From positions 43,946 through 107,945 of the forward strand of contig MHBK01000045.1 of the NCBI GenBank assembly GCA_001804865.1: 64,000 bases of DNA, written 5' to 3'. This document shows positions 1 to 64,000 of this stretch, piece by piece. Both the position numbers and the translations under genes were made by a program. This stretch comes from Lentisphaerae bacterium GWF2_57_35 (GTDB lineage: Bacteria; Verrucomicrobiota; Kiritimatiellia; CAIQIC01; GWF2-57-35). The number at the start of each line of letters is the position of its first letter. Positions within the stretch are counted from its first letter, which is position 1. The notes under the pieces were generated by a model. The model worked only from the letters and a program-made list of their open reading frames with translations. It made no database searches and was not told the DNA's origin.

Positions 1-126
1 GCAACATAAAAGGAAAGACGAAGAACTCATTGCCGGGCCGACTACTGCCGCATCCGCGCACCGGAATACGACAAGTGGGTTCTTCGTCAAGGGCGAGAGG
101 CTATCATTGCAGGTAATCCATGCGGC

Positions 127-987
127 CTACTCTATCAGCATGTGATCGTTGTCTATTGTATAACGATCCTGGCTCGAAATGGGATCGGAAAGAGTATAAG
201 GCAGAACGGGATAGCCCCAGGGGCCTTGCGGCGCCGGTTCAGGCACATTATTCGTAAATGCATAGGTTTTCAGATAAAGGGTGAAATCGGTTTGCCCGGG
301 CGAGAACGTCACTTTTCTAATAAAACGCCAGGTTTCGATATTGGAATCCGCGTCGATTGAACTTTTATTGCATTTGATAAATTGCCAGACCGGATAGCCG
401 GTTGAAGTGGGAAGCCCATACGCCAGCACAACGCTTTTAATTTGACTATCTCCCGACGCAAGGGCCGGAAGGGCCGCGCTGCTTTTTTGAGTCAGTATTT
501 GACCTTCCAAGTTCCCCTCTTCAGACAGACCGGCCCACAATAAAGCGATGCCGTCGCCGACTATTCCATTCGGATAGTTGCCGCCAACAGAAAGACCATA
601 GGGCCGTTGGCTCGACAAAGGCTGCTCATACGTTATGGAAAACGTCCCGGTCACTGTATAGGCAATGCGGAAGAAAAACCTGCTGCTTACAGGCAATTCG
701 CCGTAGTACGTCGTATATGGGTGGCAATCGCCGACAGGAGAAAGCTGCAAAAAAGGCAACGCATTTTGAAGAATGGGCGGCATGATAAAAAGCTCTTGAT
801 CGTATTCGGGCATATTCAGTACGCGAGCCATCACCTCCACAACGTCTTTCTGGGGTAAGGCAGACTGATTCGGCATGATTTTTGCGTACACAAGCTTCAC
901 TTCACCCGCAGCAAAAAGGTCGCCGGTTAAAACCGCGAAAAAAAACAGTATGACATTCAATAATGAGTTGTGACGCATTGCTTTCAT
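127..987 (-). CDS. secreted hypothetical protein (signal peptide, no recognisable domain)
   Basis: 286-aa ORF whose N-terminus MKAMRHNSLLNVILFFFAVLTGDLFAAG is a typical signal peptide. Local GC (~48% in a 100-nt sample) is well below the ~60% of neighbouring genes. Confidence 0.5.
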   Translation of the reverse strand: MKAMRHNSLLNVILFFFAVLTGDLFAAGEVKLVYAKIMPNQSALPQKDVVEVMARVLNMPEYDQELFIMPPILQNALPFLQLSPVGDCHPYTTYYGELPVSSRFFFRIAYTVTGTFSITYEQPLSSQRPYGLSVGGNYPNGIVGDGIALLWAGLSEEGNLEGQILTQKSSAALPALASGDSQIKSVVLAYGLPTSTGYPVWQFIKCNKSSIDADSNIETWRFIRKVTFSPGQTDFTLYLKTYAFTNNVPEPAPQGPWGYPVLPYTLSDPISSQDRYTIDNDHMLIE

Positions 988-1223
988 TTTTTCTCCTTGT
1001 AGGGGTTCGAATGAGAACAGTCGCAGCAGAAGAAGATTTCGTCGGAAAAAAACGCGCTAAACCCGTTTTATGTTCCACTGTAAAATTCTTGTATCGCTTA
1101 AAGACGTACGATATCGTTTTATTGACGATTGGCGTTACCTTGGCCGTCGGAGGCAGTTCCTGAACGCATTCTGGCTTGTACGTGCTGTTCAGTAGTTTTT
1201 CGTTACAAGGGGGGATCTATCTC

Positions 1224-4200
1224 ATGGGGCGTTTACTCAACGGAGACATTCTGAATGTGGCCGCATCTTCTTTATGGGCTCTTTGGATGCCTTTTGCCAT
1301 TTGTACCGAAGCCTTTGCCCAATCAGACGCGCTCCTTTTCTCGGAAAACTTCGAATCGGGCGCCCTAATCAGTAATTGGAGCACTTACTCCACCGGCCAA
1401 GGCCAAATCGAACTCTCCACGAATTTCTCTCCCTGCCAAGGGAACCGGCATTTGGCGATGGACGATATGCAGAGCGACGAGATTTTTTCGCTCAACGAGC
1501 TGGTGTTGACACTCGATCTTTCCGGCTCTTCCAATCTCTGGCTCAGCTTCCATTATCGCAACTTGCATGACGAGACCCATGCCATGCCTGAAGTATTTTC
1601 CGGGCACTGCAATGCCGACGGAGCCGCCGCCAGCAGCGATGGAGGCCTGACCTGGCATCGCTTGGCCGATTTCCATCAAACCGGTTCCGATCTTTACCAA
1701 TTCTTCGACCAAAGACTCGACGGATTGCATCCTGACTTGCATCCCGTCGCCAACTTCATGATCAAGTTCCAGCAATATGACGATGCCCCGGCCGATGAAG
1801 ACGGCCTGGCTTTAGACGACATCCGCGTACGAATGGCCCAGCCGCTTCCTGCGGCGGATCTCGCGATGAATTTGCAAGCGTCCGCCGCTTCTGTCGCGGT
1901 CTCCAATTATTTGCATTACACGATTCGGGTCTGGAACAATGGCCCCGCAGACGCCGGCGGCATAACCATTACCAATTCGCTCTCCGAAAATATCGAGTTT
2001 TTAAGCGCCTCCCCGGGCGGCAGCTACCAAGAAGAACTCCATCAGATCGTCTTTCAAATCCCGTCTCTGGCCAAGTTTGCCGCCACGGAGGTTTCGTTTC
2101 TGGTCAGACCTTGGACAAGTGGAACGGCCTTCGTGACCTCCAAGGCGTCCGGCGCGGGAACGGATCTGACGGCGACGAATAATGAGGCCATCGCAATCGT
2201 CAACATCTTCAGCCCAACCGACCCTGCCGTCGACTTAGCCTTGCAGATGACGGTCCTTGAAGAGACGGAAGATAATTTTACGCTGGGTCTGGCGGTTATA
2301 CCCGGCTCATCCGTTACCTGTCAGGTGGCGGTTGTCCGCATGGATGCCGAGGAAACGGTCGCGTCCAATGTCATGCTCCGGCTCCTCCTGCCGCCTGAGT
2401 CCACCGCCCTATCCTATCCGCCGGGAACCAAACTCTGCGGGCGAGAGCTGCTATGCCCCTTGGGCGATTTGGCCAGCCTGAGCTCCACCAATGCCTCCGT
2501 TATCTTCTCCGTCAGCCAAAGAGGATCGAATTTCATAACGGGTTGGGTCTATTGCGACAGTCCGGAGTCCGCTCCCGCGAATAATGGCGGCGCCAACTCG
2601 GTCTTTGTATCGCCTTCCATTCGGTGGGAACAGGTTTTAGGCAGCGTTGTCGATGGGGAGTACTTGTCGGCCGCCTACATTGGAAACGGAGGGAGCGAAT
2701 TCAAGCTTTTGGACTACGATTCCGATGGCGATTTGGATCTCTTCTCGCCTGGCCAGCTATGGGAAAACAAAGGAACTCGCCATGCTCCCATGTGGACAAA
2801 GCCTAAGAACTTTGGGCTGCCTTTCCAAGGAGACTATGGCGATCTGGATGGGGATGGAGAACTGGAAGCCGTTTGGTGCACACATTCATCCTCAGAACCC
2901 TTCACTACTGATTTATGGCTTACCGACTACGTGTTCAGCAATTCAATCCCTACAGGGTCTTCATCCAATCAGCTTGTAGACTCTTTTTTTACTTCCTGTT
3001 GGCGAAATCCCCCTGTTCTGTGCGACATCGACGGCGATGGGCTTCAAGATCTGTTCATTGACGTCAATACCTATACGGAATCCTACGAATACACAAACAG
3101 CATTTGGTTTTACCACAACACGGGCACGGTTCACGAAGCCCAATGGGCGCCGCCGGACACTCAATATTTGGCATCTTGCGAACACGATTACGTGCGGTTA
3201 CAGTTCTGGGATGTCGGCAACGACGGCGATTACGACCTGATGGTTTTACCCATAGACGCGAATGACTACCACACCAACATCTATTTCTACGAAAACATCG
3301 GCTCCAGGACAACGCCCGTCTGGGCAACGCCCACCCAGATGGAGCATGACGTTGGCTGTGAATTTAAATTTTGGGCCATGCCGGCATTCGGCGACATGGA
3401 CGCCGATGGGGACATCGACATGTTTGCCATGCCCGATCTGCATGGCTGGGTCTACGGTTCCGCCCTTGAGTATTATGAGAATCGCGCGACAAACGGCATA
3501 GCGCAATGGGTCAAGACAGGAAAGCGATTATGGTTCGATGTAGGCAACCATTCGGCTCCCGCCCTCGGCGATGTGGATGGAGACGGCGATCTCGATCTTT
3601 TTGTCGGACGCTACGACTGGACCAGTTCTGTGCCTGGAGATCTCTTGTTCTACCGTAATGAGGGAAGCCCTTCCTGTCCGGCGTGGCAGTTCGAACCCGA
3701 AAAAAGCTTCTATCGCCTTGCCGAAGCGTCCTACCCCAAACCGGCCTTCTGCGATATGGACGGCGACGGGCTTCAGGATCTGTTTGTCGGCACGGATAAC
3801 CAGCTATTGTGCTTTAAGAATACCGGCACCGTGCAGGAAGCGTATTGGGCGGCCCCATTTGCCTATGAAAGCTTGGATTGCACTAACGCCCCCAGCCCCG
3901 CCTTCTGCGACATCAATGGCGATGGCTTGCAGGATTTGTTTGTGACAAAAACTACGGTTGTTTCAATGGGGCCTGGCTGGACTCGCTGGGTTGAGTTGCA
4001 GTGCTACATCAATACCGGCACTTTAACAGAAGCCCAGTGGAGGTTCGCTCCGGAAATGTCTTTCTCCGATACCTACTGGTATCTCGACGGCGTCGCTTTT
4101 TCGGATGCCGATGGAGATGGCGACCAAGATATGCTCATTTCCATGGGAATAGCATTTATGGGGTCCCCCAACTCAAGATGCTTGTTCTTGTATGAAAATT

Positions 4201-7200
4201 TAGGATCGCCAACTAATGCAGTTTGGGCAAAGGATATACGGAATAGATTGCTGATATATAACGATAAAGGCGATGGTTTTACGGGCATAAGCATTGGCGA
4301 TCTGGACGCGGACGGCGATCTGGACTGGTTACTGGGCAACTGGGAAGGAGGGCTTCGTTTCTGCCGCAATACAACGCCGAAGCTTCAGATCTCGCCCTCC
4401 GATCGAACGCTGGAACCGGGAGAGGGCTGCGACTTCGACGCGACAGGCGCTTCCGGCCCGTTGGAGTGGTCCTTCATCCGCAGTACCAGCGGCGGCACTC
4501 TTCAGACCAACAGCGGTCTCTACATGGCCGGGCCCACCAATGGACTGGATATGGTCCAAGCTACGGCAACCAACGGATTGATAGGCCGCGCTTTCATCAA
4601 CGTGATGGGCTCCAATACGCTCCAGAGTTCCGACTGCGCCATATTGATCGCCGGACGCAATACAACCTATTCGTTCGATCCGGTGTGGCGGGCCACCGAC
4701 TACCTGGCCAACTCCGCCTATAACACGCTGCGTTACTTCGGTTATTCCAAGGCCTCGATTCGTTATCTAAGCCCAGTGAGCCAGCAAGACGTCGACGGCA
4801 ACGGGCTCTTCGACGATATCGATTTGGAGAGCGCCCTGGCCCATGTTTCGCAGACGTTCACCAACTGGGCCAACGGCAGCTCCAACCTCTTTCTCTACCT
4901 GGTCGATCATGGAGGAGTCGATGAGGGCATTGGCTACATGCGTTTGAGCCCCGAAGAGGTCTTGAGCGCAACCAGCCTGGCCGTCTGGTTGAACGATCTG
5001 CAAAATACGTACGGCACACGCGTGAGCGTGGTGATGGACTTTTGCAATGCCGGCCGTTTCTTGCCTGCGTTGGCCTGGACCGGCTCCGCCTCCCGCGTTG
5101 TCATTGCCGCCTCGGCGGCCCATGAACCAACCTACTTTGTCGCGGGCGGCTTGGTCAGCTTCTCCGAAACCTTCTTCAATGCTTTGTTGCAGGGCCTCAA
5201 CTTGAACAGCGCCTTTCGCCTGGCCCGCGATGCCGTCAGCGGCTATCAACAGGCTTGCCTGGACGATAATGGCGATGGGGTGTTCGACAAGGATGTCGAC
5301 GGCGCGCAAGCGGCCGCTTCTACGCTTAAAACCTCCGCATCCATCCATCGCGACATCCCTCAGATTGCCGACAGTTCTCCCAATCAAGAATTGAACGGTG
5401 CCGCTTCGGTCGCCCTCTGGGTCTCCGGAGTCTCGGGCGCCTATCCCATCGATGCGGTCTGGGCCATGGTCGTACCGCCCGGCTATAACCCCGACCCAAC
5501 CAACCCGATCGTCGACCTGCCCGAAGTGCCGCTCTACTACAACACGCTCTCCAGCCGCTACGAAGTCTGCTATGACGGCTTCAGCCAGCCGGGAACGTAT
5601 CAAGTGATCTACTACGCCCGCGATGTGTTGGGCAGCATGTCCTTGCCCAAGTACGGAAGCCTCCATCAGAACGGCCTCTCGGAGTTGGCCATCCTGGTCG
5701 CCGGCGGCCCCACCAACTCGCCCGGCTGGCCGGCGATCGACGCGGCGAGCCGGTGCGCGTATCACACCCTGTTGGCCCGTCGTTTCAGCGACGAGAGCCT
5801 GTCCTTTCTTAGCGCAGCCCCTTATCGAGACTTCAATGCCGACGGAACCAATGACGTCGACGGCTCTGTTTCAAGGGCCGCCTTGAGCCTCGCGATCACT
5901 AACGGGGCGGCCGGGGCGGACAAGCTGACGGTTTACCTCACCGGCGTAGGAACCAACGGGACGCTCCAAATGGAGGACGCAGAGCATCTGACGTCCGCCG
6001 AACTCGACGGGTGGCTCGATATCTTTCAAACCAACGGCAGCCCCGTCACCGTCGTCATGGATTTTGCCGGATGCGGAAGCTTCGTCACGAACATGAGCGC
6101 CCCGCCAGGCGCCGAACGCATCCTGATAGCCGGCAGCGGTATCGACGAGCCCTCCGTCCACTATGCCGATCTGGGCTTCAGCCAGATTTTCCTAAGCTAT
6201 CTGTTCAACGGCGCAAATATTCGCGATGCCTTCCGGCAGGCCCGCGACGGCCTCTTCAACTTGACGCACGGCTTGCAAGATCCGCTGCTCGACGACAACG
6301 ACAACGGGACGCCCAACGAAAAGACGGAAGGCGAACGGGCTCGAACCCGCTACATCGGCGCGGCCTTCGTCACCGGCGCCGATACGCCCGTCATCGGCTC
6401 GATCACGCCCGACGCCGTGCTGGCCTCCGACAACGAGCTGCTGTTGTGGGCCGACGAAATCGTCGATGCCGACGGCCTTTCCGCCGTCTGGTGCGTCATC
6501 ACCCCGCCCGACTACGAGGGCAACGAAACCCTGATTTCCGTGGATTTGGCCTGGAACGAAACCACCAGCCGCTATGAAGCCGAATACAGCGGTTTCAGTT
6601 CCCCTGGCGTCTACGCGTGCAGCTTCTTTGCCATGGACGCCCTCGGCGAGATCTCCAGCCCACGCCAATGCGAAGTCCTAAGCGCGGATGCCTATGAACC
6701 CGACAACCATCCGGCTCAGGCCGGCTTCTTCGATCGAAGCGGCTACCAGCACCACAATTTCCATCAAGCCTATGACGAAGATTGGGTCTTCTTCTATGCC
6801 CCCACCGGCTATCCTTTCGAGATCCGCACCGTCCAGCTCGGAACCAACGTCGACACGGTTCTGGAACTCTACCGCCAGAACCCCGACCGTTCGCTCACGC
6901 TGATGGCTCAGCGCGACAGCCAGGGCGCCGGACGCGGCCAAGGCGAGTATCTTTTGCTCGAGAGCCCCACCAACGCCTTCTATTATGTGAGGGCGAGTCC
7001 TTACGATCGGCTCGGAGTCGGCTCTCGCTCCGAATACGACCTGCAAATCGGCATCCCCTCCGCCGGCATCGGCCGCAATCTTATCGTCATCGCCGTGGAT
7101 CGAGTCTTCGCCCGCCCCCTGCCATCCGGCGCCTGGGCCCGGCTCGATGAAGCAACCGCTTATTTCGGCGAGTCCATGAGCCTGGAATTTACCGGTCTTT

Positions 7201-8078
7201 CCGCCGGAACGCATGCGTTGGATGTGCCCTCGCCGGACGGCTATCGTCCCATGGAAGATCCCAAGACCCCCGGCCAAGTTCAAAACGCCGCATCCAGTTA
7301 CGGAAATCCCCGCTCGATCCGGATGTCCGTCGATTCGGCCTGGAACTACGCCTGCTTCTGTTTTGAGCCTTATATCCAAATTCAAGGCCTGGTGCGCGAC
7401 GGATGGAGCCGGCAACGTCTTAACGGTTTGCATCTGAGCTTTACTCCGTTGTCCGGACCGCCGGCCGCCTGGCCCGACAACGTGCATGACGGGTACCCCA
7501 ACGAGGCTGACTACAAGAGCCTTTGGATAACCGAAGACGGCCGGTTTCCCACGAATGTCCTGTTGCCTCCAGTCGATTGGTCGCTCTCTTTGCATCTGGA
7601 TGGCTACAGCAATCGTTTGTTCTCAGCCTTAATCACCAACACGGACGCCGGCCGCCTGATCGACTTGGGCGAACTGAGCCTGCCGCCGCTGGACCAAAAT
7701 GCCAATTCCCTGCCGGACCGTTGGGAAGCCATTGCCTTCGGCTCCATGACCAATGCCGCCGCCGACGACGATTCAGATGCCGACGGCATGGACAACTGGA
7801 GCGAATACCTGACCGGCACCGATCCGGACAATGTCGACAGCCTCTTTAAATTCGACCGCCTCGCGTCCACCACCTCCGATTTTCAATGCGTCACCCTATC
7901 CTGGCAGGCAACGCCCGGCCATGCCTATCGGATCATGGGCTCGGACCATCTTGCATCCAACTCCTGGAGTCTTCTGGCCGGCCCCTGGACCAATCAAACC
8001 CAAACCTTCATGTCCTGGTCCGACACCAACGAGCCGGCCGCCTGCCGATCCTTCCGCGTGGAAGAATCAAGACCATAA
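1224..8078 (+). CDS. giant secreted multidomain protein: DUF11 repeat, ~10 FG-GAP/VCBS repeats, two tandem legumain-like (clan CD, C13-like) caspase-fold domains, pre-peptidase C-terminal (PPC) domain, thrombospondin-type-3-like Ca-binding motif plus ~90-aa C-terminal beta domain
   Basis: The ORF 1176-8078 has no stops. ATG at 1224 (MGRLLNG...WMPFAICTEAFAQ, signal peptide) is preceded by AAGGGGGG. One Asp-box (SSDGGLTW). DUF11-like segment (LHYTIRVWNNGPADAGGITITN). Repeated CDIDGDGLQDLF / GDVDGDGDLDLFVG FG-GAP/VCBS motifs. FLYLVDHGGVDEGIGYM ... VSVVMDFCNAGRF matches the legumain His-Gly ... Cys arrangement. A second copy is LTVYLTGVGTNG ... VTVVMDFAGCGSF. The PPC domain is YEPDNHPAQAGF...YDEDWVFFYA...EYLLLESPTNAFYYVRASPYD. 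The C-terminus is DDDSDADGMDNWSEYLTGTDPDNVDS then ...CRSFRVEESRP. Confidence 0.85.
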   Translation: MGRLLNGDILNVAASSLWALWMPFAICTEAFAQSDALLFSENFESGALISNWSTYSTGQGQIELSTNFSPCQGNRHLAMDDMQSDEIFSLNELVLTLDLSGSSNLWLSFHYRNLHDETHAMPEVFSGHCNADGAAASSDGGLTWHRLADFHQTGSDLYQFFDQRLDGLHPDLHPVANFMIKFQQYDDAPADEDGLALDDIRVRMAQPLPAADLAMNLQASAASVAVSNYLHYTIRVWNNGPADAGGITITNSLSENIEFLSASPGGSYQEELHQIVFQIPSLAKFAATEVSFLVRPWTSGTAFVTSKASGAGTDLTATNNEAIAIVNIFSPTDPAVDLALQMTVLEETEDNFTLGLAVIPGSSVTCQVAVVRMDAEETVASNVMLRLLLPPESTALSYPPGTKLCGRELLCPLGDLASLSSTNASVIFSVSQRGSNFITGWVYCDSPESAPANNGGANSVFVSPSIRWEQVLGSVVDGEYLSAAYIGNGGSEFKLLDYDSDGDLDLFSPGQLWENKGTRHAPMWTKPKNFGLPFQGDYGDLDGDGELEAVWCTHSSSEPFTTDLWLTDYVFSNSIPTGSSSNQLVDSFFTSCWRNPPVLCDIDGDGLQDLFIDVNTYTESYEYTNSIWFYHNTGTVHEAQWAPPDTQYLASCEHDYVRLQFWDVGNDGDYDLMVLPIDANDYHTNIYFYENIGSRTTPVWATPTQMEHDVGCEFKFWAMPAFGDMDADGDIDMFAMPDLHGWVYGSALEYYENRATNGIAQWVKTGKRLWFDVGNHSAPALGDVDGDGDLDLFVGRYDWTSSVPGDLLFYRNEGSPSCPAWQFEPEKSFYRLAEASYPKPAFCDMDGDGLQDLFVGTDNQLLCFKNTGTVQEAYWAAPFAYESLDCTNAPSPAFCDINGDGLQDLFVTKTTVVSMGPGWTRWVELQCYINTGTLTEAQWRFAPEMSFSDTYWYLDGVAFSDADGDGDQDMLISMGIAFMGSPNSRCLFLYENLGSPTNAVWAKDIRNRLLIYNDKGDGFTGISIGDLDADGDLDWLLGNWEGGLRFCRNTTPKLQISPSDRTLEPGEGCDFDATGASGPLEWSFIRSTSGGTLQTNSGLYMAGPTNGLDMVQATATNGLIGRAFINVMGSNTLQSSDCAILIAGRNTTYSFDPVWRATDYLANSAYNTLRYFGYSKASIRYLSPVSQQDVDGNGLFDDIDLESALAHVSQTFTNWANGSSNLFLYLVDHGGVDEGIGYMRLSPEEVLSATSLAVWLNDLQNTYGTRVSVVMDFCNAGRFLPALAWTGSASRVVIAASAAHEPTYFVAGGLVSFSETFFNALLQGLNLNSAFRLARDAVSGYQQACLDDNGDGVFDKDVDGAQAAASTLKTSASIHRDIPQIADSSPNQELNGAASVALWVSGVSGAYPIDAVWAMVVPPGYNPDPTNPIVDLPEVPLYYNTLSSRYEVCYDGFSQPGTYQVIYYARDVLGSMSLPKYGSLHQNGLSELAILVAGGPTNSPGWPAIDAASRCAYHTLLARRFSDESLSFLSAAPYRDFNADGTNDVDGSVSRAALSLAITNGAAGADKLTVYLTGVGTNGTLQMEDAEHLTSAELDGWLDIFQTNGSPVTVVMDFAGCGSFVTNMSAPPGAERILIAGSGIDEPSVHYADLGFSQIFLSYLFNGANIRDAFRQARDGLFNLTHGLQDPLLDDNDNGTPNEKTEGERARTRYIGAAFVTGADTPVIGSITPDAVLASDNELLLWADEIVDADGLSAVWCVITPPDYEGNETLISVDLAWNETTSRYEAEYSGFSSPGVYACSFFAMDALGEISSPRQCEVLSADAYEPDNHPAQAGFFDRSGYQHHNFHQAYDEDWVFFYAPTGYPFEIRTVQLGTNVDTVLELYRQNPDRSLTLMAQRDSQGAGRGQGEYLLLESPTNAFYYVRASPYDRLGVGSRSEYDLQIGIPSAGIGRNLIVIAVDRVFARPLPSGAWARLDEATAYFGESMSLEFTGLSAGTHALDVPSPDGYRPMEDPKTPGQVQNAASSYGNPRSIRMSVDSAWNYACFCFEPYIQIQGLVRDGWSRQRLNGLHLSFTPLSGPPAAWPDNVHDGYPNEADYKSLWITEDGRFPTNVLLPPVDWSLSLHLDGYSNRLFSALITNTDAGRLIDLGELSLPPLDQNANSLPDRWEAIAFGSMTNAAADDDSDADGMDNWSEYLTGTDPDNVDSLFKFDRLASTTSDFQCVTLSWQATPGHAYRIMGSDHLASNSWSLLAGPWTNQTQTFMSWSDTNEPAACRSFRVEESRP

Positions 8079-8103
8079 AAAAACATTTTAATGGAGAGAA
8101 TAT

Positions 8104-8421
8104 ATGCCCAAGCTCGTCATATCCCTTGGAATCGGAATAGTCGCCGGAATCATCGATGTGATCCCCATGTTCGTTCAAAAACTCGACAAATACTCGATTA
8201 TTTCCGCCTTTATTCACTGGATCGTTTTAGGCTTCGTTATTTCCTATATTCAGATTCCCGTCGCCTCCTGGCTCAAGGGTATTCTTATCGCAGAGATGGC
8301 CGCATTGCCGATTGCCGTGCTGGTACTCAAATCCGACCCACAAAGCGTAATCCCCATACTGCTCATGTCGGCTGTTTTGGGTGCTCTGGTAGGCCTCTTA
8401 ACCGCCAAATTTGCCGCATAA
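8104..8421 (+). CDS. small integral membrane protein (3-4 predicted TM helices)
   Basis: 105-aa highly hydrophobic ORF. GGAGAG Shine-Dalgarno lies 7 nt upstream of the ATG. It sits 25 nt after the giant gene stop and may be co-transcribed. Confidence 0.55.
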   Translation: MPKLVISLGIGIVAGIIDVIPMFVQKLDKYSIISAFIHWIVLGFVISYIQIPVASWLKGILIAEMAALPIAVLVLKSDPQSVIPILLMSAVLGALVGLLTAKFAA

Positions 8422-8513
8422 CACGCGAAGCGGATTCCCGAGGCAGCCTTCTTGCCTTTACCCTCAGAGTGCCTTAGGTTGAAGTAAGATTGCTGACATA
8501 AAGGAAGATAGCC

Positions 8514-9044
8514 ATGAAAACAGCCTTGTTTGTTTTTCTGCTAATTCTGATTTCTGGAATCGCAAGCCTTGGAGAACCGAGCAAGCAGCAGGAGGCCGCC
8601 ACGACGGAAATTCAGGCCATGTTCAGTCAGACTGCCTCGGCTTTCAATCGGCGCGATATGGCCGGCATTGCCCAATGGGCTTCGCCGGATACCGTTATTA
8701 TTCTTTTAAACGGCAAAAAAATGGGCATCCGGGAATGGCAAGCCAAGGTAGATCCCTGGTTAAGAAAAGCCAGGAATTTGCATACTTTTTATAAACTCGA
8801 ATCCGTGGAAGCCGGCGGCCAAAAAGCGGAATGCATCTACACGCAACGCCACGAGTTCGTAATGCCCGATGCACAAGGACGAACTCACACGTATCTGGCC
8901 GAAAGCCGCTGGAAAGCTACAATCGTCAAGTCCGCCGATGGCTGGAAGATCTCACAGACGCAGGAACTGGGAAACCGCACCCTGTCCGACGGCCAACCCA
9001 TTCCGCCCTCTCAAGTGCCCAAGCTGGGCGAATTATTGGATTAA
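8514..9044 (+). CDS. secreted NTF2-like / SnoaL-like (DUF4440-type) protein
   Basis: Signal peptide MKTALFVFLLILISGIASLG. Sequence pattern ...ASAFNRRDMAGIAQWASPDTVIIL...SADGWKISQTQEL is typical of the NTF2-like fold. AAGGAAG SD precedes the ATG. Confidence 0.6.
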   Translation: MKTALFVFLLILISGIASLGEPSKQQEAATTEIQAMFSQTASAFNRRDMAGIAQWASPDTVIILLNGKKMGIREWQAKVDPWLRKARNLHTFYKLESVEAGGQKAECIYTQRHEFVMPDAQGRTHTYLAESRWKATIVKSADGWKISQTQELGNRTLSDGQPIPPSQVPKLGELLD

Positions 9045-9240
9045 GCGAACCTTATCTTTTTGGGTATGATAGACAGCACATGACCAGGACTTGTACGGTG
9101 GAAGGAACGACCAACCTTTCGTCGCCGTGGGTGACCCTGGAGTATCCCGGTGGAACGAACCCCGCCCGCAAATCTCTGGTGGCACGACCCCTCCGCACCG
9201 GCCGCCACGTACTACCGAATCCGCGCGGGAACGGAATTGA

Positions 9241-9885
9241 TTACCGCCGCTTGATCACGCGCGTATCGCAAATCATGTCGTGCAACCCGCGCTTTTCCGA
9301 ATCAAAACCGGCCATGATGTATCCGATGAACAGGATCATTTCGCTGAGAATCTTCGCGAAATAACGGCCTGTGGCTCTTCCATAGGCAAGCGGTGCGCCG
9401 TCGGATCTCACCACCCTCACCCCCACCGCCATCTTGCCCAGCGTAGCGCCATATTTGGACACCATGACGATTTCATAACAAGCGCCAACCACCAGTTGGA
9501 TCAGGTTCAACCCGAGTTGAAGCATAATCGGGGTCTCCGCGCCGGAAAAAATGGACGCCCAGGAAAACGAAAACGAAAAGGCATAGAACGGAACGATCAG
9601 GATAAGTCCATCCACGAAGGTCGCACAAAACCGAATCCAGAAGCCGGCAAACTCCATATCCTCGGGCCGCACGGCGTTTTCAGCCTGCGCCGCGGACGGC
9701 GCAGCCGCCATTTCCGCCGGCGGCATTACGGAAGGGCTGAACGAAGCATAAGGCTTCCATTCGGGCAGGCCCTCGTGCCAAACCAACGTGTCAGCTTGTA
9801 CAATGCCTCGCTGAAACAGTTGCTGAAAATCCTCTTCGTTAAACGGCCCCTTCGGCGTTTGTTCGTCGGCGTAATACCAGTTCAC
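9241..9885 (-). CDS. RDD-family membrane protein with N-terminal DUF4339 (GYF-like) domain
   Basis: WYYADEQTPKGPFNEEDFQQLFQRGIVQADTLVWHEGLPEWKPYASF matches DUF4339. The C-terminal half (FAGFWIRFCATFVDGLILIVPF...LHDMICDTRVIKRR) matches RDD. The ORF is open to 10269, but GTG at 9885-9883 is preceded by AAGGAGAG and overlaps the upstream gene's stop as GTGA. There is no ATG between 10269 and the domain. Confidence 0.75.
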   Translation of the reverse strand: MNWYYADEQTPKGPFNEEDFQQLFQRGIVQADTLVWHEGLPEWKPYASFSPSVMPPAEMAAAPSAAQAENAVRPEDMEFAGFWIRFCATFVDGLILIVPFYAFSFSFSWASIFSGAETPIMLQLGLNLIQLVVGACYEIVMVSKYGATLGKMAVGVRVVRSDGAPLAYGRATGRYFAKILSEMILFIGYIMAGFDSEKRGLHDMICDTRVIKRR

Positions 9886-11012
9886 AAATGCTCTCCTTGT
9901 TTCGATGGCTGCGCTGCCCCCTGTCCCACAGTTGAATACCCAGTAATGTCCACGATGAATATATCCGGCTGGCAGTATATCCGAACAGGCGGATTCGCGG
10001 CGCCCACTCCGCTGGCCACGAACAAATGGGTTCCATGGACCACAAAATGCCCATGATCGAAACGTCTTCCATAAAGAGAGGGAATCACCACGGGTCCCAG
10101 CCAGGGAATTCGAGCTTGCCCTGCATGGTAATGCCCGGAGAAAACGCCGTGAACAGACGCGCGACTCAAGCGATAGATGTTGTCCGGCGTATGAGAAAGC
10201 ACAAGATGCAGCCCCTGCCCCTTCGTATCCGGAAAATCCGCCGGCCGCTCTCCCCAGGGATAATCCCAACCCGTCAGGAGTATTTCATGCCCCTCCAAAT
10301 CGAGCCGGAGGGTCTCGTTGCGCAACAGCGTCACGCCCGCGTTGCGAATAACCGAACGAACTTTGTCGGCGCCCGCCCAGTAATCGTGATTCCCCAGCAC
10401 CGCAAAAGTCGATCGTCGGGCTACAGGCCGCAAAACCTGCTCCAGTTCGGGCAAGGCTTCGGCCTTGGTTACAAAATCCCCCGTCATAAATGCATAGTCC
10501 GCCTGCGCATCTTCAGCCACAGACAGCACATTGCGGAAATACTCCGCCGGGACCTTCGGATTTACATGAAGATCGCTGAGGTGGACGATACGAAATGCTG
10601 GCCCCTGCCAGGAAGGCAAGGAAATCTCATATCGATGAACCACTGCATCGGTGGTCGTGAAGGGCCGAAACAAGCCCACTTGATGTGGAATACTGTCGAC
10701 GGGAGGACTGCCTTTGCATTGTCGACGTATCCATAGCCTCCGGCATTCGCCCATCAGACACAATAGTATAATCCCCGCCGGAACCCCCATCCAGCCGGCG
10801 GCGGGCAACACCCAGCCCGCCCAGGCAAGACCACCGGGAATCACAACAAAAAGCAGGAGAACAAGCGGCGTCTTGTACCGGCTGTCGCGCATCAGAATGG
10901 CGTACCGGTTAAGGATAAACAAAAAAACACATAAACCCGCCAAACCCGAAAGCAACACCGATATGATCGATTCCATCCGCATTTTTGTACATGCCTCAAA
11001 ATTGTTACGCAT
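9882..11012 (-). CDS. membrane-anchored metallophosphoesterase (calcineurin-like, YkuE/YaeI-type)
   Basis: Two to three N-terminal TM helices, then the phosphoesterase motifs IVHLSDLHV, GDFV, LGNHD, GHYH and GHFVVHGTHLF. An alternative start MRMESI lies ~30 nt downstream. Confidence 0.8.
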   Translation of the reverse strand: MRNNFEACTKMRMESIISVLLSGLAGLCVFLFILNRYAILMRDSRYKTPLVLLLFVVIPGGLAWAGWVLPAAGWMGVPAGIILLCLMGECRRLWIRRQCKGSPPVDSIPHQVGLFRPFTTTDAVVHRYEISLPSWQGPAFRIVHLSDLHVNPKVPAEYFRNVLSVAEDAQADYAFMTGDFVTKAEALPELEQVLRPVARRSTFAVLGNHDYWAGADKVRSVIRNAGVTLLRNETLRLDLEGHEILLTGWDYPWGERPADFPDTKGQGLHLVLSHTPDNIYRLSRASVHGVFSGHYHAGQARIPWLGPVVIPSLYGRRFDHGHFVVHGTHLFVASGVGAANPPVRIYCQPDIFIVDITGYSTVGQGAAQPSKQGEHL

Positions 11013-11067
11013 AAGCTACTGCGGAATAGCGAACGGCGTCAATGAGCCAAACAACCGAAACAGCATC

Positions 11068-11188
11068 CGCGCATACGAATAAGAATCCACGTCCTTACGG
11101 ACGCGGCTACGTAGCCGCCGGCGTAAGCCGGTGGTTTCTTTCCAGTGCCAGACGTTGAGGAGGGGCCGTGTCAAGATGCCTCGTTGAC
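11068..11188. repeat. copy A of a ~125-bp near-identical structured intergenic repeat (copy B at 58243-58371)
   Basis: Direct comparison shows about 95% identity with 58243-58371. It contains hairpin ccacgtcc-ttac-ggacgcgg, the perfect 12-bp palindrome GGCTACGTAGCC, hairpin ccggc-GTAA-gccgg, then GAGGAGG. It lies 72 nt upstream of the + strand gene at 11261, in a divergent intergenic region. Confidence 0.8.
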
Positions 11189-11260
11189 TTCAACTAATTT
11201 ATAGTTAATATAGCCGCCGAATCCCAAAACCGACAGGGGTACAAAAAAGGAAAGGATACC

Positions 11261-11833
11261 ATGAAGAAGCTTTGTTGGATGGCTATCGTAGTTGCAGCGA
11301 CGACGTTAAGTTCCTGGGCGGCGCAAGATCATTCGCTGACCAACGCAAGTTTTGAAAGCGGGAACTTCGACGGCTGGCAAATGTTTGGCAAACATTGGCG
11401 TACCAGCGCCAATATGGCCAACGAAAAATACACCGATGCGCACAGCGGGACCATGGGCGCCGTGAACGACGTCATGCCCGTCGACACCGATATGATGCAA
11501 GACGAATGGCGGGGCTTGTTCCAATCGGTCCGAGCCAAAGCAGGCAAGGAATACATCGCCGGGGCCTGGATTAAATCCATGAACACCAGCTCCACCGAAT
11601 CCTATGTCGAACTCCAATTTCTCGACAAGGCCGGCCAGGTAATAAAATTCGTGCAATCGGATTTTGTCACGTCAGACCAGGACTTCACCTGGGTCGTCAC
11701 GCCTCCCACCGAGGCGCCGCAAGGAACCGAAAGCGCCAATGTCCGCGGCATCGTGCATATGATCGGTCCCGTGACCAACGACCCGGCTTACCACATCTTC
11801 GACGATTTCGAGTTCAAGCGCCCAGAAAAATGA
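11261..11833 (+). CDS. secreted carbohydrate-binding-module-like protein (CBM4/9/22-type beta-sandwich)
   Basis: Signal peptide MKKLCWMAIVVAATTLSSWAAQ followed by NASFESGNFDGW, the hallmark motif of CBM4_9-type domains. A strong AAGGAAAGGA SD is present. Confidence 0.65.
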   Translation: MKKLCWMAIVVAATTLSSWAAQDHSLTNASFESGNFDGWQMFGKHWRTSANMANEKYTDAHSGTMGAVNDVMPVDTDMMQDEWRGLFQSVRAKAGKEYIAGAWIKSMNTSSTESYVELQFLDKAGQVIKFVQSDFVTSDQDFTWVVTPPTEAPQGTESANVRGIVHMIGPVTNDPAYHIFDDFEFKRPEK

Positions 11834-11862
11834 CGAATCATCCTCCAGGGGGAGGAAGCGTG

Positions 11863-12576
11863 TTAAGCCGTAAGTCCGCGGCTCCACGCATCGAGATAAC
11901 GGGATATTTTGGAATGAACCCTGGCCCGCGCTTCGCGCCGGGCCAGGCCTCCGGTCAGCAAGTTGTCGTATTCCGTTTCGGCATGCCGAATGTGGGCAAT
12001 GACCGCCAGACGTACAGCGTCCTCGCTGAGCGCCTTTGCGGCGGCGCTGCGCCCCACGCGACCGCTATACTTCCGGCAGGCATGCTCGGCAATGAGCCGT
12101 TCGCGCCCTTCGGGGCAACAAGGGAAAAGCTCCCGCACGCGGACGGTAAATTGCGCGATATAGGTCTGGTCGAGTTCGGCCCTCCGAAGTTCCGCCTGCG
12201 CCCGGCGCACGTCGCGGACTTGCGCATCGCCCTCGCACTCCCGCTCCGCACGCTCCAACGCCTCGTCTTCGACCAGCACCCCCTGCCGTTCGTAGCGCTT
12301 GCGGGCCCGGCTCCATTTCACGACCACCACGGATAACGACGAATATTTCCGCGAACGCCGCGTCAGGGCCGTATCGCCGGACGGCAGATAAACCAAATGG
12401 TCGTAGTCGGCGCAACTCAGGCAGACCGCTTTGCGATCTTCTTTCAGTGAAATCCAGGCATGGTTTCCCAACTTCGCGCCACATTCGTCGCAGGCGGACT
12501 CCTGCGTAGTGATAAAGACCACCAGATCGCCTGGTTTTCCCGTGCTAAATTTGTTTTTGGGTCCTTCCTCCGACAT
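11863..12576 (-). CDS. DUF2293 family protein with N-terminal CxxC...CxxC zinc ribbon
   Basis: CDECGAKL...CLSCADYDH zinc ribbon, and a C-terminal ...AVIAHIRHAETEYDNLL... region resembling DUF2293. Recalled from memory, not searched. Confidence 0.6.
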   Translation of the reverse strand: MSEEGPKNKFSTGKPGDLVVFITTQESACDECGAKLGNHAWISLKEDRKAVCLSCADYDHLVYLPSGDTALTRRSRKYSSLSVVVVKWSRARKRYERQGVLVEDEALERAERECEGDAQVRDVRRAQAELRRAELDQTYIAQFTVRVRELFPCCPEGRERLIAEHACRKYSGRVGRSAAAKALSEDAVRLAVIAHIRHAETEYDNLLTGGLARREARARVHSKISRYLDAWSRGLTA

Positions 12577-12691
12577 AGAGCCTCCGTTCGTTGATTTTTT
12601 AGCGTTTCTCCGTTTTGTGGAGCAACTCTATTTACGGGCCATCGCCCACTTCTCGCCGGCAATTGAAATGCAGATATTCTCCTATCTACCT

Positions 12692-12722
12692 CATAATCAT
12701 AATCTTAATCGTAATCCTAATC
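12692..12722. repeat. five tandem hexamers (N)TAATC: cATAATCATAATCtTAATCgTAATCcTAATC
   Basis: Read directly in the divergent promoter region between the DUF2293 gene (-) and ychF (+). Confidence 0.7.
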
Positions 12723-12849
12723 TCCTTCTGAATACTGTCGAAATAGACTTGAGCCGTTCGATGCGTCTTGACTCATAATTACAATTGCTGACTTCTCGCT
12801 GGCTTTCCAAACCCTGTAGGATTAAATATCCCCCAAGGAGAAAAGGACC

Positions 12850-13929
12850 ATGTTGAAACTGGGGATTGTAGGGCTTCCGAATGTCGGCAAATCCACGCTG
12901 TTCAATGCGCTGACCCGCGGGCATGCCCCGGCGGAAAACTATCCGTTCACCACCATTGAACCCAATGTGGGTACCGTGACCGTGCCCGATGCGCGCATCG
13001 AGCCCCTGGCGGCGGTCCTGCACCCGGCCAAAATCGTGCCGGCGCATCTGGAATTTGTGGACATCGCGGGCCTGGTTCGCGGAGCGCATAAGGGCGAGGG
13101 TTTGGGCAATCAGTTCCTCTCGCACATCCGCGATGTGACGGCGCTGATCCATGTGGTGCGTTGCTTTCCTTCGGGCGATGTGGCGCACGTCAGCGCGGAA
13201 CTCGATCCGCTCAGCGACATCGAAACCATCCACACCGAATTGATGCTCGCCGATCTGGCCTTGCTTGAAAAAAATGTGCCAAGACTGAAAAAATCGAACG
13301 ACAAAAACGATCAACACAAGGCGGCTTTGCTGGAACCGTTGGCCGCGGCCCTCTCGGAGGGAAAACCGATCCGTTCGCTTCCGTTGAGCGAAGAGGCCGC
13401 CCAGGTCGCGATGGAATACGGTTTGCTGACCCAACGCCGCGAACTATATGTGGCCAACCTGGGCGAATCGCCGAGCGACCTTCAGGAACAATTGGCGCGC
13501 AAGGTCGAGGCGAAAGCCAGGGAAGAAGGCCTGGAGTGCGTGCGGGTGTTTGGGCGGATGGAAGCGGAATTGAACGACCTGTCCGAAGAGGATCGCGGGG
13601 CGTTCATGAAGGATCTTGGGATCGACGAACCGACCACCGCGCGCGTGATTCATGCGGGGTTCCATTTGTTGGGTCTGATCGTGTTTTACACGACCGAAAG
13701 CAATATACTTCAGGCTTGGCCGCTCAAATCGGGCCGGCTCGCGCCGGAGGCGGCAGGCCAAATTCATTCGGACATGCAGAAGGGATTCATCTCCGCGGAT
13801 GTGGTCTCGACGGGGGATCTGGTGCGAACAGGATCGATGGCGAACGCACGTAGTCATGGGTGTCTGAGACAGGAGGGCAAGCATTATGAAGTCCGGGATG
13901 GAGATGTATGCCGGTTCCATTTCGCCTGA
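12850..13929 (+). CDS. ychF: ribosome-binding ATPase YchF (Obg-family GTPase)
   Basis: MLKLGIVGLPNVGKSTLFNALT...NYPFTTIEPNVG...DIAGLV (G1-G4 motifs) plus the C-terminal TGS region. AAGGAGAAAAGG SD is present. Confidence 0.95.
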   Translation: MLKLGIVGLPNVGKSTLFNALTRGHAPAENYPFTTIEPNVGTVTVPDARIEPLAAVLHPAKIVPAHLEFVDIAGLVRGAHKGEGLGNQFLSHIRDVTALIHVVRCFPSGDVAHVSAELDPLSDIETIHTELMLADLALLEKNVPRLKKSNDKNDQHKAALLEPLAAALSEGKPIRSLPLSEEAAQVAMEYGLLTQRRELYVANLGESPSDLQEQLARKVEAKAREEGLECVRVFGRMEAELNDLSEEDRGAFMKDLGIDEPTTARVIHAGFHLLGLIVFYTTESNILQAWPLKSGRLAPEAAGQIHSDMQKGFISADVVSTGDLVRTGSMANARSHGCLRQEGKHYEVRDGDVCRFHFA

Positions 13930-15361
13930 GTGTTTTCCTCGGGCGGCGGAGTATGCAGGACTTGGAATCTTTCAACGGCCTTTGCTTCGCGAGAAAAAAC
14001 AGTTTCGCCAGATTCCGGATTTTTCGGAACGGCACTTGCAGTGCATCTGGTTCGATGCCCGATGGCGTCCGTCCATCATGCAAACGTCCTCCGGGGAAGA
14101 GGTCCGGGTGGAAGATCCGGGCATCTGGAATCTGGAGGCCGGCCCGGACTTTCTGGGCGCGGCCTTGAGGGTCGGCACGGGAAACCGCCGCATTCGCGGG
14201 GATGTGGAAATCCACGTGCATCCTTCGGACTGGAAACAGCACGGCCATGCCGAGGATCGACGGTACGCGCAGGTCAAAGCCCACGTCACTTTCTTTCCCG
14301 GCGTGCCCGAGCCGACCCTGTTCCCTCCGGGCGTCATCCATGTCGCCTTGAAAAACGAGTTGCTCTCCAATCCGCTGTTTTCCTTCGAAAACGTCGATAT
14401 CACCGCTTATCCCATGTCAGCGCGCTGCACGGAACCGCCCTGCCGAAGGGTTATATCCGCCTGGACGCCGGAAGCTCGAATGCGGTTCATGGAGGCTGCC
14501 GGCGAGGAGCGGCTGCGGCGAAAAGCGGAGCGCATGGCGGCTTCGATTCGGGAAAAAGGGGTGGATCAAGCGCTCTACGAAGAAATCATGTGCGCCCTGG
14601 GATATAAAGGCAACAAACAGCCGTTCCGAATCCTAGCCGAACGGATTCCCTTTCAGCACCTGCATGCCCTCGACGCATTCAAAGCTTACGCGCTTCTGCT
14701 GGGCGTGTCGGGACTCCTGCCCGAAAACGTCGAGAAAAAGTGGGACGAGGAAACCCGGGAATTTGTCCGGGCCATCTGGGACACCTGGTGGAAAATCCGC
14801 GGCACATGGGAAAAGAAACTCCTGACGCGCAGCGATTGGCAGTTAAACGGCCTGCGACCGGCGAATCATCCGATCCGTCGTTTAATGGCGGCAGCACATC
14901 TGTTCACGGCGGAAAAGCCTTTGGCCGAACGCCTCGACGAACTCATTCACGGATCAACCGAATTGCTGGCCGAGAAAGTGGAGAAGATTTTCAGGATAGA
15001 AGCCGGCGCCTATTGGGAGCGTCGGTGGGCGCTTTCGGGCAAACCCACCCCGGAACCCGTTGCCTTGCTAGGCCCCTCCCGAATCACGGCCATCCATCTC
15101 AACGTCATACTACCCTTTGCCGCTGCGGCCGGATTGCCCATGCGGGAGCTTCTTCGTCAAATCCCAACGGAGCCGGCGAATCTCGTGATCAAGCAAACCG
15201 CCTGGAATTTGTTCGGTCCGGACCAGGCCGAATCGCTCTATCGGCAGGGCTTGCGACAACAGGGACTGACGCAGATTTTCTACGACTTTTGCATGAACGA
15301 CCGTTCCCGCTGTGAGGAATGCTTCTTGCCCCAAATGCTGGAAGCCGGCAAAAAGGCATAG
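13886..15361 (+). CDS. DUF2851 family protein
   Basis: 491-aa ORF with EIHVHPSDWKQHGHAEDRRYAQV, a motif resembling DUF2851. Recalled, not searched. AGGAGGG SD lies 8 nt upstream. It overlaps the ychF 3' end by 44 nt. Confidence 0.65.
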   Translation: MKSGMEMYAGSISPECFPRAAEYAGLGIFQRPLLREKKQFRQIPDFSERHLQCIWFDARWRPSIMQTSSGEEVRVEDPGIWNLEAGPDFLGAALRVGTGNRRIRGDVEIHVHPSDWKQHGHAEDRRYAQVKAHVTFFPGVPEPTLFPPGVIHVALKNELLSNPLFSFENVDITAYPMSARCTEPPCRRVISAWTPEARMRFMEAAGEERLRRKAERMAASIREKGVDQALYEEIMCALGYKGNKQPFRILAERIPFQHLHALDAFKAYALLLGVSGLLPENVEKKWDEETREFVRAIWDTWWKIRGTWEKKLLTRSDWQLNGLRPANHPIRRLMAAAHLFTAEKPLAERLDELIHGSTELLAEKVEKIFRIEAGAYWERRWALSGKPTPEPVALLGPSRITAIHLNVILPFAAAAGLPMRELLRQIPTEPANLVIKQTAWNLFGPDQAESLYRQGLRQQGLTQIFYDFCMNDRSRCEECFLPQMLEAGKKA

Positions 15362-15362
15362 C

Positions 15363-15767
15363 CTATTCGAGCTTCACCTTTCCCGGCTCACCCGGAGGAG
15401 GCTCCTCTTTGACGGGTTTCGGCTCGAAACGATTGCAGGTGTCGGTGGCCTCCACTTCCTTTTTGTGCAAGGCGCACCACTGCATGAAGGGATTAACCAC
15501 GTAATTGACGCAATGACGGCAGAGGCGTTCCGCTTCGCCTTCATGGAAAACCTTGACAGGCGCCGGACGATCCGCTTCGGTAAAAACGCGGAGAACTTCC
15601 TTTTCCTTGAAAGGAACCTCCTCCTCCCCGGCAAATTCGTGGCCGCAAGCCGCACAGGCAAAGGAATCGCCGATGCGGGTAAATCCGTCGTATTTCGGGT
15701 TGCGAATTACAAACGTATCGGCGCCACAAACGGTGCAAAGTATATCGACTGATTTCCGTTCATTCAT
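15363..15767 (-). CDS. zinc-ribbon protein (two CxxC...CxxC clusters), function unknown
   Basis: 134 aa. First cluster CTVCG...CAACGH; second CRHC...C...C. Acidic/Pro-rich tail. Lies tail-to-tail with the DUF2851 gene. Confidence 0.5.
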   Translation of the reverse strand: MNERKSVDILCTVCGADTFVIRNPKYDGFTRIGDSFACAACGHEFAGEEEVPFKEKEVLRVFTEADRPAPVKVFHEGEAERLCRHCVNYVVNPFMQWCALHKKEVEATDTCNRFEPKPVKEEPPPGEPGKVKLE

Positions 15768-15858
15768 CGTATGGCCATTTGCCAGTTATAATAAACTCTG
15801 CTTTTATACGAAAAAAAAGAAAATATGCGCAAGAAAAGGGGTATGCATAGTCTCTACC

Positions 15859-17442
15859 ATGTATGAAAAGACAAAGCGCCATTCTGAAACGACCTTTTTC
15901 ACCGGCATCACCCGAGGGCAATGGACCGGCTATATACTGCTCGGCGCCGCCATTTTTCTGTTGTTTTTCTTCGTTTATGTTCAAGCTCGGCGCTCCTTGA
16001 TCAATGAAATCAGGCATCATGTCATGGGCGTCGCGGCCGCATCCGCCGCCGGACTCGATGCCCGGCTGATCCAACAAGTATGGAGTCCTGCCGACGTTTC
16101 CACACCCGCCTATCGAAGCCTCCAGGAGCGGCTGGACCGCATAGCCTTAAACACGCCGGACATCCGATACATTTACACCATGAGGCGCAGTCTGAAGGAT
16201 CAAGCCTTGTCCACGGATTACGAGTATGTAGTGGACGCCAGCGCGCGCGATCGCAACAACAATCAAGAGATCGACCCGGACGAAATCTGCGAACCGCCCG
16301 GCAAGGATTACAGCGCCCAAGACCTGCCGGAACTTGTAAGGGCGTGGTACACCCCGGCCGCCGACCGATCCATCAGCGCCGATCCTCCCTATCCCGATTT
16401 GATTTCCGGCTATGCGCCCATTCGAAATCACTTGGACCAAACGGTCGCCATTGTCGGGGTCGATATCACCGCCTCCACCGTACAAGCCAAACTGCTGGCT
16501 CTTCAAAGCGCTTTGTGGGCCGTATGGCTCATCGTGACCCTGTTGATCGTGATGCTGTTGCAGCTATACTATCGGCAACAGGAGGCGCTCGAACAGATCA
16601 AGAGTCTCAGTCAGGATCTAACCGAACGCAATGAAACGCTGCGTGCGGCCAATCTCGATCTCGCCGAATCCAACGAGCGATTCACCAAGGACATTCGTCT
16701 CGCCCAATCCATGCAGCTCCGCCTCATGCCGCGCAGTTTTCCGCACCAGGATAAGATCCGCTTTGACAAGCTTTACCTGGCCGGCGACTTGCCCGGCGGA
16801 GATTTCTTCGATGTCTTTGCGTTGGACGACCGGCACTTGGCTTTGTTCATGGCCGATGTATCCGGTCACGGCATGTCGACCGCCCTGGTGTCCGGTCTGC
16901 TCAAAGCCGCCTTTTCGGCAGCGCGCGAGAAGTCCGACAGCATCCCGATTTCTTTTCATGCCGATCTATGGACTCCTGGCGCCGTCTTGGCTGCCTTAAA
17001 TGAAATGCTGATCAAGGAGATTCCCGAGTATGAATTCATCACGATGATTTATGCCGTGATTCAATTGGACTCCTCGACCGTTCGTATGGCCCGGGCCGGA
17101 CATCCCGCTCCCATTCATTTCTCTGCAAAAGACGGCGTCGCCCGCTTGTGGGACATCCCCGCAGGCGCTGCCTTAGGCCTGATCGCCAAAAGAGACTATC
17201 CCGCCGTGGAGTATATCGCGCAATCCGGCGACAAGATGGTTTTTTTCACGGATGGGCTTCCCGGCGCGCTCAACGAAGCCGGCGAAGCCTTTGGCGAAGA
17301 GCGCCTGCTGGACCTGGTTCAACGAAACGGCTCGCAACCCACGGATCAAATCATCGCCGCTCTGAACCAAGCCATCGAAGGCCATCGGGGCTCTTGCGCC
17401 GTCAGCGACGATTACACGCTGTTGATCGCCGAGATTTGTTGA
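15859..17442 (+). CDS. membrane sensor PP2C-type Ser/Thr phosphatase (SpoIIE/RsbU family) with periplasmic Cache-like domain
   Basis: TM1 GYILLGAAIFLLFFFVYV, a ~270-aa extracytoplasmic region, TM2 LWAVWLIVTLLIVMLL, a coiled coil, then the PP2C core (GDFFDVFALDD...MADVSGHGMSTAL...FFTDGL). The ORF-track start at 15553 is unlikely because of the AT-rich promoter-like region at 15770-15858. Confidence 0.85.
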   Translation: MYEKTKRHSETTFFTGITRGQWTGYILLGAAIFLLFFFVYVQARRSLINEIRHHVMGVAAASAAGLDARLIQQVWSPADVSTPAYRSLQERLDRIALNTPDIRYIYTMRRSLKDQALSTDYEYVVDASARDRNNNQEIDPDEICEPPGKDYSAQDLPELVRAWYTPAADRSISADPPYPDLISGYAPIRNHLDQTVAIVGVDITASTVQAKLLALQSALWAVWLIVTLLIVMLLQLYYRQQEALEQIKSLSQDLTERNETLRAANLDLAESNERFTKDIRLAQSMQLRLMPRSFPHQDKIRFDKLYLAGDLPGGDFFDVFALDDRHLALFMADVSGHGMSTALVSGLLKAAFSAAREKSDSIPISFHADLWTPGAVLAALNEMLIKEIPEYEFITMIYAVIQLDSSTVRMARAGHPAPIHFSAKDGVARLWDIPAGAALGLIAKRDYPAVEYIAQSGDKMVFFTDGLPGALNEAGEAFGEERLLDLVQRNGSQPTDQIIAALNQAIEGHRGSCAVSDDYTLLIAEIC

Positions 17443-17450
17443 CTCGCATT

Positions 17451-17469
17451 TTCCAATGATTGGAAAAAG
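17451..17469. terminator. weak AT-rich hairpin (ttttccaa-tga-ttggaaaa) between convergent genes; possible bidirectional terminator
   Basis: Perfect 8-bp inverted repeat flanked by T/A runs, between the stops at 17442 (+) and 17478 (-). Confidence 0.3.
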
Positions 17470-17477
17470 CCTGCCGC

Positions 17478-18818
17478 TTAGGCTTTCTTCCTGCGGCGGC
17501 GGGCGGCGAATTCCGGGGCTTCCTTCATGCAAGTGCCGAGGATGCGAAGCGATTTAAGGAAATACTTCATGCTTTCGCGGTGCAGCACGGCCGGCTCCTT
17601 GCCCACATCGCTCCAGCCTCGCGCGGACAAGTCGTTCGGTGGAATCTGGAGTTGATCCCAATTCTGAAACAAACGCCCCCAATCGCTTTGAAGGATCTCG
17701 TTGATCCGCTGCTGATGCAGGGGATACCAAAAACTGTCGTGATAGAGCACGCTGGCCATGTAGGCCCACGGAGCCAGGACTGTTTTCAACGACCATTCGA
17801 TGGGCTTTTTCAACGGCCCCCAGTAAATCAGGTGCTGCATGCGGCTGGCAAAGGTCATTTTCTTGAAGGGGCCGGTGAAATGCCAATTTTGCGCGGCGGC
17901 GTCGACATCCCCAACAATTTCAATGTCCCGTGGATCGCCGCAACCAAGGCCTTGTTCGTGAGCGAGACGGACAAATTTCAAATCCCTCATGGGATCGAAA
18001 CCCATCAGCTTGGCCGCCACCGCATCAATGGCCACCTGGTCGGAGGAAGCCAACAGGACGTTTTTAACGTGCGGAACCATGCAGCGCGGCCCGGGGCCGT
18101 CGCCGGCAAACGTTCCGTCCATGACGGCAAACACGCCGCGATGGATCTTCTTTTGGATCATCAGCAGATCGACCAGCGTCTCGTGAATAACCGGATGCGT
18201 CCAATGCCGCCGTTCGTTGAGCAATCCGCCAAAGGCATTCTTCATGGCGCCGGTCGTGGTCGTGAATACATGCGTCTTGACGGTAGGCAGATGAATGATG
18301 TTCTCGCCAATAAAGCGCTTGGGAATCATGAAGCCGTCGGGATAAACCTGGTTCAGGCAGAGGAATTTGTCGGCCAGACTGCCGATGGCGTCGCGAACAT
18401 TGATCCAATCTTCGCCTTCGTATAAGTGAACATTCCGCAGTCCGTGCGCCTGGACGACATTCAACTGCTTGTTCTCGCGCTCGCCAAGATGGGCATCGAT
18501 CACCACGGTCCGGTTGTGGCAGCCATGAATCAGGGAGGGATCATAGCCATCCCGCTTCATCGCACGGATCACCCCATCCAATTGCCAGGGGGTGGTCGAA
18601 CTGCCGGGATAAAAAAAATGCCAGCTAATGTTGATCTTAAGCGCTGTATCGCAATCCTTTGAAATCACATCCTGGTAGCCGGCCAGGTTCATCAAACGAT
18701 GGCAATCCTCCAGCAACGTGGCGGGGCTCGTCTTTAACAGGGCAACTTTTGATCTATTCATGCTTATAGAAATAGCGCAATAACCGCCCCAAAGCAAGGC
18801 GGTGGCTATGAGAATCAC
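17478..18818 (-). CDS. DUF362 domain protein
   Basis: 446-aa ORF. TVKTHVFTTTTGAMKNAFGGLL is the characteristic DUF362 core. An alternative start MNRSKV lies at ~18764. Confidence 0.65.
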   Translation of the reverse strand: MILIATALLWGGYCAISISMNRSKVALLKTSPATLLEDCHRLMNLAGYQDVISKDCDTALKINISWHFFYPGSSTTPWQLDGVIRAMKRDGYDPSLIHGCHNRTVVIDAHLGERENKQLNVVQAHGLRNVHLYEGEDWINVRDAIGSLADKFLCLNQVYPDGFMIPKRFIGENIIHLPTVKTHVFTTTTGAMKNAFGGLLNERRHWTHPVIHETLVDLLMIQKKIHRGVFAVMDGTFAGDGPGPRCMVPHVKNVLLASSDQVAIDAVAAKLMGFDPMRDLKFVRLAHEQGLGCGDPRDIEIVGDVDAAAQNWHFTGPFKKMTFASRMQHLIYWGPLKKPIEWSLKTVLAPWAYMASVLYHDSFWYPLHQQRINEILQSDWGRLFQNWDQLQIPPNDLSARGWSDVGKEPAVLHRESMKYFLKSLRILGTCMKEAPEFAARRRRKKA

Positions 18819-18989
18819 GCTTCAAAAGCTGCTCTTACGCGGTCAAGAATCGAAGCTAGACAACATTTTCATGGAATGGTATTCATATGCTCACAGAATG
18901 TACATCAAACATGTGTCCGATCTCACATAGCCAGTCGGCCATAAGGCGGAGAAACGGGCAACGAATACCGGAAGACGAGGTCTGATTGT

Positions 18990-19445
18990 ATGAATACCTT
19001 TGAACATTCCCGTTCATTCGGAATGAATGTCCCCGGCGATGCACAGTCCCTCTCCTTGATACGATTGCTCATGACTCATCTGGCCGAGACGGCAGGCTTC
19101 GCCGAAGAAGACATTGGCAAAATCGAGATTGCCGTGGACGAGGCCTGCACGAACGTGATCGAACATGCCTATGCCGCCATTTCGCCCAAACCTTCCATCC
19201 GGCTCGAAGTCGAATCGAATGCCGAGCAGCTCAGGGTGGACATCGTCGATCAGGGACAATCGTTCGACTATAATTCGTACATCCCCCCGAAATTCCCGGA
19301 TCACTGGAACGAAGGACATAAACGGGGCGTGGGCCTTTACCTGATCCGGAAATGCATGGACGACTCTTCCTATACCCGGTTGCCCGATCGAAGCAATCGG
19401 CTGCGTTTGATCAAGAAACTTTCCAAACCCGGCGATTCAAATTGA
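18990..19445 (+). CDS. RsbW-like anti-sigma regulatory factor (Ser-protein kinase, HATPase_c_2)
   Basis: 151 aa. IAVDEACTNVIEHAY...GVGLYLIRKCMD is the GHKL kinase signature of RsbW/SpoIIAB-type proteins. Confidence 0.8.
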   Translation: MNTFEHSRSFGMNVPGDAQSLSLIRLLMTHLAETAGFAEEDIGKIEIAVDEACTNVIEHAYAAISPKPSIRLEVESNAEQLRVDIVDQGQSFDYNSYIPPKFPDHWNEGHKRGVGLYLIRKCMDDSSYTRLPDRSNRLRLIKKLSKPGDSN

Positions 19446-19497
19446 GGGAGCCACGGCTGACCATCTGCCTGACGACCAGGAATAAAGGAGCTCGACC

Positions 19498-19866
19498 TTG
19501 AAAAAGAACACCCTTGCATGGGCAGGCCTGCTGACCCTGCTGACGGCTATATTCGGATGCAACTACGACGACGACGATTTCGACCATAATCCGCCGCCGG
19601 GCATGGGCTGCATCATCGTGAATAACAATACCGCCAACGATATCCGGGTTTTTGTCAACGGCATCGCCACCAACAACACGGACGATGCCGACTGGGAAGC
19701 CTACGACATGAAACCGGGCGTTTATCGCGTGGTGCTGGAAGAACGACATGGCGACCGGTCGTATCGCGACGATATCGACGTCATCGAAAACCGCCGGACG
19801 ATCCTCGACGTGACCACGGATGCGGTACGGCGCGATCGGTACGACGTCTATCTCTACTTCGATTAA
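19498..19866 (+). CDS. small lipoprotein, function unknown
   Basis: TTG start with AAAGGAG 7 nt upstream. LLTAIFGC lipobox, followed by a D-rich segment. Confidence 0.5.
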   Translation: MKKNTLAWAGLLTLLTAIFGCNYDDDDFDHNPPPGMGCIIVNNNTANDIRVFVNGIATNNTDDADWEAYDMKPGVYRVVLEERHGDRSYRDDIDVIENRRTILDVTTDAVRRDRYDVYLYFD

Positions 19867-19890
19867 CCGCGCTCGTCTGAAAGCATACCC

Positions 19891-20871
19891 ATGCCGATCG
19901 ATGGCTCAGGCCGATCCGTTCGCTATCTCCGCATCTCCCTGACCGATGCGTGCAATCTGAGCTGCCGGTACTGCATGCCGGACCAGATCGCATTCCGGCC
20001 CGCCCGGGAATTGATGACCAACGAAGAGGTGTTGCGACTGATCCAGCAATTTGCCGCGGTGGGCTTTGAAAAAATCCGGTTTACGGGCGGCGAACCGACT
20101 TTGCGGGACAACCTGTTGGGGTTGATCCAAAGCACTCGGGAGCTTGACGGCATACGGGAGGTCGTTCTCACCACCAACGGCTTGCTGCTCAAGGAGCTGG
20201 CCCGGCCGCTCGTTCATGCGGGGCTGCAACGGGTCAACATCAACCTGAATACGCTTCAGCCCAGGGTCTACCGCCGGATCACCCGCGGCGGACGCTTCAA
20301 GGAGGCCTGGGAAGGACTGCTGGCCGCCGACCGCGAGGGACTTCAAATCAAGATCAATTCCGTCATCCTGCGCGGCTACAATGACGGCAAAGACCCGGCG
20401 GAATTGGCGCGCCTTACCTTGACTCGCCCCTGGGACGTAAGATTCATCGAAGCCATGCCTTTGGGCAGCGTCGCGAGCTTCCAACAGTCGTCCCGTGTCA
20501 GCGAATCCAAAGTGCGCCGGATGGTCGTCCAGGCGCTGGGCCCCTTAACGCCCGTTCGAGACAGCCGCTCCGGCGGCCAGGTCCGCTTGTATCGCCTCCA
20601 AGGAGCGTCCGGCCGCGTGGGATTCATCAGTTCGGTAGCGCATCCCTTCTGCGATAAATGCACCCGCGCCCGCCTGACGGCCGACGGCAAAATGCGTCTT
20701 TGCCTTCTTCAGGAGGATGAAATCGATCTGCTGACCCCTCTTCGCGAAGGCGCGACGGACAAGGCCCTGCGAGAGCTGATCCGAAAAGGGCTGAAACGCA
20801 AGCCAGCCGGTCACGATCTCGCGCATCGAAAAACCCCAAGGAATCGGGTCATGTCTGAGATCGGCGGATGA
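19891..20871 (+). CDS. moaA: GTP 3',8-cyclase MoaA (radical SAM, molybdenum cofactor biosynthesis)
   Basis: YLRISLTDACNLSCRYCMP (CxxxCxxC radical-SAM cluster), GGEPTL, and a C-terminal CDKCTRARLTADGKMRLC second-cluster motif. Confidence 0.95.
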   Translation: MPIDGSGRSVRYLRISLTDACNLSCRYCMPDQIAFRPARELMTNEEVLRLIQQFAAVGFEKIRFTGGEPTLRDNLLGLIQSTRELDGIREVVLTTNGLLLKELARPLVHAGLQRVNINLNTLQPRVYRRITRGGRFKEAWEGLLAADREGLQIKINSVILRGYNDGKDPAELARLTLTRPWDVRFIEAMPLGSVASFQQSSRVSESKVRRMVVQALGPLTPVRDSRSGGQVRLYRLQGASGRVGFISSVAHPFCDKCTRARLTADGKMRLCLLQEDEIDLLTPLREGATDKALRELIRKGLKRKPAGHDLAHRKTPRNRVMSEIGG

Positions 20872-20885
20872 TCCTGCACTGAAAA

Positions 20886-20911
20886 GCGCCGGGGCAAGAT
20901 CGTCCCGGCGC
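20886..20911. terminator. GC-rich hairpin gcgccggg-(10 nt)-cccggcgc; rho-independent terminator for the minus-strand giant gene, probably bidirectional
   Basis: Perfect 8-bp stem. In the minus-strand orientation it is followed by TTTTC. It lies between the moaA stop (20871) and the giant gene stop (20938). Confidence 0.6.
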
Positions 20912-20937
20912 CATGCCTTCACCGGACCGCGACGGAA

Positions 20938-23900
20938 CTACGGGCTCATGAAGCGGGTCGGCAGCGTATAGATCAATTTGTTCGTCCAGACCCAGTCGTT
21001 GGTGTGCGTCGCAGCGATCACGATGCCGTCGTCCGGCGTGAAGCAATTATACCCCACGATGGCCCCGTTAACGCCAGACGCCTCGCGCCAGGTCATGTCG
21101 GAGGTCTTATACCAGATCCCGGCGCCGCTGACCTGTTGATTGGCCCGGTCGTATTTCAGGAGCTTATCCGAATGGCTCGGGCGCAGGCCGCCCTTGAAAC
21201 CGGACTCGAGCAAGTTCATCTGGCTGGGATGGACATTCCTGGGCAGCCCGAACGAGACCAGATTATACGCGGGACTGGCCATCGTACCGCCCTTGATCAA
21301 CTGCTCTTGCGTGTTGGTGGGAATGCGCCCAATAAACAAGGAGGTCTGGGCCGTTGCGTCTTCGGGAATTTCGATCACGACGCCTTCGTTCAGCGGCACC
21401 AGCATGTCGTCCGCATTTTCATCCCCGGATTGCCACTGCAAGGGCGACGACGACAACCAGATGGTCTGCGTCGCCGTTGCGATCGAACCCCGTTTGTGCC
21501 AGGAAACGCGCGTCGAGAGCAATTCGCTCTCGCCGCTGGGCAAATTATGCCCAAACACCCGAAACGCCGTGCAGGTGTCGGGAACGCCCGGGAAAGACAC
21601 CCAATTGAACCCGGGTTTCAAATGAATTGCTTTGAGCGCATAGATGCCTTCGCTGGCCACCCGGCGCCATTGGTTGGTCATCCACCGGTCTTTCTGGGCC
21701 GCGCGGTAAAAGCGCATATTGTTGCCCAGCATCCGCGGCGGCGAGCGGCCCGCGTCGACATCTCCCGTGTCGCAGAGCATACAGGTCACTCCGCGTCCCG
21801 CCAACTGCCATCGATTGCTCAAGGCCGCCGAGAAATCCGACGCATCCGTGTAAATCAAGTCGTACTCGCGCCCTTCCGCGGCCGTCCAGGCGATCTCGGC
21901 CCGGCCCAGATCCGTGGTGGCCACCGCGACGCCCTGCGTCACGAAGAAGCCCGAGAGCAGCACATTGTGCGGGTCGGACATCGGGCCTTCGTTGCCGGCC
22001 GCATCGACGCCGGCAATGGCCACATTATAATCTATGCCGAAGACGAAGTTGCTCAACGTGATCGCCTCGGTCAGCCGGTTGCTCAATGCGGGATTGTCCT
22101 CGAACGTGAAATGCGGGCTGTTCGTGGTCGGAGCCGTGTTGTCGTCGGTGTAATAAATCTTGTAGGACCGCCAGGGCGAGAGCGGATCGGCGCCGACGCC
22201 CCCGCCGTTGTTCGGCCGGCTCCACGTCAGATCGATTTCGGAGGTGTCGTCGAACGAGCCGGGCGCGACGACCACATTCATGATTTGCGTGGGCGCCACG
22301 CCGTCGTACATGATGACGAAGTTGGTGTTCGGGCTCTTCAGGCGGTCGCTCAACCGGTCGTCGTCGTCGTCCACCGCAAAGAACCAATTCGTCGTGATGC
22401 CGTTGGGGGCATTGGTGTAGATGACCCCGCCGATGCTCTGCACGGAGACGGTGACGGACAGATGGTCCCAGTAGCCGGTCGAAGGCATCTGCGAGTTATG
22501 CCCGCTGATGCCGCAACTCAGGCGGATGAACTCGGTGTCGGCCGTGGCATTGGTCACGGTCATGAGGGCCTGCGTCCAGACCGCCGCGTTCACGCCCACC
22601 AGCGGCGAGCCGTTATGATCGTCGTCCCATTCGTTCTCCACGATCCACGTCCGGACCGAAATGGCGTTGAAGCCTTCCGCCTTCAGGAAGCCGGCGGCGT
22701 AGTTGTTGCCGACTCCGACCCGGCTCAAGTCGCCCTTGAACCAACCGCTGAAGGAAATGAAGGGCCGCAGCCGATTGGAGTTGTTCAGATAGATATCCTG
22801 GGAGCAGAGGGTATAGCGCGGGGAGCCATCCGCCCGCGTGCCGGCCGCGATGATATGCCGCGTGGCCAGCGTCCCCTCCTGACCGCCCGCCTCGTCGGCA
22901 AAGTTCAGATAGCCTCCATCCGAGACAAACGATCTCCAGTTATTGACGGAGTCCGGATCGGCGGGAATGCTCAATTCGTCGGAGCCCACCTCAAAGCTGG
23001 CGTTGCTGATCAGGGTGGGCAGATAATTGGTTACATACGTCGCCGCCAGCGGCTCGCCGTCGATCGTCAGCGAGGGCTCGGCCGTGTTGGTCGACACGCG
23101 ATATTCCGAAATGCCCGACGCATCCAGGGACGGATCGAACGCCAGCACGAAGTGATTCACGTTGGTCCATCCATACGGCGTCATGACGATATTCGACGGC
23201 GTCGTGGGCTCGACGACATCGTCGTCAACGACCAGGAACGTGTTGGTGCTGTAAAGAATATTCGTGCTGTTCAGCGTCTGCAGCCGGTCGCTGGCGCGAT
23301 CGCTGTCCTTGTCGGTGGCAGACCATACGAACGAATACAGGCCGGTCGTCACATCCGCATAGCCCACGCCGGGCGCAGCGCGCCCGACGGTCCAAATGTT
23401 GCTCGCCCCCACCCGGTCGGTATAGGTCCAGCCCACGGCCGTGTGAACCATCGCGCCCACCGCATTGATCAGGCTGTAGTTGGCCGCGAAGTATTCGCCT
23501 TCGGTGGAGAGCGCCACTTCGCTCTCGTCCGCCAGCACCATGTTGATGTTCCACAACCCGAACCGGATGTCGCTGTCGGTCATCTGCTGGCCATTCTTGA
23601 TGTGCAATTCGCTGGCCGCGGGGGCGTTGGTGTCGTCGTCGATAATCCGCAGATAGCCGTACTGCTTATTGGTCGCGACCAGATAATCGCCGGCCCGATC
23701 GTTATCGGCGTCGTACAGCGTCGCCAGAATCCGCATGGGACCGGCCGCGATCAGGTCGTTAATCTCGGCTCCGCTCAGGGTCCACTTCCAGACGCTGGCG
23801 GCGCCGTCGCTCGTCGAGTCGGCGGTGCTGTCCGCAGCCGAGTAGTTGGCCACATTGTTTGCGGCGAAGCCTTCCACCGTCACGTTCATTTGCGTGGTCG

Positions 23901-26900
23901 CGCTCGACGCGCCCCGGGCCAGGCCGCTGTCGGGATCGTAGCCGCCGAAAAGCAAACTCAGCGAATTTGTGCCCAACTGCGAATCGAAGATCGTGAAGAC
24001 CGCGTTGGTGGACGCGTCGCTGGCCTCGATATACACCTCTCCGACTTTGACGGCCAGCGGAGGCGTCGGCCCGAACATGACGTCGTCAATCTGCAAGCCG
24101 CCGCCCTGGGCCGTGCCCGCGGAGCCCATGCCGCTGGCGGCGACGACGAGCCGCGCCCAGGCCGTGCCCACCGGCGAGGTCTTGGACAGGGAGACCTGCG
24201 TCCAGACCTCTCCGGGCGGCGTGAAGGATTGGGCCGCCGAGTCGATCATCGTGAACCCCGCGTCGAAGAACTCGATCTTCACCTCGCAGACCACCGCGGT
24301 AAACACATAAAGCCCGGGCCCGCCGCCCACCCCGTTGTCGCTCCAGAACCAGGCGGAGCCGTTCCACAGCGTTCCGTCCGGCGAGGTGTTGGCCGCTTGC
24401 TGCCAGATTCCGGCATTCGTTCCCGGCGACCAGGCGTTCAAAGACATTTCATAGGCGCCGCTGCGGGCGCGCCAGTTCTCGCGCGTGGCCGTGCCCCACC
24501 AATTGCCGCTTTCGTCCGGGAAGCCGTAATCCCAGCCGTAGGCTTTATACGCGGTCCCGCCCATCAGCTCGAAGCTGGAATTTTTCAGGCGCGTGCCGCC
24601 GCAGGAGCCCACCACGGGGGCGCTCGCGTCGTCGTCGCTGACCGCCAGCCAGCCGGCCTCCAGCACGGCGGAGGCCTGGTCCAGGTTGCGGTCGTTGTCC
24701 GCGTCGTAGACCGCCAGCGTGATCTGGTTGCTCTGCACGGGAAGCACGGAGAGCAACTCGCCGACCTGGTCGTAGGTGAAGGAGGTGTACACCCAGGTGC
24801 TCGTCGGACTGAGCAGGGCGTCCTTCGTGTGCTCGTAGGGGGAACTCCAGTCGACGGAACCCCGGAAGTTCGCCGTGTTGTTGGTGATCGTCGCGCCCAC
24901 GCTCATATGCGTGTTGGTGAGGGTGTGCCCGTTGACGTTGGCGGTGAAGGTCGTGCCCCGCTGCAAGCCCAGGATGTTGTCGCGGCCCAGGTCGTAGGTA
25001 TGGAACCGGAACTGCAATAGGTTGGTCTCCGACACGCCGGCCAACTGGCCGTCGGTAATCTGGAAAATCTGGTTGGAGCTGACGATATTGGTTTGCGGCG
25101 TCGGCGGAATCCACAGGCTGGACGCCGCGGTCTGCAGGCTTGTCCCGCCCAGCCACACCAGCAGCGAGGCGTTGGTGTTGCGCAACGTCTGCAAGGCCGG
25201 CGCGGTCGGATCGTTGTCGCGCCAGGCGATATAGCCCAGCTGCCAATCCGTCCGGCCCAGGCTGTCGTCGGGCCGGTCCGTGTCCCGGTCCGTCACCGAA
25301 ATGCTCACCCGGCTGGTCGTCTCCATCAACGCGGCAATTTGCACGTCCGAGAAGCTGGCAAACGCCCAGACGCTGGTGGCAAACAGGTTGTTGGCGTTGT
25401 CGAGCGAACTGCGGCCGGCATTATAGTTCGCATAGTTGTCCGTCACGTAATTTTCGACGCTGACGGTCATGTTCGAGCCGCCCGTCTCGCTGCTGAGGGC
25501 GCAGCCGCTCAAGTCGTAGAGGTTGAAGTGCAGTTCCACGTTCGTCGTGGCGGCATGGACCATGTGCTTGTCCGTCACGTACCAGACGCGATTGCTCTGC
25601 GAGCCGGCGCCTTGCGGAAAATCGTCGCCGACGAAGGGCGCCATCGCGCCGAACAAGTGCGCGCTGCCCGAGAGATTCGTCAGAAATTGGAAGGCAGTTC
25701 CGTACCGCGGTTCGGAAAGATCGTCGTCGAAGACCGTAAAGGACAACGGCACGTTGGTGGACTGTTCATCGCCAGGCCGATCCCAGTCGTTATCCGTAAC
25801 GGAGACCGAGCCGGTATAGGATCCCAAAGCGATGGCCGCGCGATTCACCGCCGGCAGTGCGACGGCCAACGGCATGGCCGTTTGCCCCTGCCCGTTGACG
25901 GTGGGCCCTGTCGTGAAGGCTTGGTTCGTGAAAAGTTGCGACCCGTCGGGGAAGAAGATGTTCACCCGAGGCCCCAAGGGTTCGCTAATCGACAGCAGCC
26001 CATTGCCCACATCCCGCACCAAGCCGGTGATGACACAGGTCCCCTCGGCCAAGTCGCCGTCCCCTATATAGCCCAAGCCTTTGATGGGACCAACCGTTCC
26101 TTGAAAACGCACGTTATCAATGGTCCATGGCCACTCGGCCGCGGCGTCGGCTATTCCGGCAAGACGCCATGTAGAATTTCCCGTAAAAGGAGCAGAGTCG
26201 AGGGGCTTGTTCATCGTCGCCCACAAGTCGTTGGTTGCCAGGCGAACAGGAGGATTAGTATCGACGAGAAATGCTAATCCTACTCTGAATGACCATAAAT
26301 CTACGATGGGAGTGTGATAGTCAAAAGAGACATTGGTTAAGTTCAGAGAGAACCCGGCATCCATCGCAAAGCGTCCCATAAAATAGGAAACTCCTCCTCC
26401 CCAATGCATCCACCCTGCCGAGGCTTGCGCTGCGCGACCGGGATTCCCGGCCACGCCAGTTAGGATGTCGGGAGCCCAGTCATGGAACCAAATCGGAGCG
26501 GGATCCAAGCGTTCCAACGCAAAGGTCGGGTTGGTCGTAAGCGTCTCGCTGCCGAAATCGTAAAACAGCAAGGTCCCCGACTTATACAAAGACGAACCGG
26601 ACACATCCAGCGACGAGATAACGGGCGCGGTCGTGTCGTCATCCGCAAAACTCAGCACGCCGAACTGTTGGTTGGATAAGGCCAACTGATCGGCCGGCCG
26701 ATCCGCGTCGGCATCGCGCACCGTAGCGACAATCTTGACGCTGCCCAGGGACAGCAAGGCGTTGATCTGATCCACGCTGAACGAATCGAATTCCCAAACG
26801 TTGGACGAGAGCACCGTCTTGGTTTCCTCGAAGGGACTGCTCTTGTTCGGGCAGAAATTCGCGACGTTATTCGTGCATAGGCCCTCGATGCTCAGATTCA

Positions 26901-29900
26901 TTTCCGCTGCAGGATCGGTCGTCCCGCGCAACAACCCGCTGCGTCCTCGATTGTCTGCGTCCAGAACACCTAGTCTGATGTGTAAGGGATTGGTGGATGC
27001 CACCCTGTACAAACTTTCATCAGACAGGTAAAAGATCGTGTTGGTAAACGTCTCCGTGCCGCGAATATACATCCCATCGACCGATGTAGGCACAGAAGAC
27101 GTGCCAATGCGGACATCGCACAAATCCACACTTTCCCCCACAAATGCATCGTCCCAGTAAATATAATAACCCTCAGGCCCTTCCAAGTGTGTTGGATAAT
27201 CCACAGAGTAACCAAAACAAGCCCGAACACTCTTCGTACCCGGAGGGGTATATATCGAATGAGTCAACCGCCGCCATGATGTAGTCACAATGGCCGAGAG
27301 ATCCACCTGGTTCGTAAGCAATTGATTGCCGTAATAGAGGTTGGTGCTGTCATAACATTCGAGTTTGAGATATGTGCACAGCCAGGAACACGGCGCCTCC
27401 TGGTTTCTCATGCTCATAATCGAAAACGTATACCATTTGCCCTCCGTTGCCGGGATGGGCCTCCAAATCGTTTCATAAGTCTCCGCTTCTGTATATATTC
27501 GCAAGCAATGCGCGCCCCCCCCAGGAGCCCCTCCTCCCTGCCATAGCACTCGACCTGTAGATGAGACCCAATTGGAACGCGTATGAACGGGATTGGTCGT
27601 ATAAAAGATGTCATTTATTTCAAACGATGGATTTATCAGCAGGTTCGTCGCATAGAAAGTCGGATAATTCGAATCGTCGTCAATCACATTGAACTGCAGC
27701 CAGTCGTTGAGCTGGAAGGCCCGGTCGAACGAGACTTGGTGCGCCAACCCATCGACCGTATCCCCGTAGACGCCGCGGTCGTTGTCGGCATCCTGTGAAC
27801 TGGTCTGAATCCGCCATACGCCTACCGTACGAGCTGCGAATGGAATCTGCACGTCAAACAAAGTGGTGGTCGCATACAACGATCCGTTGCCGGACAGGCT
27901 GTGAATATTCTCCGGCGAGACGAGCACGTCGGTCAATAAGTCCTCGCCGGCAGGGTTCACCAGGTCCCAGTTCAGATTGACGTTGCCGCCCGCACTGCTG
28001 TCCGCATTGGTGGCGTCGGCCACCTGATTGGTGAGAAACACGCCCGAGGGATCGAACGTCTGGTATACGATGTCAAGCCCGTCCGTCAGCGCATCGTCGT
28101 AGATGGTATTGGTATAGGTCTGGCCGGCGACGTAATTGGAGCCGGCATATATCAGCCAGGACCTGGGGCCGTTGGTGTCGTCGTCGACGACCTGCATCCG
28201 GCCGAATTGCCGGTTGACCATCCAGGCTTCATCGCCGGGCCGGTCCGCATCGGCGTCCGGGCCCGACACGCTGACAGGGAACTCTCCAGCCGTCAGCAAC
28301 TGGTGAATCTGGCCGGTCTCGGCGCCGGGCGCCGAAAGATAAGTTGCCGTGAAATAGACATGACTAAAAACGCTGGTAGCGGACGAGCCGGTGGTGTCGG
28401 CGGAACTCAGGTCCGCGCGGTAGGTGTTGTAGAGGTTCTGAAATTCGCCCAAGCCGCCCAGGTCGTAGTTCATCCATTCGCTGGCGGCGCTGCGTTGAAC
28501 GGAATTGGAGTCCCAGGCGGCGAAAACGAACTTGAACAAATCCGTCGACGCCGTCGCCGCCAGATCGCCGTCGGTGGCGACAAACAGCGCATTCGTGCCG
28601 CTGCCCGAAGTGTAGAAGCTGCGGCCGCGGTGCACGATGTCCATCGCGGCATTGGTCACCACGCGCAGGCAGGTCTGGTCGATGCTATAAGCGCCGGAAC
28701 CGCCCAGGCCTTCGGCATAGATGACCCACCGGATCCAGGCCGTGTTGGCCGGCGAGGTCGCCGTCATCGACGCCAAAGTCCACGTGGCGCCGGGATCGGC
28801 AAATTGATTGGTATAGGCGGCCAGTTGATTGACTCGGGTCCCGTCGTAGAACTCGATCTTGAGGCCATGACCCGTGTCCGTCGCATTATTGTATATCATG
28901 GCAGACGCTTCGAACACCGCCCCCGCCCCGCAGTTATTGGTCGCTTCCTGCCAGAAGCCGCCGGAATCCCCGGCGCCGGCCCATGTGCCGCAAAGCGCGC
29001 CCAATTGGTTGCCCCAGTCGGTCGGCCAGTCCCTGCGAGACGCGGAGCCCCACTTGCCGCCGTGCAGAAACGGCGACTCGCCATCGAACGAAGTGCCGAT
29101 CGTCTCCCAGTATTTGGGCGTCAAGGCATCGTTGATCGACTCCTCGAATCCGGGATTGCGCAAGAGGTTGCCGGGTTGAAGCGTTCCGGTTTCCGGGGGG
29201 AAAGGATCGTTATCCGTCACCTTCAACCACCCGACCATAAAGGCGCGCTCTATCTGGTCGCCCACTCGGTCGAAATCCGCGTCTCTCAAATAAATCCAGA
29301 CTTCGTTGCTGACGGCCGCGAGCAGATTATCCAAGGTGGCGGAACTCATACTCGTAAATTGCCAGGCATTGGTGGCATCCAGGCCGGTTGTCGTCGAGGA
29401 GCTATACGCCGCACGGAAATCGGTCACATTGCGATCCGTCACATTCTCTATCGAGATGGAGGTGTTGGTATCCGCATCCGTGGTTCCTCGAGCCAGACCG
29501 CTATACTCGTCATAGGCGGCAAAGACGAAACGCAAGGGGGTTGCTTCCGAAATTCCTACCAACTCGGCGTCCGACAGCTCGTAGACCAGCTTCCGAGCAT
29601 TCAACTGGACATTGTCAAAGATGTTGTGGCCACTGGTAGCCGCGCCCATGAGCGTACAACGAATGAAGACGGACGTGGCGCCGTTTAGCCGAGGGACGTT
29701 CGAAAAGTCGATCGTTTGAACCGACCAAGCTGTCTGGGTAGTGATCTCTTTGGGTATGGTCGTGTGGTGCGTAAAGTTGCTGCCGTCACAACTCCACGAC
29801 CATTGCTGATTGGTGGCGGCGCTTTCTGTACCCTTGAGCGCATAGCTCACCACCAAGTCCCGGTGCCCGCCCATGGATATTTCGAACTGGAAGTGCTTGT

Positions 29901-32900
29901 AGTTAATTGTATTACCGTATAGGCCAAACGCTTCGCCCAACACGTCGCTGCCTACCCGATTGAGGGTCGTTCCATTGTACCAGGCGATCGCGTCGCACGT
30001 ATACGTCATGCTGCCCACCCCGCGCGACAGCACCGTGTTCGAAGCGTTGAAATTCCAGTTGGCGATCAAGTTGGTGGCCAGGGCGTTGGTTCCGATGCGC
30101 ACGTTGCCGCGGTAAATGGCCAGGAGTTCGTCGCCCATCAAAGGCCTCGCATCGTCGTCGTCCTGCACATAAAACTGCAGGGTGGTGTTGACCGACAGCG
30201 CCCGGCGGTACGGCACGGCGTCCGCGCCGTTGGGCGCGTTGAAACTGCCGCCGTCGTCGTTGAGGTTTTCCGCCGTGACGGACAGATAGAAGGTATCGTT
30301 GACGACCGCGTTGGTGATGTTGAAGGCGCTGTGTACGTAGGTCGTCACGGTGTTTGCCCCGTTGGCGCCGACGAAATTGGTGAAGAAAGCGTCATAGCCG
30401 ATTTCCGTGGAGACCGAGCCGGCCTTCCGGATGGGGTCCCAATTCGGGCTGACCGGGCCGTTGCGCGAGCTGATGTTGAGCGCGCCGTTGGCGTTGGTCA
30501 CCCAAATGCCATAGACGTTTTCCCAGAGCACGGCGAAGTCCAGGGGTTCCGCTGTATTGTACAACTGTCCATCCGTGATCGTAATGTCCGTTAGAGAACC
30601 TTGCGGATTATTGGCGGCGACATAATTCGTGCCCACATACAGCAGCCGCGGGATCGGCCCTTGAATCATCGCGTCGGCTTGCGCTTCGCCTTCCCGGCGC
30701 GTCACTTCATACCAGTTGGTTCCAACGCGGACCTCGTCGAAGTAGACATTGCCGATCATATTGTCGTTGTCGCTATCCACGCCGCCCTTGAGCCGAATCC
30801 CCGTGATCCGGTCGATATGGCCTTCCTCCAGCGTCGTGGTCACATCCCAATAGCCGTTCGGCTCTTCCGCAACGCACTCATTCGTGGCGTAGACATTGGC
30901 GCTCAAGCGCCGTGTGTCAAAATCGTAGCAGCCAACGAACAGGTAATCGTGGCCGGTCCCGTTGGACACTTCGTGCGCGGAATTGGTATCCGGTGTGCCG
31001 CCCATCCAACGCAAGCCCATGACGGCGGCGCCGGGGACCTTGCCGATGAAGGCCTTCTCCTGATTGTTCGACATGAGGTACAACCCGGCGTAGGCGCTGT
31101 TGGCGCCGCCGGCATGGTCGAAATTCTGCATCCAGGAGAAGTAGACCTTGCCGCTGGTGAAGTTCGTCTCGAACGCGCGCGACGCGTAGTGACCGGAGCC
31201 ATTGACCGTCGCCACCAGCTTGATCTTGTGTCCCTGGGGCGTCGGACAGCTCCATTGGTTGGCCCCGAAGCTGCCGCTGTCGTAGATATGGTTGTCGTCG
31301 TTGTCGCATTGCCAGGTGTTGGCGCCCCACCCGTAGCCGCCGCCCTGCAGGTACAATCGCCCGCTCGCGCTGGGGAACCAGTCGTAAATGACCTTGCGAG
31401 GAGGGTTGCACACCCCTTCCCAACTGGTCGCAACGCGGATTTCGTCGAACTGCACATCGCCCACGGTCCCGCAGCCGCCGCTGGACCCGGCCTTGAGGCG
31501 CACGCCGTTGGCCGTGGTTAGATACCCCTCGGACAGGGTCCGGCTGACCGCCCAGGAAGGCTCGTTGGCCGGAACCTGGTTGGTGCGGTAGTAGGCGAGG
31601 GCGGAAAGTTCCCGGGTGCTGAAATTGTATTTCATGATCACCAGATACACATTGCCCGTGTCGCCGCCCGTGCCGGCGTTGGGCACCAACTCGTAATCGG
31701 CGGAGAGCGTTTGCGAGCTTTCGGCTTCCAGCCCAAACCGCGACTCCAGCGAGGCGTTCCACGGTTTGCCCACGAAGGCCTTGCTGTCGGCGTTGTTCAC
31801 CAGCTCGATGCCGGCCCATTTCTGCACGCCTTTGTACTGGTAGGTCATGAGCGCGCTGACATAGAGGCTGCCCCCGCTGACCGGCGCGAAATGCCGGACG
31901 GCCGACGATTCCGTCCCTTCGTCCGGCGCGCTGACGCGCACGCGATTGGCTCGGTTGGACGGATACCAGGGCATGTTCGGGAACCCGGGCGAGGCGCTCA
32001 GATTGGTGATGCTCCACGCGCCGTTGGCCACCGACCAGGCATCGGCCCAGTTGCCCGCGCTGTTCAAGCCGGCCAGGGAAACCCCGTTGGTATAGGCGAA
32101 GGGCTCGGTTACCACGGCGTCATAGGCGTCCAACGCGACCTGGCGGGGGAGGCCCGCGGAGTAGTAGGAAGAGACCACGGTGTAGAACATGTAGTAGTGC
32201 GTCTGGCCCGGCGCCACGACATGTTCGTAATTCGCAAAGCCTGACGCTCCGGTCCAAAGCACCTCGCCGCCGCCGCAAGCATCCCCAACCCCATAGGCCT
32301 GACCCGGCGTCGGCGCCGTCAAGGGAGCGCCTGCGCGATGAACGATCATCAGGTTGGTATACGTCGAATTCGGATTCCAAGTCAAACGGGTCAACTCGTT
32401 ACCGTCTCCGACCACCGACGCGGAGTTCGGTTCGGGTGGGGAGGTCAGCGTCAAAACGACCGCCGCCGTCCGCGGGCTGTTCGAAGCGGCGGCGTCCGTC
32501 ACGGTAATCAGGCCCGTGTACGAACCGGCAGCCATGCCCGAAACTTGATAGGAAACCGTGTGTTGTTGTCCGGCCAGCCGACTCAGGAGACCCGTGACCG
32601 GGCTGACCGTCAGCCAGGTTGCATTCGTGGTCACGGCGTACGAAAGCGTTCCATAGCCCACATTGGTTACCGCAAAACTTGAAGTCGGGACGGCAAGCCC
32701 CAGCATGCAGCTTTGAACGATCGAGGTGGGCATTTGAATGCCCGGCCAGTCGCCGACGCCCTGCAGGGCCAACGTGTATGGGCTCATGTCGGTCACATTG
32801 TTGGTGATGTAGAGCGTGGCCGAACGCGGGCCCACCGCCGAAGGATCGAACCGCACCTGGAAGGTGGTAGTGGAAGAGATCGCCACCGAGGCGGCTGGTT

Positions 32901-35900
32901 GCTCCGTCACCGTGAAGTCCGCGGCGTGAGCTCCCCCCATGGCCACGGCCGCCAGCGTCAGGGCCTCGTCGCCCTGGTTCGTGACCGTGAAGGTGCGCGT
33001 CAGCGAACCGCCGAGGTCCACATGCAAAGCGCCATAATCCGTGCCGTCCGCTTCAGAGGGCGTCGCGTCGCCGCGGAAAATGCTCGCGCCGTTCGTGCCC
33101 AGCACCATGATGTCGGGGCCGGTTCCCGGAGTATAATTCAGCACCAGATTGCTGCCGTCGAGCGCCAGACTGAACGTGCCGCCGCCCCGAGGCAGGGCCC
33201 AATACGTGAGATCCAACGCCAAGTTGTCGAGGGAAGAGACGCCGCCTTGGATGAGGATCCAACTGTAGCTTTGATTGCTGTCCCAATTCGACGCCGCCGA
33301 ACTGTCCGGATAAACCTTCACCGTGGCCGCGATCGAGGCCGCTCCGTCGTTGAGGATGAAGTCGCGGTCGGTCGCGTCCGTGCAATCCCCCAGCTTGAAC
33401 CGGAACGCCGAGCCGTTGTTCATGGTCAGCGAAGCCGCATGCAGGCAGCCGATATCTGTTGCGCTCGCGCCCGGCCATACCGTGCCGGACGCCGTCACGG
33501 CCGCCGCCTGACCCGCGCCCATCAGCGTGCCGCCGGCGGAGACCGTCACGGGCGCCACGATGTTCGTGCCGTTTTGAATCAGCGTGCCGGCCGTGATGGT
33601 CGTGCCGCCGCTGTTGGTGCTGGTTCCGCTTAGAATTAAGATGCCCGCGTCGATCTTGCTCACCGCGCCCGTGGACAGCCAACTGAGCGAACTCTCGATC
33701 CGGACGGTCCCATTGCCGCAGCTCTCGAGGTTGAATCCATAGCCGGTAATCGTGTTGGTCAGCGTCAGCATGTCCGCCTGGGAACCGATGCGCGTATGAG
33801 CCGTCAGAGCAATCGGGCCACTAAAAAGATTGTTGCCGAAGGCGTTGACCAGCGCTCCGATGTTCCCATATCCGTCACCTCGCAAGGTCAGCGGTTCCGG
33901 CAGCGTAACCATGCCTCCGCCCATTTTCAAACTGCAGCCATTCGTGACCACGGTCCCGGATGAGGTCAATCCCAGGGCGCTGGGATGAGTAAGGGTCAGG
34001 ACACCTCCCTTGATCGAGGTAATCCCCGAATAGTTATTGCTCCCCGAGAAAACAGCTTCACCAGCAGCTTCCTTCCACACCGCACCGGAACCGCTCAGAG
34101 GGCCTGCCAGGGTCCCCGGTTCTACCTGCCAAATGGAGAGGATCGAATTGTTCGTGATCCACCCCGGAAGGCCGCAGGTTCCACTGTAAAGAATGCCGGC
34201 TGAAACAATGGCGCCGCCTTCGTAAGTATTGGTTCCCAGGAACCACATCCAAGCCGTCCCTGCCTTACCCAATCCGCCATTGGTGATCGAATTTTTGATG
34301 GTTACATCTTTGGCAGCGGTTATCGTACGGAAACCGCCATGGAGATCGACCGGCCCGTTCAAGACCGTGACCCCGGGATTACTCCCGCCCAACTGGATGT
34401 TGCCATTAATCTGCACCGCCTTGTCGCAATTCAGTGCGGCCCCAGAACCCCGCGCCCGGTAGATGACGCCGTCTTCCAGGATCAAGACGCCGCCGACCGG
34501 CAAGGCAGCGGAGTCGTAGTGTCCTAAGCTGCCTTGAACAATATGAATGCTCCCTACCAGGGTGCTGTACCCGTAAATCTGCAGGTACCCCGCTCCGGTC
34601 TTGTAGATCGCGCCATCTCCATCCGTTTTGTAGGCATCGGCGATGACGGTCGCCGTTTCCATCGCAAAAGAGTTTTCCGAATTCAAATAGAGCGTGTGCC
34701 CATTCAAGTCGAACGATCCGCCATTCATATAGACCGTAACGCCGTCAACGCGAAACATGGCATTCGTGAAGAGAGAGACGTTTCCATACCAACGAGCCGC
34801 GTTGTTATTCGCAAGCCGGACGGCGCCTCGGTTCATGGTGTTTGTTCCATACACCAAAATCGACACAGGCCCCACGCCTGAATAAGCCGCGCCACTATTA
34901 AACAGCTCCAACTGGGCGTTCGTGCCAATATTTACCACATTCGGGCCATAGCCATTGGTATGGCAATAAAGGGTTCCTTCATCGACCCAAAGTCCCCCGG
35001 TATATGCACCGGGCTTCATCAGCCGCACCGGTCCCGCTCCCTGCTTCCTCAACCCGCCCGCTCCGCTGATGGGGGCTGACACGGTCAAGCTCTGCGCCGA
35101 GGCATTGCGCCACGCCTGGGTCGCGCCCAAAACTACATTGGCGCCGATCGTATGCGCAGCGCCGGCCCCCGAATCGACCACGATGCCCTGTTCGTTGATC
35201 GTCAGCGTATTGCTGCGGATGTTCAGCGCCGTATCGGCGTCGTCGTTGAACGTCAAGCCCGCCACCGTGCGATCGCCGTTAAGGTTGATGTTCGTGCCGG
35301 AAGCCAGACTCGCATAGAAAGCGGCATTCGACGAGGCGGCAGGCGTCACGTTGCCGATCCAATTCTCCGGGGTGTCCCACAACGAATTAACGCCTTCGCC
35401 GTCCCAGATCGCCTGAGCGGGCGGAGGGGGCGAAAAGACGAGCTTGAGACTTCCGGACTCTTCGATCATCGTGAACTGGCCGCCATCCAGGGACGAGGCG
35501 AAATCCGCGGTCGAGATGGAAAACTTGTTGCTGGCAAAGCCGCTGATGGAACCACTGGCGACCACCAGGGTATTCGTGTAACCAACCGTGGCGTCAAACA
35601 CGGGGCTGCCCTTCAAGGCAATCACAAAATCAGAACCGTCGACGGCATTGATGGCGACGGCCCCGCCGGCATCGAGCAGATCCCAATCCGCGCCGGCCGT
35701 GCCGGTCATGGAGGAAATATCCACCTGCAAGATGCCGTTGTTCTGCAAATTGACCGCGCCCGCCGTCAGCTTGCCGGCCGTATTGGACGCCCTGCCCGCG
35801 CTGACTTGGCCGGTAATCGTCAAATTTCCCACCCGCCCCACACCGTAGAGAAACGCGCCCCCATTGACCGTGACGGCCGAACTGGCGTTTGTGCCGTTTT

Positions 35901-38900
35901 GGATAAGCACGCCCCCGCCGACCGTCGTGGCGCCCGTATTCGTGCTTGTGCCGGTAAAAATCTGCGTGCTTTCTCCGAGTTTCATCAATCCAACGGAGCT
36001 GACCCCGTCCGCGATGACGCCGCTGAATGTCGTCGTGCCGCTGAGAGCGCTCAGCGTCAGGGTAACGGAAGCTGCTGTCGCGTTGTTGTTCACCACCCCA
36101 CCGCTGCCGCCGTAATCCGCCAACGAGGCCACCGTTTGGACGACGCCGTTCAGATCCAAGACGGCGCCGCCGGCAATCGAAACCGGAGTGTTGGTTGGAA
36201 GGCCATTAACTAATCTTAGGAACGAAATCAAAACATTGTCGATGCAGGAAGTTCTGTCCGCAACGTTGTTCGTTCCTAGAATGGTAATCGTGTGAGCACC
36301 GGCGTTGGCAAGGTATACGGTTCCCGTATACGATGACCAGGCTACGGAAGAGGGCGGCGCCCAGGCAAGGATTTCGCTTCCGTCCACCTGCAACTTCATC
36401 TGGTTTGGACCTAACCCGCCTCCACGCGAGACGGAGGAAAACGTGATGGCATATTGTCCGGGAGCGGACGACGTTACGACCTGAGAAATATTGCACGCCC
36501 GCTTGAAGAACGCTCCCTGTATCCCATCCGGTGCTGCAGGAGTATACCACGGAGACGAGTTTCTGGCGATGCCCGCCCATGCACTGCTGAATGTCCAACC
36601 ATACCCGACAGGCGCCACGGTTGTATAAAACGGGCTTGCAGTCTGTGGAGGAACCTCGAAACTGCTATTCGACACCGTGACGATCCCCACTTCACCGCCC
36701 AGCCGCAAGGTGCCGGCCTGGACCAGGGTCGCCCCCTCGTAGACGTTCGCGCTCAAGAGTTCCAGCACGCCTGAGCCCTGCTTGGTCAGCGAATGCGTGC
36801 CGGAGATCACCCCGCTGACCTTAAGAGCCGCCGTCGAGTCGTTGGTCCAACTCTGGTCCGAACCTAACGACACGTCGCTGGCGATGACATGCGCGCCGTC
36901 CGCGCCGGCGGCCATCGCGATGCCTTGTCCATTGATCGTCAGCGTATTGCTGGAAATGGTCACCGCCGAGTCTGCGTTGTCGTTGAAGGTCAAGCCCGCC
37001 ACAGTGCGGTCGCCATTGAGGTAGATGTTGGCGCCGGAAGCTATGCCGGTGTAAAACAAGATATTAGAGGAAGCCGGGGGAACCTCATCCCCCATCCAGT
37101 TCATAACCGTGTCCCACAAGGAGTCGGCGCCGCCGCCATCCCAGACGGCTTGCACAGTTTCAACATAAGGGGCGAAAACGATGCGGAGATTGCCTTCCGA
37201 CTCGTTAACGATAAAGGTTCCGCCATCCAGCGCCGGCGTAAACTCATCGGTGTCGATCGTGAACTTGTTGGTAGCAAAGCCGCTGTTGGAGGCGCTGCTG
37301 ATAATCGTGTTGGTATAGCCCACGCTGCTGTCAAACGTGGGATTGCCTTTCAAGGCGACGACAAAGTCGCTGCCGTCCGCGGCGTTGACCGCGATATCTC
37401 CGGTGGCGTCCACCAGATCCCAATCGGTTCCGGCCGTACCGGTCATGGCGGAGAGGTCGACTTGCAGGCGTCCGTTGTTTTGCAAATTCACGGCGGCCGC
37501 AACCAGATTGCCGACCGTATTGGAAGCGCTGCCCGCGCTGGCCTCTCCGGCGAGGGTGAGCGCTGCGACCTGGCCCGATCCATAAAGAAAAGCGCCGCTG
37601 TTGACGGTCACGGCCGAGTTGGCGTTGGTGCCGTTTTGAATCAGCGTGCCGGCGCTGACGGTCGTGTTGCCGCCGTGCGTGTTGGCGCCGGTGAGCGTCA
37701 GCGTACCCGTGCCCTGCTTGACCAATACCCCGCCCGCGCCGCTCATCACGCCGCCGAAGGCGGTCGAAGAATTATCCCCGCCGGCGGTCAGGGTCGAGTT
37801 GCCCATCGTGATCGATCCGTCGCCGGCGATGGAGCCGACCGTGTCGCTGCCGGCCGCCAGGTCCAACGTGGCGCCGCTGGAAACCGTCACGGCGCTGTTG
37901 TCCGAAAGACCGTTCGGGGCGGTCAGCTGAAGGAGGCCCTCGCTGATGGCGGTGGCGCCCGACCAGGTGCGCGTGGCGGACATGTTATTGAGCGTGAGCG
38001 TGCCGGGGCCGTCCTTGGTCAAGGTCGCGGCGCCCGTCGGAAGATCGCCCCAGATATCGACGGTTCCCGCGCCGCCCACGGTCAATCCGAGGCCGGCGCC
38101 GGAAATATCCGCATCGGCCCCCAGTTGCAGCGTCCCGCTGTCCGAGTTGATCCGCACGGCGCTACTCAAAGTAATGGGACCGGCAAAGGTGTTGTTCCCG
38201 CTGATGTTGCGTAGCGCGCCGCCGTTGCTCTGGCCGGCGCCGTCGAGCGTCAGCGATTCGTCGCCGGAGGGCGAGATGCCGCCGATCAACTCCAGCGCGG
38301 CGCCGCTGCGGACTTCGGTGTCGCCGTTGATCCACCCCAGGCCCCACTGATGGGCGATGCGCAAGACGCCGTTGGACACAATGGCGACGGAGTCGTAGTT
38401 GTTGAGGCCCGAGAGAATCAGCATCCCGACGCCGTCCTTGATCAAGCCGCCGTTGGAAATCTCGCCGCTGACGGTGTTGGTGTTGTCGCAACGAATCGTG
38501 CGCAGGCCGCCGCCCAGGCTGACGGCATTGGTCAGACTCAGCGCACCATTGTAAGAACTCGCCGCGCCCAACGTGATCTGGCCGTTGATCGTCATGGGCT
38601 TGCTCAGGGTGCGCCCGTCCGCTCCGTCGGACTGAATCGTCGTTCCGTCCGCCATGCTGAACGCGCCGCCGCCGCCCATCGTGCCCGTCGCGATTCGAAT
38701 CGTTCCCTGGTTGAGCGTAATCCCGCCGTCCAGCGAAGGGTCCGGACGAAGCGTGAAGACCGCCGAACCGGACTTGTGCAGGGCGCCGTCCCCGGCGGTC
38801 TTCGAGCCCGTCATGGCTCCGGCCGTCATGTAAACGTCAATCGTATTGGTGACATACAGGGTATACGCGCCCGCGGCCACCGCGCCTCTTGTATCCAGGC

Positions 38901-39957
38901 CGCCGCCCGTCACGACGATCCGCGAGTCCGCGCCGAGCGCGATATCCCCGGGCCATACGGTCCGGGCCGTCGAGGTCTTGCGCAGGGCGCCGGCCGCTGC
39001 GTTGGTCCCCGTGCCGAAAAGGTTCAGCGTTGAGGGACGCAGGGTCTCCGCGCCGTAGTTAAGATCCAGCGTCGCATTGGTGCCCACATTCACCAGGCCG
39101 CCGGCGCCCATCGCGTTGGTGTGCCCGCCGAGTTGCACGCGCCCTTTCTCGACCCAGATGGCGCCGGTAAAAGTGTTGTCGTTGGTCAGGATGACCAAGC
39201 TGCTCTGTTTGACGGCCACGCCGCCGCCTTGATCGAGCACGCCGCCGAGGGTCAGGGTTTTGCTGTTGTCGCCCCAAACGTCCAGCCAGTTGCCGTTGTT
39301 CCAAATTGTGGCGTTGAAGGTCAGATCGCCGTTCACGGGATTGAGCTGGGAAGCCGTCTGCAGAGCGATCGGCACATTGAACGTCTGGGCCGCCGATACG
39401 TTGTTTTCGATTTTAGCGCCGGCATTATACAGGTTAATGCCATTGCCGCCGTCCATCGTGCGGGCGCCGGTGGAGTCTTCGAACAAAATCTGGTTGACGC
39501 TGTACCAACTCGTATTCAGCGTCATGGAGACTTGATTGTTGTTGTTAAAATGAACGATATGATTGCCATAGCAATCCGGACGGCCGCGCGCATTGTTCGG
39601 CTCCCAGCCGTTGTACCACCAGGGACTGGCGGGCGTGCCCATATCGCTGCATCCCTGGCTGGAATCCCAATACAAATCGGTCCAATCGCTCCGCCAATAG
39701 ACGTCCACGCCCTTCGCCACGGGAAGCCCCATGAGCGCCACCCAACTTAGAAGACCCCACACGGCCAGGTTGCATTTAGTTCCCAGTCTGCGCTCACGTG
39801 AACCGGAATTTCTCCCAACGATTGAAAAAGAGTCCATATATTTTTCCAATGGTTGGAGTACGTCAGGCGGAAATCGTCTTAATCCACTTTTACGAACAGA
39901 ACACACGCTCCCCCCTGCGTTATGGTGGATACGACGCCAACCTACATAACAAAGCAT
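20938..39957 (-). CDS. giant (~6300 aa) secreted adhesin-like protein: PATR beta-strand repeats, CBM-like/LamG-like beta-sandwiches, ~10 cadherin-like modules (DxDxDR ... DDDxxxP), FN3-like domains
   Basis: 19-kb ORF with no stops. A probable signal peptide MDSFSIVGRN...LAVWGLLSWVALMGLPVAKG starts at the internal ATG 39837; the first 40 codons from 39957 are Arg-rich. The N-terminal third carries GTLTLNN / GTGTLTLTGANTHGGNTTVSAGTL PATR motifs. The middle carries NPGFEE / NPSFE / NSSFE / NASFE CBM-like starts. aa ~3550-5880 carry repeated ...DADNDR..(20 aa)..DDDTNAP... cadherin-like linker motifs. The C-terminus is FN3-like (SEYRVSTNT..., SWRSYKIYYTDDNTAPT). Confidence 0.9.
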   Translation of the reverse strand: MLCYVGWRRIHHNAGGSVCSVRKSGLRRFPPDVLQPLEKYMDSFSIVGRNSGSRERRLGTKCNLAVWGLLSWVALMGLPVAKGVDVYWRSDWTDLYWDSSQGCSDMGTPASPWWYNGWEPNNARGRPDCYGNHIVHFNNNNQVSMTLNTSWYSVNQILFEDSTGARTMDGGNGINLYNAGAKIENNVSAAQTFNVPIALQTASQLNPVNGDLTFNATIWNNGNWLDVWGDNSKTLTLGGVLDQGGGVAVKQSSLVILTNDNTFTGAIWVEKGRVQLGGHTNAMGAGGLVNVGTNATLDLNYGAETLRPSTLNLFGTGTNAAAGALRKTSTARTVWPGDIALGADSRIVVTGGGLDTRGAVAAGAYTLYVTNTIDVYMTAGAMTGSKTAGDGALHKSGSAVFTLRPDPSLDGGITLNQGTIRIATGTMGGGGAFSMADGTTIQSDGADGRTLSKPMTINGQITLGAASSYNGALSLTNAVSLGGGLRTIRCDNTNTVSGEISNGGLIKDGVGMLILSGLNNYDSVAIVSNGVLRIAHQWGLGWINGDTEVRSGAALELIGGISPSGDESLTLDGAGQSNGGALRNISGNNTFAGPITLSSAVRINSDSGTLQLGADADISGAGLGLTVGGAGTVDIWGDLPTGAATLTKDGPGTLTLNNMSATRTWSGATAISEGLLQLTAPNGLSDNSAVTVSSGATLDLAAGSDTVGSIAGDGSITMGNSTLTAGGDNSSTAFGGVMSGAGGVLVKQGTGTLTLTGANTHGGNTTVSAGTLIQNGTNANSAVTVNSGAFLYGSGQVAALTLAGEASAGSASNTVGNLVAAAVNLQNNGRLQVDLSAMTGTAGTDWDLVDATGDIAVNAADGSDFVVALKGNPTFDSSVGYTNTIISSASNSGFATNKFTIDTDEFTPALDGGTFIVNESEGNLRIVFAPYVETVQAVWDGGGADSLWDTVMNWMGDEVPPASSNILFYTGIASGANIYLNGDRTVAGLTFNDNADSAVTISSNTLTINGQGIAMAAGADGAHVIASDVSLGSDQSWTNDSTAALKVSGVISGTHSLTKQGSGVLELLSANVYEGATLVQAGTLRLGGEVGIVTVSNSSFEVPPQTASPFYTTVAPVGYGWTFSSAWAGIARNSSPWYTPAAPDGIQGAFFKRACNISQVVTSSAPGQYAITFSSVSRGGGLGPNQMKLQVDGSEILAWAPPSSVAWSSYTGTVYLANAGAHTITILGTNNVADRTSCIDNVLISFLRLVNGLPTNTPVSIAGGAVLDLNGVVQTVASLADYGGSGGVVNNNATAASVTLTLSALSGTTTFSGVIADGVSSVGLMKLGESTQIFTGTSTNTGATTVGGGVLIQNGTNASSAVTVNGGAFLYGVGRVGNLTITGQVSAGRASNTAGKLTAGAVNLQNNGILQVDISSMTGTAGADWDLLDAGGAVAINAVDGSDFVIALKGSPVFDATVGYTNTLVVASGSISGFASNKFSISTADFASSLDGGQFTMIEESGSLKLVFSPPPPAQAIWDGEGVNSLWDTPENWIGNVTPAASSNAAFYASLASGTNINLNGDRTVAGLTFNDDADTALNIRSNTLTINEQGIVVDSGAGAAHTIGANVVLGATQAWRNASAQSLTVSAPISGAGGLRKQGAGPVRLMKPGAYTGGLWVDEGTLYCHTNGYGPNVVNIGTNAQLELFNSGAAYSGVGPVSILVYGTNTMNRGAVRLANNNAARWYGNVSLFTNAMFRVDGVTVYMNGGSFDLNGHTLYLNSENSFAMETATVIADAYKTDGDGAIYKTGAGYLQIYGYSTLVGSIHIVQGSLGHYDSAALPVGGVLILEDGVIYRARGSGAALNCDKAVQINGNIQLGGSNPGVTVLNGPVDLHGGFRTITAAKDVTIKNSITNGGLGKAGTAWMWFLGTNTYEGGAIVSAGILYSGTCGLPGWITNNSILSIWQVEPGTLAGPLSGSGAVWKEAAGEAVFSGSNNYSGITSIKGGVLTLTHPSALGLTSSGTVVTNGCSLKMGGGMVTLPEPLTLRGDGYGNIGALVNAFGNNLFSGPIALTAHTRIGSQADMLTLTNTITGYGFNLESCGNGTVRIESSLSWLSTGAVSKIDAGILILSGTSTNSGGTTITAGTLIQNGTNIVAPVTVSAGGTLMGAGQAAAVTASGTVWPGASATDIGCLHAASLTMNNGSAFRFKLGDCTDATDRDFILNDGAASIAATVKVYPDSSAASNWDSNQSYSWILIQGGVSSLDNLALDLTYWALPRGGGTFSLALDGSNLVLNYTPGTGPDIMVLGTNGASIFRGDATPSEADGTDYGALHVDLGGSLTRTFTVTNQGDEALTLAAVAMGGAHAADFTVTEQPAASVAISSTTTFQVRFDPSAVGPRSATLYITNNVTDMSPYTLALQGVGDWPGIQMPTSIVQSCMLGLAVPTSSFAVTNVGYGTLSYAVTTNATWLTVSPVTGLLSRLAGQQHTVSYQVSGMAAGSYTGLITVTDAAASNSPRTAAVVLTLTSPPEPNSASVVGDGNELTRLTWNPNSTYTNLMIVHRAGAPLTAPTPGQAYGVGDACGGGEVLWTGASGFANYEHVVAPGQTHYYMFYTVVSSYYSAGLPRQVALDAYDAVVTEPFAYTNGVSLAGLNSAGNWADAWSVANGAWSITNLSASPGFPNMPWYPSNRANRVRVSAPDEGTESSAVRHFAPVSGGSLYVSALMTYQYKGVQKWAGIELVNNADSKAFVGKPWNASLESRFGLEAESSQTLSADYELVPNAGTGGDTGNVYLVIMKYNFSTRELSALAYYRTNQVPANEPSWAVSRTLSEGYLTTANGVRLKAGSSGGCGTVGDVQFDEIRVATSWEGVCNPPRKVIYDWFPSASGRLYLQGGGYGWGANTWQCDNDDNHIYDSGSFGANQWSCPTPQGHKIKLVATVNGSGHYASRAFETNFTSGKVYFSWMQNFDHAGGANSAYAGLYLMSNNQEKAFIGKVPGAAVMGLRWMGGTPDTNSAHEVSNGTGHDYLFVGCYDFDTRRLSANVYATNECVAEEPNGYWDVTTTLEEGHIDRITGIRLKGGVDSDNDNMIGNVYFDEVRVGTNWYEVTRREGEAQADAMIQGPIPRLLYVGTNYVAANNPQGSLTDITITDGQLYNTAEPLDFAVLWENVYGIWVTNANGALNISSRNGPVSPNWDPIRKAGSVSTEIGYDAFFTNFVGANGANTVTTYVHSAFNITNAVVNDTFYLSVTAENLNDDGGSFNAPNGADAVPYRRALSVNTTLQFYVQDDDDARPLMGDELLAIYRGNVRIGTNALATNLIANWNFNASNTVLSRGVGSMTYTCDAIAWYNGTTLNRVGSDVLGEAFGLYGNTINYKHFQFEISMGGHRDLVVSYALKGTESAATNQQWSWSCDGSNFTHHTTIPKEITTQTAWSVQTIDFSNVPRLNGATSVFIRCTLMGAATSGHNIFDNVQLNARKLVYELSDAELVGISEATPLRFVFAAYDEYSGLARGTTDADTNTSISIENVTDRNVTDFRAAYSSSTTTGLDATNAWQFTSMSSATLDNLLAAVSNEVWIYLRDADFDRVGDQIERAFMVGWLKVTDNDPFPPETGTLQPGNLLRNPGFEESINDALTPKYWETIGTSFDGESPFLHGGKWGSASRRDWPTDWGNQLGALCGTWAGAGDSGGFWQEATNNCGAGAVFEASAMIYNNATDTGHGLKIEFYDGTRVNQLAAYTNQFADPGATWTLASMTATSPANTAWIRWVIYAEGLGGSGAYSIDQTCLRVVTNAAMDIVHRGRSFYTSGSGTNALFVATDGDLAATASTDLFKFVFAAWDSNSVQRSAASEWMNYDLGGLGEFQNLYNTYRADLSSADTTGSSATSVFSHVYFTATYLSAPGAETGQIHQLLTAGEFPVSVSGPDADADRPGDEAWMVNRQFGRMQVVDDDTNGPRSWLIYAGSNYVAGQTYTNTIYDDALTDGLDIVYQTFDPSGVFLTNQVADATNADSSAGGNVNLNWDLVNPAGEDLLTDVLVSPENIHSLSGNGSLYATTTLFDVQIPFAARTVGVWRIQTSSQDADNDRGVYGDTVDGLAHQVSFDRAFQLNDWLQFNVIDDDSNYPTFYATNLLINPSFEINDIFYTTNPVHTRSNWVSSTGRVLWQGGGAPGGGAHCLRIYTEAETYETIWRPIPATEGKWYTFSIMSMRNQEAPCSWLCTYLKLECYDSTNLYYGNQLLTNQVDLSAIVTTSWRRLTHSIYTPPGTKSVRACFGYSVDYPTHLEGPEGYYIYWDDAFVGESVDLCDVRIGTSSVPTSVDGMYIRGTETFTNTIFYLSDESLYRVASTNPLHIRLGVLDADNRGRSGLLRGTTDPAAEMNLSIEGLCTNNVANFCPNKSSPFEETKTVLSSNVWEFDSFSVDQINALLSLGSVKIVATVRDADADRPADQLALSNQQFGVLSFADDDTTAPVISSLDVSGSSLYKSGTLLFYDFGSETLTTNPTFALERLDPAPIWFHDWAPDILTGVAGNPGRAAQASAGWMHWGGGVSYFMGRFAMDAGFSLNLTNVSFDYHTPIVDLWSFRVGLAFLVDTNPPVRLATNDLWATMNKPLDSAPFTGNSTWRLAGIADAAAEWPWTIDNVRFQGTVGPIKGLGYIGDGDLAEGTCVITGLVRDVGNGLLSISEPLGPRVNIFFPDGSQLFTNQAFTTGPTVNGQGQTAMPLAVALPAVNRAAIALGSYTGSVSVTDNDWDRPGDEQSTNVPLSFTVFDDDLSEPRYGTAFQFLTNLSGSAHLFGAMAPFVGDDFPQGAGSQSNRVWYVTDKHMVHAATTNVELHFNLYDLSGCALSSETGGSNMTVSVENYVTDNYANYNAGRSSLDNANNLFATSVWAFASFSDVQIAALMETTSRVSISVTDRDTDRPDDSLGRTDWQLGYIAWRDNDPTAPALQTLRNTNASLLVWLGGTSLQTAASSLWIPPTPQTNIVSSNQIFQITDGQLAGVSETNLLQFRFHTYDLGRDNILGLQRGTTFTANVNGHTLTNTHMSVGATITNNTANFRGSVDWSSPYEHTKDALLSPTSTWVYTSFTYDQVGELLSVLPVQSNQITLAVYDADNDRNLDQASAVLEAGWLAVSDDDASAPVVGSCGGTRLKNSSFELMGGTAYKAYGWDYGFPDESGNWWGTATRENWRARSGAYEMSLNAWSPGTNAGIWQQAANTSPDGTLWNGSAWFWSDNGVGGGPGLYVFTAVVCEVKIEFFDAGFTMIDSAAQSFTPPGEVWTQVSLSKTSPVGTAWARLVVAASGMGSAGTAQGGGLQIDDVMFGPTPPLAVKVGEVYIEASDASTNAVFTIFDSQLGTNSLSLLFGGYDPDSGLARGASSATTQMNVTVEGFAANNVANYSAADSTADSTSDGAASVWKWTLSGAEINDLIAAGPMRILATLYDADNDRAGDYLVATNKQYGYLRIIDDDTNAPAASELHIKNGQQMTDSDIRFGLWNINMVLADESEVALSTEGEYFAANYSLINAVGAMVHTAVGWTYTDRVGASNIWTVGRAAPGVGYADVTTGLYSFVWSATDKDSDRASDRLQTLNSTNILYSTNTFLVVDDDVVEPTTPSNIVMTPYGWTNVNHFVLAFDPSLDASGISEYRVSTNTAEPSLTIDGEPLAATYVTNYLPTLISNASFEVGSDELSIPADPDSVNNWRSFVSDGGYLNFADEAGGQEGTLATRHIIAAGTRADGSPRYTLCSQDIYLNNSNRLRPFISFSGWFKGDLSRVGVGNNYAAGFLKAEGFNAISVRTWIVENEWDDDHNGSPLVGVNAAVWTQALMTVTNATADTEFIRLSCGISGHNSQMPSTGYWDHLSVTVSVQSIGGVIYTNAPNGITTNWFFAVDDDDDRLSDRLKSPNTNFVIMYDGVAPTQIMNVVVAPGSFDDTSEIDLTWSRPNNGGGVGADPLSPWRSYKIYYTDDNTAPTTNSPHFTFEDNPALSNRLTEAITLSNFVFGIDYNVAIAGVDAAGNEGPMSDPHNVLLSGFFVTQGVAVATTDLGRAEIAWTAAEGREYDLIYTDASDFSAALSNRWQLAGRGVTCMLCDTGDVDAGRSPPRMLGNNMRFYRAAQKDRWMTNQWRRVASEGIYALKAIHLKPGFNWVSFPGVPDTCTAFRVFGHNLPSGESELLSTRVSWHKRGSIATATQTIWLSSSPLQWQSGDENADDMLVPLNEGVVIEIPEDATAQTSLFIGRIPTNTQEQLIKGGTMASPAYNLVSFGLPRNVHPSQMNLLESGFKGGLRPSHSDKLLKYDRANQQVSGAGIWYKTSDMTWREASGVNGAIVGYNCFTPDDGIVIAATHTNDWVWTNKLIYTLPTRFMSP
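35152..36213 (-). repeat. copy 2 of a ~1.74-kb in-frame tandem duplication inside the PATR region of the 19-kb gene (partner 36889-37950)
   Basis: The peptides QNGTNASSAVTVNGGAFLYGVGRVGNLTITGQVSAGRASNT...LQNNGILQVD and QNGTNANSAVTVNSGAFLYGSGQVAALTLAGEASAGSASNT...LQNNGRLQVD are encoded 1737 bp apart. The antisense shadow ORFs 35152-36213 and 36889-38214 are paralogous. Confidence 0.8.
36889..37950 (-). repeat. copy 1 of the ~1.74-kb internal tandem duplication (partner 35152-36213)
   Basis: See partner copy. Offset is 1737 bp (579 codons), in frame. Confidence 0.8.
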
Positions 39958-40140
39958 TAGTCGTAGAAAAATCCGGCTTCGTTACCTTGAGCAAAAAAAA
40001 GTTTGGAGAGGAACGGATTCGCATATTTGCGAAAATTGTTTTTGACGTAGAGGGCGGATTTTCCAGTTGTTAGCCCATATAGTGCATGAGCTGTGTGGAA
40101 AAGGAGAAGTCGGCTCGTAAACGCGGAAAGGGCTTTCGAC

Positions 40141-40243
40141 GGACCGCCGCGGAACAACGGGCTTATGAAGCGGGTCGGCAGCGTATAGATCAACTGGGCA
40201 GCCCGAACGAGACCAGATTATACGCAGGACTGGCCATCGATCA
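40141..40243 (-). pseudogene. degenerate fragment of the 3' end of the 19-kb gene (3' UTR plus last 13 codons fused to a 51-bp patch from 260 bp further upstream), located just upstream of that gene's own start
   Basis: 40141-40192 nearly matches 20925-20976 (..cgggctYatgaagcgggtcggcagcgtatagatcaa; encodes IYTLPTRF[M/I]SP with the stop TAG changed to TTG). 40193-40243 nearly matches 21238-21288 (ctgggcagcccgaacgagaccagattatacgcRggactggccatcg). Confidence 0.75.
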
Positions 40244-40316
40244 TACCGGGTGCATCCGGACACTGCCGCAGATTTCTGTTTCCAACCCAAAGGAACTGCT
40301 GCTTACGGACGGCTAG

Positions 40317-43300
40317 TTACGGTACGCGAATGCGGAAATACCCTTCAACCGCCTCCACCCCCAGCGTGACTACATTGTCCACCGGGGTGGGAGGCGCATT
40401 CGTACAGATAACTCTCCAAGCCCCCTCCAAGTCTTCGTTCCGCTCCAGATACTGCAAAACCCCCGTCCCTCCCTGCCAATAAATCAAGCCGGCACTGCTT
40501 TCCGTGCGTATCTGGCCCAGCCGCAAACAAGACGTTGCGTTGGTTGGATTCGTATCGACCCGGAATTCCTGCCAGGAGAAAAGACCGTCAGAATCGGCAT
40601 CCGCTTCGACGTCCGCCTCAAAGTTCGTCAGACCGTATCTCGCCAGCCACGCTTCGGGGATGCCGTGGTTGGTCGTCAGATTTGCGGTGAAAGAGGCGCC
40701 GATCGATTTGGGCGAATCCATCCACAGTTCCAAGGGGTTCACGCTTCCCGAAACGTCGCCGGTCCACTGGACGAAGTGACAGTAGGCATCGGCCAAGGCC
40801 GCGATGGACGTCGTTACCCCGGCGGGCTGCCAGCCTGACGGCACATTCACGGCGCCCTGCGCTCCGGCGCCCGTCGCCAGCCAGAAATTGGTGGTCCACA
40901 ACCACGCCAACATCGCGTCGTTGGTTACCGCCATCGTGAATTCCGTCGCAGAACCGGACGCCGGGTCGTGGCCGGTCATGACCCAGCCGCAACTGACGAA
41001 CTGGGTGGCGCCGCGCGTGTCGGGCGTCGTCACGCGATGGGTCACGAGGGTCTCCTCGACCAGCAGATGGGCGCCCGTGGAAAGCTCGGACGAACCGTAA
41101 CAGGACTCGACCGAAACCGTATACAATCCATAGACGCGGAAGAGGTTGGTGATCGTCGGAGCCGGGAACCAGTTCTCGTTGCCGGTCTGCGCGGCGGCGA
41201 TGGAGACATAGCCGCGCTGGGTGAAGGAAAGCAAGGTCGTGTCTTCGATCGACGCGGGACCGGATTCGATGGTGTAATCGATCTTGAAGTTGGAATCGGC
41301 CGAGGCCGCCAGCCGAACCGTGTTGGTGACCACCTGGTTCCCCGGCGTGGGGAAGGCAATGGCCTGTTCGGCCCGCTGAACGATCAGAGTCGAGGCCGCC
41401 ATGCCCATGCTGTCGAGCTCCGTGACGGCGCCGGTGACGACATAGACGCCGGCCTCGACAGGCACGTTCGTCTGGCCATTGTACGTGAACCCAACATTCA
41501 ACCCGGAAGGATCCGTCGTTGCCGTCACATAGCGGGGATAGCGGTTATAGAGCTGGACCAGGTTGTCCAGATAGACCGTCGCACTGCTCCGATAGCGATA
41601 GGCGTTGGATTTGACCGTTTCGCCATAACCGGCGGAATACACCCGCACATCTCCCAGCCCCACGGAACCGGCAGCGGTCTGCACAACCACTTGGGTAGAA
41701 CACTGGCTGATCACGCTCGCGACCGGAGCGCCGCAGAACGTCACGTTCGTAATGTCGGTCCCATTGCCCAGGTTTTCCCCGTCGATGACCACGGCCGCGC
41801 CGCCTTCGACCGGACCGTTGGTCGGATTCACGCCGAAGCGATATTGCACCCAGGCCGGCGACCATCGGGCGGAATTGGTCATGGCGATAAGGCCCGACTG
41901 GGTGAAATCGCCGCCCGCGAAGACCTGGCCGTCGGGTCCGAATTCCAAGGCTCTGACGACCGGCGATGAAAGCTTGGTCAATCCTTGTCCAAGGCCACTC
42001 CAGGACGATCCATTCCAATAGGCCACGCAAGACACCACGACTCCTCCGGCCGCATAGAAAGCGCCTCCTGCATACAACCCGTCTTTTCCGGCTGTCTTCA
42101 GTGCATAGACGGTACTGCCCATGCCTCCTCCCACGGAAGACCAAGACGTGCCGTTCCACTTGGCCAGGCGGTTCACGGTTGAACCGCCGGCGAAAGAAAA
42201 GGAACCGCCCACGTAGAGTTCGCCGCGCTGCCCCAGCGCCAACGCGTAAGCCGTGCTGCTTAAGCCCGACCCCAGATTGGTCCACGAGCTTCCGTTCCAG
42301 TAAGCCACGCGATTGGCGGCCTGGCTTCCCGCATTCGTGAAGTCCCCCGCAGCATACAGGCCGCCGTTCGTATCGAGCGCGAGGGCTAAAACCGTAGCCC
42401 CCAGGCCAGCTCCCAAATTCGTCCAGACCGCTCCATTCCAGAAGGCGACCCGATTGGCCGGCATACCGCCCGCCGTCGTGAAAGCTCCCCCGGCATAAAC
42501 GTGCCCGTTGGAGTCAACCGCCAGCGCGGCGACGGAGGCGTTCATTCCACTACCCATCGCCGTCCAGGCCCCTCCCGTCCAACAGGCGATATAATCGGTC
42601 AAAAAGCCCATCCCCGTTGTGAATCCTCCCCCGGCATACAGAACACCGCCGCCGACCGAGGCAATGGCATTAAGCAAGCTGAGGCCCGGACAGGCATTCG
42701 TCCAGGACGTTCCCATCCAGCGCATCACCCCACTGCCCGAATACGATCCGGCATATAACGATCCATCCACCGGATCGATCGTGAACGAGTATACGGTGGA
42801 ATTGATGCCCATCATATTGGTCCAGGCATAAGGGCCGTAGTCCGTGCGGCCGATCGTCCCGTTCGGGTTGTACGTGTAAGCGTCTTCGAGCAGCGTGTTG
42901 CCTTGAAGGACGGATTGAACGACTACGTCAACCGCCCCGGGGTCGTGACCGGGCACGCTGAATTCCACCCAATTTTCGCCGGACGCTTGAATGGCCGCGT
43001 TCTGTCCGCCGATCACTACATTGGTGATCGCGTCTCCGCCGGGCAGGACCAGATTGGTAACGATCAGGCTGTTGCCTCCGGCCTCCGGCCCGGCCGATAC
43101 GCTCAAATCGAATCGCCCCCAACCGGCCAGATTCACCGTGTAGTTGGTGAAGTCGTTCAAGAGGGACACGACGGCGCTTTGAGCGCCTCCCGCCACAGGA
43201 CTGAATACGACCGAGAAGGCGTCCGTTTCTCCCGGCGCAACCGTTGCGGGCCATCCGGAAATACAGAACCGCGCCGCCGCAGCGCCGCTGGTGGAAACGC

Positions 43301-46300
43301 CGGTCATGTGCAAATCGTTGGATTCGATGTTCGTGACGAACAGGATGCTGGTTGCGGACGAGCCCACCTGCACTTCACCGAAGTCGGTGCCCGCCGCCGG
43401 CAGGGCCGGCTCGCCGCTGGGCAGCACGATCAGGCTGTTGGTTCCCAAAACCAGGATGCGCGGTGCGTAGTAGGCGAAAGCATTAGATTTGACGGTATTC
43501 CCATAAGTCGTGGAATAGACGACGACATCCCCCAGCCCGGCCGGCCCGGCATTCGCCTGCACAACGACCTGGGTCGAACACTGGCTCAAGATCCCCGTCG
43601 CCGAAATCCCGCAAAGGGTCACGTTGGTAATGTCCGAACCACTGCCCAAATTCAGGCCCTGGATCGTCACGTTCATGCCGCCCAGGGTCATGACGGAGGC
43701 AGGATGCACCCCCAAGTTGACCACCTGCGCGCTCGCCCACTTGGCAATGCCGCTGGCCGACACAACGCCCGCTGTCCCGAAATTGCCGCCCACCAATAAT
43801 TCACGATCCCCCGTCGCCAGCAGGGCGCTAACCGATCCCCCGCGGACGCCCGAGCCCAAGCCCATCCAGTTGGTCCCGTTCCACGAGGCCATGCCGGCGG
43901 CCGGAGCGGAATCCGCCGTCGTAAACGATCCTCCCGCATAAATCAATCCGTTCGGATGCTCCAACAGCGTATTCACGTAGTTGTTCATACCGACGCTCAT
44001 GCCGCCCCAGGCGCTTCCCGTCCATCGGGCGGCATAACCGCTGACCGTTGTGAAAATCCCGCCTATGGCCAAGACGCCGTTCGTACCGCACATGATATCG
44101 TAGACTGTATTGTTGACGCCGCTGCCGAGGGCATGCCAGGCCGCGCCATCCCAGTAGGCTACGCGCGAGGCCGCCCCTCCGCCCGCCGAAGTAAAACTTC
44201 CCGCCGCATACAGCATGCCGTCAGATCCCCAGGCCAAAGAGTTGACCGGAGCATTCAACCCCGAACCCAGATTGGTCCACACGGTTCCATTCCACATCGC
44301 CACGCGAGTGGCCGGCATCCCGCCCGCCGTGGTGAAGCCCCCGCTCGCATACAATTCCCCGTTGGAACTCAGAGCCAGAGCCGAGGCATAGCTGTTGAGG
44401 CCCGTGCCCAGATTCGTCCACGTCGAGCCATTCCAACAGGCGATGTAATTGGCCGATTTTCCGCCGGCCGTCGTGAAGCTGCCGCCGACATAAAGCAATC
44501 CCCCGGTCGTCGCCAGCAGCGCGCTTACCGAGCCGTTCATGCCCGAGCCCACATTCGTCCAGGCTGTTCCATTCCACCGGGTGATGTGATCGACCCGTGT
44601 CCCGTCTGCATAATAAAAACCGCCGCCGGCATAGATGACGCCATCCGGGGTGCGCGCCAAAGCAACCACCGAATGAGCGCTGCCGGATACCCCAACGCCC
44701 AGGTTGGTCCACCCATAAGGCTCATAGCCGGACCAGCCGATGACGCCGGAAGGCTTGTACTCGTAGACTCGATCCAAAACGAGCTCGCTCGTTCCCTCCG
44801 TTTGCAGCACGATATCCACCCAACCGGCCTCATGCGCCGGCAAGACAATGGACAACCAGTCGTCTCCCTGCCCAACGATCGCCGCCGAAATACCGCCCAC
44901 CCATACATTGGTGACGGTTGACGCCCCGCCAAGAGCCAGATTGGTCAAGGTCAACAGCCCCCCGCCGACGGCAGGCCCGGCGCGAGCGCTCAGGTCATAA
45001 ACGCGACAGCTCAGGTTCAGGATGAAGTTCGTCCCTTCGCATGGGATCGTCAACCAGGCATCCCGCCGGCCCACTTGGGCGCCGGTAAATACCACGGCGA
45101 TGTTGCTGCTTATGTCATGAGACATCGGCCCTTCGGGGATGCCGCCGAAGGAGAAGGAGCTTTGCCCCGGGCCCTCGACCCACGACGTTCCCATGTAAAC
45201 GGTCCGGGCGGCGTCCGCCTTTAAAAGAAACCTGTTGGTCCTGGACTCGCCTTTCAGCACAAGCCCGGCATCCGTGCCAAAGTTCGTCTGGGCTGGGGCG
45301 CCATACGGCACATCCACCCCCGCCTCCGTCTCCACATACAACGCCGGAGGCCGATCCGGATTCGGGCTCGGCAGCAGATCGCCGTTGCCCATGTAGATGG
45401 CGTTGGTCATGCCGCCAGTGCCGGCGCGCGCCAGCGTACCGGTCAAGCGGACATTATCCAGGAAGAAGACATAGGGCATGTTAAAGAGCGTATGCGAGAC
45501 ATTGATCGAGAGTCCGTCGATCAGATTCCAGTGAGCCGCGACCTTCGGCCATGACGGCGGCGTGTTGAACTGGCTGAGACGAAAACTGAAATGCTGAAAA
45601 GCGCCGTTATTCGTATAGCTCGTCGGACGCAAAGTGACGCCGTCGAGACCCGTGCAGACAGCCAGTTCTACAGGGCAAGTAAGCCCTCCCGTGCCGTTGG
45701 TTTTCTGAATGCAGAGGTCAAAGCTGAACCAGATGTTCGAACGCAGGGCCAGGGAGGAGAAGTCTTCAGCCCGATCGAGCGCCCAATGATAGGTATGCCC
45801 GCTGTATGTGAAATAGGACCGGGTGCAAAGATATAGAAATTGCGATTGCCTCCCGTGGGTGCGAGGTTCAAGGCCGATGCCTTCGTCCCACCAGTAAGGC
45901 TTGTCGACGCTGTCCCAAAGCCAGACGAGCATCGGCGCGTCGTTGATGTAACTGGGCTTGATATTCCCGGGGACGCGATCCTCGAAGCTGTCGATCAGAT
46001 CCGACGTGATCGGCTCGGCCACCAGCAGGCTTCTCCACCAGGCATTGGTGGGCATTTCGGCCGGCGTCGTAATGCTGAACATATGCATCCCCGATCCGCT
46101 TCTCGTGACCCAATTGGTCGTCAGCAGAAGATTGGTATGCACATCCAGCAGGTCCAGGACAATTCGATAACTTTGCTGCACCACATCGTCCTCCGACGGC
46201 GGCCATTGATGCTCACGATTCAGCGGACAGGGGCCTTCCTCCGGGAGATACGAGGGAACGTCCTCCCACGTGACGGGAATTTCATACGTGGTATTCGGCG

Positions 46301-49148
46301 CCAGTGTAAACGGCGGAGCTTCCACCTTGACGCCCCAGAACATTTCGACGGGCACTTCCGTTCGCACGTGCTCTTCGCCCATGTCCTCCAGCCAGGCGGA
46401 GATCACATAGCGCCCGCCTTCCAGGGTGGAACGATAGTCGGAGTCGTTCAGGTTCGAAGGCTGGACCGGAATCCGGGTCCACAAACTCCCCTGCCCCGGC
46501 GCCACCCAGTTGCTCTGCGAAACGCCATAGCGAATCCGCGATCCGTCCGCCCCGACCCGCTCCAAAGCCACGCGGACATTATCCCAATCCCAACTGACGG
46601 GGATATTGTATCCCACGTTCACCCCATACCAGTCGGGCGTCGGATAGACGCGCGTCGGGACGCTCCACGGTAAGTTCACGAACCAGATTTTGCCCTTGTT
46701 CGTGCTAATCAACGACTGGTCGCTTTGGGCGTCCGATGCGTAGGCATAAAGCAAAAGGAACTCGTCGCCGGCAAGGGAAACAGCCACGTCATCCCCGGCG
46801 TGATCCGTCACGATGCCGCCGCGTGTAAGATTCTCCACCCGCCGTCCGTTGAGCAGCCCGGGGGCATGCACCACCAGGTTCGTGATGAGACGATCCTTCC
46901 CGTTCATGCTCAACAGGGAGATCAAGACGCTTCCATTGGAGCAGGTGCGATAATCGGACACCACATAACGCGCAAGCGGATCGCCGGAGAGCTCGATGAC
47001 CGGCTCCATCTTGAAGGTTTGCTTAAGGGCGGCATCCAGCATCATCGTACGCACATCCCACGAATGCTCCATCCTCGGCGAATCCCCGGTTGAAGACAAC
47101 CCGTCCCCGAGGGCAAACGATGCAAAGGAAGCCCAGGCGTTACCGTGCGCTTTGACCGTCAAGGCCGGGATCGCAGTTTGAGAATTGGTTACCCCGGTGT
47201 GGGTGGCCAGCACCGTCGCATCGATATTGGTGATGCCATGCCAGATTTTCCACGTATGATAGGAAAAGTTGGTGTTGAGCAATCCGCAATTGGTTTCCAC
47301 ATTGACATAGATCCGATACACATTCGTGGGCAGGTACATGTAGCCGGTTTCGAGTCCCGGCACGGCATTGCTCACGTTCAACCCGAAGATCGAAGCCATG
47401 CAGGCATGCCAGTTGGCGTTGGAACGATAATAGCTGTCGTATTGACCGGGCAGATCGGATTCCGCCAAGACATTCACACCCTGCGCCAGCACATTAGTCT
47501 GCAAGGCTTCCAACCGATGGGGTTCCATCTGAAAATTGCGAGGCAGCAGCAGGGCTTGGGCATTGGTATAGACGCCGGCGTCAAACTGATCTTCATCGAT
47601 AATGCCCAGTTGAAAGCCCATGCGCCTGAAGGCCGCCCAGGTCATGCCAAATTCCTGATTATAGCGATTGTAGCCCAGATCGGTCTCCTTGCTCCAATAG
47701 GCTAAAATGTCGTTGGGAGGGTCCATGGAATGGGGCAACAATTTTTCGATGTGCATTTCATCCATGCGGCGATAAGCGGACAGGATGTTCCAATAAGTCT
47801 CCTTCAGCAGGCGGGTCCCATGCGTCATGCCGAAGCCTCCTTCCCGCGACAGCAAGTTGCCATAGGAAAAGTATTCCGGCCGATCGTTCCAATGGAAGAT
47901 ATGCGCACCGATAGCCCCGGACATGATCGCCTCCCACGGCAAGCTGGCTAAAGCGAACTTCTGGCGCTCGCTGGTCTCCCAGAAAAGTGCGTCGTTGTCG
48001 GACAAGCCGCACTCCGAAAGCATCACCGGCAACCCGATCGTTTCCCGGTATTTCGTCACGCCATAATCCATGGAACGCATCTCGTTGCCGGTCAAGACCC
48101 AGGGATAATTGTTGATCGTCCAGAAATCGACGGGCGTGCCGTTGCTGGCGCAGACGGATACGATGGTCTTGGCATCTTCGCAGGTGTTGTTGTCGTCAAA
48201 TCCGCTGAAAATGCCGCCCACCATCGCGTACGTCACGAGGTGATTGGTGTCCGCCGTTTTAACCGCCCCAACCCCCTCGGATAGGAACTCCGCAATGATG
48301 CGTTGCCGCCACTGCAGCACATCATAATACCCGGAACGCTGCGACTCGTGTTGATCCTGACGATTCAGGGGAAACTGGTTGGGCATGGGAATGGCGTCGA
48401 AATCGGGATAGGTCATGTCCCAGCGGCTGTTGAGTTCGCTGATGACGCCCGCATAACGGTTGCTCAGAAAGCGGTGAAACGATGGCAGGCTGTAGTTGGT
48501 GTCAAACCCGAGAAAACGATGGCTGGCATACAGGTCGGGCGGCTCCCAGAGATCGTAGAAGGCGAATTCGTTCCCGACAATCCAACCCCCAACGCATTTG
48601 AAGTCCTTATAGCGAGCGGCTATCGTCTGAACATAGGAGGCGTAGCTGGCGGCGGCTTCCGGCGAGTTGTAATTCAGCACATCGGAAATCCCCGTACTTC
48701 CAAGGTATTGATCGTAATGATACGCCATGCACGCGGGGTAGTTGGTTTTGAACCAGGAGGGCGGATACTGGTAGCCCATCAGAACAAATAACTTCATGTC
48801 CAGTTCTTCCGCGAGCGCCATCATGTAGTCGGCTTTTTCAAAATTATAGCAGCCCTCGTTGGTTTCGATCTGGCTCCAGGTCAACTCGACGCGCAGGGAG
48901 TTCACATGCATGCGCTTCATTTCGCGCAGATCGTACTCGAATTGGCTGAAAGTCTGGTTGGCATACACGGGCGGATTCCAGGATTGATAAGCCACGCCGT
49001 GCGGAATGAAATACGATTCTTTTTGAGCGTCCCAAAAGTAGCCGTCCCTTAACTCCAGACACCCGCCTCCCGCTCGCGCGAGGAGCGGCGCGCAGAAGAT
49101 AAGAGTGCAAACGAGAACTCTCAGACAGAAAACCACCCGGTTTCTCAT
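40317..49148 (-). CDS. giant (2943 aa) secreted glycoside hydrolase (clan GH-A TIM barrel, GH42/GH5-like) with two [beta-propeller repeat block + IPT/TIG] units and a thrombospondin-3-like/C-terminal beta domain
   Basis: Signal peptide MRNRVVFCLRVLVCTLIFCAPLLARA. HVNSLRVELTWSQIETNEGCYNF...FVLMGYQYPPSWF plus GWIVGNEFAF (acid/base NEF) and LSECG (nucleophile) indicate clan GH-A. Repeated GGxFTxAGGxxAxxVAxWNGxxWxxLGxG propeller blades. Two IPT/TIG domains (GGMNVTIQGLNLGSGSDITNVTLCG / GGAAVVIDGENLGNGTDITNVTFCG). The C-terminus is EADVEADADSDGLFSWQEF...YFRIRVP. Confidence 0.9.
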   Translation of the reverse strand: MRNRVVFCLRVLVCTLIFCAPLLARAGGGCLELRDGYFWDAQKESYFIPHGVAYQSWNPPVYANQTFSQFEYDLREMKRMHVNSLRVELTWSQIETNEGCYNFEKADYMMALAEELDMKLFVLMGYQYPPSWFKTNYPACMAYHYDQYLGSTGISDVLNYNSPEAAASYASYVQTIAARYKDFKCVGGWIVGNEFAFYDLWEPPDLYASHRFLGFDTNYSLPSFHRFLSNRYAGVISELNSRWDMTYPDFDAIPMPNQFPLNRQDQHESQRSGYYDVLQWRQRIIAEFLSEGVGAVKTADTNHLVTYAMVGGIFSGFDDNNTCEDAKTIVSVCASNGTPVDFWTINNYPWVLTGNEMRSMDYGVTKYRETIGLPVMLSECGLSDNDALFWETSERQKFALASLPWEAIMSGAIGAHIFHWNDRPEYFSYGNLLSREGGFGMTHGTRLLKETYWNILSAYRRMDEMHIEKLLPHSMDPPNDILAYWSKETDLGYNRYNQEFGMTWAAFRRMGFQLGIIDEDQFDAGVYTNAQALLLPRNFQMEPHRLEALQTNVLAQGVNVLAESDLPGQYDSYYRSNANWHACMASIFGLNVSNAVPGLETGYMYLPTNVYRIYVNVETNCGLLNTNFSYHTWKIWHGITNIDATVLATHTGVTNSQTAIPALTVKAHGNAWASFASFALGDGLSSTGDSPRMEHSWDVRTMMLDAALKQTFKMEPVIELSGDPLARYVVSDYRTCSNGSVLISLLSMNGKDRLITNLVVHAPGLLNGRRVENLTRGGIVTDHAGDDVAVSLAGDEFLLLYAYASDAQSDQSLISTNKGKIWFVNLPWSVPTRVYPTPDWYGVNVGYNIPVSWDWDNVRVALERVGADGSRIRYGVSQSNWVAPGQGSLWTRIPVQPSNLNDSDYRSTLEGGRYVISAWLEDMGEEHVRTEVPVEMFWGVKVEAPPFTLAPNTTYEIPVTWEDVPSYLPEEGPCPLNREHQWPPSEDDVVQQSYRIVLDLLDVHTNLLLTTNWVTRSGSGMHMFSITTPAEMPTNAWWRSLLVAEPITSDLIDSFEDRVPGNIKPSYINDAPMLVWLWDSVDKPYWWDEGIGLEPRTHGRQSQFLYLCTRSYFTYSGHTYHWALDRAEDFSSLALRSNIWFSFDLCIQKTNGTGGLTCPVELAVCTGLDGVTLRPTSYTNNGAFQHFSFRLSQFNTPPSWPKVAAHWNLIDGLSINVSHTLFNMPYVFFLDNVRLTGTLARAGTGGMTNAIYMGNGDLLPSPNPDRPPALYVETEAGVDVPYGAPAQTNFGTDAGLVLKGESRTNRFLLKADAARTVYMGTSWVEGPGQSSFSFGGIPEGPMSHDISSNIAVVFTGAQVGRRDAWLTIPCEGTNFILNLSCRVYDLSARAGPAVGGGLLTLTNLALGGASTVTNVWVGGISAAIVGQGDDWLSIVLPAHEAGWVDIVLQTEGTSELVLDRVYEYKPSGVIGWSGYEPYGWTNLGVGVSGSAHSVVALARTPDGVIYAGGGFYYADGTRVDHITRWNGTAWTNVGSGMNGSVSALLATTGGLLYVGGSFTTAGGKSANYIACWNGSTWTNLGTGLNSYASALALSSNGELYASGGFTTAGGMPATRVAMWNGTVWTNLGSGLNAPVNSLAWGSDGMLYAAGSFTSAGGGAASRVAYWDGAAWHALGSGVNNTVYDIMCGTNGVLAIGGIFTTVSGYAARWTGSAWGGMSVGMNNYVNTLLEHPNGLIYAGGSFTTADSAPAAGMASWNGTNWMGLGSGVRGGSVSALLATGDRELLVGGNFGTAGVVSASGIAKWASAQVVNLGVHPASVMTLGGMNVTIQGLNLGSGSDITNVTLCGISATGILSQCSTQVVVQANAGPAGLGDVVVYSTTYGNTVKSNAFAYYAPRILVLGTNSLIVLPSGEPALPAAGTDFGEVQVGSSATSILFVTNIESNDLHMTGVSTSGAAAARFCISGWPATVAPGETDAFSVVFSPVAGGAQSAVVSLLNDFTNYTVNLAGWGRFDLSVSAGPEAGGNSLIVTNLVLPGGDAITNVVIGGQNAAIQASGENWVEFSVPGHDPGAVDVVVQSVLQGNTLLEDAYTYNPNGTIGRTDYGPYAWTNMMGINSTVYSFTIDPVDGSLYAGSYSGSGVMRWMGTSWTNACPGLSLLNAIASVGGGVLYAGGGFTTGMGFLTDYIACWTGGAWTAMGSGMNASVAALAVDSNGHVYAGGAFTTAGGMPANRVAFWNGAVWTNLGAGLGATVLALALDTNGGLYAAGDFTNAGSQAANRVAYWNGSSWTNLGSGLSSTAYALALGQRGELYVGGSFSFAGGSTVNRLAKWNGTSWSSVGGGMGSTVYALKTAGKDGLYAGGAFYAAGGVVVSCVAYWNGSSWSGLGQGLTKLSSPVVRALEFGPDGQVFAGGDFTQSGLIAMTNSARWSPAWVQYRFGVNPTNGPVEGGAAVVIDGENLGNGTDITNVTFCGAPVASVISQCSTQVVVQTAAGSVGLGDVRVYSAGYGETVKSNAYRYRSSATVYLDNLVQLYNRYPRYVTATTDPSGLNVGFTYNGQTNVPVEAGVYVVTGAVTELDSMGMAASTLIVQRAEQAIAFPTPGNQVVTNTVRLAASADSNFKIDYTIESGPASIEDTTLLSFTQRGYVSIAAAQTGNENWFPAPTITNLFRVYGLYTVSVESCYGSSELSTGAHLLVEETLVTHRVTTPDTRGATQFVSCGWVMTGHDPASGSATEFTMAVTNDAMLAWLWTTNFWLATGAGAQGAVNVPSGWQPAGVTTSIAALADAYCHFVQWTGDVSGSVNPLELWMDSPKSIGASFTANLTTNHGIPEAWLARYGLTNFEADVEADADSDGLFSWQEFRVDTNPTNATSCLRLGQIRTESSAGLIYWQGGTGVLQYLERNEDLEGAWRVICTNAPPTPVDNVVTLGVEAVEGYFRIRVP

Positions 49149-49462
49149 GCAAACCTCCCAGAGGACTAATACATACTAACTCAACCGTCCAAAGCCTGTT
49201 TTGAACCGAGGAAATCGTCCTTATGCTCCTCAACGAACAGAGATACACCAAATGACCACACGTTAATAGAGAACCGGACGCTGTTTTCCCCTACCACAAT
49301 CTTGATTACACTTATAAGACTAGTATGCATATAGTATGCATGTCAAGACTTCTTTATCTCAGAGGGTTTGAAGGCATTTTGGTGCATGGCGGGAAGCCTC
49401 TTATTGAAGGGTTGCGACGAAGTTTAGATGACGACCAAGCCCCGAGAGTCTATCATCCGGTT

Positions 49463-50653
49463 ATGATTAGCGTACAAGAAGCCGAAAGAATCGTCGCTCA
49501 ACACAGCCCCAGCTCGCCTCCCGTCCCCTGCCCTTTGGCCAAAGCACAGGGACGAATTTTGCGCGAAGAGATTCATGCCGACCGGGATCAACCGCCTTTT
49601 CATCGGGTCATGATGGACGGCATCGCTATTTCCCCTCATGCGCGCGAAAGCGGGCAAACTTCGTTCCTCATCGAATCCACGCATGCGGCCGGGGCGCCGC
49701 CCCTTCGGTTAAACGATCCAACCGCTTGCATCCAAGTCATGACCGGAGCGACCCTTCCCGAGGGCTGCGATGGCGTGATCCCTTACGAAGACCTTTCGAT
49801 CCGGGGCCAGCAGGCCGAACTGAACCCGGGGCTGGTTTTAAAGCCCATGCAGTGGGTTCACGTCCAAGGCGCCGACCGCAAAAAGAACGAACGACTGCTC
49901 GCTCCCGGCATGAGATTGCTTTCTCCGCAAATCGCCATTCTTGCCTCGACCGGCCGCACGGAAGTGCGCGTTGGAGCCATCCCGTCGATCGCCATCGTTT
50001 CAACGGGAAACGAATTGGTCGATATCGGACAGGAGCTTGAGCCCTATCAAATCCGGCCTTCGAACGCGTATGGCTTTCACGCCGCCTTGAACCGCGCGGG
50101 ATTTGACCGCGTTGACCTTTCCCACGCGCGCGACGACCGCTCCGCCATCCGGCAATGCGTCGAGCAAGCGCTGAGCGCCCACGACGTGTTGATTCTGTCC
50201 GGCGGCGTATCGATGGGCAAACTCGACTTTGTGCCGGAGGTCCTGGAACAACTATCCGTGGTTCCGCTGTTTCATAAAATCCGGCAACGGCCGGGAAAAC
50301 CCTTCTGGTTCGGCGTCGCCCCCGGCGGAAAACAAGTCTTTGCCTTGCCGGGAAACCCTCTCTCCAGCCTGATTTGTTTTCATCGATATGTTTTGCCCAG
50401 TCTTTTCCAATCCATGGGCGAACCGATGCGGCGTCACGAACAGGTTCTTCTCGGCGAAGGGATCGGCGCGACGGGAACATCGACCCTGTTTATTCCGGTA
50501 ACCCTGAAGCAAGGAATCGAAGCCATCCCCATTTCCCATCATGGATCGGGCGACTTGTCGGCGCTCGCCGAAAGCACCGGATTCGTCGAATTGCCGGAAG
50601 GCCCTTTGCATTTTGAAAAAGGAACGGCGGTGGGGTATCATCGCTGGAACTGA
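49463..50653 (+). CDS. moeA: molybdopterin molybdenumtransferase MoeA
   Basis: MISVQEAERIV...PPFHRVMMDGIAI...LILSGGVSMGKLDFV are the MoeA N-terminal and MoCF-binding signatures. Typical ~396-aa length from ATG 49463. The ORF-track start at 49325 would add an atypical 46-aa extension. Confidence 0.9.
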   Translation: MISVQEAERIVAQHSPSSPPVPCPLAKAQGRILREEIHADRDQPPFHRVMMDGIAISPHARESGQTSFLIESTHAAGAPPLRLNDPTACIQVMTGATLPEGCDGVIPYEDLSIRGQQAELNPGLVLKPMQWVHVQGADRKKNERLLAPGMRLLSPQIAILASTGRTEVRVGAIPSIAIVSTGNELVDIGQELEPYQIRPSNAYGFHAALNRAGFDRVDLSHARDDRSAIRQCVEQALSAHDVLILSGGVSMGKLDFVPEVLEQLSVVPLFHKIRQRPGKPFWFGVAPGGKQVFALPGNPLSSLICFHRYVLPSLFQSMGEPMRRHEQVLLGEGIGATGTSTLFIPVTLKQGIEAIPISHHGSGDLSALAESTGFVELPEGPLHFEKGTAVGYHRWN

Positions 50654-50654
50654 T

Positions 50655-51119
50655 ATGTTATCGCACATAAGAAAAAATCGACCGGTCATGGTGAATGTCG
50701 GAAACAAAGAGGCGACCCATCGCATCGCCTGCGCCCAAGCCATTGTCCGGCTCCCGGAACCCGTTGCCCGCGCGGTCCGAAAAGGCGACATCGCCGGCCC
50801 CAAAGGCCCGATTCTGCAAACGGCCCGGCTCGCAGGCATCATGGCCGCCAAACAAACGTCCTCCTTGATCCCCTTGTGTCACCCCCTGGCGCTCGAAGAT
50901 TGCCGGATCGAGATTCGCTTCCCAAAGCGCAACGAGCTTCACATCGAGTGCACCGTCGAAACCCACCATAAGACAGGCGTTGAAATGGAGGCCCTGACGG
51001 GCGCCTCGGTGGCCGCCCTGACCGTTTACGACATGTGCAAAGCCCTTTCTCACCGCATCGTCATCCGCGAGATCCGGCTTCTGAAGAAAACGGGAGGCCG
51101 GCATGACTTCAACGGATGA
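50655..51119 (+). CDS. moaC: cyclic pyranopterin monophosphate synthase MoaC
   Basis: ...SSLIPLCHPLAL...GVEMEALTGASVAALTVYDMCKA... is the MoaC signature. The ATG lies 1 nt after the moeA stop. Confidence 0.9.
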   Translation: MLSHIRKNRPVMVNVGNKEATHRIACAQAIVRLPEPVARAVRKGDIAGPKGPILQTARLAGIMAAKQTSSLIPLCHPLALEDCRIEIRFPKRNELHIECTVETHHKTGVEMEALTGASVAALTVYDMCKALSHRIVIREIRLLKKTGGRHDFNG

Positions 51120-51747
51120 ATCGGCGCCCCTCTACGGCTTGGTGCTGACCGGCGGCAAAAGCAGCCGGATGAAAACCGACAAGGCGGCCCTGCGCTATAA
51201 TGGCCAAGCCCAATCGGCCCGCGCGTTCGAACTGCTGGCAAAGGTTTGCGCCAAAGTCTATCTATCGAATCGCGCCGACCAATCGGAGGCGCCGGGACAT
51301 GCGAGCTTCCCGCAAATTCACGATCTCTTCGCGAACTTCGGTCCCGTCGGAGGAATTTTATCGGCGCTGAAAACCCATCCGGCTCACGCCTGGCTGGTAA
51401 CGGCCTGCGATTTGCCGTTTCTGGATGAGGCTACGCTTCTTCAATTAATCCGGCATCGCGATCCCCGCCGCATGGCCACCGCTTTTCTCAGCGCACACGA
51501 CGGCAAGCCCGAACCCTTATGCGCGATTTATGAACCGCACAGCATGGCCCGCCTGCTGGACTTTACAACCCGCGACGTGTATTGTCCCCGCAAGATGCTC
51601 ATGCAGTCGGATGCGCATCTTCTCCCATTGGAAAACCCGCAAGCGCTGGATAACGTGAATTTCCCGGAAGAGTACGAACAGGCGCAACGTCGGGCGGAAA
51701 GCACAACGCCATCGGACGGCAGGAATAATGAGGTAAGAAATGGCTGA
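51103..51747 (+). CDS. mobA: molybdenum cofactor guanylyltransferase MobA
   Basis: YGLVLTGGKSSRMKTDKA is the MobA nucleotide-binding motif. GGGAGG SD lies 5 nt upstream. It overlaps the moaC 3' end by 17 nt. Confidence 0.85.
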   Translation: MTSTDESAPLYGLVLTGGKSSRMKTDKAALRYNGQAQSARAFELLAKVCAKVYLSNRADQSEAPGHASFPQIHDLFANFGPVGGILSALKTHPAHAWLVTACDLPFLDEATLLQLIRHRDPRRMATAFLSAHDGKPEPLCAIYEPHSMARLLDFTTRDVYCPRKMLMQSDAHLLPLENPQALDNVNFPEEYEQAQRRAESTTPSDGRNNEVRNG

Positions 51748-51988
51748 AAAGAATATTCAAGTCCGGTATTTCGCGATGATGGGCGAAAAGCGAGGCTGCC
51801 AAACGGAAAACCTGAAAACCGCCGTGCACACGCCCGAGGAGCTTTTTAACGAGCTGCGCGAGCGGCATGGCTTCAAATTTACCACCCATGTCGTCAAAGT
51901 AGCCATCAATGACCGGTTCGAAGACTGGCATACGCCCTTGAAAGAGGGCGACACGGTGGCGTTTCTCCCCCCCTTCTCAGGAGGTTGA
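51740..51988 (+). CDS. moaD: molybdopterin synthase sulfur-carrier subunit MoaD
   Basis: 82 aa with a ThiS/MoaD fold-like sequence ending in ...PPFSGG (C-terminal Gly-Gly). A GAGGTAAG SD is present. Confidence 0.85.
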   Translation: MAEKNIQVRYFAMMGEKRGCQTENLKTAVHTPEELFNELRERHGFKFTTHVVKVAINDRFEDWHTPLKEGDTVAFLPPFSGG

Positions 51989-51990
51989 TC

Positions 51991-52407
51991 GTGTTGATGT
52001 TCAGCCCCCACCCTCTCGAGCTGTCCGGCCTGCACCGCGCCTTGAGCGTCAAGGAAGCGGGGGCGCTGGTTTGTTTCGAAGGCCGGGTGCGTTCCACAAG
52101 CCCGCATGGCGAAGTCGTTTCCATCGATTACGAAGCGTACGAGGAGCTCAGCGTACGCGAATTCGAGCGAATCGAACAGGAAACCCGCGCACAATTTGGC
52201 ATCCTGGATATTCGATGCGTTCACCGGACCGGAACCGTTTCGTCCGGAGAACCCGCCGTCTGGGCCGGCGTACTGGCGATTCACCGGCGCGAGGCCTTCC
52301 AAGCGTGCGAGCATATCGTCAACGAATTGAAAGCTCGCCTTCCCATTTGGAAAAAAGAGATCTACGCGGATGGAAATAGTCGCTGGATCGACTATTCCCA
52401 GGGTTGA
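51991..52407 (+). CDS. moaE: molybdopterin synthase catalytic subunit MoaE
   Basis: ...VCFEGRVRS...AIHRREAFQACEHIVNELKARLPIWKKEIY is the MoaE signature. The ORF is open from TTG 51985, which overlaps the moaD stop as TTGA. GTG 51991 has GGAGG 6 nt upstream and is preferred. Confidence 0.8.
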   Translation: MLMFSPHPLELSGLHRALSVKEAGALVCFEGRVRSTSPHGEVVSIDYEAYEELSVREFERIEQETRAQFGILDIRCVHRTGTVSSGEPAVWAGVLAIHRREAFQACEHIVNELKARLPIWKKEIYADGNSRWIDYSQG

Positions 52408-52470
52408 ACTTCCCGGCAGAGGCGTTTATCTTCCCTGCCTTCAATGGCCCTTAACGGAGAATGATTTTTT

Positions 52471-53379
52471 ATGAAGATTGCCATTAGCGGCGCAGGCGGA
52501 TTCATTGGGAGCACCTTGACCCGCGCGCTTTCCGTCCCCGAAAACCAAGTCCTGCGCATCGTCCGAACCAACGCCGAGACCTCGGCTTCGGAATTGCGTT
52601 GGAATCCGGCCACCGGGACCATCGATCGCAAGCACATGGAAGGGATCGATGCCGTGGTCCATCTCGCCGGCGAAAACATAGTCGGACGCTGGACCCAGGA
52701 TAAAAAAAACCGCATCCGGGACAGCCGGGTGCTGGGCACGCGCTTGCTGGTCGAAACCCTCGCCGGCCTGACTCATCCGCCCAAGGCATTAATCTGCGCC
52801 TCGGCAACAGGCTATTACGGCGACAGGCGGGACGAAGTTCTCACGGAGAAAAGCTCTTCCGGCCGGGGGTTTCTGGCGGAAGTTTGCTCCGAATGGGAGG
52901 AAGCCACCACCCTCGCCAGTGCCGCGGGAATCCGCGTGGTTATGCTGCGGTTTGGGCTGGTCCTGAGCGGCCGCGGAGGAGGGTTGCCCCGCATGTTGCT
53001 TCCGTTCCGGCTGGGCCTGGGAGGCCCCATTGGAGGCGGGCAACAATACGTCAGCTGGATCACCCTCGTCGATGCCGTGCACGCCACCCAATTCGCCCTG
53101 GAGCAGGAAACGCTTTCCGGCCCCGTCAATGTCGTGGCGCCCCAATCCGTGACGCAGCGCGAATTTGCCCGGACGCTCGGCAATGTGCTCTCACGACCCG
53201 CCTTCTTGCCCATTCCCGCCTTTATCGTCCGGGGTCTTCTGGGCGACATGGGGCAGGAAGTATTGCTCAACAGCGCCCGGGTAGCGCCCAACAAACTGAC
53301 GGATGCCGGATTCCAATACGAACATCCGGTCATCGAGAATGCCCTGCAAGCTTGTTGCCAGCGCCCCAGCAGGACTTAG
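52471..53379 (+). CDS. YfcH-like NAD-dependent epimerase family protein (TIGR01777; SDR fold plus DUF1731)
   Basis: MKIAISGAGGFIGSTL Rossmann motif, ...VVHLAGENI..., and a DUF1731-like C-terminus (QYVSWITLVDAV...). Confidence 0.85.
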   Translation: MKIAISGAGGFIGSTLTRALSVPENQVLRIVRTNAETSASELRWNPATGTIDRKHMEGIDAVVHLAGENIVGRWTQDKKNRIRDSRVLGTRLLVETLAGLTHPPKALICASATGYYGDRRDEVLTEKSSSGRGFLAEVCSEWEEATTLASAAGIRVVMLRFGLVLSGRGGGLPRMLLPFRLGLGGPIGGGQQYVSWITLVDAVHATQFALEQETLSGPVNVVAPQSVTQREFARTLGNVLSRPAFLPIPAFIVRGLLGDMGQEVLLNSARVAPNKLTDAGFQYEHPVIENALQACCQRPSRT

Positions 53380-53497
53380 AACTTCCCCATGTCTGCACAT
53401 TTTTTACAAGATCGAATCGAAAAAGCTGGTTAACCTTTTGTAGTTTGGGTATTACGTCCTCGTTGTTGTGTAATGATCGTTAACAAGGATTCCTCGT

Positions 53498-54106
53498 ATG
53501 ACCAAAAGCTGGACCGCCCTCCTCCATTTGCCGGTATGGGTGCTTATTGGAGCTTGCACCTTCATGGGTTGCGAAACACTTGAAAATGACCCGGCGGATG
53601 CGGATGCCGCGGGAACGGATCAAACCGGCGCAAAAACCGACCCCCAGACGACCACGCCGTCCAACACCACCACGCCAACAACGCCGTCCACCGCTCCGAC
53701 CAACACCACCAGCTTGACCGCCGGCCGCCAAGTCTCCGGCAGCACGGCGGACAAAAGCAGAGAAAGCGACAACCGGGACAACGAAACGATGTGGATGGGC
53801 GGACCATCCAAGATGAACGTGCGCTGCCTGGCCAACGACGAAAAAACCAAGGGGATGGGCGGCGACTATTTTTGCAGCGAAGTGGTAACCGAAACGGAAT
53901 CTCTGGTCATGTTCGTCAATACAGACGGAACGATCACCGCCATCGCCAACGACTTCGTCTCGCCGCGCTCGGGATTGGTTTACAAGTTCAAAGGCTATAC
54001 CGCGGTCAAAAGCGCAAGCGGCTTGATCACAAAGAATCCATACACCGTCTCCAAAAGCGAACAAGCAGGCGTCTTTCGCGCGTATTGGAATACCTATCAG
54101 CGGTGA
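53498..54106 (+). CDS. lipoprotein with Thr/Pro-rich linker, function unknown
   Basis: Signal plus LIGAC lipobox, a TTTPSNTTTPTTPSTAPTNTT linker, and a ~100-aa C-terminal domain. Confidence 0.55.
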   Translation: MTKSWTALLHLPVWVLIGACTFMGCETLENDPADADAAGTDQTGAKTDPQTTTPSNTTTPTTPSTAPTNTTSLTAGRQVSGSTADKSRESDNRDNETMWMGGPSKMNVRCLANDEKTKGMGGDYFCSEVVTETESLVMFVNTDGTITAIANDFVSPRSGLVYKFKGYTAVKSASGLITKNPYTVSKSEQAGVFRAYWNTYQR

Positions 54107-54163
54107 GGCGCCAGAGGTTGACGCCCGGCGATCGGATCGGTCCATCGGTCGGAAGCAACCCTC

Positions 54164-54769
54164 CTACTCGATCACGATATCGTCGAGATAGAACGAGAAC
54201 GGCTTGCCTGTACCCGCGAACGATATGCAAAGAGGCGTGACGATCCGACTGAGATTCTTGCCGGCCAGTGGGATAGAGAAATGCCTCCAAATCTTGCTCA
54301 ACCGGATGTGGCCCAAGACAGCCTGGGTGCTGTCGGAATAGAGTTTGTCTTTAAGAATGCCAAACTTGACTTCAATCCGTTCGGTTCCCGCGGCGCCCCG
54401 CGCCCAGAAACTGAGCTGACGAGCTCCATACAGATGGTAACCGCCCTCTTCCGTCCCCCAGTTGTTCGGAGGATGCTGCCAGACGATCCCCCCCCAATCT
54501 TTCGCATCGCTGAAGGTGATTTTCATGCAAACCTCGCCGCTATGCGGCAGGTCTTTCGAGACATCGTCCAGTTCGATCGCATCGAATTTGCCCATCCAAC
54601 CCGAAGGCGCATACGGCGGCACGTTGGTGGAATTTTCGGCCCCATAGATGACGACAGGAACCGTGAGCATCGGGGCCGGGTTGATGTCTTCGGCCAAGAC
54701 CGAGAACGACGCGACGACTGCCAGCAGACCGTACACGCCCGCAAGAATAAACCGATGGCTGGTTTTCAT
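54164..54769 (-). CDS. secreted CBM-like (galactose-binding-like) protein, paralog A of a tandem pair
   Basis: Start taken at the internal ATG 54769 (MKTSHRFILAGVYGLLAVVASFSVLA signal). ...CMKITFSDAKDWGGIVWQHPPNNWGTEEGG...SFWARGAAGTERIEVKFG is paralogous to the neighbouring gene. Confidence 0.6.
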   Translation of the reverse strand: MKTSHRFILAGVYGLLAVVASFSVLAEDINPAPMLTVPVVIYGAENSTNVPPYAPSGWMGKFDAIELDDVSKDLPHSGEVCMKITFSDAKDWGGIVWQHPPNNWGTEEGGYHLYGARQLSFWARGAAGTERIEVKFGILKDKLYSDSTQAVLGHIRLSKIWRHFSIPLAGKNLSRIVTPLCISFAGTGKPFSFYLDDIVIE

Positions 54770-54902
54770 TATCCTGCCCCCCACGAATAACCATAAACCA
54801 CTAAATCTAAAAAACAACAACCGCCGGCCACGGCCGGCGGAAAAACAGGCGCGCTCCAGTCCCCTCGAAGCGGGCTGGAGCGCGCCTTTCACCCGAAACG
54901 GG

Positions 54903-55535
54903 TTATTCGTACACAATATCGTCGAGATAGAACGTCACCGGATCCGGCCGCCCGGCCACGGAGAACACAAAACCCGTCATAATGCGGGACAGGTTTTTAC
55001 CTTCGAGCGGAATGATGTATTGCTTCCAGGTGGGCTCCAGCTTGATCTTGCCCAAGTTGCCCTTTGCCGTATCCCAATAGGGCTTGTTCTTGGCAATAAT
55101 GCCCATCTTGAATTCAACCATTTCGCCGCCCTTGTCGCCCCGAGCCCAGAAACTGAGATGCTTGGCGCCGGTCAGATCCACGCCGCCCTCTTCATCGCCC
55201 CAGTTGTTGGCGGGACTCTGCCAGACGATGCCGCCCCAGCTCTTCGGATCGCTGAAGGTAATCTTAATGCAGCTTGCGCCGCCGTGCGGATTCTCTTTCC
55301 AGCAATCGTCATATTCGAGAGCCTCGGCGCTGCCCATCCAACCGGAGGCAATAAACGCCGGCTCGCCTTCATCTTCGCAATCGCCGTACAACTTGCTGGG
55401 CAGGGTCACTTTCATGCCCACGGGACCCGCTGTAACGTCCGCAGAAGACGCTCCGCCTTCCTGAGCCAAAACCACACCCGCCATCGACATGGCGGCCAAC
55501 AATGCAACACTTCCAACCAACTTGATCTTCGACAT
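54903..55535 (-). CDS. secreted CBM-like (galactose-binding-like) protein, paralog B
   Basis: MSKIKLVGSVALLAAMSMAGVVLA signal. ...CIKITFSDPKSWGGIVWQSPANNWGDEEGG...SFWARGDKGGEMVEFKMG. Confidence 0.65.
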   Translation of the reverse strand: MSKIKLVGSVALLAAMSMAGVVLAQEGGASSADVTAGPVGMKVTLPSKLYGDCEDEGEPAFIASGWMGSAEALEYDDCWKENPHGGASCIKITFSDPKSWGGIVWQSPANNWGDEEGGVDLTGAKHLSFWARGDKGGEMVEFKMGIIAKNKPYWDTAKGNLGKIKLEPTWKQYIIPLEGKNLSRIMTGFVFSVAGRPDPVTFYLDDIVYE

Positions 55536-55583
55536 GATAGCAACCTCCTTATGATTTCACTGCACAACTGGTACCTATTGAAA

Positions 55584-57779
55584 TTATTCCATGACTGCTG
55601 CGCCGGGCTCCTCCTTTCCCTGCCCTAACTCCCCCAGCCATACTTTCATTAGATCGTAGTAGGCTTTCTTGGTCACGCGTTGGTACGGGCTGGCGTTGCC
55701 CGTTCCTTGCCCCATGATTCCAAACCATTCTTCCTGCGCAAAGCCATCTGGAAACGGCATGGGAAACACTGCACGGGAAGTCTGCTTGGAGACCGGATCC
55801 TCAAAGTAATTCAGCGAATCCTTCCACCATTCGTCCACCCATTCAAACACAAAACCGCCGATGGAATTCCCGGCGCCGGGCTGTCCGGCGCCGTTGTAAT
55901 AGATATCTTCCCAGTTTTTCAAAACATATGACGATTGAGCTTCCTCATCAGGCCCTTTTTTCGTCCAATAAGAATCGCAGCCGAATTCCGCAATCACGAC
56001 CGGGCGGTTCATGTGCTGCTTGACCTTTTCCCACGTCGCGCCAAATCCATCCTCGCCAATATAGCTATTGACGCCCAGATAATCCAATTCGGGCGCAAAC
56101 CGTCCATAGTACTCGACCAGCCCCGTCAGCAGATTGCCGGTGCCCACCGGATGATCCGGATCGATGGCATGAATCATTTTGGACACTTCGTTAAGAAAGC
56201 GCGCATAGGTCTCCGGATACTTCGAGCCATTGGTCCGCGTGGCGTTGACATCGCCGGAAAGCTCCATATTGTTCTCGTTGCCCAGCACCCACGCCAGCAC
56301 CCACGGCTCCCCTTTCAGCTTCATGACCATGTTGCTGACGGATGCCTTCATGCTTTCGCGCTGGCGGCGAATGGTATAATCGGTGCCGGCATCCCACGTG
56401 GCGCCCGAGCCATGACAATACGCCCCGACGAAATTTCCGACAATCACCCGAATGCCTGTTTCCTTGAACATTTTTCGAAGGACCAGATAATTGAAAGAAG
56501 GCAATTCCGCATCGGTGATGTAGAGCTTTATGGTATTGCAGCCCATGTCTTTAAGCAGCTTGAAATCGCTGACCGTCGGCTCGTCTTCGTCCTGCCGGTT
56601 GTTTCGATTGACGTCCAGCCAGACTTCAAAGCAGTCCGCTTCGCCGTTGACATTCTCGTCGCCCCAGAGCCAGCTCCACTCCCACGGCACCGTGCCGACT
56701 TTGGTGGGCGAATAGTTCATGCCGCGGATGAAATAGGGCTTGCCCTCCACGACCATCCGCCACTCGCCGTTGCCATATTGCACCAACTGGACCGTGCCCG
56801 TGCCGCGCTGCTGAAGAATCTCATCCAAACTCCCGGTGAAAACCCGCTCGACATAATTAGTGTCTTGCTTCATTTGAACCGCCGGCGTCGGCGTATTGGT
56901 TACAACGACATCCGCTTCGCTGGCGAGGGCTGCATTTGCATCGTTAGTTTCTGCCGCATCCGCTTCAGGGGGTGCGCCTGCGTCCTCTTCGTTAATCGCG
57001 ACCACATTCGTTTCGTTGACATGGCCGATCTCTGCTTCGCCAGTTCCAACGGCATCCGCTTCGTTGGTTGCGCCCGCGTCCGCTGTATTTATTATAACCA
57101 CATTTGTTTCGGCAATCGTCGCGGTTGTCTGAATGCGCACCAGCCGGCCAGGATTCACCTTGCTCTGCAGTCCGGACTCCTCCCCCTTGGAGATCACGTC
57201 GGCGCCCATCAAGCGTATGTTCAGTTCGGGATGCTTTCTCAACAAATTGGCGATATTGTTCCAGGCCGCCTCCGCCACGCCCCATTGAAACTCCCCCCCG
57301 GCGCTCCAGCAAGCGGAATCAGGATAGAGAATCATGGCGGCCCGATAGGCCTTCAACGCATGAATGTAGTGCCCGCCTTTTTCCAAGGCTTTTCCCACAA
57401 AGAGCAACCGAACCCCCGGATCGTCGCCCGCGCCGGTCCAAATGAAATAATCCAGTTGGGGATTGCCCGTATTCACACGCCTCCACCAATCGCCCTTCAA
57501 AAGTCCGGCCTCCGACGCTTTCTTATAGTCAGGATTGTTGGTGACGCTCGTACAGGGATCGATACCCTCGCCCGACGCCAGGGCCAGCCCCTGCGCATCG
57601 AAGATCATATAGCTGAACTGGGCCGTCCCAACGTTTCGGAATTCCCCATACTTCTCGTAGTCGACAATCTCCTCGGTCCCCGGGTCGTATATTTTGAACC
57701 GGGGCTCTTCCCCCCAAAGGGTTCCAGACCAACAGGTCAGCATGGACAAGGCAAGATAACAGGAAATATTCTTCGACAT
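55584..57779 (-). CDS. secreted clan GH-A glycoside hydrolase (TIM barrel) with an acidic low-complexity linker
   Basis: ATG 57779 (MSKNISCYLALSMLTCWSGTLWG signal, AAGGA upstream). WVLGNENN (acid/base) and VIAEFGCD (nucleophile) motifs. The ORF is open to 57851. Confidence 0.8.
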   Translation of the reverse strand: MSKNISCYLALSMLTCWSGTLWGEEPRFKIYDPGTEEIVDYEKYGEFRNVGTAQFSYMIFDAQGLALASGEGIDPCTSVTNNPDYKKASEAGLLKGDWWRRVNTGNPQLDYFIWTGAGDDPGVRLLFVGKALEKGGHYIHALKAYRAAMILYPDSACWSAGGEFQWGVAEAAWNNIANLLRKHPELNIRLMGADVISKGEESGLQSKVNPGRLVRIQTTATIAETNVVIINTADAGATNEADAVGTGEAEIGHVNETNVVAINEEDAGAPPEADAAETNDANAALASEADVVVTNTPTPAVQMKQDTNYVERVFTGSLDEILQQRGTGTVQLVQYGNGEWRMVVEGKPYFIRGMNYSPTKVGTVPWEWSWLWGDENVNGEADCFEVWLDVNRNNRQDEDEPTVSDFKLLKDMGCNTIKLYITDAELPSFNYLVLRKMFKETGIRVIVGNFVGAYCHGSGATWDAGTDYTIRRQRESMKASVSNMVMKLKGEPWVLAWVLGNENNMELSGDVNATRTNGSKYPETYARFLNEVSKMIHAIDPDHPVGTGNLLTGLVEYYGRFAPELDYLGVNSYIGEDGFGATWEKVKQHMNRPVVIAEFGCDSYWTKKGPDEEAQSSYVLKNWEDIYYNGAGQPGAGNSIGGFVFEWVDEWWKDSLNYFEDPVSKQTSRAVFPMPFPDGFAQEEWFGIMGQGTGNASPYQRVTKKAYYDLMKVWLGELGQGKEEPGAAVME
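56896..57132 (-). repeat. three imperfect ~70-bp coding repeats (ETNVV[IA]IN..DAGA.. acidic linker) inside the GH gene
   Basis: Recurring catccgcttcg units. Translated, they give the low-complexity linker TNVVIINTADAGATNEADAVG / ETNVVAINEEDAGAPPEADAAETNDA. Confidence 0.6.
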
Positions 57780-58242
57780 GTGCGTCCTTATAGCTCTTCC
57801 AAATCGATTGATTTCAACCCCAATGCGTATCCCATACAAGACGTTAAGCAAGCCTAATCAAAACGAATGCGAAATGCACGGCAAATTATGAACATTGGCT
57901 GCTTCAACGACCGATGCTCTTCGCCAGGAAACCAGCCGCCTCTTCCATAACGCATGAAGACCCGACTCTCTTACGCTTAATGCTAGTTGTATACTAGTTG
58001 CTTTCATATAAATCAAGCGGTTTTTCCGTGAAAAAGAAAAAAGATGGGTGTTCGCAATCTTCGTACGCATACGATGCCTTTCGCCCAGGCTTGCAAGGAG
58101 CCGCGACGTCCCCGTAACGCCTCCGCAGTTCTCTTTTATCGGCAACGGACGGCGAGATCGACGAGGAGAGCGTCCACGGCCTCGAACCGCCGTCATGATG
58201 AAAAACTGGCTGAGCCAGCCTGGGGTGCATCTTGACACGGCC

Positions 58243-58371
58243 TCCGCGCATATGAATAAGAATCCACGTCCTTACGGACGCGGCTACGTAGCTGCCGGCG
58301 TAAGCCGGTGGTTTCTTTCCAGTGCCAGACGTTGAGGAGGGGCAGTCAAGATGCACCCCCAGCCTGTTGAC
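58243..58371. repeat. copy B of the ~125-bp structured intergenic repeat (copy A at 11068-11188)
   Basis: Same hairpins and the GCTACGTAGC palindrome. It lies 85 nt upstream of the sigma-factor gene, in a 600-bp divergent intergenic region. Confidence 0.8.
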
Positions 58372-58456
58372 ACATAATACAATCTAGTATACATATGTAT
58401 TGACTGCTTAGACTGGCGATTTCTGTACCGTACAAACAGGTTGAGCATCTCGTTCA

Positions 58457-59158
58457 TTGTGTGCAAGAGCACAATTCAGCAAATTAGTCACTCGGGAGGA
58501 CGGAGTGAACAAGATAAACGGACAAGAATTGCATGCCTTCAGCCAGGATTCTATATCCGCCGCGCGGAAAGGAGACCCGGAGGCTTTGGCGCAGTTGTTC
58601 GAGCATTATGACCCACTTATTCGCGCGATTCCTGCGTGGAAAAAATGGAATTTCTCCCCTATCCTGCAAGAGGATCTATGCCAAAGCATCCGCTTGCAGG
58701 TGCAGAGAATCCTTCCTCGGCTCGACGCCAACAGCTCTTTGGAATTCTTTATCAAGAGCATATGCATTCATCGTTGTATCGACGAGGTGCGCCGCCAAAT
58801 CAAAACGCGGACGCTGATGACCCCGCTGATACAAGAATACGATGAAGGCCGCGAAAACCGGTCTGAAGCCATGATGAAAGCTGGAAACGATCCGAGTCCT
58901 GCGACCTTGCTGGACCTGGGAGAACGGTCGAATGCTTTGCAGCGCGCTTTGGGATCCATGGATGAATCCTGTCGAACGACCGTCACGATGTTTTATTTTG
59001 ACGGCTTGTCCTATAAGGAAATTGCGTCGCGCCTGGGAATTTCCGTTATGACCGTCGGGACACGCCTCAGCAGATGCTTAAATAAGTTGCGACTGGTTCT
59101 TGCAAAGGATAAAGTATTTCAAAAAATTGAAACGTATTCCACTCAATCGACAAATTAA
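58457..59158 (+). CDS. RNA polymerase sigma factor, sigma-70 family (ECF-like)
   Basis: Region 2 (LFEHYDPLIRAI...EDLCQSIRLQV) and region 4 helix-turn-helix (FYFDGLSYKEIASRLGISVMTVGTRLSRCLNKLR). An alternative GTG start at 58505 has GGGAGGA upstream. Confidence 0.85.
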   Translation: MCARAQFSKLVTREDGVNKINGQELHAFSQDSISAARKGDPEALAQLFEHYDPLIRAIPAWKKWNFSPILQEDLCQSIRLQVQRILPRLDANSSLEFFIKSICIHRCIDEVRRQIKTRTLMTPLIQEYDEGRENRSEAMMKAGNDPSPATLLDLGERSNALQRALGSMDESCRTTVTMFYFDGLSYKEIASRLGISVMTVGTRLSRCLNKLRLVLAKDKVFQKIETYSTQSTN

Positions 59159-59172
59159 CAACAAGTATTCCT

Positions 59173-59811
59173 ATGAACGATCACAATATGGATAGGAGCC
59201 GGCAGGAATGGGCCTTTGTGCATCACCAGATGAGCGAGGAAGAACTCCGCGCTTTTCTGCAGGGTCTGGAGAACGACCCCCAGCTTCGGAATGAGGTGGA
59301 ACAGATCCATGCCGTGGACCATCAGCTTCAACTGCTGGCCAACATCAGCCGACTTTCCAAAGAAGAACTGGAGCTAATCCGAAAAGGCTTTCTGGGCGAA
59401 CAAGAGTGGCTGTCGAATCCCCTGGTGTTTGCCAAGGAACTCGAAAAAATATGGAACCGGTATGGAGCCAATCAGCTTGTCATACAGACCGAACAGGCCG
59501 GCGAGGTGGAGGTCGTCCATTTGGGGGGGACGCTCGATACGATTAATGCGGAGTCTTTCAGCAATCTTTTGCAGCCGTTATGCGATGCGGGCCGCCGTAT
59601 GGTCGTGGACTGCATGGGCCTGACTTATGTGAATAGCCTGTGTTTGTCCTTGTGGAACAAATTCCACATGGATTGCGAGGCCCGGGGAGGAAAACTGGTC
59701 TTCTGCTGTCTTCCGCAGAAAATCAACCGGATCGTTTTAATGCTGGGCCTTAACGAAGTGTTAAAGATAGAGGCCACCGTCAGCGCCGCCCTGCGGATCG
59801 CGTCAGAATAA
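59173..59811 (+). CDS. STAS-domain anti-sigma-factor-antagonist-like protein with ~95-aa N-terminal anti-sigma-like helical extension
   Basis: The C-terminal STAS domain is VVHLGGTLDTINAESFSNLL...MVVDCMGLTYVNSLCLSLW...LKIEATVSAALRIASE, with a candidate phospho-Ser in YVNSL. The N-terminus is MSEEELRAFLQGLENDPQLRNEVEQ.... It sits 15 nt after the sigma gene. Confidence 0.75.
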   Translation: MNDHNMDRSRQEWAFVHHQMSEEELRAFLQGLENDPQLRNEVEQIHAVDHQLQLLANISRLSKEELELIRKGFLGEQEWLSNPLVFAKELEKIWNRYGANQLVIQTEQAGEVEVVHLGGTLDTINAESFSNLLQPLCDAGRRMVVDCMGLTYVNSLCLSLWNKFHMDCEARGGKLVFCCLPQKINRIVLMLGLNEVLKIEATVSAALRIASE

Positions 59812-59834
59812 TCGAGACCCATCCCTCGGAACGG

Positions 59835-62800
59835 CTATGGCACGCATTCCATCGCCACCAAGGTAATGTCGTCGTTCTGTTCGCACTCTCCGGCGAATCC
59901 GGAAACCTCCGCCCGCAGCAGGCCGGGCAACTCTTCCACCGGACAAGGGGCACAACGCGCCACCGCCTTCTGGAAGCGCTCGAATCCATATTCCTCTTGG
60001 TGCAGGTTAAACGCTTCCGTCACCCCATCGGTATAGAGAACGACTTTGTCGCCACACGCCATTTCAAACGTTTTCTCGGACAGGAACTCCCCGATCTCCG
60101 GGCGGATGCCCAGCACGATGCCCCCGCTGGGAATGGCCTCTACCCGCCCCGTCGCCGCGCGATAAATCAAGACATGTTCGTGCCCGGCGCCGCAGAAACG
60201 CATCAACCGCTCCTCGGGCGCCCATTCCAGATAGACGGCGCTCACGAACAAGCTGCCCCGCGTACTGCGAAACATGACGCGATTGGCCTTCGCCAGGATA
60301 TCCATCAGCGCCAGGCCTTCCTGCGCATAGGACGCGATCGCCGTCTTCACCATGGCCATCGCCAGGCCCGCCCCCACGCCCTTGCCGCTGACATCGCCGA
60401 TGGCCACGCCCAAATACGCGCGTCCATCCCTCGTCCGTTCGATGAAGTCGTAATAATCGCCGCCGATTTCCTTCGCCGGCTGCATCAGCCCGCAGACCTT
60501 CAACCCCTTCACCGCCGGGGTCGCTTTGGGCAACAAGCACGTCTGAATGTCGCGTCCGATTTGCAGCTCTCTCTTAATCCGGTCCTGCTCCAGCAGGTCT
60601 TTCACGAGTTGAACGTTCTCGATGGCGACCGCCGCTTGAATGCCGAAGGCCTTCATCAGCCCCATATCCCCGGCGGTAAATACGTCGTAGGACATCGCGG
60701 TGTCCAAATACAAAACCCCCAGCATTTTTTCGCGCACCAGCAGCGGCACGCACAGGGCTTGCTTGATGTGGGCGGCCGACAATTCCCGGCCGATGGCCGA
60801 ATCGGAAGCCGCCTGTTCCATTTGCCCGTCGCACGACCATTGCACCGAATCGACGAGCCCCAAGCTCATGCCATATTCCTCATAACTGAACGCCCGATTC
60901 TGCAAGTCCTCTGTGAGGCCCTCCGCCACGCGCAGGCGGCAAGGCCCATCCGCCCCCTCGCGCAACAACACAAAGCCCCGTTCCGCTCCGGTCGCCTCGC
61001 GCGCAAAACACACCATCCGATTCAGCAGTTCTTCCAGATTGAACACCGATCCGATCGCCTGCATGCTGGAGAGCAACGATTCCAAATATCGTTTTTGGGT
61101 CAACACCAGGTTCGGTTCGACCACGCCCCCCTCCGGACGAAAACGATCCAGCAGGGTCTCGGCCTGCTCGCGAAAATACGGGGTTTCGCATCGCTCGAAT
61201 AAATCGCGGGCCTCGAGCAGATATTCATAGGCCGCCCGATCGTCCGGCTGGCGTTCCAGTCTCAGTCCGCCCTCTTCCATCCTGATCTGCGCGAGGCGGT
61301 AGAGGTCCCGGGTCTGCTCCTCGAGATAGCGGACCCCTCTTTGCCAGAGAGCCCGGGCCCGGCCGTGCCGCCCATGAATCCAAAGCCAGGCGCCGTTCAC
61401 CTGATACGCCCAACCTTGGATATAGCGGAATTTCTTGGCCAATCGCCAGGACTGCCGGCAAAACCAGCGCGCTCTTCGGCGGTATTGGAGCAGCCGTTCC
61501 GGCGTGTCGCCCGCCCGTATCGCGTTCAAATAGACCTGCGCTCCCATGGGATACGCCCAGAGCGTCCAGGTTTGCGCATCCAGGCCAGGAAAGACTTCGA
61601 AGGCTTTTTCGATATACGCCGCCGCCTCCCGATGCTCGCCCCGCAGCGAGCGCATCCACCCCAGGTGAGCCCAAGCCGAGCCCACGCTGGAATACTGCTG
61701 CGTCTCGCGAAAGACCGAAAAAAATTCTTCGCGCTGGGCAAACAATTCGTCCCACCCCTTGCCCAGGAAAGCGGCAATGTGAATCTTATCCAACAACATC
61801 CAGCCGTAGATATACCGCATCTTCATGTCCTGGGCATAGCGCAACAGCGTTTCGCATTCCTCCTCCGCCTTTCGCAACTGCCCCATGAGCAGCCGCAAGT
61901 GGCAACCCGTGGAGACGGCCACGCCGTAATACCACCAATCCCCCAGCTCCCGGACCAATCGGGCGGCCTGTTCCGCATGCTGGAGCCCCTCGACGGGGCG
62001 GTTGCCTACTTCATGAACCACGCTGTAGTAGGCATGATAGCCGGCCTCCTGCACCCGATAACCGATCTGTCGGGCCACGTTCAAGCCCCGTTCCAAGCTC
62101 CGTCGCGCAAGAGCCAAAACCGGCACGGTGCTCCACACCGTGCCGCCGCCGATGTAGAGCTCGACCAGTTCCATGCAAACGCCTTTCCGCTCCGCATAGT
62201 TGACGGCTTTAAGGAAACTCCAGAACGTCGTTTTAACATCGATGAAATAGGAGATGTAAGAAATCCGTATCAACAACCGGAGGATGGAAAGATCCCGCAA
62301 GTCCGTGCAGGGACGGGTGCACAGCAGCCAGCGAGAAAACCAGATATGAACCAACTGAACGGCAAATTCCTTCAGGGTAAAAAGCTTGACGAGAGCCGGA
62401 TGGCGGGGCATGCGAACGCGCAACAAGCCCAAGCCGTAGACCGTGGCCTCCAGGCTCTCCTGCGTCGAGCCCAGCTCATGCAACGCGTCGGCTTTCTTCG
62501 AAATAATCCGAACCCGGCGCAAAACATCCCGCTCCCCTACGAGCTGCTCGCACTTCTCGAACGTATCCACCGCCTTGTCGTATTGGCCGGACAACCAGTA
62601 GGTTTCGCCCAGCGCCTCCAACGAATCCACGTATTCGGGCGCATGTCCGAGGTCTTGTTCCTCCAGCAGCGCCAAGGCGGTCTCATAGAAACGCTTGGCC
62701 ATCGCATGGGAAAAGGTCTTCTTCGCCTTGAGGGCGGCTGCCAAGGAATATTTCAGCGCCTTGTCTTTAACGCCGCCGTGAAAATAATGATAGGCGAGTT

Positions 62801-64000
62801 CGTACACCTTCAGGTCGGTTCGCGACCGGAAGGCCGATTCCAAAAACTCGGCGGCGCGGACGTGATACCGCGTCCGTTCGTCCGGGCTTAAGCGCCCATA
62901 AAACGCTTCGCGCACCCGATCGTGAACGAACTGCATGCGTCCATGATCCACCGGGTCTCTCGTGAGCAGCCGGCTATTGATCGCTTCGTCCAAGATCGGC
63001 AACAGCTCGTCCGGCGATTTCCCGGCGCAAGCGGCCAGCTGCTGGAGGTCGACATCCTTGCCGACGATCGCGGCGCAGGAAAGAACCGACAGGGAATTTT
63101 CGGGCAGCCCGTCCATATGACGAAGAATGATGTCCATCACCTGGATGGGAATATCCGCCCGCTCCAAAAGCGCCGCGTCACACACGTAACGGCCGTCCGC
63201 CCGATGAATCACCCCCTGGTCAAACAGGATTTTCAGCGCTTCCAACACACAAAACGGATTGCCTCCGATGCGCTCCATCAAGTGGGCGGACAGGAGCCGG
63301 GAGGCGGAGTCGTTCAGATGAAACACCTGCGCCACCAGCTCGGTTACGGCCTCCCGATCCAGATCGGACAGCGCGATGTACAGACAGGACTCTTCCGCCT
63401 CCTGCTCCAGCTGGCCGGCCATTTCCCGGAGGCGGTGCTCGGCCGGCACTTCGTTGCTTCGAAACGTCGCCAAGATCGTCAAGGAGGCCTGGTTCAGTTG
63501 CGGGGCCACGCGCTCCAACAAATCAAGGGTCACATCGTCGGCCCACTGCAAGTCGTCCAAATGAATCACCACGGGCCGGGAGGGCGTGCCCAGCGCCAGC
63601 AAAAATTCGGACAGGGTGACGAGGAAACGAAGCCGTTGTTTTTCCGGCTCCAATTCCACCATCGGCGGCGGCAAGCCGACCAGCTCGCCCACGGCGGGGC
63701 AGAGGTTAAAAAGCACTTCCGCGCGTTCGCCCAAAACGGTCTTCATGCGTTGCGCATGAGCACCCCGCTCGGAATCGCCGAAGCGCTTCACCTTCTCGAC
63801 ATACGACTCGATCGCGGCCACAAGCGCTTTGCAGGTTGTCTGCGAGGCAAATGGTTCGCATTTGCCGGAGAGATAGAGTCCGTGCATCCCGTACACGTCT
63901 TCCCGCAATTCGTCGGCCAGCCGCGATTTCCCCCCTCCCGGGTCGCTTTCAATGAAACAGATCATTCCCTGCCCCGCGCCCAGCTTCTTCAACCGACCGC
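59835..64000 (-). CDS. STAND (AAA_16-type) NTPase - TPR - GAF - PP2C (SpoIIE) Ser/Thr phosphatase, 5'-truncated by the window edge
   Basis: P-loop ESDPGGGKSRLADEL and Walker B VVIHLDDLQWADDVTL, a long helical/TPR-like middle, and a C-terminal PP2C core (GGDYYDFIE...IGDVSGKGVGAGLAMAM...LYTDGVTE). The reading frame is open upstream of TTG 63992 to the window end, and only 15 aa precede the P-loop. Confidence 0.85.
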   Translation of the reverse strand, partial: GRLKKLGAGQGMICFIESDPGGGKSRLADELREDVYGMHGLYLSGKCEPFASQTTCKALVAAIESYVEKVKRFGDSERGAHAQRMKTVLGERAEVLFNLCPAVGELVGLPPPMVELEPEKQRLRFLVTLSEFLLALGTPSRPVVIHLDDLQWADDVTLDLLERVAPQLNQASLTILATFRSNEVPAEHRLREMAGQLEQEAEESCLYIALSDLDREAVTELVAQVFHLNDSASRLLSAHLMERIGGNPFCVLEALKILFDQGVIHRADGRYVCDAALLERADIPIQVMDIILRHMDGLPENSLSVLSCAAIVGKDVDLQQLAACAGKSPDELLPILDEAINSRLLTRDPVDHGRMQFVHDRVREAFYGRLSPDERTRYHVRAAEFLESAFRSRTDLKVYELAYHYFHGGVKDKALKYSLAAALKAKKTFSHAMAKRFYETALALLEEQDLGHAPEYVDSLEALGETYWLSGQYDKAVDTFEKCEQLVGERDVLRRVRIISKKADALHELGSTQESLEATVYGLGLLRVRMPRHPALVKLFTLKEFAVQLVHIWFSRWLLCTRPCTDLRDLSILRLLIRISYISYFIDVKTTFWSFLKAVNYAERKGVCMELVELYIGGGTVWSTVPVLALARRSLERGLNVARQIGYRVQEAGYHAYYSVVHEVGNRPVEGLQHAEQAARLVRELGDWWYYGVAVSTGCHLRLLMGQLRKAEEECETLLRYAQDMKMRYIYGWMLLDKIHIAAFLGKGWDELFAQREEFFSVFRETQQYSSVGSAWAHLGWMRSLRGEHREAAAYIEKAFEVFPGLDAQTWTLWAYPMGAQVYLNAIRAGDTPERLLQYRRRARWFCRQSWRLAKKFRYIQGWAYQVNGAWLWIHGRHGRARALWQRGVRYLEEQTRDLYRLAQIRMEEGGLRLERQPDDRAAYEYLLEARDLFERCETPYFREQAETLLDRFRPEGGVVEPNLVLTQKRYLESLLSSMQAIGSVFNLEELLNRMVCFAREATGAERGFVLLREGADGPCRLRVAEGLTEDLQNRAFSYEEYGMSLGLVDSVQWSCDGQMEQAASDSAIGRELSAAHIKQALCVPLLVREKMLGVLYLDTAMSYDVFTAGDMGLMKAFGIQAAVAIENVQLVKDLLEQDRIKRELQIGRDIQTCLLPKATPAVKGLKVCGLMQPAKEIGGDYYDFIERTRDGRAYLGVAIGDVSGKGVGAGLAMAMVKTAIASYAQEGLALMDILAKANRVMFRSTRGSLFVSAVYLEWAPEERLMRFCGAGHEHVLIYRAATGRVEAIPSGGIVLGIRPEIGEFLSEKTFEMACGDKVVLYTDGVTEAFNLHQEEYGFERFQKAVARCAPCPVEELPGLLRAEVSGFAGECEQNDDITLVAMECVP

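What the first reader, a model, noticed from the sequence alone, without database searches (positions are those of the whole stretch)
7740..8078. Shared C-terminal module in two of the three giant proteins: thrombospondin-3-like Ca-binding motif plus ~90-aa beta domain ending F-R-[VI]
The C-terminus of protein 1224-8078 (DDDSDADGMDNWSEYLTGTDPDNVDS...TLSWQATPGHAYRI...WSLLAGPW...CRSFRVEESRP) and of protein 40317-49148 (encoded at 40317-40640: EADADSDGLFSWQEFRVDTNPTNATS...IYWQGGTGVLQYL...GAWRVIC...YFRIRVP) align with a conserved skeleton. That skeleton is DxDxDG(M/L)xxWxE(Y/F)...TxPxN..S...(L/I)xWQ..G..Y.(I/L)...W..(L/I)...FR(V/I) within the last 10 residues. A conserved terminal domain on otherwise unrelated giant secreted proteins is the signature of a sorting, secretion or cell-surface anchoring signal, analogous to T9SS CTDs or PEP-CTERM. 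This one matches neither obviously. The 19-kb gene lacks it and ends instead ...KLIYTLPTRFMSP.
Basis: seen in the sequence. Interest (0 to 1): 0.55.

Follow-up and report, generated by a model that had tools for sequence, protein, structure and literature searches.

The report
Shared C-terminal tail of PVC giants
Two giant exported proteins of this Lentisphaerae/Verrucomicrobia-group bacterium end in the same ~125-residue module, a calcium-binding loop packed onto a small fibronectin-III-like beta-sandwich; many surface proteins of related bacteria carry it at their very last residues, so it is a good but unproven candidate for a cell-surface anchoring or sorting tag.

Summary
Both giants (1224-8078 +, 40317-49148 -) end in one composite module: an EF-hand-like bacterial TSP3 unit followed by a ~75-aa beta domain ending (F/Y)-Y-R-(V/I)-x-V-x(1-2)-COOH. 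An HMM built without the window sequences finds exactly these two tails in the window (E 4e-9 and 2.6e-7).

The module is widespread. The whole-module profile hits 30,075 50%-identity clusters, though many match through the TSP3 half alone. Hits are almost all from the PVC superphylum.

Position is strongly conserved. All 42 significant copies in 37 independent genomic loci stop 0-6 residues before the stop codon. Among the top 153 hits, 58 of 67 carriers have a terminal copy.

Passengers are diverse, both window giants have Sec signal peptides, and "choice-of-anchor" domains often sit just upstream.

This fits a C-terminal surface-anchoring or sorting tag. However, tandem and internal copies exist, and no partner machinery, cleavage site or conserved neighbour was found. 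It is not a T9SS CTD, PEP-CTERM, LPXTG or T1SS signal. The sorting reading is plausible (~0.45) but unproven.

The parts
1224..8078 (+). Gene for giant protein 1 (2284 aa from ATG 1224; the ORF opens at TTG 1176). It has FG-GAP_3, DUF11 and a Peptidase_C13-like segment and ends in the tail module.
   Evidence: ORF list; Pfam. The database protein P0045 starts at ATG 1224 and is contained in the window translation; it is named 'hypothetical protein', Lentisphaerae bacterium GWF2_57_35.
1224..1319 (+). Predicted Sec signal peptide of protein 1 (MGRLLNGDILNVAASSLWALWMPFAICTEAFA | QSD).
   Evidence: N-terminal sequence read directly, with a GGGGGG Shine-Dalgarno-like run upstream of ATG 1224. The cleavage site is inferred by eye; no predictor was run.
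7692..7838 (+). Tail 1, Ca-loop half: a degenerate first loop plus helix (DQNANSLPDRWEAIAF), then a canonical 12-residue EF-hand-like loop DSDADGMDNWSE (7770-7805) plus helix, then TGTDPDNVD.
   Evidence: Translation. TSP3-unit HMM hit at residues 2176-2226 of the stop-to-stop ORF, i-E 4.6e-17, the only significant copy in this protein; the window tails are among the 28 sequences that HMM was built from. Weak Amuc_1099_fam match over the same residues. AF2 helices at 9-15 and 35-41, pLDDT 88-95 for this half (10-residue block means).
7839..8075 (+). Tail 1, beta half: 79-aa six-stranded FN3-like sandwich SLFKF...TLSWQATPGHAYRIM...WSLLAGPW...FMSWSD...CRSFRVEESRP, ending 0 residues before the stop codon (8076-8078).
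40317..49148 (-). Gene for giant protein 2 (2943 aa). It has an N-terminal GH42-like domain, Rax2/DUF5122 propeller repeats, a choice-of-anchor D domain, TIG, MBG_3 and Flg_new_2, and ends in the tail module.
   Evidence: ORF list; Pfam and NCBIfam. Cluster members P0043/P0166 are named 'hypothetical protein'.
49071..49148 (-). Predicted Sec signal peptide of protein 2 (MRNRVVFCLRVLVCTLIFCAPLLARA | GGG).
   Evidence: N-terminal sequence read directly. The cleavage site is inferred by eye.
40533..40679 (-). Tail 2, Ca-loop half: GIPEAWLARYGL helix, then EF-hand-like loop DADSDGLFSWQE (40566-40601) plus helix, then VDTNPTNAT.
   Evidence: Translation. TSP3-unit HMM i-E 5.4e-20, the only significant copy in the protein; the window tails are among the 28 sequences that HMM was built from. 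Amuc_1099_fam E=5.7e-6 over residues 25-72 of the 142-aa fragment.
40320..40532 (-). Tail 2, beta half: 71 aa SCLRLGQIRTESSAGLIYWQGGTGVLQYLERNEDLEGAWRVICTNAPPTPVDNVVTLGVEAVEGYFRIRVP, directly followed by the stop codon (40317-40319).
   Evidence: Independent HMM E=4e-9, domain 2882-2952 of a 2952-aa stop-to-stop ORF.

Best explanation
The two tails are members of a large, so far unmodelled, mainly PVC-superphylum family of C-terminal modules.

Each module has two parts. The first is one bacterial TSP3 / EF-hand-like Ca2+-binding unit: a helix, a 12-residue DxDxDGxxxWxE loop, a second helix and T(D/N)PxNxxS. The second is a compact six-stranded FN3-like beta-sandwich (strands A, B, C, C', E, F; no G strand). 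Its last strand, (F/Y)YR(V/I)xV, lies 1-2 residues from the free carboxyl end.

Proposed mechanism (inferred). The giant proteins are exported by Sec through their N-terminal signal peptides. After they cross the outer membrane by an unidentified route, the Ca2+-stabilised terminal module holds the C-terminal end of the protein at the cell surface. It would do so by non-covalent binding to an envelope component, while the variable passenger (glycosidase, beta-helix, propeller, lectin, protease) projects outward. On this reading it is a portable C-terminal surface-retention or sorting tag.

Shown: the sequence family, the predicted fold, the terminal position, the diversity of passengers, the taxonomic range and the Sec signal peptides.
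Inferred: Ca2+ binding, surface location, and the anchoring or sorting role.
For: - Family membership: an independent HMM finds both tails. The whole-module profile hits 30,075 representatives at E<=1e-3 and 8,298 at <=1e-10.
- Terminal position: all 42 beta-domain hits with i-E<=1e-4 in 37 independently fetched loci end 0-6 aa before a stop codon. Of 67 carriers among the top hits, 58 have a copy ending <=10 aa from the C-terminus. 46 of 63 tails have just 3-4 residues after FYRV.
- Portability: passengers include FG-GAP/DUF11/C13, GH42/TIG/MBG, PKD, Laminin_G_3, LVIVD, DUF5123 and parallel beta-helix.
- Choice-of-anchor domains: choice_anch_Q ends directly before the module in 7 of 10 carriers tested, and window protein 2 has choice_anch_D. 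By NCBIfam's naming convention (my knowledge), these domains occur upstream of alternative C-terminal sorting signals.
- Sec signal peptides on both window giants.
- Paralogy: several genomes contribute 2-4 loci each, and 5 loci carry a second tail-bearing gene within 3 kb.
- In the two window giants the TSP3 unit occurs once only, fused to the beta domain. AF2 models the two halves as one rigid unit (pLDDT 88.7, pTM 0.76).
Against: - The beta domain is not strictly terminal. There are 49 internal copies in the top hits, mostly tandem arrays with 130-aa or 83-aa periods, and a few deep inside giants (P0037, P0048, P0117).
- The TSP3 half is a common internal repeat.
- No partner gene is conserved next to carriers.
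- No sorting or secretion genes were seen in the 64-kb window.
- The fold is an ordinary FN3-like sandwich.
- There are no experimental data and I found no literature on it.
- The genomic loci were fetched with a narrow motif, and the top-150 list is ranked by a profile containing the tail, so both samples are biased towards complete modules. Neither is biased towards terminal position.
Confidence: 0.45

Rival explanations
1. It is an ordinary structural or ligand-binding FN3-type domain with an adjacent Ca2+ loop, acting as a stalk, spacer, oligomerisation or carbohydrate/adhesion module. It has no role in sorting. Its frequent terminal position would reflect shuffling of a common 3' cassette among paralogous surface-protein genes.
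For: - FN3-like fold, with remote sequence similarity to the Fn3 module of C. thermocellum CtXyl5A.
- Tandem and internal copies exist.
- TSP3 repeats are generic Ca-binding spacers in adhesins such as MtsD and CglD.
- No cognate machinery was found.
Against: - The end of the domain is placed very tightly relative to the stop codon: 0-6 aa in all 42 significant hits in the loci.
- This holds across very different passengers and at least three PVC phyla.
- Generic FN3, PKD and Big domains in the same proteins are internal.
- The module directly replaces the position expected for an anchor after choice-of-anchor domains.
Confidence: 0.33
2. It is a true export signal: a folded C-terminal domain recognised by a dedicated, still unknown outer-membrane translocon of PVC bacteria and then cleaved off, functionally analogous to the T9SS CTD of Bacteroidota.
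For: - The overall logic matches T9SS cargo: an N-terminal Sec signal peptide plus a ~75-aa beta-sandwich at the extreme C-terminus of many diverse, often giant, surface or secreted proteins.
- The last strand is conserved.
Against: - No sequence match to Por_Secre_tail, TIGR04183, TIGR04131 or CHU_C at E<=1 in 28 members.
- Tandem duplicated tails and internal copies are atypical for an export signal.
- No candidate translocon or peptidase was seen near carriers.
- T9SS is not known in PVC phyla (my knowledge, not tested).
Confidence: 0.15
3. It is a type I secretion (RTX-like) C-terminal signal preceded by Ca2+-binding repeats, as in giant T1SS adhesins.
For: Ca-binding loops lie immediately upstream of a C-terminal element in giant adhesin-like proteins.
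Against: - Both window giants carry classical N-terminal Sec signal peptides, which T1SS substrates lack (established knowledge).
- There are no GGxGxD nonapeptides.
- No ABC transporter, MFP or TolC genes lie nearby.
- The tail is a folded beta-sandwich rather than a disordered or amphipathic signal.
Confidence: 0.02

Closest known systems
T9SS C-terminal domain (CTD; Por_Secre_tail PF18962 / TIGR04183) of Bacteroidota
   Same: A ~70-90-aa beta-sandwich at the extreme C-terminus of many unrelated, Sec-exported, often very large surface or secreted proteins, with several to many carriers per genome.
   Different: - No detectable sequence similarity.
- Structure searches return FN3 domains, not CTDs.
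- Six strands with an obligatory TSP3 Ca-loop in front.
- Tandem and internal copies occur.
- Taxonomic range is PVC, not FCB.
- No PorU/PorV/Sov-like genes were seen.
Bacterial TSP3 repeat (PF18884), as in Myxococcus MtsD/CglD and the Akkermansia Amuc_1099 family
   Same: The N-terminal half of the module is one such unit (DxDxDGxxxxxE loop plus helix plus TDPxxxxS). 18 of 28 family members hit PF18884, and 24 of 28 hit the TSP3 region of Amuc_1099_fam.
   Different: - The two window tails themselves stay below Pfam reporting.
- In both window giants the unit is single, and across the family it is fused to a terminal beta domain. TSP3 repeats in general are internal arrays of up to 40 per protein.
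Bacterial FN3 modules, e.g. the Fn3 of C. thermocellum CtXyl5A (PDB 3mpc / 5g56)
   Different: - The alignment stops at FN3 strand F. No G strand is present or predicted, even in internal copies.
- No Pfam fn3 hit.
- Strong C-terminal positional bias.
Dockerin (PF00404), the cellulosome anchoring module
   Same: A C-terminal, Ca2+-dependent pair of EF-hand-like loop-helix motifs that tethers diverse enzymes to a cell-surface scaffold. In canonical members of this family two loop-helix units (DxDGDGMPDxWE ... DxDGDGxxNxxE) precede the beta domain. This is a functional analogy for the anchoring hypothesis.
   Different: No Pfam dockerin hit at E<=1. An added FN3-like domain forms the actual terminus. 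No cohesin-like partner has been identified.
'Choice-of-anchor' proteins (NCBIfam choice_anch_Q NF041518, choice_anch_D NF012200)
   Same: Carriers contain these domains, often immediately upstream of the tail. NCBI names some carriers 'choice-of-anchor Q domain-containing protein'.
   Different: These models describe the upstream domain, not the tail. The tail is not one of the anchors I know from NCBIfam's lists (PEP-CTERM, LPXTG, T9SS and similar; my knowledge).

Membership tests
Bacterial TSP3 repeat (PF18884) | 12-residue acidic Ca-binding loop DxDxDGxxDxxE followed by a short helix and a TDP-type turn, with a match to the Pfam HMM | tested here: inconclusive
   The loop is plainly present in both tails (DSDADGMDNWSE, DADSDGLFSWQE). 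18 of 28 aligned family members hit PF18884 (best E=5.4e-13). The two window tails give no Pfam hit at E<=0.1, only Amuc_1099_fam and MtsD hits below cut-off.
Fibronectin type III fold | Beta-sandwich with FN3 topology and structural similarity to solved FN3 domains | tested here: met
Fibronectin type III fold | Seven strands A, B, C, C', E, F, G; match to Pfam fn3 (PF00041) | tested here: not met
   Only six strands are predicted in the terminal copy and also in the internal copy of a tandem pair. The alignment to 3mpc ends at strand F, residue 74 of 103. No fn3 hit at E<=1 in 28 members.
T9SS CTD (TIGR04183 / PF18962; type B TIGR04131 / CHU_C) | Match to the CTD HMMs | tested here: not met
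   None of these models appears among the families reported at E<=1 for 28 members, in Pfam or NCBIfam.
T9SS CTD (TIGR04183 / PF18962; type B TIGR04131 / CHU_C) | Extreme C-terminal beta-sandwich on Sec-dependent cargo | tested here: met
   Terminal position; signal peptides. This is a resemblance in logic only.
T9SS CTD (TIGR04183 / PF18962; type B TIGR04131 / CHU_C) | Presence of T9SS machinery (PorU/V, Sov/SprA, GldK-N) in the genome | not testable with these tools
   Only 64 kb of the genome is available, and none of these genes is in it.
PEP-CTERM / exosortase and LPXTG / sortase signals | Short motif (PEP or LPXTG), then a hydrophobic transmembrane helix, then a basic cluster at the C-terminus | tested here: not met
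   No hydrophobic segment: the maximum 19-aa Kyte-Doolittle mean over 64 tails is 1.48, with a mean of 0.74. The tails end in P, Q, E or R after a beta-strand. No matching NCBIfam model was hit.
Type I secretion (RTX) C-terminal signal | No N-terminal signal peptide; GGxGxD nonapeptide repeats; adjacent ABC/MFP genes | tested here: not met
   Both giants have Sec-type signal peptides. There are no nonapeptides in the tails and no ABC/MFP genes in the window.
Amuc_1099 family pilus-like system protein (NF042425) | Full-length equivalog match above the 50-bit cut-off | tested here: not met
   The window tails score 14.1 and 26.1 bits, matching only profile positions ~104-152 of 321, which is the TSP3 part.
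Dockerin (PF00404) | Match to the dockerin HMM; a cohesin partner | tested here: not met
   No PF00404 hit at E<=1 in 28 members. The partner question is not testable here.

The most novel reading that the evidence does not exclude
The TSP3 plus G-less-FN3 tail is the cargo tag of a dedicated, still undescribed outer-membrane sorting or attachment pathway of the PVC superphylum (Verrucomicrobiota, Kiritimatiellota, Lentisphaerota). It would be a counterpart of the T9SS CTD or of dockerin-cohesin, in which the exposed edge of the terminal F strand and the free carboxyl end are recognised, for example by beta-strand augmentation with an envelope receptor.
Probability: 0.15. Interest if true: 0.8.

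Novelty: new variant of a known kind. Interest (0 to 1): 0.5.

Why it matters
PVC bacteria such as Verrucomicrobiota, Kiritimatiellota and Lentisphaerota are major polysaccharide degraders. They encode many giant surface proteins, and how these proteins cross and stay attached to the outer membrane is largely unknown.

A portable C-terminal module with no Pfam or NCBIfam model for its beta half, present on many of these proteins and fixed at the last residues, has several uses:
- It gives a concrete handle for predicting the surface proteome of these phyla.
- It provides a bait for finding the partner machinery by phylogenetic profiling or pull-down.
- It points to an annotation gap: both window giants are 'hypothetical protein', and some TSP3-rich proteins exceed the cut-off of the Amuc_1099 'equivalog' model.

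If the module is only a structural FN3-type domain, the value is limited to a new domain family definition.

Tried and rejected
- Word-indexed homology searches with the two-tail alignment and with a beta-only alignment gave few hits (3 and 12). The index needs shared 5-mers, and a 75-aa domain barely reaches significance in 5.8 billion sequences. The exhaustive profile search and local HMMs replaced them.
It was rerun with the 5-sequence alignment, which narrows the motif and biases the sample.
- I first thought that terminal copies are FN3 domains truncated before strand G, while internal copies keep G. That would have hinted at donor-strand complementation. A tandem-pair model (pLDDT 74.5) shows the internal copy also lacks G, so G-lessness is a family trait and not a terminal truncation.
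- A search for conserved neighbours by all-vs-all BLASTP of flanking ORFs in the loci found nothing beyond close relatives.
- Four literature searches found no description of the module. One Omnitrophota preprint mentions TSP3 repeats and dockerins in giants but not this tail.
- The many short (130-230 aa) 'proteins' consisting of the tail only start inside beta-helix repeats and lack signal peptides. I treat them as C-terminal gene fragments, not as a stand-alone family.
Full report
**1. Observation**

The window holds three giant ORFs: 1176-8078 (+, 2300 aa), 40317-49148 (-, 2943 aa) and 20938-39957 (-, 6339 aa).
- Protein 1 ends ...LPDRWEAIAFGSMTNAAADDDSDADGMDNWSEYLTGTDPDNVDSLFKF...TLSWQATPGHAYRIM...WSLLAGPW...CRSFRVEESRP*.
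- Protein 2 ends ...GIPEAWLARYGLTNFEADVEADADSDGLFSWQEFRVDTNPTNATSCLRL...LIYWQGGTGVLQYL...AWRVIC...EGYFRIRVP*.
- The 19-kb gene ends differently.

Pairwise BLASTP aligns the first halves of the two tails (28% identity over 74 columns, E=2e-7). A strict regular expression for the Ca-loop motif finds only these two sites in all six frames.

For the beta half I built an HMM from 61 homologous tails that excludes the window sequences and their orthologues. Among 646 stop-to-stop ORFs of the window it hits only the two tails (E=4e-9 and 2.6e-7), each at the exact C-terminus.

**2. What the proteins are**

Both giants have N-terminal Sec-type signal peptides: MGRLL...TEAFA|QSD from ATG 1224, and MRNRVV...LLARA|GGG.
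- Protein 1 carries FG-GAP_3 repeats, DUF11 and a Peptidase_C13-like segment.
- Protein 2 carries a GH42-like domain, propeller repeats, TIG, MBG_3, Flg_new_2 and a choice-of-anchor D domain.

Exact copies exist in public data as 'hypothetical protein' of the MAG 'Lentisphaerae bacterium GWF2_57_35', also deposited as 'Verrucomicrobia bacterium'. The organism is therefore a member of the PVC superphylum. The third giant has PATR repeats and lacks the tail.

**3. How widespread the module is**

A profile of five tails searched exhaustively against 1.84 billion cluster representatives gave 30,075 hits at E<=1e-3, 8,298 at <=1e-10 and 149 at <=1e-30. The table shows two behaviours. Profile positions 2-50 (the Ca-loop half) match as an internal repeat, up to 40 times per protein. 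Full-length matches (positions ~4-124) mostly lie at protein ends. The 30,075 figure therefore overstates the number of true tails. Among the 153 sequences in hand, 67 carry the beta domain.

A single canonical tail used as a query retrieved 526 close relatives at the 90% cluster level. Most are unnamed and a few are called 'choice-of-anchor Q domain-containing protein'.

A motif-seeded scan of one genome per GTDB species returned 44 loci. Nearly all come from Verrucomicrobiota (Limisphaerales, Pedosphaera, Opitutales, Verrucomicrobiales), Kiritimatiellota (Pontiella, Kiritimatiellales) and Lentisphaerota. A few are short contigs in MAG bins labelled Acidoferrum or Bifidobacterium and may be mis-binned. 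Some hits (Caldilineaceae, Faecalibacterium bin, Akkermansiaceae) match the TSP3 half only.

**4. Positional conservation**

In the fetched loci I translated every stop-to-stop ORF and searched with the beta-domain HMM. All 42 hits with i-E<=1e-4, in 37 loci, end 0-6 residues before a stop codon. So do the two window copies. Selection of those loci did not use the stop codon.

Among the top representatives, 58 of 67 carriers have a copy ending <=10 aa from the C-terminus. The end is stereotyped: (F/Y)-Y-R-(V/I)-x-V-x(1-2)-COOH. There are 3-4 residues after 'FYRV' in 46 of 63 tails, and the last residue is Pro in 26 of 64. There is no hydrophobic transmembrane-like stretch.

The domain is not exclusively terminal. 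There are 49 internal copies. Most belong to tandem arrays whose last unit is terminal, either whole module repeated every ~130 aa or beta domain alone every ~83 aa. A few lie deep inside giants and are followed by another domain (P0037, P0048, P0117). One 'internal-only' case, P0056, looks like a frameshifted gene.

**5. Structure**

AlphaFold2 on tail 1 with a 28-sequence alignment gives a confident model (mean pLDDT 88.7, pTM 0.76). It has two short helices (residues 9-15 and 35-41) flanking the acidic loop, then strands at 67-72, 78-84, 93-100, 106-111 and 120-126, plus a short N-terminal strand around 53-58.

A model of a tandem pair (pLDDT 74.5) shows the same six strands in both copies, with a coil linker between them. 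The absence of strand G is therefore a trait of the family, not an effect of being terminal. This removed my provisional idea that only terminal copies are truncated.

**6. Comparison with curated families**

Pfam gives nothing for the window tails. For 28 family members it gives only TSP3_bac (18 of 28) on the first half. NCBIfam gives only partial matches through the TSP3 part: Amuc_1099_fam in 24 of 28, MtsD and CglD. No T9SS CTD, CHU_C, PEP-CTERM, LPXTG-type or dockerin model appears at E<=1.

The beta half therefore has no model in Pfam or NCBIfam, and four literature searches found no description of it. Absence from that library is not proof that it is undescribed.

**7. Context**

Pfam scans of the other window genes show housekeeping and regulatory functions: YchF, DUF2851, SpoIIE phosphatases, an anti-sigma-type kinase, MoaA/MoeA/MobA, RDD/GYF and an epimerase. 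There is no sortase, exosortase, rhombosortase, T9SS, T1SS or T2SS gene. All-vs-all comparison of flanking ORFs in the loci shows no conserved neighbour.

Five loci carry a second tail-bearing gene within 3 kb, and several genomes contribute 2-4 loci despite the narrow search motif. This indicates many paralogous carriers per genome.

Passengers are diverse: PKD, Laminin_G_3, LVIVD, DUF5123, parallel beta-helix, FG-GAP and GH42. In 7 of 10 carriers tested, a choice-of-anchor Q domain ends right where the module starts. By NCBIfam's naming logic (my knowledge), such domains precede alternative C-terminal sorting signals.

**8. Interpretation**

Established here:
- A composite TSP3 plus six-stranded FN3-like module exists.
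- It is mainly found in PVC bacteria and has no Pfam or NCBIfam model for its beta half.
- It is attached to diverse Sec-exported proteins.
- Its last strand is fixed at the carboxyl terminus.

The most economical functional reading is a portable C-terminal surface-retention or sorting tag, probably Ca2+-stabilised (confidence ~0.45). The rivals are:
- an ordinary structural or adhesive FN3-type end domain (~0.33);
- a cleaved export signal for an unknown translocon, analogous to T9SS (~0.15);
- a T1SS signal (~0.02, contradicted by the signal peptides).

Tandem and internal copies and the lack of any identified partner keep the sorting claim unproven.

**9. Verdict**

It was right that this is neither a T9SS CTD nor PEP-CTERM, and right that the module is positionally conserved and widespread. 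It underestimated that the TSP3 half is a generic repeat and that the beta half is FN3-like and sometimes internal.

I classify the finding as a new variant of known kinds: an FN3-like domain, and the class of C-terminal sorting or anchoring domains. It is of moderate interest now and would be of high interest if a cognate PVC pathway were found.

Noticed in passing
window 20938-39957 (-): A 6339-aa ORF lies 360 bp downstream of, and on the same strand as, tail-bearing gene 2. It has PATR (autotransporter-associated) repeats, HYDIN/DUF1573-type Ig, BACON_2 and a weak fn3 hit. It lacks the TSP3-FN3 tail and ends ...KLIYTLPTRFMSP. Its annotated start is probably too far upstream, since a signal-peptide-like stretch (LAVWGLLSWVALMGLPVAKG) begins near residue 63. 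Whether its own C-terminus is a different conserved end domain was not examined.
   Followed up: partly
window 19891-20871 (+), 49325-50653 (+), 51103-51747 (+): The molybdenum-cofactor genes moaA, moeA and mobA-like are split by the ~29-kb pair of minus-strand giant genes (20938-49148). Most of that block has higher G+C (about 0.58-0.64, with one 2-kb bin at 0.54) than the immediate flanks (0.54). This suggests the giant-gene pair was inserted into a Moco cluster.
   Followed up: no
window 1224-8078 (+), protein residues ~1236-1320: There is a Peptidase_C13 (legumain-like) segment (E=5.2e-6, partial: profile positions 109-188 of 258) inside an FG-GAP/DUF11 giant. It may be a surface protease or a transpeptidase-like domain. 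It was not examined for catalytic His/Cys.
   Followed up: no
window 15553-17442 (+), 18990-19445 (+), 59835-63992 (-): There are two SpoIIE/PP2C phosphatases, one fused to AAA_16, TPR and GAF (>=1385 aa; the ORF start listed lies 8 nt from the window end, so it may extend beyond it). There is also an HATPase_c_2 anti-sigma-type kinase. Together these are components of a partner-switching regulatory system.
   Followed up: no
P0058, P0135, P0015, P0022, P0079 (database proteins): Proteins with TSP3 repeats reach or exceed the 50-bit cut-off of the NCBIfam 'equivalog' model Amuc_1099_fam (up to 131 bits) through their TSP3 repeats, although the best-scoring stretch covers only part of the model (positions ~93-156 of 321). 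They may therefore be mis-named 'Amuc_1099 family pilus-like system protein' in automated annotation.
   Followed up: partly
P0169-P0288; L047 10001-10654, L048 1624-2277: Hundreds of 130-230-aa database 'proteins' consist only of the end of a beta-helix ('DIGAYEF') plus the tail. The three I read start inside beta-helix repeats without a signal peptide. One is split in the same way from an upstream 236-aa ORF in two independent assemblies. They are probably gene fragments or pseudogenes, but real short forms are not excluded.
   Followed up: partly
P0037 ~res 320-345, P0048 ~2296-2320, P0117 ~1490-1515: Where the module is truly internal, it is followed by a conserved 'G(T/S)N-x-(V/A)(F/Y)(S/A)(V/M)(N/D)G-x-GY' segment that starts another unidentified domain. 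This suggests a recurrent internal junction type in some giants.
   Followed up: no
L024, L027, L032, L042 (Pontiella / Pontiellaceae loci): Besides the terminal copy, each protein has a weak, partial beta-domain match (i-E 0.004-0.19) ~280-510 aa upstream of the end. These may be degenerate internal copies specific to this lineage.
   Followed up: no

Follow-up and report, generated by a model that had tools for sequence, protein, structure and literature searches.

Two distant intergenic regions of the DNA analysed here, a 64-kb stretch from Lentisphaerae bacterium GWF2_57_35 (hereafter the window), carry nearly the same short, hairpin-rich sequence. The initial annotation of this stretch left several readings side by side, namely a small RNA, a cis-regulatory leader, a micro-protein gene and a MITE-like repeat. 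What kind of sequence is this, and by what route did it come to lie at both sites?

Two copies in the window

Direct alignment and a repeat finder agree that the window contains two copies of the repeat, termed A and B, which are ~95% identical, lie in the same orientation and have unrelated flanks, as had been annotated. The repeat finder groups them as family D5, pairing 11057-11169 with 58234-58346 at 95%. The differences listed initially, two substitutions and one 2-nt indel, also reappeared in the alignment, the substitutions being C/T at CATA[C/T]GAAT and C/T at GTAGC[C/T]GCC. Searching the 64-kb window with the family profile via nhmmer returned no copies beyond these two.

The coordinates first assigned were nearly right for both copies, except that copy B reaches 20 nt further to the left and spans 58223-58358. 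Moreover, its 23-nt terminal inverted repeats (TIRs) and the 8-bp direct repeat CCAGCCTG at its flanks had been overlooked. Copy B is a complete MITE of 136 bp on the + strand (family mode 138 bp), matching the family profile at positions 1-137 with E = 1.5e-47, and the family alignment places it in register with 28 other full-length copies. Its left TIR, GGGTGCATCTTGACACGGCCTCC (58223-58245, + strand), was read from the sequence and is conserved in the family alignment. The right TIR, GGAGGGGCAGTCAAGATGCACCC (58336-58358, + strand), was assigned from both sequence and alignment; the 2-nt indel is a deletion within it. Directly outside the TIRs, the target-site duplication CCAGCCTG is read from the sequence on the left side at 58215-58222 and on the right side at 58359-58366. 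Copy B is an intact insertion.

Copy A (11067-11182, + strand; profile match positions 12-135, E = 2e-42) is a MITE remnant without ~22 nt of the left TIR, and is thus presumably immobile. It is an older or damaged copy whose left end is gone. Its right TIR, GGAGGGGCCGTGTCAAGATGCCTC (11159-11182, + strand), was located by sequence comparison with copy B, and the 16-nt centre of this repeat is the exact reverse complement of the left TIR of copy B. The two window copies fall in different subfamilies, which are defined by two linked substitutions (CCCCCGCGCATACG vs CCTCCGCGCATATG).

A dispersed family with target-site duplications

We collected further copies as exact matches to a 26-base core pattern in JGI metagenome contigs. 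This yielded 55 matches in 53 loci from two JGI metagenomes (individual loci carry L numbers below). The pattern thus occurs at dozens of loci, with flanks and target duplications of their own. Given that the copies were gathered by an exact core match, the near-invariance of the core is uninformative about selection. The unique full-length copies number 29, with a modal length of 138 bp (range 127-145) and the 138-bp consensus GGGTGCATCTTGACACGGCCCCCGCGCATACGAATAAGAATCCACGTCCTTACGGACGCGGCTACGTAGCCGCCGGCGTAAGCCGGTGGTTTCTTTCCAGTGCCAGACGTTGAGGAGGGGCCGTGTCAAGATGCACCC. Compared pairwise, they are on average 92.5% identical; when the stretch that the pattern fixed is set aside, the figure is 91%. 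Recent spread or selection had already been inferred from the two window copies, and the ~91-93% identity among dispersed copies bears out the recent spread.

In-register display and alignment of the copies revealed sharp common ends, GGGTGC...GCACCC. The family TIRs read GGGTGCATCTTGACACGGCC(C/T)CC and GGAGGGGCCGTGTCAAGATGCACCC, with the outer 11 nt nearly invariant. Immediately outside these ends, 15/29 full copies carry flanking 9-mers that agree with each other at no fewer than 8 of their 9 positions. Allowing a 2-nt slide of the boundary raises the agreement to 20/29, and an offset control gave 0/29; a clear target duplication is missing in 9/29. Examples of the duplications are GTCGTCATA, GTTCCGCTC, GATTGCGGC, CTCTTAATC, CCATGCACT, ATCCTCTCA and ATTACCATC. 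TIRs combined with 8-9-bp duplications of variable sequence indicate insertion by a staggered-cutting transposase, and hence a MITE. The MITE-like option of the initial annotation is thereby borne out by the TIRs, the 8-9-bp target-site duplications and the dozens of dispersed copies. Element size and TIR length also fall within the ~70-300 bp and ~15-30 bp, respectively, that characterise MITEs.

Contigs from two independent assemblies of the window's organism (NCBI DNKJ01000102.1 and a Logan contig) start within the element, at a point 33 nt short of its right end, as expected for a multi-copy repeat. When one genome per species was scanned with a 19-mer, five matches appeared, all in unrelated taxa; this is approximately the chance number, and the rest of the element was absent from them. 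Viral contigs scanned for the inverted repeat and the core gave no match, nor did a plasmid collection searched by blastn.

Both TIRs are hypervariable at GACACGGCC (columns 12-19 and 127-133 of alignment A3), where one AC/GT unit is lost and G/T and A/G changes occur. The left TIR carries a 2-nt deletion in five copies, and in 5/5 of these the right TIR has its own 2-nt deletion too. This pattern may reflect recurrent slippage at ACAC/GTGT, or some process that keeps both ends alike.

A REP dimer at the core

The hairpins and the 12-bp palindrome recorded initially are present as described. They belong to a 48-nt core composed of two 24-nt units in inverted orientation with their GTAG tags inside (CTAC abutting GTAG). 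The core lies at 58264-58311 in copy B (GTAGCTGCCGGCGTAAGCCGGTGG on the + strand, the T variant, and GTAGCCGCGTCCGTAAGGACGTGG on the - strand) and at 11087-11134 in copy A (CCACGTCCTTACGGACGCGGCTAC followed by GTAGCCGCCGGCGTAAGCCGGTGG). Two REP units placed tag to tag account for the 12-bp palindrome and for both GNRA hairpins. The palindrome, which had been taken for a candidate dimeric binding site, is instead the junction of the two units, GTAG to GTAG; the tag-to-tag palindrome extends over 12-16 bp, and over 16 bp in copy A.

GTAG-type REPs are defined by a short palindrome headed by the tag GTAG. The core units agree with this type, as each is an imperfect palindrome within the 20-40-nt range and bears GTAG at one end. 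The + strand unit reads GTAGCCGC-CGGC-GTAA-GCCG-GTGG and the - strand unit GTAGCCGC-GTCC-GTAA-GGAC-GTGG, the CGGC/GCCG variant being counted 36 times and the GTCC/GGAC variant 49 times. The two units of the core differ at three stem pairs, 3/3 of them compensated, and a third compensated stem variant, CGCC/GGCG, was found elsewhere in the loci. Predicted folding energies of the single units are -15.5 to -19.4 kcal/mol. Each unit has a GUAA loop and is followed on its own strand by a U-rich tract, UUUCUUU for the + strand unit and AUUCUUAUU for the - strand unit.

REP units also occur outside the MITE, as singlets (L011 3806, L022 10648 and L039 3271), as a dimer whose units stand 13 nt apart (L014 4969-5042) and as bare 48-nt dimers (L037 and L040). 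Most REP copies nonetheless lie inside the MITE, and a search of the loci for MITE shells without the REP core found none. With most REP dimers inside a TIR-bounded element that makes target duplications, the dimer has probably spread by hitch-hiking.

Genomic setting

Both window copies lie between divergent called genes, in line with their initial placement in divergent promoter regions. This placement is not a property of the family: tandem gene pairs surround 18 copies, divergent pairs 13 and convergent pairs 8. The copies are dispersed mainly in intergenic DNA: under a crude ORF model of the metagenome loci, long ORFs cover ~89% of the DNA, yet 46/55 core matches lie outside them. In the window, 78 nt separate the end of copy A from the ATG at 11261. 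For copy B, the distance to the start of the sigma-factor gene is 99 nt if this is the TTG at 58457, and 147 nt if it is the GTG at 58505 of the ENA gene call. A TTGACA box stands 8 nt downstream of copy B, ahead of the sigma-factor gene. Directly after copy A is a promoter-like site, TTGACT-16-TAATAT (11184-11211, + strand), which is also conserved in the orthologous, element-free locus L063. As L063, from a related organism, keeps this promoter-like stretch without the element, the promoter belongs to the host, and copy A landed just upstream of it.

L063 was the sole orthologous locus and is too diverged, so that no nucleotide-exact empty site was recovered. Sigma-factor homologues considered for an empty-site comparison were either 100% identical or at most 47% identical, with nothing between, and no presence/absence pairs were found among the loci.

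Several other features of the window were observed. Downstream of copy B, a partner-switching-like gene cluster opens with the sigma factor and further includes a STAS protein and a kinase/GAF/SpoIIE protein of 1705 aa. By exact-protein comparison, this sigma factor is identical to a GWF2_57_35 entry, and the YchF of the window is identical to entries under the names 'Lentisphaerae bacterium GWF2_57_35' and 'Verrucomicrobia bacterium', in agreement with a metagenome-assembled PVC bacterium. Giant ORFs with internal repeats dominate the window, at 1176-8078, 20938-39957, 40317-49148 and 59835-63992, encoding 2300, 6339, 2943 and >1385 aa, respectively. A run of TAATC-type hexamers, CATAATCATAATCTTAATCGTAATCCTAATCT, occupies the intergenic positions 12686-12725 upstream of ychF, and similar runs are found in L020, L030, L035, L051 and L057; it is another dispersed short repeat.

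Sister elements and nested insertions

The related loci contain sister MITEs of 136 and 313 bp, which have the same inverted repeats (GGGTGCATC..GACAC.GCCGCAGA) around other interiors. The 136-bp sister holds a different GTAG REP dimer. In the window, sequence comparison identified an isolated left inverted repeat, GGGTGCATCCGGACACTGCCGCAGA, at 40248-40272 on the + strand, which belongs to a sister MITE family. This solo repeat adjoins a 116-nt fragment (40132-40247) homologous to 20915-20976 and 21239-21284, which are separate 3'-end pieces of the giant gene 20938-39957. The arrangement at 40132-40272 suggests an element-associated deletion or rearrangement between two giant genes.

The related genomes are rich in further GTAG-headed REP families, such as GGTAGGG + GACGGCGCTCCGTCGCCGTCC and GTAGGAGCCGCAACCC, which are also seen in the flanks of many loci. 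They occur either free or as dimers in 136-bp MITEs that share the TIRs studied here (L024 1498-1634, L038 3371-3507, L059 1008-1144 and L051 ~6406-6542). Several copies of the studied MITE are inserted into such REP hairpins, with the target duplications GTTCCGCTC and GGTCGCGAC.

A second MITE family in the related loci, absent from both window copies, has ends of the form CTGTCT(C/T)TTATACACA(A/T)AT. At ~17-18 of 19 positions these IS50/Tn5-like ends match the Tn5 mosaic end / Nextera adapter. A single nucleotide position of the REP GTAA loop is entered, with the duplication GGCGTAAGC(C), at 10 or more places. Both orientations and several different interiors are represented among these, which indicates independent site-specific insertions. 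The sites are L014 12261, L020 10222, L021 5208-5476, L024 1189-1435, L027 6954-7223, L036 11859, L039 ~3271, L049 8824-9364, L057 3720 and L059 4467. In addition, the Tn5-like MITE lies within the small palindrome GGGGCGAGGTCGCCCC in L046. Nextera contamination was considered as a source of these ends and rejected: their sequence varies, no adapter sequence follows them, and they stand as inverted pairs around interiors of 150-650 bp with duplications of their own.

Alternative explanations

Several readings other than a MITE were weighed against the same data. The repeat might primarily be a structured RNA whose TIR ends only close a stem, whether a small RNA, a cis-regulatory leader or an intrinsic terminator that acts in both directions and was spread by duplication. 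Strong predicted folds speak for it (copy B, z = -5.7 for its + strand and -4.5 for its - strand; core, z = -4.9 for either strand), as do the U-rich tract behind each REP hairpin, a terminator-like site that a scan called on the - strand in both copies, and a mild orientation bias among copies between tandem genes (13 to 5, p = 0.10, not significant). Both strands, however, fold equally well, a result to be expected from palindromic DNA, and the outer 15+5-bp stem that encloses an inner three-hairpin junction in the predicted fold of copy B is formed by the inverted repeats. An RNA gene would leave no 9-bp target duplications, and each window copy precedes the promoter-like site of its + strand neighbour, outside the leader. 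Rfam gave no match at the gathering threshold over the whole window, and only chance-level matches at E up to 10 around copy B. The covariation term was +0.13 kcal/mol with a double change in 1/44 pairs, in a set of 29 copies that are too similar to each other and have a core fixed by the search pattern, so that this term weighs neither for nor against an RNA role. We regard an element that is primarily an RNA as improbable. A micro-protein gene is a far poorer candidate still, with a probability close to nil. The 27-codon frame for (M/T)NKNPRPYGRGYVAAGVSRWFLSSARR is open in 23/29 full copies, but such openness follows from the GC-rich palindromic sequence. Its start codon is not conserved (ATG in only 12/29, ACG in 15/29 and AAG in 2/29), and neither a Shine-Dalgarno sequence nor another ribosome-binding site was seen upstream. 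Most of the few substitutions alter the amino acid (N>Y, N>K, P>L, W>R, F>L, S>F/R/N/G). The frame is broken by frameshifts or premature stops in 6/29 full copies, and one more has lost 6 nt in frame; the changes listed are three frameshifts, two premature stops and this one deletion. The tiny ORF noted after GAGGAGG opens within the right inverted repeat and enters flanks that are different in every copy. Neither frame is a gene, and the element bears no coding signal. As for a chance segmental duplication, or a part of a longer duplicated gene segment, nothing beyond the two copies themselves favours it. The match persists on re-alignment and is not part of a longer duplicated segment, the flanks are unrelated, and the 55 further core matches have flanks and target duplications of their own; we discount this reading altogether.

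The remaining alternative concerns the enzyme. The whole unit could be REPIN-like and be moved by a RAYT or TIRYT tyrosine (Y1/HUH) transposase rather than a DDE enzyme, which we consider very improbable, more so than an RNA. Its core is indeed a GTAG-tagged REP dimer, and PMC3733652 describes both REP dimers inside longer palindromes and families of repeats that stem from the inverted repeats flanking Y1 genes. The related metagenomes moreover contain a Y1 transposase gene resembling those of RAYTs (L046 10971-12035; Pfam Y1_Tnp 3e-8, NCBIfam REP_Tyr_transpos 46 bits). The studied family, however, has 8-9-bp duplications of variable sequence, which argue against Y1-type insertion. Y1 enzymes of the IS200/IS605 type are not known to duplicate their target on insertion, and the L046 enzyme accordingly probably does not move the MITE. 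The gene itself sits between unrelated 28-nt inverted repeats (GGGGTCAGCCC...) and its 46 bits lie under the RAYT cut-off of 80 bits; for these reasons, together with the target duplications, it was set aside as the mobiliser. No genes flanked by GTAGCCGC REP units were found in the loci.

The L046 Y1 unit spans 10946-12084 and comprises a 352-aa, weakly RAYT-like Y1 (IS200-like) transposase ORF with its 28-nt inverted repeats. These repeats start with GGGGTCAG, which corresponds to the motif GGGGWSAS, a motif reported for 'TIRtrons' in PMC3733652. An ORF fragment similar to the L046 enzyme lies at L009 1-495.

A putative model of mobilisation

The best explanation overall is a MITE: the repeat is very probably a non-coding element that carries a REP dimer as cargo and would be moved in trans by a transposase acting on its TIRs. 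We searched for a transposase bounded by the family TIRs and found none, either in the window, whose ORFs were scanned with Pfam, or in ~480 kb of related loci. TIR pairs 0.4-4 kb apart in the loci all proved to be adjacent or nested small elements, and an all-against-all comparison of the ORFs of the loci gave no multi-copy transposase. With no autonomous partner in the window and the ~480 kb, mobilisation in trans by a DDE-type transposase is what we infer. Judged by duplication length, IS903-group IS5, IS1, IS256, IS4 and ISLre2 are candidate families for the partner.

In this putative model, a transposase encoded elsewhere in the genome would bind the ~23-25-bp TIRs. Insertion would then proceed by a 9-bp, sometimes 8-bp, staggered cut, the repair of which would leave the flanking direct repeats, and the central 48-nt REP dimer would travel as cargo. 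Once inserted, the element may influence its neighbours. Most plausibly, the core, with its A-tract, GC hairpins and U-tract, would act as a bidirectional terminator or an RNA-stabilising hairpin, roles that have been put forward for REPs and other MITEs.

A more elaborate version is conceivable but less likely than not. A DDE-type MITE shell might have captured a REP dimer, or been invaded by one, which it then spreads by a cut-or-copy process, while the REP loop in turn hosts the Tn5-like MITE. This uncultured PVC bacterium would then harbour a nest of three layers. With each insertion, the REP core might also supply a portable bidirectional terminator.

Discussion

The element compares well with MITEAba12 of Acinetobacter (PMC6382973). 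MITEAba12 has 113 bp against 138 bp here and 16-bp inverted repeats; both elements are small and non-coding, bear TIRs, lie mostly in intergenic DNA and occur as highly similar copies. They also share 9-bp duplications in part of the copies (40% there and 15-20/29 here) and possible effects on neighbouring transcription (PMC6382973). On the other hand, the TIR sequences are unrelated (GGCTTTGTTGCACAAA in MITEAba12 vs GGGTGCATCTTGACACGGCC here), and MITEAba12 is 78% AT whereas the present element is GC-rich (PMC6382973). MITEAba12 further has the partner ISAba12 and observed transposition (PMC6382973), while no partner of the present element was found in the window or the ~480 kb of loci. Unlike MITEAba12, the present element contains a central REP dimer. 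Correia/NEMIS, RUP and ERIC are other comparable elements, listed in PMC3733652.

The core resembles GTAG REPs, BIMEs and REPINs (PMC3733652, PMC3116915, PMC3479197) in that its 24-nt units consist of a GTAG tag, an 8-bp stem and a 4-nt loop, in that the stem variants are compensated, and in that singlets and spaced dimers also occur. In the nomenclature of PMC3733652, it is a 'TT' heterodimer, with tags inside. It differs from them in that the REP dimer lies mostly inside a TIR-bounded element that makes target duplications, and in that a search of the loci revealed no RAYT gene with these REPs on its flanks. Partial precedents come from PMC3733652: the verrucomicrobium Opitutus terrae has REP dimers whose units lie 1-2 bp apart, and two other species have such dimers within longer palindromes. 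The latter share the present architecture of inverted-repeat arm, REP dimer and arm, and there, as in the loci searched here, the arms were never encountered without the REP dimer. The passages of PMC3733652 considered read the palindromes as insertion targets and make no mention of target-site duplications, whereas here the duplications mark the whole unit as mobile. Insertion sequences that target REPs are likewise on record, cited in PMC3733652 (its ref. 12) and exemplified by ISPpu9 (PMC8450116); the likeness lies in the Tn5-like MITE, which lands in the REP GTAA loop and is an element separate from the MITE studied. Judged by these comparisons, the element is an ordinary bacterial MITE in kind, and its REP-dimer cargo and nesting are less ordinary, with partial precedents in PMC3733652.

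These results remove a false lead, in that the two window sites contain no micro-protein gene and probably no new small RNA or leader. They also carry practical implications. Repeats that pile up in intergenic DNA beside promoters can pass for regulatory motifs. Such repeats break short-read assemblies, and two public assemblies end inside this element. Natural Tn5-like ends would, in addition, be lost to Nextera adapter trimming.

In summary, this study documents a young multi-copy MITE family, previously unannotated, in an uncultured bacterium of the PVC superphylum. All the kinds of element involved were already known. The REP-dimer cargo combined with site-specific MITE nesting makes this family a compact natural system for mutual exploitation among REPs, MITEs and insertion sequences.

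What the first reader, a model, noticed from the sequence alone, without database searches (positions are those of the whole stretch)
19891..52407. Molybdenum-cofactor genes split by a 28-kb block of two giant genes
moaA (19891-20871, +) and moeA-moaC-mobA-moaD-moaE (49463-52407, +, tightly coupled by ATGA- and TTGA-type overlaps) have the same orientation. They are separated by two giant minus-strand genes (20938-49148) that begin at a divergent promoter facing moeA and end at a strong terminator hairpin (20886-20911) abutting moaA. This is consistent with insertion or expansion of the giant-gene block inside an ancestral moaA-moeA-moaC... operon, leaving moaA transcribed with the upstream RsbW-like kinase and lipoprotein genes. 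The 314-nt leader upstream of moeA (49149-49462) is long enough to host a Moco riboswitch.
Basis: inference. Interest (0 to 1): 0.5.

Follow-up and report, generated by a model that had tools for sequence, protein, structure and literature searches.

The report
Giant-gene pair inserted between moaA and moeA
In this Lentisphaerota genome a 28.5-kb pair of the organism's own giant surface-protein genes sits in the short gap between two neighbouring molybdenum-cofactor gene units, apparently without breaking either, and no riboswitch is involved, so this is a well-documented but ordinary genome rearrangement.

Summary
moaA (19891-20871) and moeA-moaC-mobA-moaD-moaE (49463-52407) lie on the + strand. 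Two minus-strand giant genes separate them: g1 (6339 aa, or 6299 aa from the likelier start) and g2 (2943 aa).

The insertion idea is supported. Three relatives (MoaA 75%, 64% and 59% identical) keep the same upstream genes and have moaA followed directly by moeA, 74-210 nt away. The closest relative's metagenome carries the orthologous g2-g1 pair on another contig, next to another g1-type gene.

The block is native. Its codon usage matches the genome, the same genome has at least two more g1/g2 pairs, and there is no integrase, transposase or tRNA. It is present in three independent assemblies.

Two parts of the interpretation fail:
- No Moco riboswitch is found in the window or the relatives. 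The "314-nt leader" is mostly g2's own conserved promoter and 5' UTR. moeA has a conserved promoter-like site ending 6 nt before its ATG.
- moaA and moeA were probably already separate transcription units, because the closest relative has terminator-like hairpins between them. The RsbW-like-lipoprotein-moaA linkage is ancestral.

By-products: a 108-nt relic of a g1 gene end lies between the giants. g1 also carries an uncharacterised ~300-aa C-terminal domain shared by 268 mostly large proteins.

The parts
18990..19445 (+). RsbW-like serine kinase / anti-sigma factor gene. Its position upstream of moaA is ancestral.
   Evidence: Pfam HATPase_c_2, 1.2e-25. Same position in L006 and L015/L016.
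19498..19866 (+). 122-aa predicted lipoprotein gene, 24 nt upstream of moaA
   Evidence: N-terminus LKKNTLAWAGLLTLLTAIFG|C contains a lipobox. No Pfam or NCBIfam family. A small ORF sits at the same place in L006, L007 and L015/16.
19891..20871 (+). moaA (GTP 3',8-cyclase)
   Evidence: Pfam Radical_SAM + Mob_synth_C. 100% identical to a protein annotated as MoaA.
20872..20912 (.). Retained ancestral moaA 3' flank, including the G+C-rich hairpin at 20886-20911. moaA and g1 now converge on it.
   Evidence: Fold: + strand -27.5 kcal/mol, z = -2.4. Shares GAAAAG and CAAGATCG(T/C)CCCG with the L006 spacer (the local alignment alone is not significant, 40 of 500 shuffles).
20913..20924 (.). Left junction zone of the inserted block
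   Evidence: The repeat shared with the relic ends at 20915 (robustly at about 20924), so sequence from there on belongs to the giant-gene block. One arm of the inverted 9-mer is at 20913-20921.
20938..39957 (-). Giant gene g1: 6339 aa from the first ATG, or 6299 aa from the likelier start at 39837 just before a signal peptide. PATR / beta-helix repeats, choice-of-anchor D, BACON, then about 3000 aa with no known family.
   Evidence: Other assemblies call it as 6299 aa. Colinear ortholog in L008 at 72-76% nt identity.
20941..21840 (-). Conserved ~300-aa C-terminal domain of g1-type proteins, ending ...YTLPTRFMSP-COOH
   Evidence: 268 cluster representatives. In nearly all 150 listed hits, and in all 34 inspected, the match ends at the protein's C-terminus. 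AF2 pLDDT 90.3. No Pfam or PDB match.
40132..40239 (-). Relic of a g1-type gene end in the g2-g1 spacer. Two pieces that lie 262 nt apart in g1 are joined here, and the copy runs 23 nt past the stop codon.
   Evidence: Repeats D11 (98%) and D8 (89%); alignment. Absent from the orthologous spacer in L008.
40317..49148 (-). Giant gene g2 (2943 aa): signal peptide, GH42-like TIM barrel, beta-propellers, TIG / Ig-like, MBG and InlB-B-repeat domains
   Evidence: Pfam, NCBIfam, PDB GH42 hits with the NE motif aligned, N-terminus. 76% ortholog P0122 and ~58% paralogs P0123/P0124.
49149..49365 (-). g2 5' UTR and promoter-like element that came with the block: -35 TTGACA at 49346-49341, N18, TAGTCT at 49322-49317
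   Evidence: Alignable with the region upstream of the g2 ortholog in L008. There the scanner flags TTGACA-N18-TAGTAT, 10 of 12.
49366..49427 (.). Right junction zone. Origin unresolved; the second arm of the inverted 9-mer is at 49369-49377.
   Evidence: Homology to L008 stops at about 49365 and clear homology to L006 starts at about 49423. No match to any fetched locus.
49428..49456 (+). moeA promoter-like site, ATGACG-N17-TATCAT, ending 6 nt before the ATG. Ancestral DNA.
   Evidence: Scanner hit. Same site in L006, ATGACG-N17-TATATT, also 6 nt before the ATG. 22 of 31 identities at -40..-10, p about 8e-7.
49463..50653 (+). moeA (molybdopterin molybdotransferase)
   Evidence: Pfam MoeA_N, MoCF_biosynth, MoeA_C. 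The alignment with L006 starts at 49463.
50655..51119 (+). moaC
   Evidence: Pfam MoaC 2.1e-52. Start at 50655, 1 nt after the moeA stop.
51103..51747 (+). mobA
   Evidence: Pfam NTP_transf_3. 17-nt overlap with moaC.
51740..51988 (+). moaD
   Evidence: Pfam ThiS. 8-nt overlap with mobA.
51985..52407 (+). moaE (start at TTG 51985, or more likely ATG 51997)
   Evidence: Pfam MoaE. Other gene callers give 136 aa. Junction sequence.

Best explanation
A pair of the organism's own giant secreted or surface-protein genes sits in the roughly 200-nt spacer between moaA and moeA. The block is about 28.45 kb, from roughly 20915 to between 49365 and 49427. It consists of g2, g1, g2's promoter and 5' UTR, and 23 nt of g1's 3' flank. 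It entered on the branch leading to this species (Lentisphaerae bacterium GWF2_57_35), after the split from a sister lineage that is about 73% identical in DNA.

The pair belongs to a multi-copy family of g1-type and g2-type genes arranged in arrays. It was relocated or copied from such an array rather than acquired from outside.

The break fell between moaA's 3' hairpin and moeA's own promoter, which lies right against the moeA start codon. So moaA (with the RsbW-like and lipoprotein genes) and moeA-moaC-mobA-moaD-moaE each kept their signals. The giants brought their own promoter, and g1 now ends at the old moaA hairpin. Molybdenum-cofactor synthesis is therefore expected to be unaffected, and no riboswitch is involved.

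Shown: the gene identities, the derived state, the native origin, the approximate junctions, and the absence of a riboswitch and of mobility genes.
Inferred: promoter and terminator function, leaderless moeA mRNA, and the recombination mechanism.
For: Synteny:
- L006 (MoaA 75%) has the same ten upstream genes, then moaA, a 210-nt gap, moeA, moaC.
- L007 (64%) has moaA-moeA-moaC-mobA-moaD-moaE.
- L015/L016 (59%) have DUF362-STAS-RsbW-small ORF-moaA-moeA-moaC.
- The DNA alignment of L006 to the window breaks exactly at moaA's end and resumes at 49463.

Native origin:
- The g2 ortholog (76%) and a colinear g1 ortholog lie on another contig of the same sample as L006, next to another g1-type gene.
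- L006 and L008 are equally diverged from the window, 73.2% and 74.2%.
- Paralogous pairs exist in the same genome.
- Synonymous-codon correlation is 0.93 between giants and flanks, against a flank-to-flank baseline of 0.96. GC3 equals that of the paralogous giants.
- No Pfam family on the seven longest antisense ORFs and no tRNA.

Junctions and signals.

Fixation in the species: three independent assemblies.
Against: - That L006 and L008 come from one organism is inferred from shared sample, equal divergence and parallel GC. It is not proven.
- The 1.65 kb downstream of the relative's g1 could not be retrieved, so the donor context is only half known.
- Junctions are resolved only to about 10 nt on the left and about 60 nt on the right.
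- Spacer homology to L006 near moaA is weak (40 of 500 shuffles score as well).
- Promoters and terminators are consensus or structure predictions only. The window's g2 -10 box is weak (3 of 6) and the scanner does not flag the window hairpin.
- The order of relatives rests on MoaA identity, not on a species tree.
Confidence: 0.8

Rival explanations
1. The split arrangement is ancestral, and the relatives lost the giant block by deletion, which brought moaA next to moeA secondarily.
For: Giant repetitive genes are deletion-prone. Only three relatives could be examined.
Against: - It needs at least two or three independent clean deletions, or insertion followed by excision.
- The relatives' spacers hold structured terminator-like hairpins and the same moeA promoter-like site as the window.
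- The relative keeps an intact orthologous pair elsewhere.
Confidence: 0.05
2. The block is a horizontally acquired genomic island or mobile element.
For: - Block GC is 0.60 against 0.563 in the flanks.
- A 9-nt inverted repeat lies at both inferred junctions (19 of 2000 shuffles by exact match).
- Giant genes are reported to be strain-specific with deviant oligonucleotide usage (Reva & Tummler 2008, as cited in PMC11573180).
Against: - Codon usage matches the genome, and the GC excess is shared by the paralogous giants.
- Orthologs occur in the sister lineage and paralogs in the same genome.
- No integrase, transposase, tRNA or direct target duplication.
- The inverted repeat is not significant by local alignment score (232 of 2000 shuffles).
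Confidence: 0.07
3. The arrangement is a mis-assembly: a chimeric join inside repetitive giant genes.
For: The source is a metagenome-assembled genome. The giants have paralogs that are 60-85% identical at their 3' ends. Some short-read contigs break inside g1 (L003).
Against: Both junctions are seen in NCBI, ENA and Logan assemblies. One ENA contig spans moaA, the block, the moa genes and the next giant pair with identical spacing.
Confidence: 0.02
4. The region upstream of moeA is a regulatory leader, such as a Moco riboswitch, that now controls the downstream moa genes separately.
For: It is 314 nt of non-coding DNA. Moco riboswitches often precede moa operons (general knowledge, Rfam RF01055).
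Against: - No RF01055 hit at the gathering threshold or at E up to 10 with lax filters, in the window or the relatives.
- The relatives' moaA-moeA spacers are only 74-210 nt, and in L006 the moeA promoter-like site abuts the ATG.
- About 215 of the 314 nt are homologous to the g2 upstream region of L008.
Confidence: 0.02

Closest known systems
Bacterial molybdenum-cofactor biosynthesis clusters (moaABCDE / moeA / mobA, as in E. coli)
   Same: The same enzyme families are present and tightly packed: MoaA, MoeA, MoaC, MobA, MoaD, MoaE.
   Different: The order is moaA | moeA-moaC-mobA-moaD-moaE, with no moaB. moaA is linked to an RsbW-like kinase and a lipoprotein gene. moaA and moeA are probably separate transcription units. 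In this species a 28.5-kb block interrupts the cluster.
[quoted passage not shown]
   Same: Genes of 9-19 kb that encode signal-peptide-bearing, repeat-rich proteins without a known enzymatic core. Lentisphaerae are listed among the phyla enriched in proteins over 5000 aa.
   Different: These form a g1/g2 family in arrays with native codon usage. They share an uncharacterised C-terminal domain, and g2 carries a GH42-like glycosidase domain.
Moco riboswitch (Rfam RF01055)
   Same: Only the genomic context: non-coding DNA upstream of moa genes.
   Different: No match to the covariance model at any threshold tried.
Type Va autotransporter adhesins (for example ShdA and EprS, which gave partial hits)
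   Same: g1 has PATR / beta-strand repeats typical of autotransporter passengers.
GH42 beta-galactosidases
   Same: g2 residues ~69-322 match Glyco_hydro_42 (84.8 bits, cut-off 21) and PDB GH42 enzymes, with the NE acid/base motif aligned.
   Different: Only the first ~250 of 376 profile positions match. The domain heads a 2943-aa multidomain protein. GH42 oligomerisation domains were not detected. Activity is untested.

Membership tests
Moco riboswitch RF01055 | Match to the Rfam covariance model at or above the gathering score | tested here: not met
   No Rfam hit in the whole window at gathering. No RF01055 hit at E up to 10 in 48900-49600 or 18800-21000. None in L006 or L007.
Moco biosynthesis gene cluster | Presence of MoaA, MoaC, MoaD, MoaE, MoeA and MobA family proteins | tested here: met
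   All six match their Pfam families above the curated cut-offs.
Single moaA-moeA operon (ancestral co-transcription) | No terminator or promoter between moaA and moeA in uninterrupted relatives | tested here: not met
   L006 has two + strand terminator-like hairpins (11030-11049 and 11068-11087; fold z = -7.9) and a promoter-like site at 11157-11185. These are predictions only; transcription was not measured.
Genomic island / mobile element | Integrase, transposase or other mobility gene inside the block | tested here: not met
   Only the two giant genes. The seven longest antisense ORFs have no Pfam family.
Genomic island / mobile element | Insertion at a tRNA gene, or flanking direct repeats (target duplication or att sites) | tested here: not met
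   No tRNA in the window. The longest direct match between the junction zones is 6 nt, which is chance level. There is an inverted 9-mer of marginal significance.
Genomic island / mobile element | Composition or codon usage deviating from the host genome | tested here: not met
   Synonymous-codon correlation is 0.93 with the flanks and 0.98 with the paralogous giants. The flank-to-flank baseline is 0.96.
Type Va autotransporter | C-terminal outer-membrane beta-barrel translocator | tested here: not met
Type Va autotransporter | Passenger beta-helix / PATR repeats | tested here: met
   PF12951 PATR 5.4e-40, TIGR02601 5.7e-39.
GH42 beta-galactosidase | Clan GH-A TIM-barrel catalytic domain above the family threshold | tested here: met
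   PF02449 at 84.8 bits against a cut-off of 21. PDB GH42 hits down to 7e-8.
GH42 beta-galactosidase | Both catalytic glutamates and the trimerisation / C-terminal domains | tested here: inconclusive
   The NE acid/base motif is aligned. The nucleophile lies outside the shown alignment and was not checked. Only profile positions 11-250 of 376 matched.
Prokaryotic giant genes / huge proteins | Gene over 5 kb (Reva & Tummler) or protein over 5000 aa (PMC11573180), of the surface-protein class | tested here: met
   g1 is 19.0 kb / 6339 aa and g2 is 8.8 kb / 2943 aa (g2 meets only the gene-length criterion). Both have signal-peptide-like N-termini and adhesin-type domains.

The most novel reading that the evidence does not exclude
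The ~300-aa C-terminal domain of g1-type proteins may be a new sorting or anchoring module for giant surface proteins of Lentisphaerota and related bacteria. It is invariably terminal in the hits inspected, ends in ...PT(R/K)x(M/I/F)(S/T/N)P-COOH, and has no match in Pfam or the PDB. Its conserved coding sequence, present at the 3' end of every g1-type gene, may also be the recombination substrate that shuffles giant-gene cassettes around the genome. On this reading, the relic of a g1 end between g2 and g1, and the relocation of the pair into the moa spacer, are both footprints of that process.
Probability: 0.2. Interest if true: 0.5.

Novelty: new member of a known kind. Interest (0 to 1): 0.25.

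Why it matters
For the finding itself the value is mainly a clean negative. There is no riboswitch and no broken operon, only a tolerated insertion between a terminator-like hairpin and a promoter.

The by-products may be more useful. This poorly studied phylum carries a family of paired giant genes, at least three pairs plus a solo g1-type gene in one genome. These genes share a confidently modelled but unclassified C-terminal domain, which could mark an unknown export or attachment route.

Tried and rejected
- Scan of species-representative genomes with MoaA: only two distant loci at 38-41% identity, uninformative.
- Protein search with g1: one query was too long, one timed out, and the third returned only 3 hits without the ortholog. 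As a result the 1.65 kb downstream of the relative's g1 could not be fetched.
- Exact look-ups of P0121 and of the 396-aa MoeA found nothing on record. mobA was used instead.
- Strict local alignment of the spacers against L006 and L007 was not significant. Only the ATG-anchored comparison upstream of moeA was.
- Search for a recombination breakpoint in g1-type 3' ends: identities are 60-85% everywhere. Paralogs are as similar as cross-species pairs, so the orthology of the relative's upstream gene X is unresolved.
- Search for the source of the ~70 nt after the relic and of the right junction gap: no match in any fetched locus.
- Tandem repeats in the block: essentially none.
- Single-sequence AF2 of the C-terminal domain was useless, pLDDT 31. 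The afdb50 fold library was unavailable.
- Profile search of the C-terminal domain against PDB sequences: nothing.
- Idea that the block sits in the loop of an ancestral terminator hairpin, with the inverted 9-mers as the two arms. It conflicts in part with the relic-defined block end and is only marginally supported, so it is kept as a note only.
Full report
**1. Observation**

The ORF list shows moaA at 19891-20871 (+). Two very long minus-strand ORFs follow, at 20938-39957 (6339 aa, called g1 here) and 40317-49148 (2943 aa, g2). A + strand run then ends at 52407.

Pfam confirms the Moco genes:
- MoaA: Radical_SAM + Mob_synth_C.
- MoeA: three domains. The match starts at residue 48 of the longest ORF, so the ATG at 49463 is the real start.
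- MoaC, MobA (NTP_transf_3), MoaD (ThiS) and MoaE.
- An RsbW-like HATPase_c_2 protein at 18990-19445.

The 122-aa ORF before moaA has a lipobox.

The hairpin at 20886-20911 is real. It has a 10-bp G+C-rich stem, the + strand fold has z = -2.4, and UUUU follows on the minus-strand transcript.

**2. Source and reliability**

moaA and its flanks are identical in NCBI MAG GCA_003489865.1, an ENA contig and a Logan contig. g2 is 100% identical to a protein of Lentisphaerae bacterium GWF2_57_35. The g2/moeA junction is present in three independent assemblies. One ENA contig spans the whole region with identical spacing. The arrangement is therefore real and fixed in this population.

**3. What the giants are**

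They are not NRPS or PKS genes.

- g2 has a signal peptide and an N-terminal GH42-like TIM barrel with the NE motif aligned to solved beta-galactosidases. It also has beta-propeller, TIG / Ig-like, choice-of-anchor D, MBG and InlB-B-repeat domains.
- g1 has a probable signal peptide after Met41, and other gene callers give 6299 aa. It has PATR / beta-helix repeats, choice-of-anchor D and BACON, followed by about 3000 aa with no family.

Both look like secreted or cell-surface proteins. Lentisphaerae are among the phyla reported as enriched in proteins over 5000 aa (PMC11573180).

**4. Riboswitch test**

Rfam gave no hit at the gathering threshold in the whole window. With permissive filters there was no RF01055 hit in 48900-49600 or 18800-21000, and none in relatives L006 and L007.

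**5. Synteny test**

The lineage is sparsely sampled. After the self-hit, MoaA homologs drop to 75%, 64%, then 59% and below.

- L006 (75%, JGI sample 3300073871) has the same ten genes upstream, from Metallophos to RsbW-like and the small ORF. Then come moaA, 210 nt, moeA and moaC.
- L007 (64%, labelled Lentisphaerota) has the small ORF, moaA, a 119-nt gap, then moeA-moaC-mobA-moaD-moaE.
- L015/L016 (59%) have DUF362-STAS-RsbW-small ORF-moaA, 74 nt, moeA-moaC.

DNA alignment of L006 to the window is colinear at 73%. It stops at 20869 and resumes exactly at 49463. Adjacency is therefore ancestral and the split is derived on the window's branch. The same data show that moaA's linkage to the RsbW-like and lipoprotein genes is ancestral.

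**6. Where the block came from**

- g2 has a full-length 76% homolog (P0122) on another contig of the same sample as L006. A colinear g1 ortholog follows it at 72-76% nt identity.
- L006 and this contig (L008) are equally diverged from the window, 73.2% and 74.2%. Their GC values differ in the same direction as flank and block do in the window. The simplest reading is one sister organism with an intact moaA-moeA and the giant pair elsewhere.
- In L008 the gene upstream of g2 ends with a g1-type C-terminus, so the pair sits inside an array of giant genes.
- The window's own genome has more copies:
  - Pair B (g1' then g2', about 58-61% identical) lies about 17 kb to the right of the moa genes, just outside the window.
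  - Pair C is A2X46_08275 / A2X46_08280 (L012).
  - A solo g1-type gene is A2X46_18735 (L013).
- Codon usage of the block correlates 0.93 with the flanking genes, against a flank-to-flank baseline of 0.96, and 0.98 with the paralogous giants. The modest GC excess is shared by the paralogs.
- There are no mobility genes on either strand, no tRNA and no direct repeats at the ends.

The block is a relocated or copied native gene pair. It is not a foreign island and not an in-place expansion.

**7. Junctions and signals**

Left side:
- A repeat shared with the g2-g1 spacer (section 8) runs 23 nt past g1's stop codon and ends at 20915. Block DNA therefore reaches to about 20915-20924.
- The 43 nt between there and moaA contain the hairpin. 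They share GAAAAG and CAAGATCG(T/C)CCCG with L006's spacer, which is weak evidence on its own.

Right side:
- The region upstream of g2 aligns with the region upstream of the L008 ortholog, up to about 49365. It includes TTGACA at 49346-49341, N18, then TAGTCT. In L008 the same site is TTGACA-N18-TAGTAT, which the scanner flags at 10 of 12.
- From about 49423 the DNA matches L006 upstream of moeA: 22 of 31 identities at -40..-10, p about 8e-7.
- The scanner finds ATGACG-N17-TATCAT at 49428-49456 and ATGACG-N17-TATATT at the same place in L006. Both end 6 nt before the ATG. This suggests a leaderless or nearly leaderless moeA mRNA, which is an inference.
- The origin of 49366-49427 is unresolved.

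L006 also has two + strand terminator-like hairpins between moaA and moeA, with fold z = -7.9. moaA and moeA were thus probably already separate transcription units. The block landed between a terminator region and a promoter, which explains why it could be tolerated.

**8. By-products**

(a) Relic. The g2-g1 spacer holds a 108-nt relic (40132-40239) of a g1-type gene end. It is made of two pieces, 98% and 89% identical to g1, that lie 262 nt apart in g1. The relic is missing from the orthologous spacer in L008. It points to recombination or repair events that involved g1 3' ends in this lineage.

(b) C-terminal domain. The last ~300 aa of g1 define a family of 268 cluster representatives among 1.84 billion proteins.
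- In nearly all listed hits the match ends at the extreme C-terminus of the protein. Most are large, up to 7648 aa.
- All 34 inspected members end in ...PT(R/K)x(M/I/F)(S/T/N)P.
- No Pfam family covers it, and there is only a weak TIGR02597 hint.
- It is not an autotransporter barrel.

(c) Inverted 9-mer. ATGCCTTCA at 20913-20921 and TGAAGGCAT at 49369-49377 lie at both inferred junctions. The statistics are marginal: 19 of 2000 shuffles by exact match and 232 of 2000 by local score.

**9. Verdict**

The riboswitch, the "broken operon" and the "new co-transcription of moaA" parts do not hold. The event is an ordinary, tolerated rearrangement involving a known class of genes. Interest is low to moderate. 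The uncharacterised C-terminal domain and the array organisation of the giant-gene family are the most promising leads.

Noticed in passing
window 40132-40239 (compare 20915-20976 and 21239-21284): A 108-nt relic of a g1-type gene end lies in the g2-g1 spacer. Two pieces, 98% and 89% identical to g1, are 262 nt apart in g1 but joined in the relic, and the copy runs 23 nt past the stop codon. It is absent from the orthologous spacer of the relative (L008).
   Followed up: partly
window 20941-21840 (minus strand): An uncharacterised ~300-aa C-terminal domain of g1, ending ...PT(R/K)x(M/I/F)(S/T/N)P. It has 268 cluster representatives, with the match at the extreme C-terminus in nearly all listed hits, mostly large proteins. 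The AF2 model is confident (pLDDT 90), but there is no Pfam or PDB match.
   Followed up: partly
outside the window, about 66.6-93 kb in window coordinates (L009/L010); also L012 and L013: The same genome has at least two more g1/g2 giant pairs and a solo g1-type gene. In those pairs the order is g1-type then g2-type. In the relative, the orthologous pair sits in an array: g1-type, then g2, then g1.
   Followed up: partly
window 20913-20921 and 49369-49377: An inverted 9-mer (ATGCCTTCA / TGAAGGCAT) lies at both inferred insertion junctions. Statistically marginal: 19 of 2000 shuffles by exact match, 232 of 2000 by local score.
   Followed up: yes
window 49428-49462; L006 11157-11191: A conserved moeA promoter-like site whose -10 box ends 6 nt before the ATG, with no Shine-Dalgarno sequence visible. 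This suggests leaderless moeA mRNA in this lineage.
   Followed up: partly
window 49319-49346: The spacer of the g2 promoter-like element holds two tandem copies of ATGCATACTA(T/G) (minus strand) with ATGCAT and ACTAGT palindromes. The relative has three degenerate 11-nt units at the same place. It may be a regulator binding site.
   Followed up: no
window 11057-11169 and 58234-58346: A 113-nt internally palindromic repeat occurs twice at 95% identity, REP- or MITE-like. The NCBI MAG contig ends at about window position 58242, inside the second copy.
   Followed up: no
window 15553-19866; L006, L007, L015/L016: Moco genes are consistently linked to partner-switching-type signalling genes across relatives: a SpoIIE phosphatase, an RsbW-like kinase, in some relatives a STAS protein, and a small lipoprotein directly upstream of moaA. 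The functional meaning is unknown.
   Followed up: partly
window 1176-8078: Another large + strand ORF (2300 aa) with repeats spaced 729 nt apart (2837, 3566, 4295). Not characterised.
   Followed up: no
window 54164-55535: Two adjacent minus-strand ORFs share 70-82% identical segments at about 740-nt spacing (repeats D2 and D13). They are probably tandem paralogs of unknown function.
   Followed up: no
window 21004-25020 (+): A 1338-aa open frame lies antisense to g1 and has no Pfam family. It is most likely a by-product of g1's composition and not a gene.
   Followed up: yes

Follow-up and report, generated by a model that had tools for sequence, protein, structure and literature searches.

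Tandem β-sandwich extenders come from widely differing sequence families, yet in all of them conserved Asp, Asn or Glu residues bind Ca2+ at the linkers and the array is rigidified in this way (PMC7493085; PMC5466336; PMC4083281). The protein described in this study resembles the giant-adhesin extenders covered there, namely SiiE BIg, MpIBP region II and MhLap/AhLap (PMC7493085; PMC5466336; PMC4083281), in that it exceeds 500 kDa, carries many tandem Ig-like modules, is strongly acidic, bears putative ligand-binding modules on its array and has conserved Asp-rich motifs at the predicted domain poles and in the linkers. Unlike those extenders, its Ig-like modules belong to a different sequence family with no match to BIg or any other Pfam domain, are 140-165 aa long, contain a helix and alternate one-to-one with jelly rolls instead of forming a uniform run. 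Moreover, it comes from a PVC-group host, lacks RTX repeats and a type I secretion signal, and carries PATR β-helix repeats at the N-terminus as well as a conserved C-terminal domain of its own.

The window, which is the whole stretch of 64,000 nucleotides analysed here, contains the host gene at positions 20938-39957 on the minus strand, encoding 6339 aa. The gene probably starts at Met41 (window 39837), followed by a signal-peptide-like segment, and the protein from Met41 on (P0003) has been deposited as a "hypothetical protein" (HBA84599.1 and OGV43578.1). From the N-terminus to the C-terminus, its domains are the PATR β-helix repeats (Pfam E 1e-30; TIGR02601 also matches), a choice-of-anchor-D/HYDIN Ig domain, BACON_2, a duplicated unknown module, the array, fn3 and the conserved C-terminal domain. 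The sequence-only reading had placed about 10 cadherin-like modules at 22300-29300, which corresponds to aa 3552-5885. We find that aa 3450-5900 of this secreted giant protein is a string of two alternating β-rich modules, which we call D and X. The array region is strongly acidic, with 191 D, 83 E, 29 K and 94 R (net -151), and has no Rfam match; the plus strand opposite the array carries long ORFs without a Pfam match. The features are as follows.

30136..30657, minus strand: upstream divergent module, aa 3101-3274, ending QDDDDARP, without DxDxDR
29188..29601, minus strand: D copy 1, aa 3453-3590, DADFDR ... TDNDPFPP (HMM E 9e-44 and alignment)
28606..29187, minus strand: X copy, aa 3591-3784, CBM-like jelly roll (predicted), starting NLLRNPGFE (X profile E 8e-63)
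28159..28605, minus strand: D copy 2, aa 3785-3933, DADADR ... VDDDTNGP (HMM E 5e-39)
27655..28131, minus strand: divergent D-like module, aa 3943-4101, DADNDR ... IDDDSNYP, the two motif starts being 37 residues apart (HMM match full-length but weak, E 4e-3)
27055..27654, minus strand: X copy, aa 4102-4301, starting NLLINPSFE (X profile E 2e-36)
26617..27054, minus strand: D copy 3, aa 4302-4447, DADADR ... ADDDTTAP (HMM E 9e-47)
25852..26616, minus strand: unclassified 255-aa insert, aa 4448-4702, ending in a jelly-roll-style strand, TIDNVRF
25702..25851, minus strand: tail-only D remnant, aa 4703-4752, DNDWDR ... FDDDLSEP (HMM positions 103-139 only, E 3e-5)
25192..25605, minus strand: D copy 4, aa 4785-4922, DRDTDR ... 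RDNDPTAP (HMM E 4e-40)
24610..25086, minus strand: D copy 5, aa 4958-5116, DADNDR ... SDDDASAP (HMM E 4e-39)
24019..24609, minus strand: X copy, aa 5117-5313, starting RLKNSSFE, used for the structure model
23614..24018, minus strand: D copy 6, aa 5314-5448, DADNDR ... IDDDTNAP (HMM E 6e-48), used for the AlphaFold model and fold searches
23200..23550, minus strand: divergent short D-like module, aa 5470-5586, DKDSDR ... VDDDVVEP (HMM positions 72-139, E 1e-5)
22423..23037, minus strand: candidate X-like jelly roll, aa 5641-5845, starting LISNASFE (weak: the motif and hhalign 21.7%, E 1e-3, C-terminal half)
22273..22422, minus strand: truncated tail, aa 5846-5895, DDDDDR and a degenerate YDGVAP linker
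21967..22248, minus strand: fn3-like domain, aa 5904-5997 (Pfam fn3 E 8.6e-5; 23.1 bits, below the cut-off of 25)
20941..21966, minus strand: conserved C-terminal domain, aa 5998-6339 (BLAST to representative proteins)

The upstream module (aa 3101-3274) shares 28% identity with the module at aa 3934-4101 and is matched in BLAST by aa 3943-4101 (E 4e-9), and the unit that begins with the X copy at aa 3591-3784 is 30% identical to the X8-D8 unit over its full length. The 255-aa insert has no Pfam match and scores 0.4% in hhalign against the X profile, and it is not demonstrably X-like.

The motif DxDxDR occurs 10 times (aa 3559, 3901, 4056, 4415, 4722, 4890, 5085, 5416, 5549 and 5863) and nowhere in the protein outside aa 3559-5863. 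Nine of these motifs are followed 22-37 residues downstream by D[DN]Dx(2-4)P, with start-to-start offsets of 22-24 residues for seven pairs and of 29 and 37 residues for the other two; after the last, DDDDDR at aa 5863, the degenerate YDGVAP alone is found. Shuffling of the protein or of the region (2000 shuffles) yielded a mean of 0.04-0.05 DxDxDR motifs, a maximum of two and no pairs. The repeats and the pairing of their motifs are therefore far above chance, and the paired array of the sequence-only reading is real. All of the hexamers and linkers quoted in that reading are present in the protein, although it overlooked DNDWDR/FDDDLSEP (aa 4722/4744) and IDDDSNYP (aa 4093). Its repeat unit of 230-280 aa, by comparison, does not exist: the array is built from modules of about 140 aa and about 200 aa, and the distance between successive DxDxDR motifs is bimodal, 133-195 aa for a lone D and 307-359 aa for a D with an insert in front of it. 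The estimated 10 or so modules comprise six canonical D copies (HMM E 1e-39 to 1e-48) and four degenerate ones, which retain no more than a weak match or the C-terminal tail (E 1e-5 to 4e-3).

The D module measures about 140 aa, or about 165 aa with its conserved leader strand PLxVxIG...TNA. It matched nothing in Pfam, NCBIfam or PDB sequences and forms a distinct sequence family absent from public domain libraries. A profile search of 1.84 billion proteins recovered 217 representative proteins, nearly all giant; the genome matches were all uncultured-genome assemblies (MAGs), and 14 of 15 were labelled Verrucomicrobiota, Kiritimatiellia or Lentisphaerota. The positional conservation of the motifs on which the sequence-only reading depended is evident in the alignment of the six clear copies, where they fall in one column block, and equally across 327 D copies from 151 proteins. 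The near-invariant positions in the latter are D12, D32, S35, G36, R39, S68, W81, D108, D110, D112, R113, D116, G126, D132-D134 and P138; nine Asp, two Arg and the linker Pro are 85-100% conserved. More distant are the 80-120-aa tandem repeats of giant metagenomic proteins (P0091, P0107, P0111, P0125, P0127, P0136, P0137 and P0145), which also have D.SG[LI] after an early strand and, in many tandem copies, a tail consisting of an F strand, DxDxD[RW]xxD, a G strand and DDDxxxP. These repeats are much shorter than D, match its profile at positions ~98-140 only and lack its central part; they too are unclassified, with scattered sub-threshold Ig-like Pfam matches only.

The AlphaFold model of D copy 6 (pLDDT 93.6, pTM 0.85) predicts a seven-strand Ig-like β-sandwich with one helix (strands 8-12, 20-26, 46-49, 53-56, 75-81, 96-104 and 115-127; helix 84-93), that is, a two-sheet Greek-key sandwich that superposes on Ig-like domains. 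Because this fold is Ig-like, the similarity to cadherin/Ig-like folds that the sequence-only reading required is borne out by the model. In model numbering, D13 ends strand A, D29 follows strand B, D104-D112 lie in the F-G loop and D128-D130 follow strand G. Because the strands alternate, a matter of topology and not of coordinates, we deduce that the conserved Asp residues cluster at two poles. The Asp that follows strand B (YDxxSGLxRG) and the DxDxDRxxD motif of the F-G loop would lie at the pole where the chain enters, and the Asp that ends strand A (TD) would lie at the opposite pole together with the DDDxxxP linker that follows strand G. The D modules are not back-to-back, since each is followed by an X module or by a segment of 30-40 residues; therefore, a strict cadherin-type interdomain site is not guaranteed.

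Like a classical cadherin EC repeat, D is predicted to be a Greek-key β-sandwich in which strand A ends in an acidic residue, the B-C and F-G loops of the entering pole contain acidic residues, and strand G is followed by an acidic linker with a terminal Pro. However, the D family has no detectable homology to cadherins, its modules are not consistently back-to-back, and its length of about 140 aa exceeds the cadherin length of about 110. Neither Pfam Cadherin (PF00028) nor Calx-beta was matched in the whole protein, in single domains (E up to 10) or in 95 family members (E up to 1). With respect to the cadherin Ca2+ motifs, LDRE and DxNDN are missing (neither [LIVF]DRE nor D.NDN occurs in the protein) and the E-F segment (D profile columns 81-104) contains no conserved acidic residue, whereas the Asp ending strand A and the DDDxxxP linker are analogous but not identical. 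The D profile reached 2.6% probability in hhalign against E-cadherin EC2, a query checked against PDB Cadherin-1 (E 4e-149). The sole local match pairs the DAD of cadherin strand B with the strand-F motif of D, and therefore the motifs are not positionally equivalent. A Foldseek search of the PDB with the D model returned nothing at E 1e-3 or better. In the fold searches generic Ig domains scored above cadherins, and the D structure is no nearer to cadherin EC domains than to the remaining Ig-like folds. We consider "cadherin-like" to be valid as an analogy only and not as a statement of family membership.

The X module is about 200 aa long and starts NLLxNPxFE; the array contains three clear copies and one weak copy, and N.[GS]FE occurs there at aa 3601, 4109, 5126 and 5652 and once outside, at aa 1097. 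Its modelled structure superposes on solved CBMs and points to a β-jelly roll of the CBM4/16/22/61 type. Jelly-roll CBMs (CBM4/9, CBM16, CBM22, CBM61 and related) typically share the features seen in X, an N-P-x-F-E first strand and a last strand containing DD, with a conserved Asp. X differs from them in having only 12-20% identity to CBM structures and extra loops within its ~200 aa, its segments match no CBM family or other model in Pfam and NCBIfam, and its glycan binding is putative. The super-repeat of CBM-like and Ig-like modules that had been proposed recurs across the family, with 90 X-D junctions in relatives beside 80 D-D and 46 D-X junctions.

We consider the D/X array to be a Ca2+-stiffened rod that presents putative glycan-binding X modules and is held at the envelope, a reading to which we give a probability of roughly 0.55; Ca2+ binding and a stalk role are plausible for the array. 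According to this model, extracellular Ca2+ would be chelated by the linkers and by both acidic poles of every D module, and neighbouring modules would thereby be locked into a stiff rod that resists proteases. Such a rod would keep several X modules apart and display them, together with the N-terminal PATR β-helix, away from the cell, and the protein would be attached to the envelope by its conserved C-terminal domain. The motif DxDxDRxxD has Asp at positions 1, 3, 5 and 9, as does the canonical calcium loop xDxDxDGxxD given in the abstract of PMC10536834, and D108, D110 and D112 are 94-98% conserved. However, position 6 is Arg in 306 of the 327 copies, whereas Gly occupies this position in all metal-binding Dx[DN]xDG examples surveyed in PMC3123361. 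The invariant R39 and R113 could also neutralise part of the acidic cluster through salt bridges and not through metal.

The candidate for anchoring or sorting is the C-terminal domain, which at least 70 further D-domain proteins also carry, at their C-terminus or a few residues from it; neither Pfam nor PDB sequences gave a match to the last 349 aa (aa 5991-6339). Among known export and anchor signatures, no autotransporter barrel, RTX repeats or PEP-CTERM was found. The PATR repeats are thus present without the C-terminal β-barrel translocator of a type V autotransporter, and one isolated GGVGAD, with no HemolysinCabind match and no type I secretion signal, does not make the protein an RTX type I adhesin.

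The D modules may instead be Ca2+-dependent, lectin-like ligand binders and not spacers, in which case the exposed, metal-bearing acidic F-G loop would contact sugars or mineral surfaces and the array would be a multivalent binder. Cadherin-like domains of Saccharophagus degradans have reportedly been described as carbohydrate-binding modules, long D-D-D runs that lack X occur in relatives, and the DxDxDRxxD and SGLxRG loops at one pole are more strongly conserved than the β-core, as expected for a functional site. We nevertheless regard this alternative as unlikely: the conserved pole would be partly buried by the neighbouring module because the preceding chain enters there, the same residues are near-invariant in every copy and species, which argues for a structural and not a specificity-determining role, and binding is already supplied by the CBM-like X modules. 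Somewhat less probable again is that the Asp residues are conserved without metal, with Asp-Arg salt bridges and N-capping involving R39 and R113 stabilising the long loops and the negative charge serving solubility or cell-surface repulsion. The Arg in place of the Gly that canonical calcium loops need (PMC3123361), the conservation of two Arg to the same degree as the Asp residues, and the high confidence that AlphaFold gives the loops without an ion are consistent with this explanation. However, nine conserved Asp against two Arg would leave a large uncompensated negative cluster at each pole, and extracellular tandem β-sandwich arrays whose Asp-rich linkers are conserved bound Ca2+ in every extender examined in PMC7493085. 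Finally, that D modules are divergent true cadherin repeats with the classical three-Ca2+ interdomain site is highly improbable on the profile, motif, length and fold evidence above, although an F strand ending xAxD precedes the G strand and acidic linker in both, CELSR1, protocadherin-15 and cadherin-23 recur among weak Foldseek matches (E 0.07-0.4), and the tail-sharing P0091 has a sub-threshold Pfam Cadherin match (20-23 bits).

The Ca2+-stiffened rod changes no general principle, since Ca2+-binding tandem β-sandwich stalks with binding modules are a well-known design. If the Arg-containing DxDxDR does bind Ca2+, the repertoire of calcium-loop geometries would be wider. More speculatively, and in our view doubtful, the D/X super-repeat and the C-terminal domain may define a PVC-restricted class of surface fibres, in which a Ca2+-stiffened rod carries many CBM-like heads that capture polysaccharide or prey surfaces, export and anchoring are unrelated to types I, V and IX, and DxDxDR is a new Gly-less calcium-loop geometry. 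Most giant surface proteins from uncultured Verrucomicrobiota, Kiritimatiellia and Lentisphaerota carry the annotation "hypothetical", as does the present protein, and defining the ~140-aa D module, the CBM-like X module and the shared C-terminal domain would allow the annotation of about 200 protein clusters of 2,000-8,000 aa. The array suggests that this group, which is known to degrade polysaccharides, has an apparatus for glycan capture or adhesion.

The whole array lies in a single ORF of 6339 codons on the minus strand (window 20938-39957), in which residue n falls at window position 39957-3(n-1), and window 22300-29300 corresponds to aa 3552-5885. The motif DxDxDR occurs 10 times between aa 3559 and aa 5863 and nowhere else in this giant protein, and for nine of the 10 copies a D[DN]Dx(2-4)P comes next, 22-24 residues further on in seven of them and 29 or 37 residues in the other two. 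Shuffled sequences are expected to contain 0.05 copies of DxDxDR and zero motif pairs. When the region was compared with itself by BLASTP as one sequence, the identity match alone was returned, but pieces cut at each linker proline and compared with each other did reveal repeats, with E values down to 4e-29 and identities of 24-36%. These motifs and repeats are real and well above chance. The repeat unit of 230-280 aa proposed in the sequence-only reading does not exist, since successive motifs lie either 133-195 aa or 307-359 aa apart. The two spacing classes arise because two different modules alternate, namely D, an acidic Ig-like domain of approximately 140 aa that ends in the motif pair, and X, a CBM-like jelly roll of approximately 200 aa.

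Modules of the array and its upstream relative (residues of the giant protein)
aa 3453-3590, 3785-3933, 4302-4447, 4785-4922, 4958-5116 and 5314-5448, minus strand: clear D copies, HMM E values 1e-39 to 1e-48
aa 3943-4101, 4703-4752, 5470-5586 and about 5846-5895, minus strand: four degenerate D copies
aa 3101-3274, minus strand: upstream relative of D that keeps the DDDD..P end only
aa 3591-3784, 4102-4301 and 5117-5313, minus strand: three clear X copies, starting with NLLxN[PS]xFE
aa 5652, minus strand: LISNASFE start of a fourth, weak X candidate
aa 3275-3452 and 4448-4702, minus strand: two unclassified inserts

The net charge of the array is -151. Near-invariant positions of X are L8, N10, F13 and E14 in the first strand, two tryptophans, and D175 in the last strand. 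The description of the N(P/S)(G/S)FE starts as CBM-like is supported at the level of the fold, though no Pfam CBM model matches, and Pfam searches of single X pieces with E values up to 10 returned nothing useful. Comparison of the X profile by hhalign with the two unclassified inserts (taken as aa 3275-3470 and aa 4448-4752) gave a negative result, though their last strands look jelly-roll-like. A further NSSFE (aa 1097-1101; window 36652-36666, minus strand) lies between two N-terminal PATR blocks and could mark another jelly-roll insert; its match to the X profile is weak (E 0.025).

An exhaustive search of 1.84 billion representative proteins with an HMM built from the six clear D copies of the window returned 217 proteins with E values of 1e-3 or lower, 90 of them with 1e-30 or lower. 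Almost all of these proteins are 1,000-8,000 aa long, with up to 16 D copies each. In contrast, a word-indexed protein search found one short fragment with a query of one adjacent X-D pair (aa 5117-5313 and 5314-5448) and none with a 95-sequence alignment, and this type of search is evidently blind to the family. Among 327 full-length D copies from 151 retrievable proteins, the near-invariant positions are D12 (98%), S68, W81 and G126, together with D32 (99.7%), S35, G36 and R39 of YDxxSGLxRG, D108, D110, D112, R113 and D116 of DxDxDRxxD, and D132, D133, D134 and P138 of DDDxxxP. The paired acidic motifs are therefore not only present far above shuffling but also positionally conserved, and they form the best conserved part of a wider signature. 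Because the relatives contain 90 X-D, 80 D-D and 46 D-X junctions, the proposed super-repeat of CBM-like and Ig-like modules holds as a trait of the family. Scanning the D consensus against one genome per species located 15 loci, all in MAGs (15/15), of which 14 bear a Verrucomicrobiota, Kiritimatiellia/Kiritimatiellae or Lentisphaerota label and one bears just "bacterium". No Pfam model matched D in the whole protein, in single copies (E up to 10) or in 95 members (E up to 1), and no NCBIfam model matched within the array. When the six-copy profile was run against the PDB, it aligned only with benzoylformate decarboxylase over 53 residues (E 0.002), which we regard as a chance match.

Some proteins in the D-profile search matched profile positions of about 98-140 only, many times each. 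These giant metagenomic proteins (representatives P0091, P0107, P0111, P0125, P0127, P0136, P0137 and P0145) have up to 22 matched stretches each and carry tandem repeats of 80-120 aa that share with D the motif D.SG[LI] and the tail, in which an F strand, DxDxD[RW]xxD, a G strand and DDDxxxP follow one another. Pfam gave them no single family identity but a sub-threshold scatter of Ig-like families (Y_Y_Y, Big_7, He_PIG, PKD and Cadherin, the last at 20 bits against a cut-off of 28.8). This scatter and the common tail indicate that the acidic tail belongs to a wider, uncurated group of Ig-like repeats in bacteria, which looks like a superfamily, and D is an enlarged version of these repeats.

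AlphaFold2, supplied with the 95-sequence alignment of D copies and the aa 5314-5448 region as the query, produced a model with seven strands and a single helix, which lies between long strands five and six (pLDDT 93.6, pTM 0.85). In the strand order of this model, D13 (profile D12) ends strand A, D29 (D32) lies just past strand B, D104, D106, D108 and D112 occupy the end of strand F and the F-G loop, and D128-130 lie past strand G. Because the strands alternate in direction, the chain would enter D at the pole that has the acids of the B end and the F-G loop, and would leave it at the pole that has the Asp of the A end and the DDD linker. This predicted two-pole placement resembles the general geometry of cadherins and other Ca2+-binding extenders, and the analogy is a reasonable one. 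One caveat on metal binding is that D modules are followed by X modules or by segments of 30-40 residues rather than directly by another sandwich; the segments contain a conserved PLxVxIG...TNA strand that is properly part of the next D.

One alternative to the spacer reading is that D itself could be a Ca2+-dependent binding unit. A second alternative is a metal-free Asp-Arg network. All of the surveyed Dx[DN]xDG calcium loops have Gly at position 6 (PMC3123361), whereas the DxDxDR loop of D has Arg there, and a part of the acids may be paired with the two invariant arginines of D. The reading of DxDxDRxxD as a thrombospondin type-3 or dockerin-like motif was rejected because the motif lies in a β-hairpin loop of the sandwich and lacks Gly. 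True homology of D to cadherins is largely refuted, since hhalign of the D profile against E-cadherin EC2, a query checked beforehand against PDB Cadherin-1 chains, gave a probability of 2.6%, its sole local match paired "TATDADDD" of cadherin strand B with "YDADNDR" of D strand F, positions that are consequently not equivalent, neither LDRE nor DxNDN occurs, and no acid is conserved in the E-F segment. D is an Ig-like β-sandwich with its own sequence family and not a demonstrable cadherin; the earlier term "cadherin-like" stands by analogy only.

Other features of the giant protein
N-terminal two-fifths, minus strand: PATR/autotransporter-type β-strand repeats (Pfam E 1e-30; TIGR02601)
between the PATR part and the duplicated module, minus strand: choice-of-anchor-D/HYDIN-type Ig domain, then BACON_2
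window 30781-31959 (aa 2666-2824 and 2905-3059), minus strand: duplicated unknown module of about 160 aa (32% identity, E 2e-17)
after the array, minus strand: fn3, sub-threshold in Pfam
window 20941-21987 (aa 5991-6339), minus strand: C-terminal domain of 349 aa, conserved in D-domain proteins

Both copies of the duplicated module, which lies just upstream of the array and has no Pfam match, end in FDE[IV]RV. At least 70 of the 151 D-domain proteins have the C-terminal domain at their very end or a few residues from it (29-73% identity). This domain matched nothing in Pfam or among PDB sequences, Pfam gave nothing useful for the upstream 675 aa either, and we consider the domain a candidate family-specific anchoring or export domain. 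The protein contains no RTX repeat block, no autotransporter barrel and no PEP-CTERM, and an RTX adhesin, a type V autotransporter and PEP-CTERM anchoring were each rejected.

Public copies of the protein include HBA84599.1 (6339 aa, "hypothetical protein", Verrucomicrobia bacterium MAG, contig DNKJ01000081.1), P0003 from JGI/ENA (6299 aa, beginning at Met41) and a cluster member from Lentisphaerae bacterium GWF2_57_35 (6267 aa, ≥ 90% identity). The start codon is ambiguous (aa 1-41; window 39835-39957, minus strand), the NCBI model beginning 40 codons upstream of the JGI/ENA Met41. After Met41 come first a basic and then a hydrophobic stretch (KCNLAVWGLLSWVALMGLPVAKG), and by inspection this segment resembles a signal peptide; only the Met41 start places it directly after the start.

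The surroundings are ordinary chromosome, with MoaA, MoeA, YchF, SpoIIE-type phosphatases and two more very large surface-type proteins.

Neighbouring features
window 40317-49148, minus strand: 2943-aa surface-type gene with GH42, TIG, MBG, a Rax2-type propeller and a HYDIN-like Ig domain
window 1176-8078, plus strand: 2300-aa surface-type gene with FG-GAP, DUF11 and a sub-domain Peptidase_C13 match
window 19891-20871: MoaA
window 49325-50653: MoeA
window 59835-63992, minus strand, and 15553-17442, plus strand: two SpoIIE-type PP2C phosphatases
window 21004-25020, 25093-26277 and 28207-29688, plus strand: antisense ORFs of 1338, 394 and 493 aa opposite the giant gene

D and X modules are absent from both of the other large surface-type genes. 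The large surface-type genes are interleaved with molybdenum-cofactor genes, and one phosphatase is fused to AAA_16, TPR and GAF and extends past the window end. The plus-strand ORFs opposite the region had no Pfam match, the region had no Rfam match, and the minus-strand reading is conserved in more than 150 relatives; most likely, these ORFs are not genes but stop-free frames antisense to a GC-rich gene.

The best-supported reading of the giant protein is a secreted, strongly acidic surface fibre, a localisation that we infer. In such a fibre, stiff spacing would be the role of the Ig-like D modules, with Ca2+ at the two acidic poles and the linkers probably stabilising them. The CBM-like X modules would provide multivalent glycan binding, and retention or export of the protein would fall to the family-specific C-terminal domain. 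A precedent for the proposed stalk is given by SiiE, MpIBP and Lap-type adhesins, whose extender regions are rigidified by Ca2+, and D is a new, uncurated domain family employed in an already known design.
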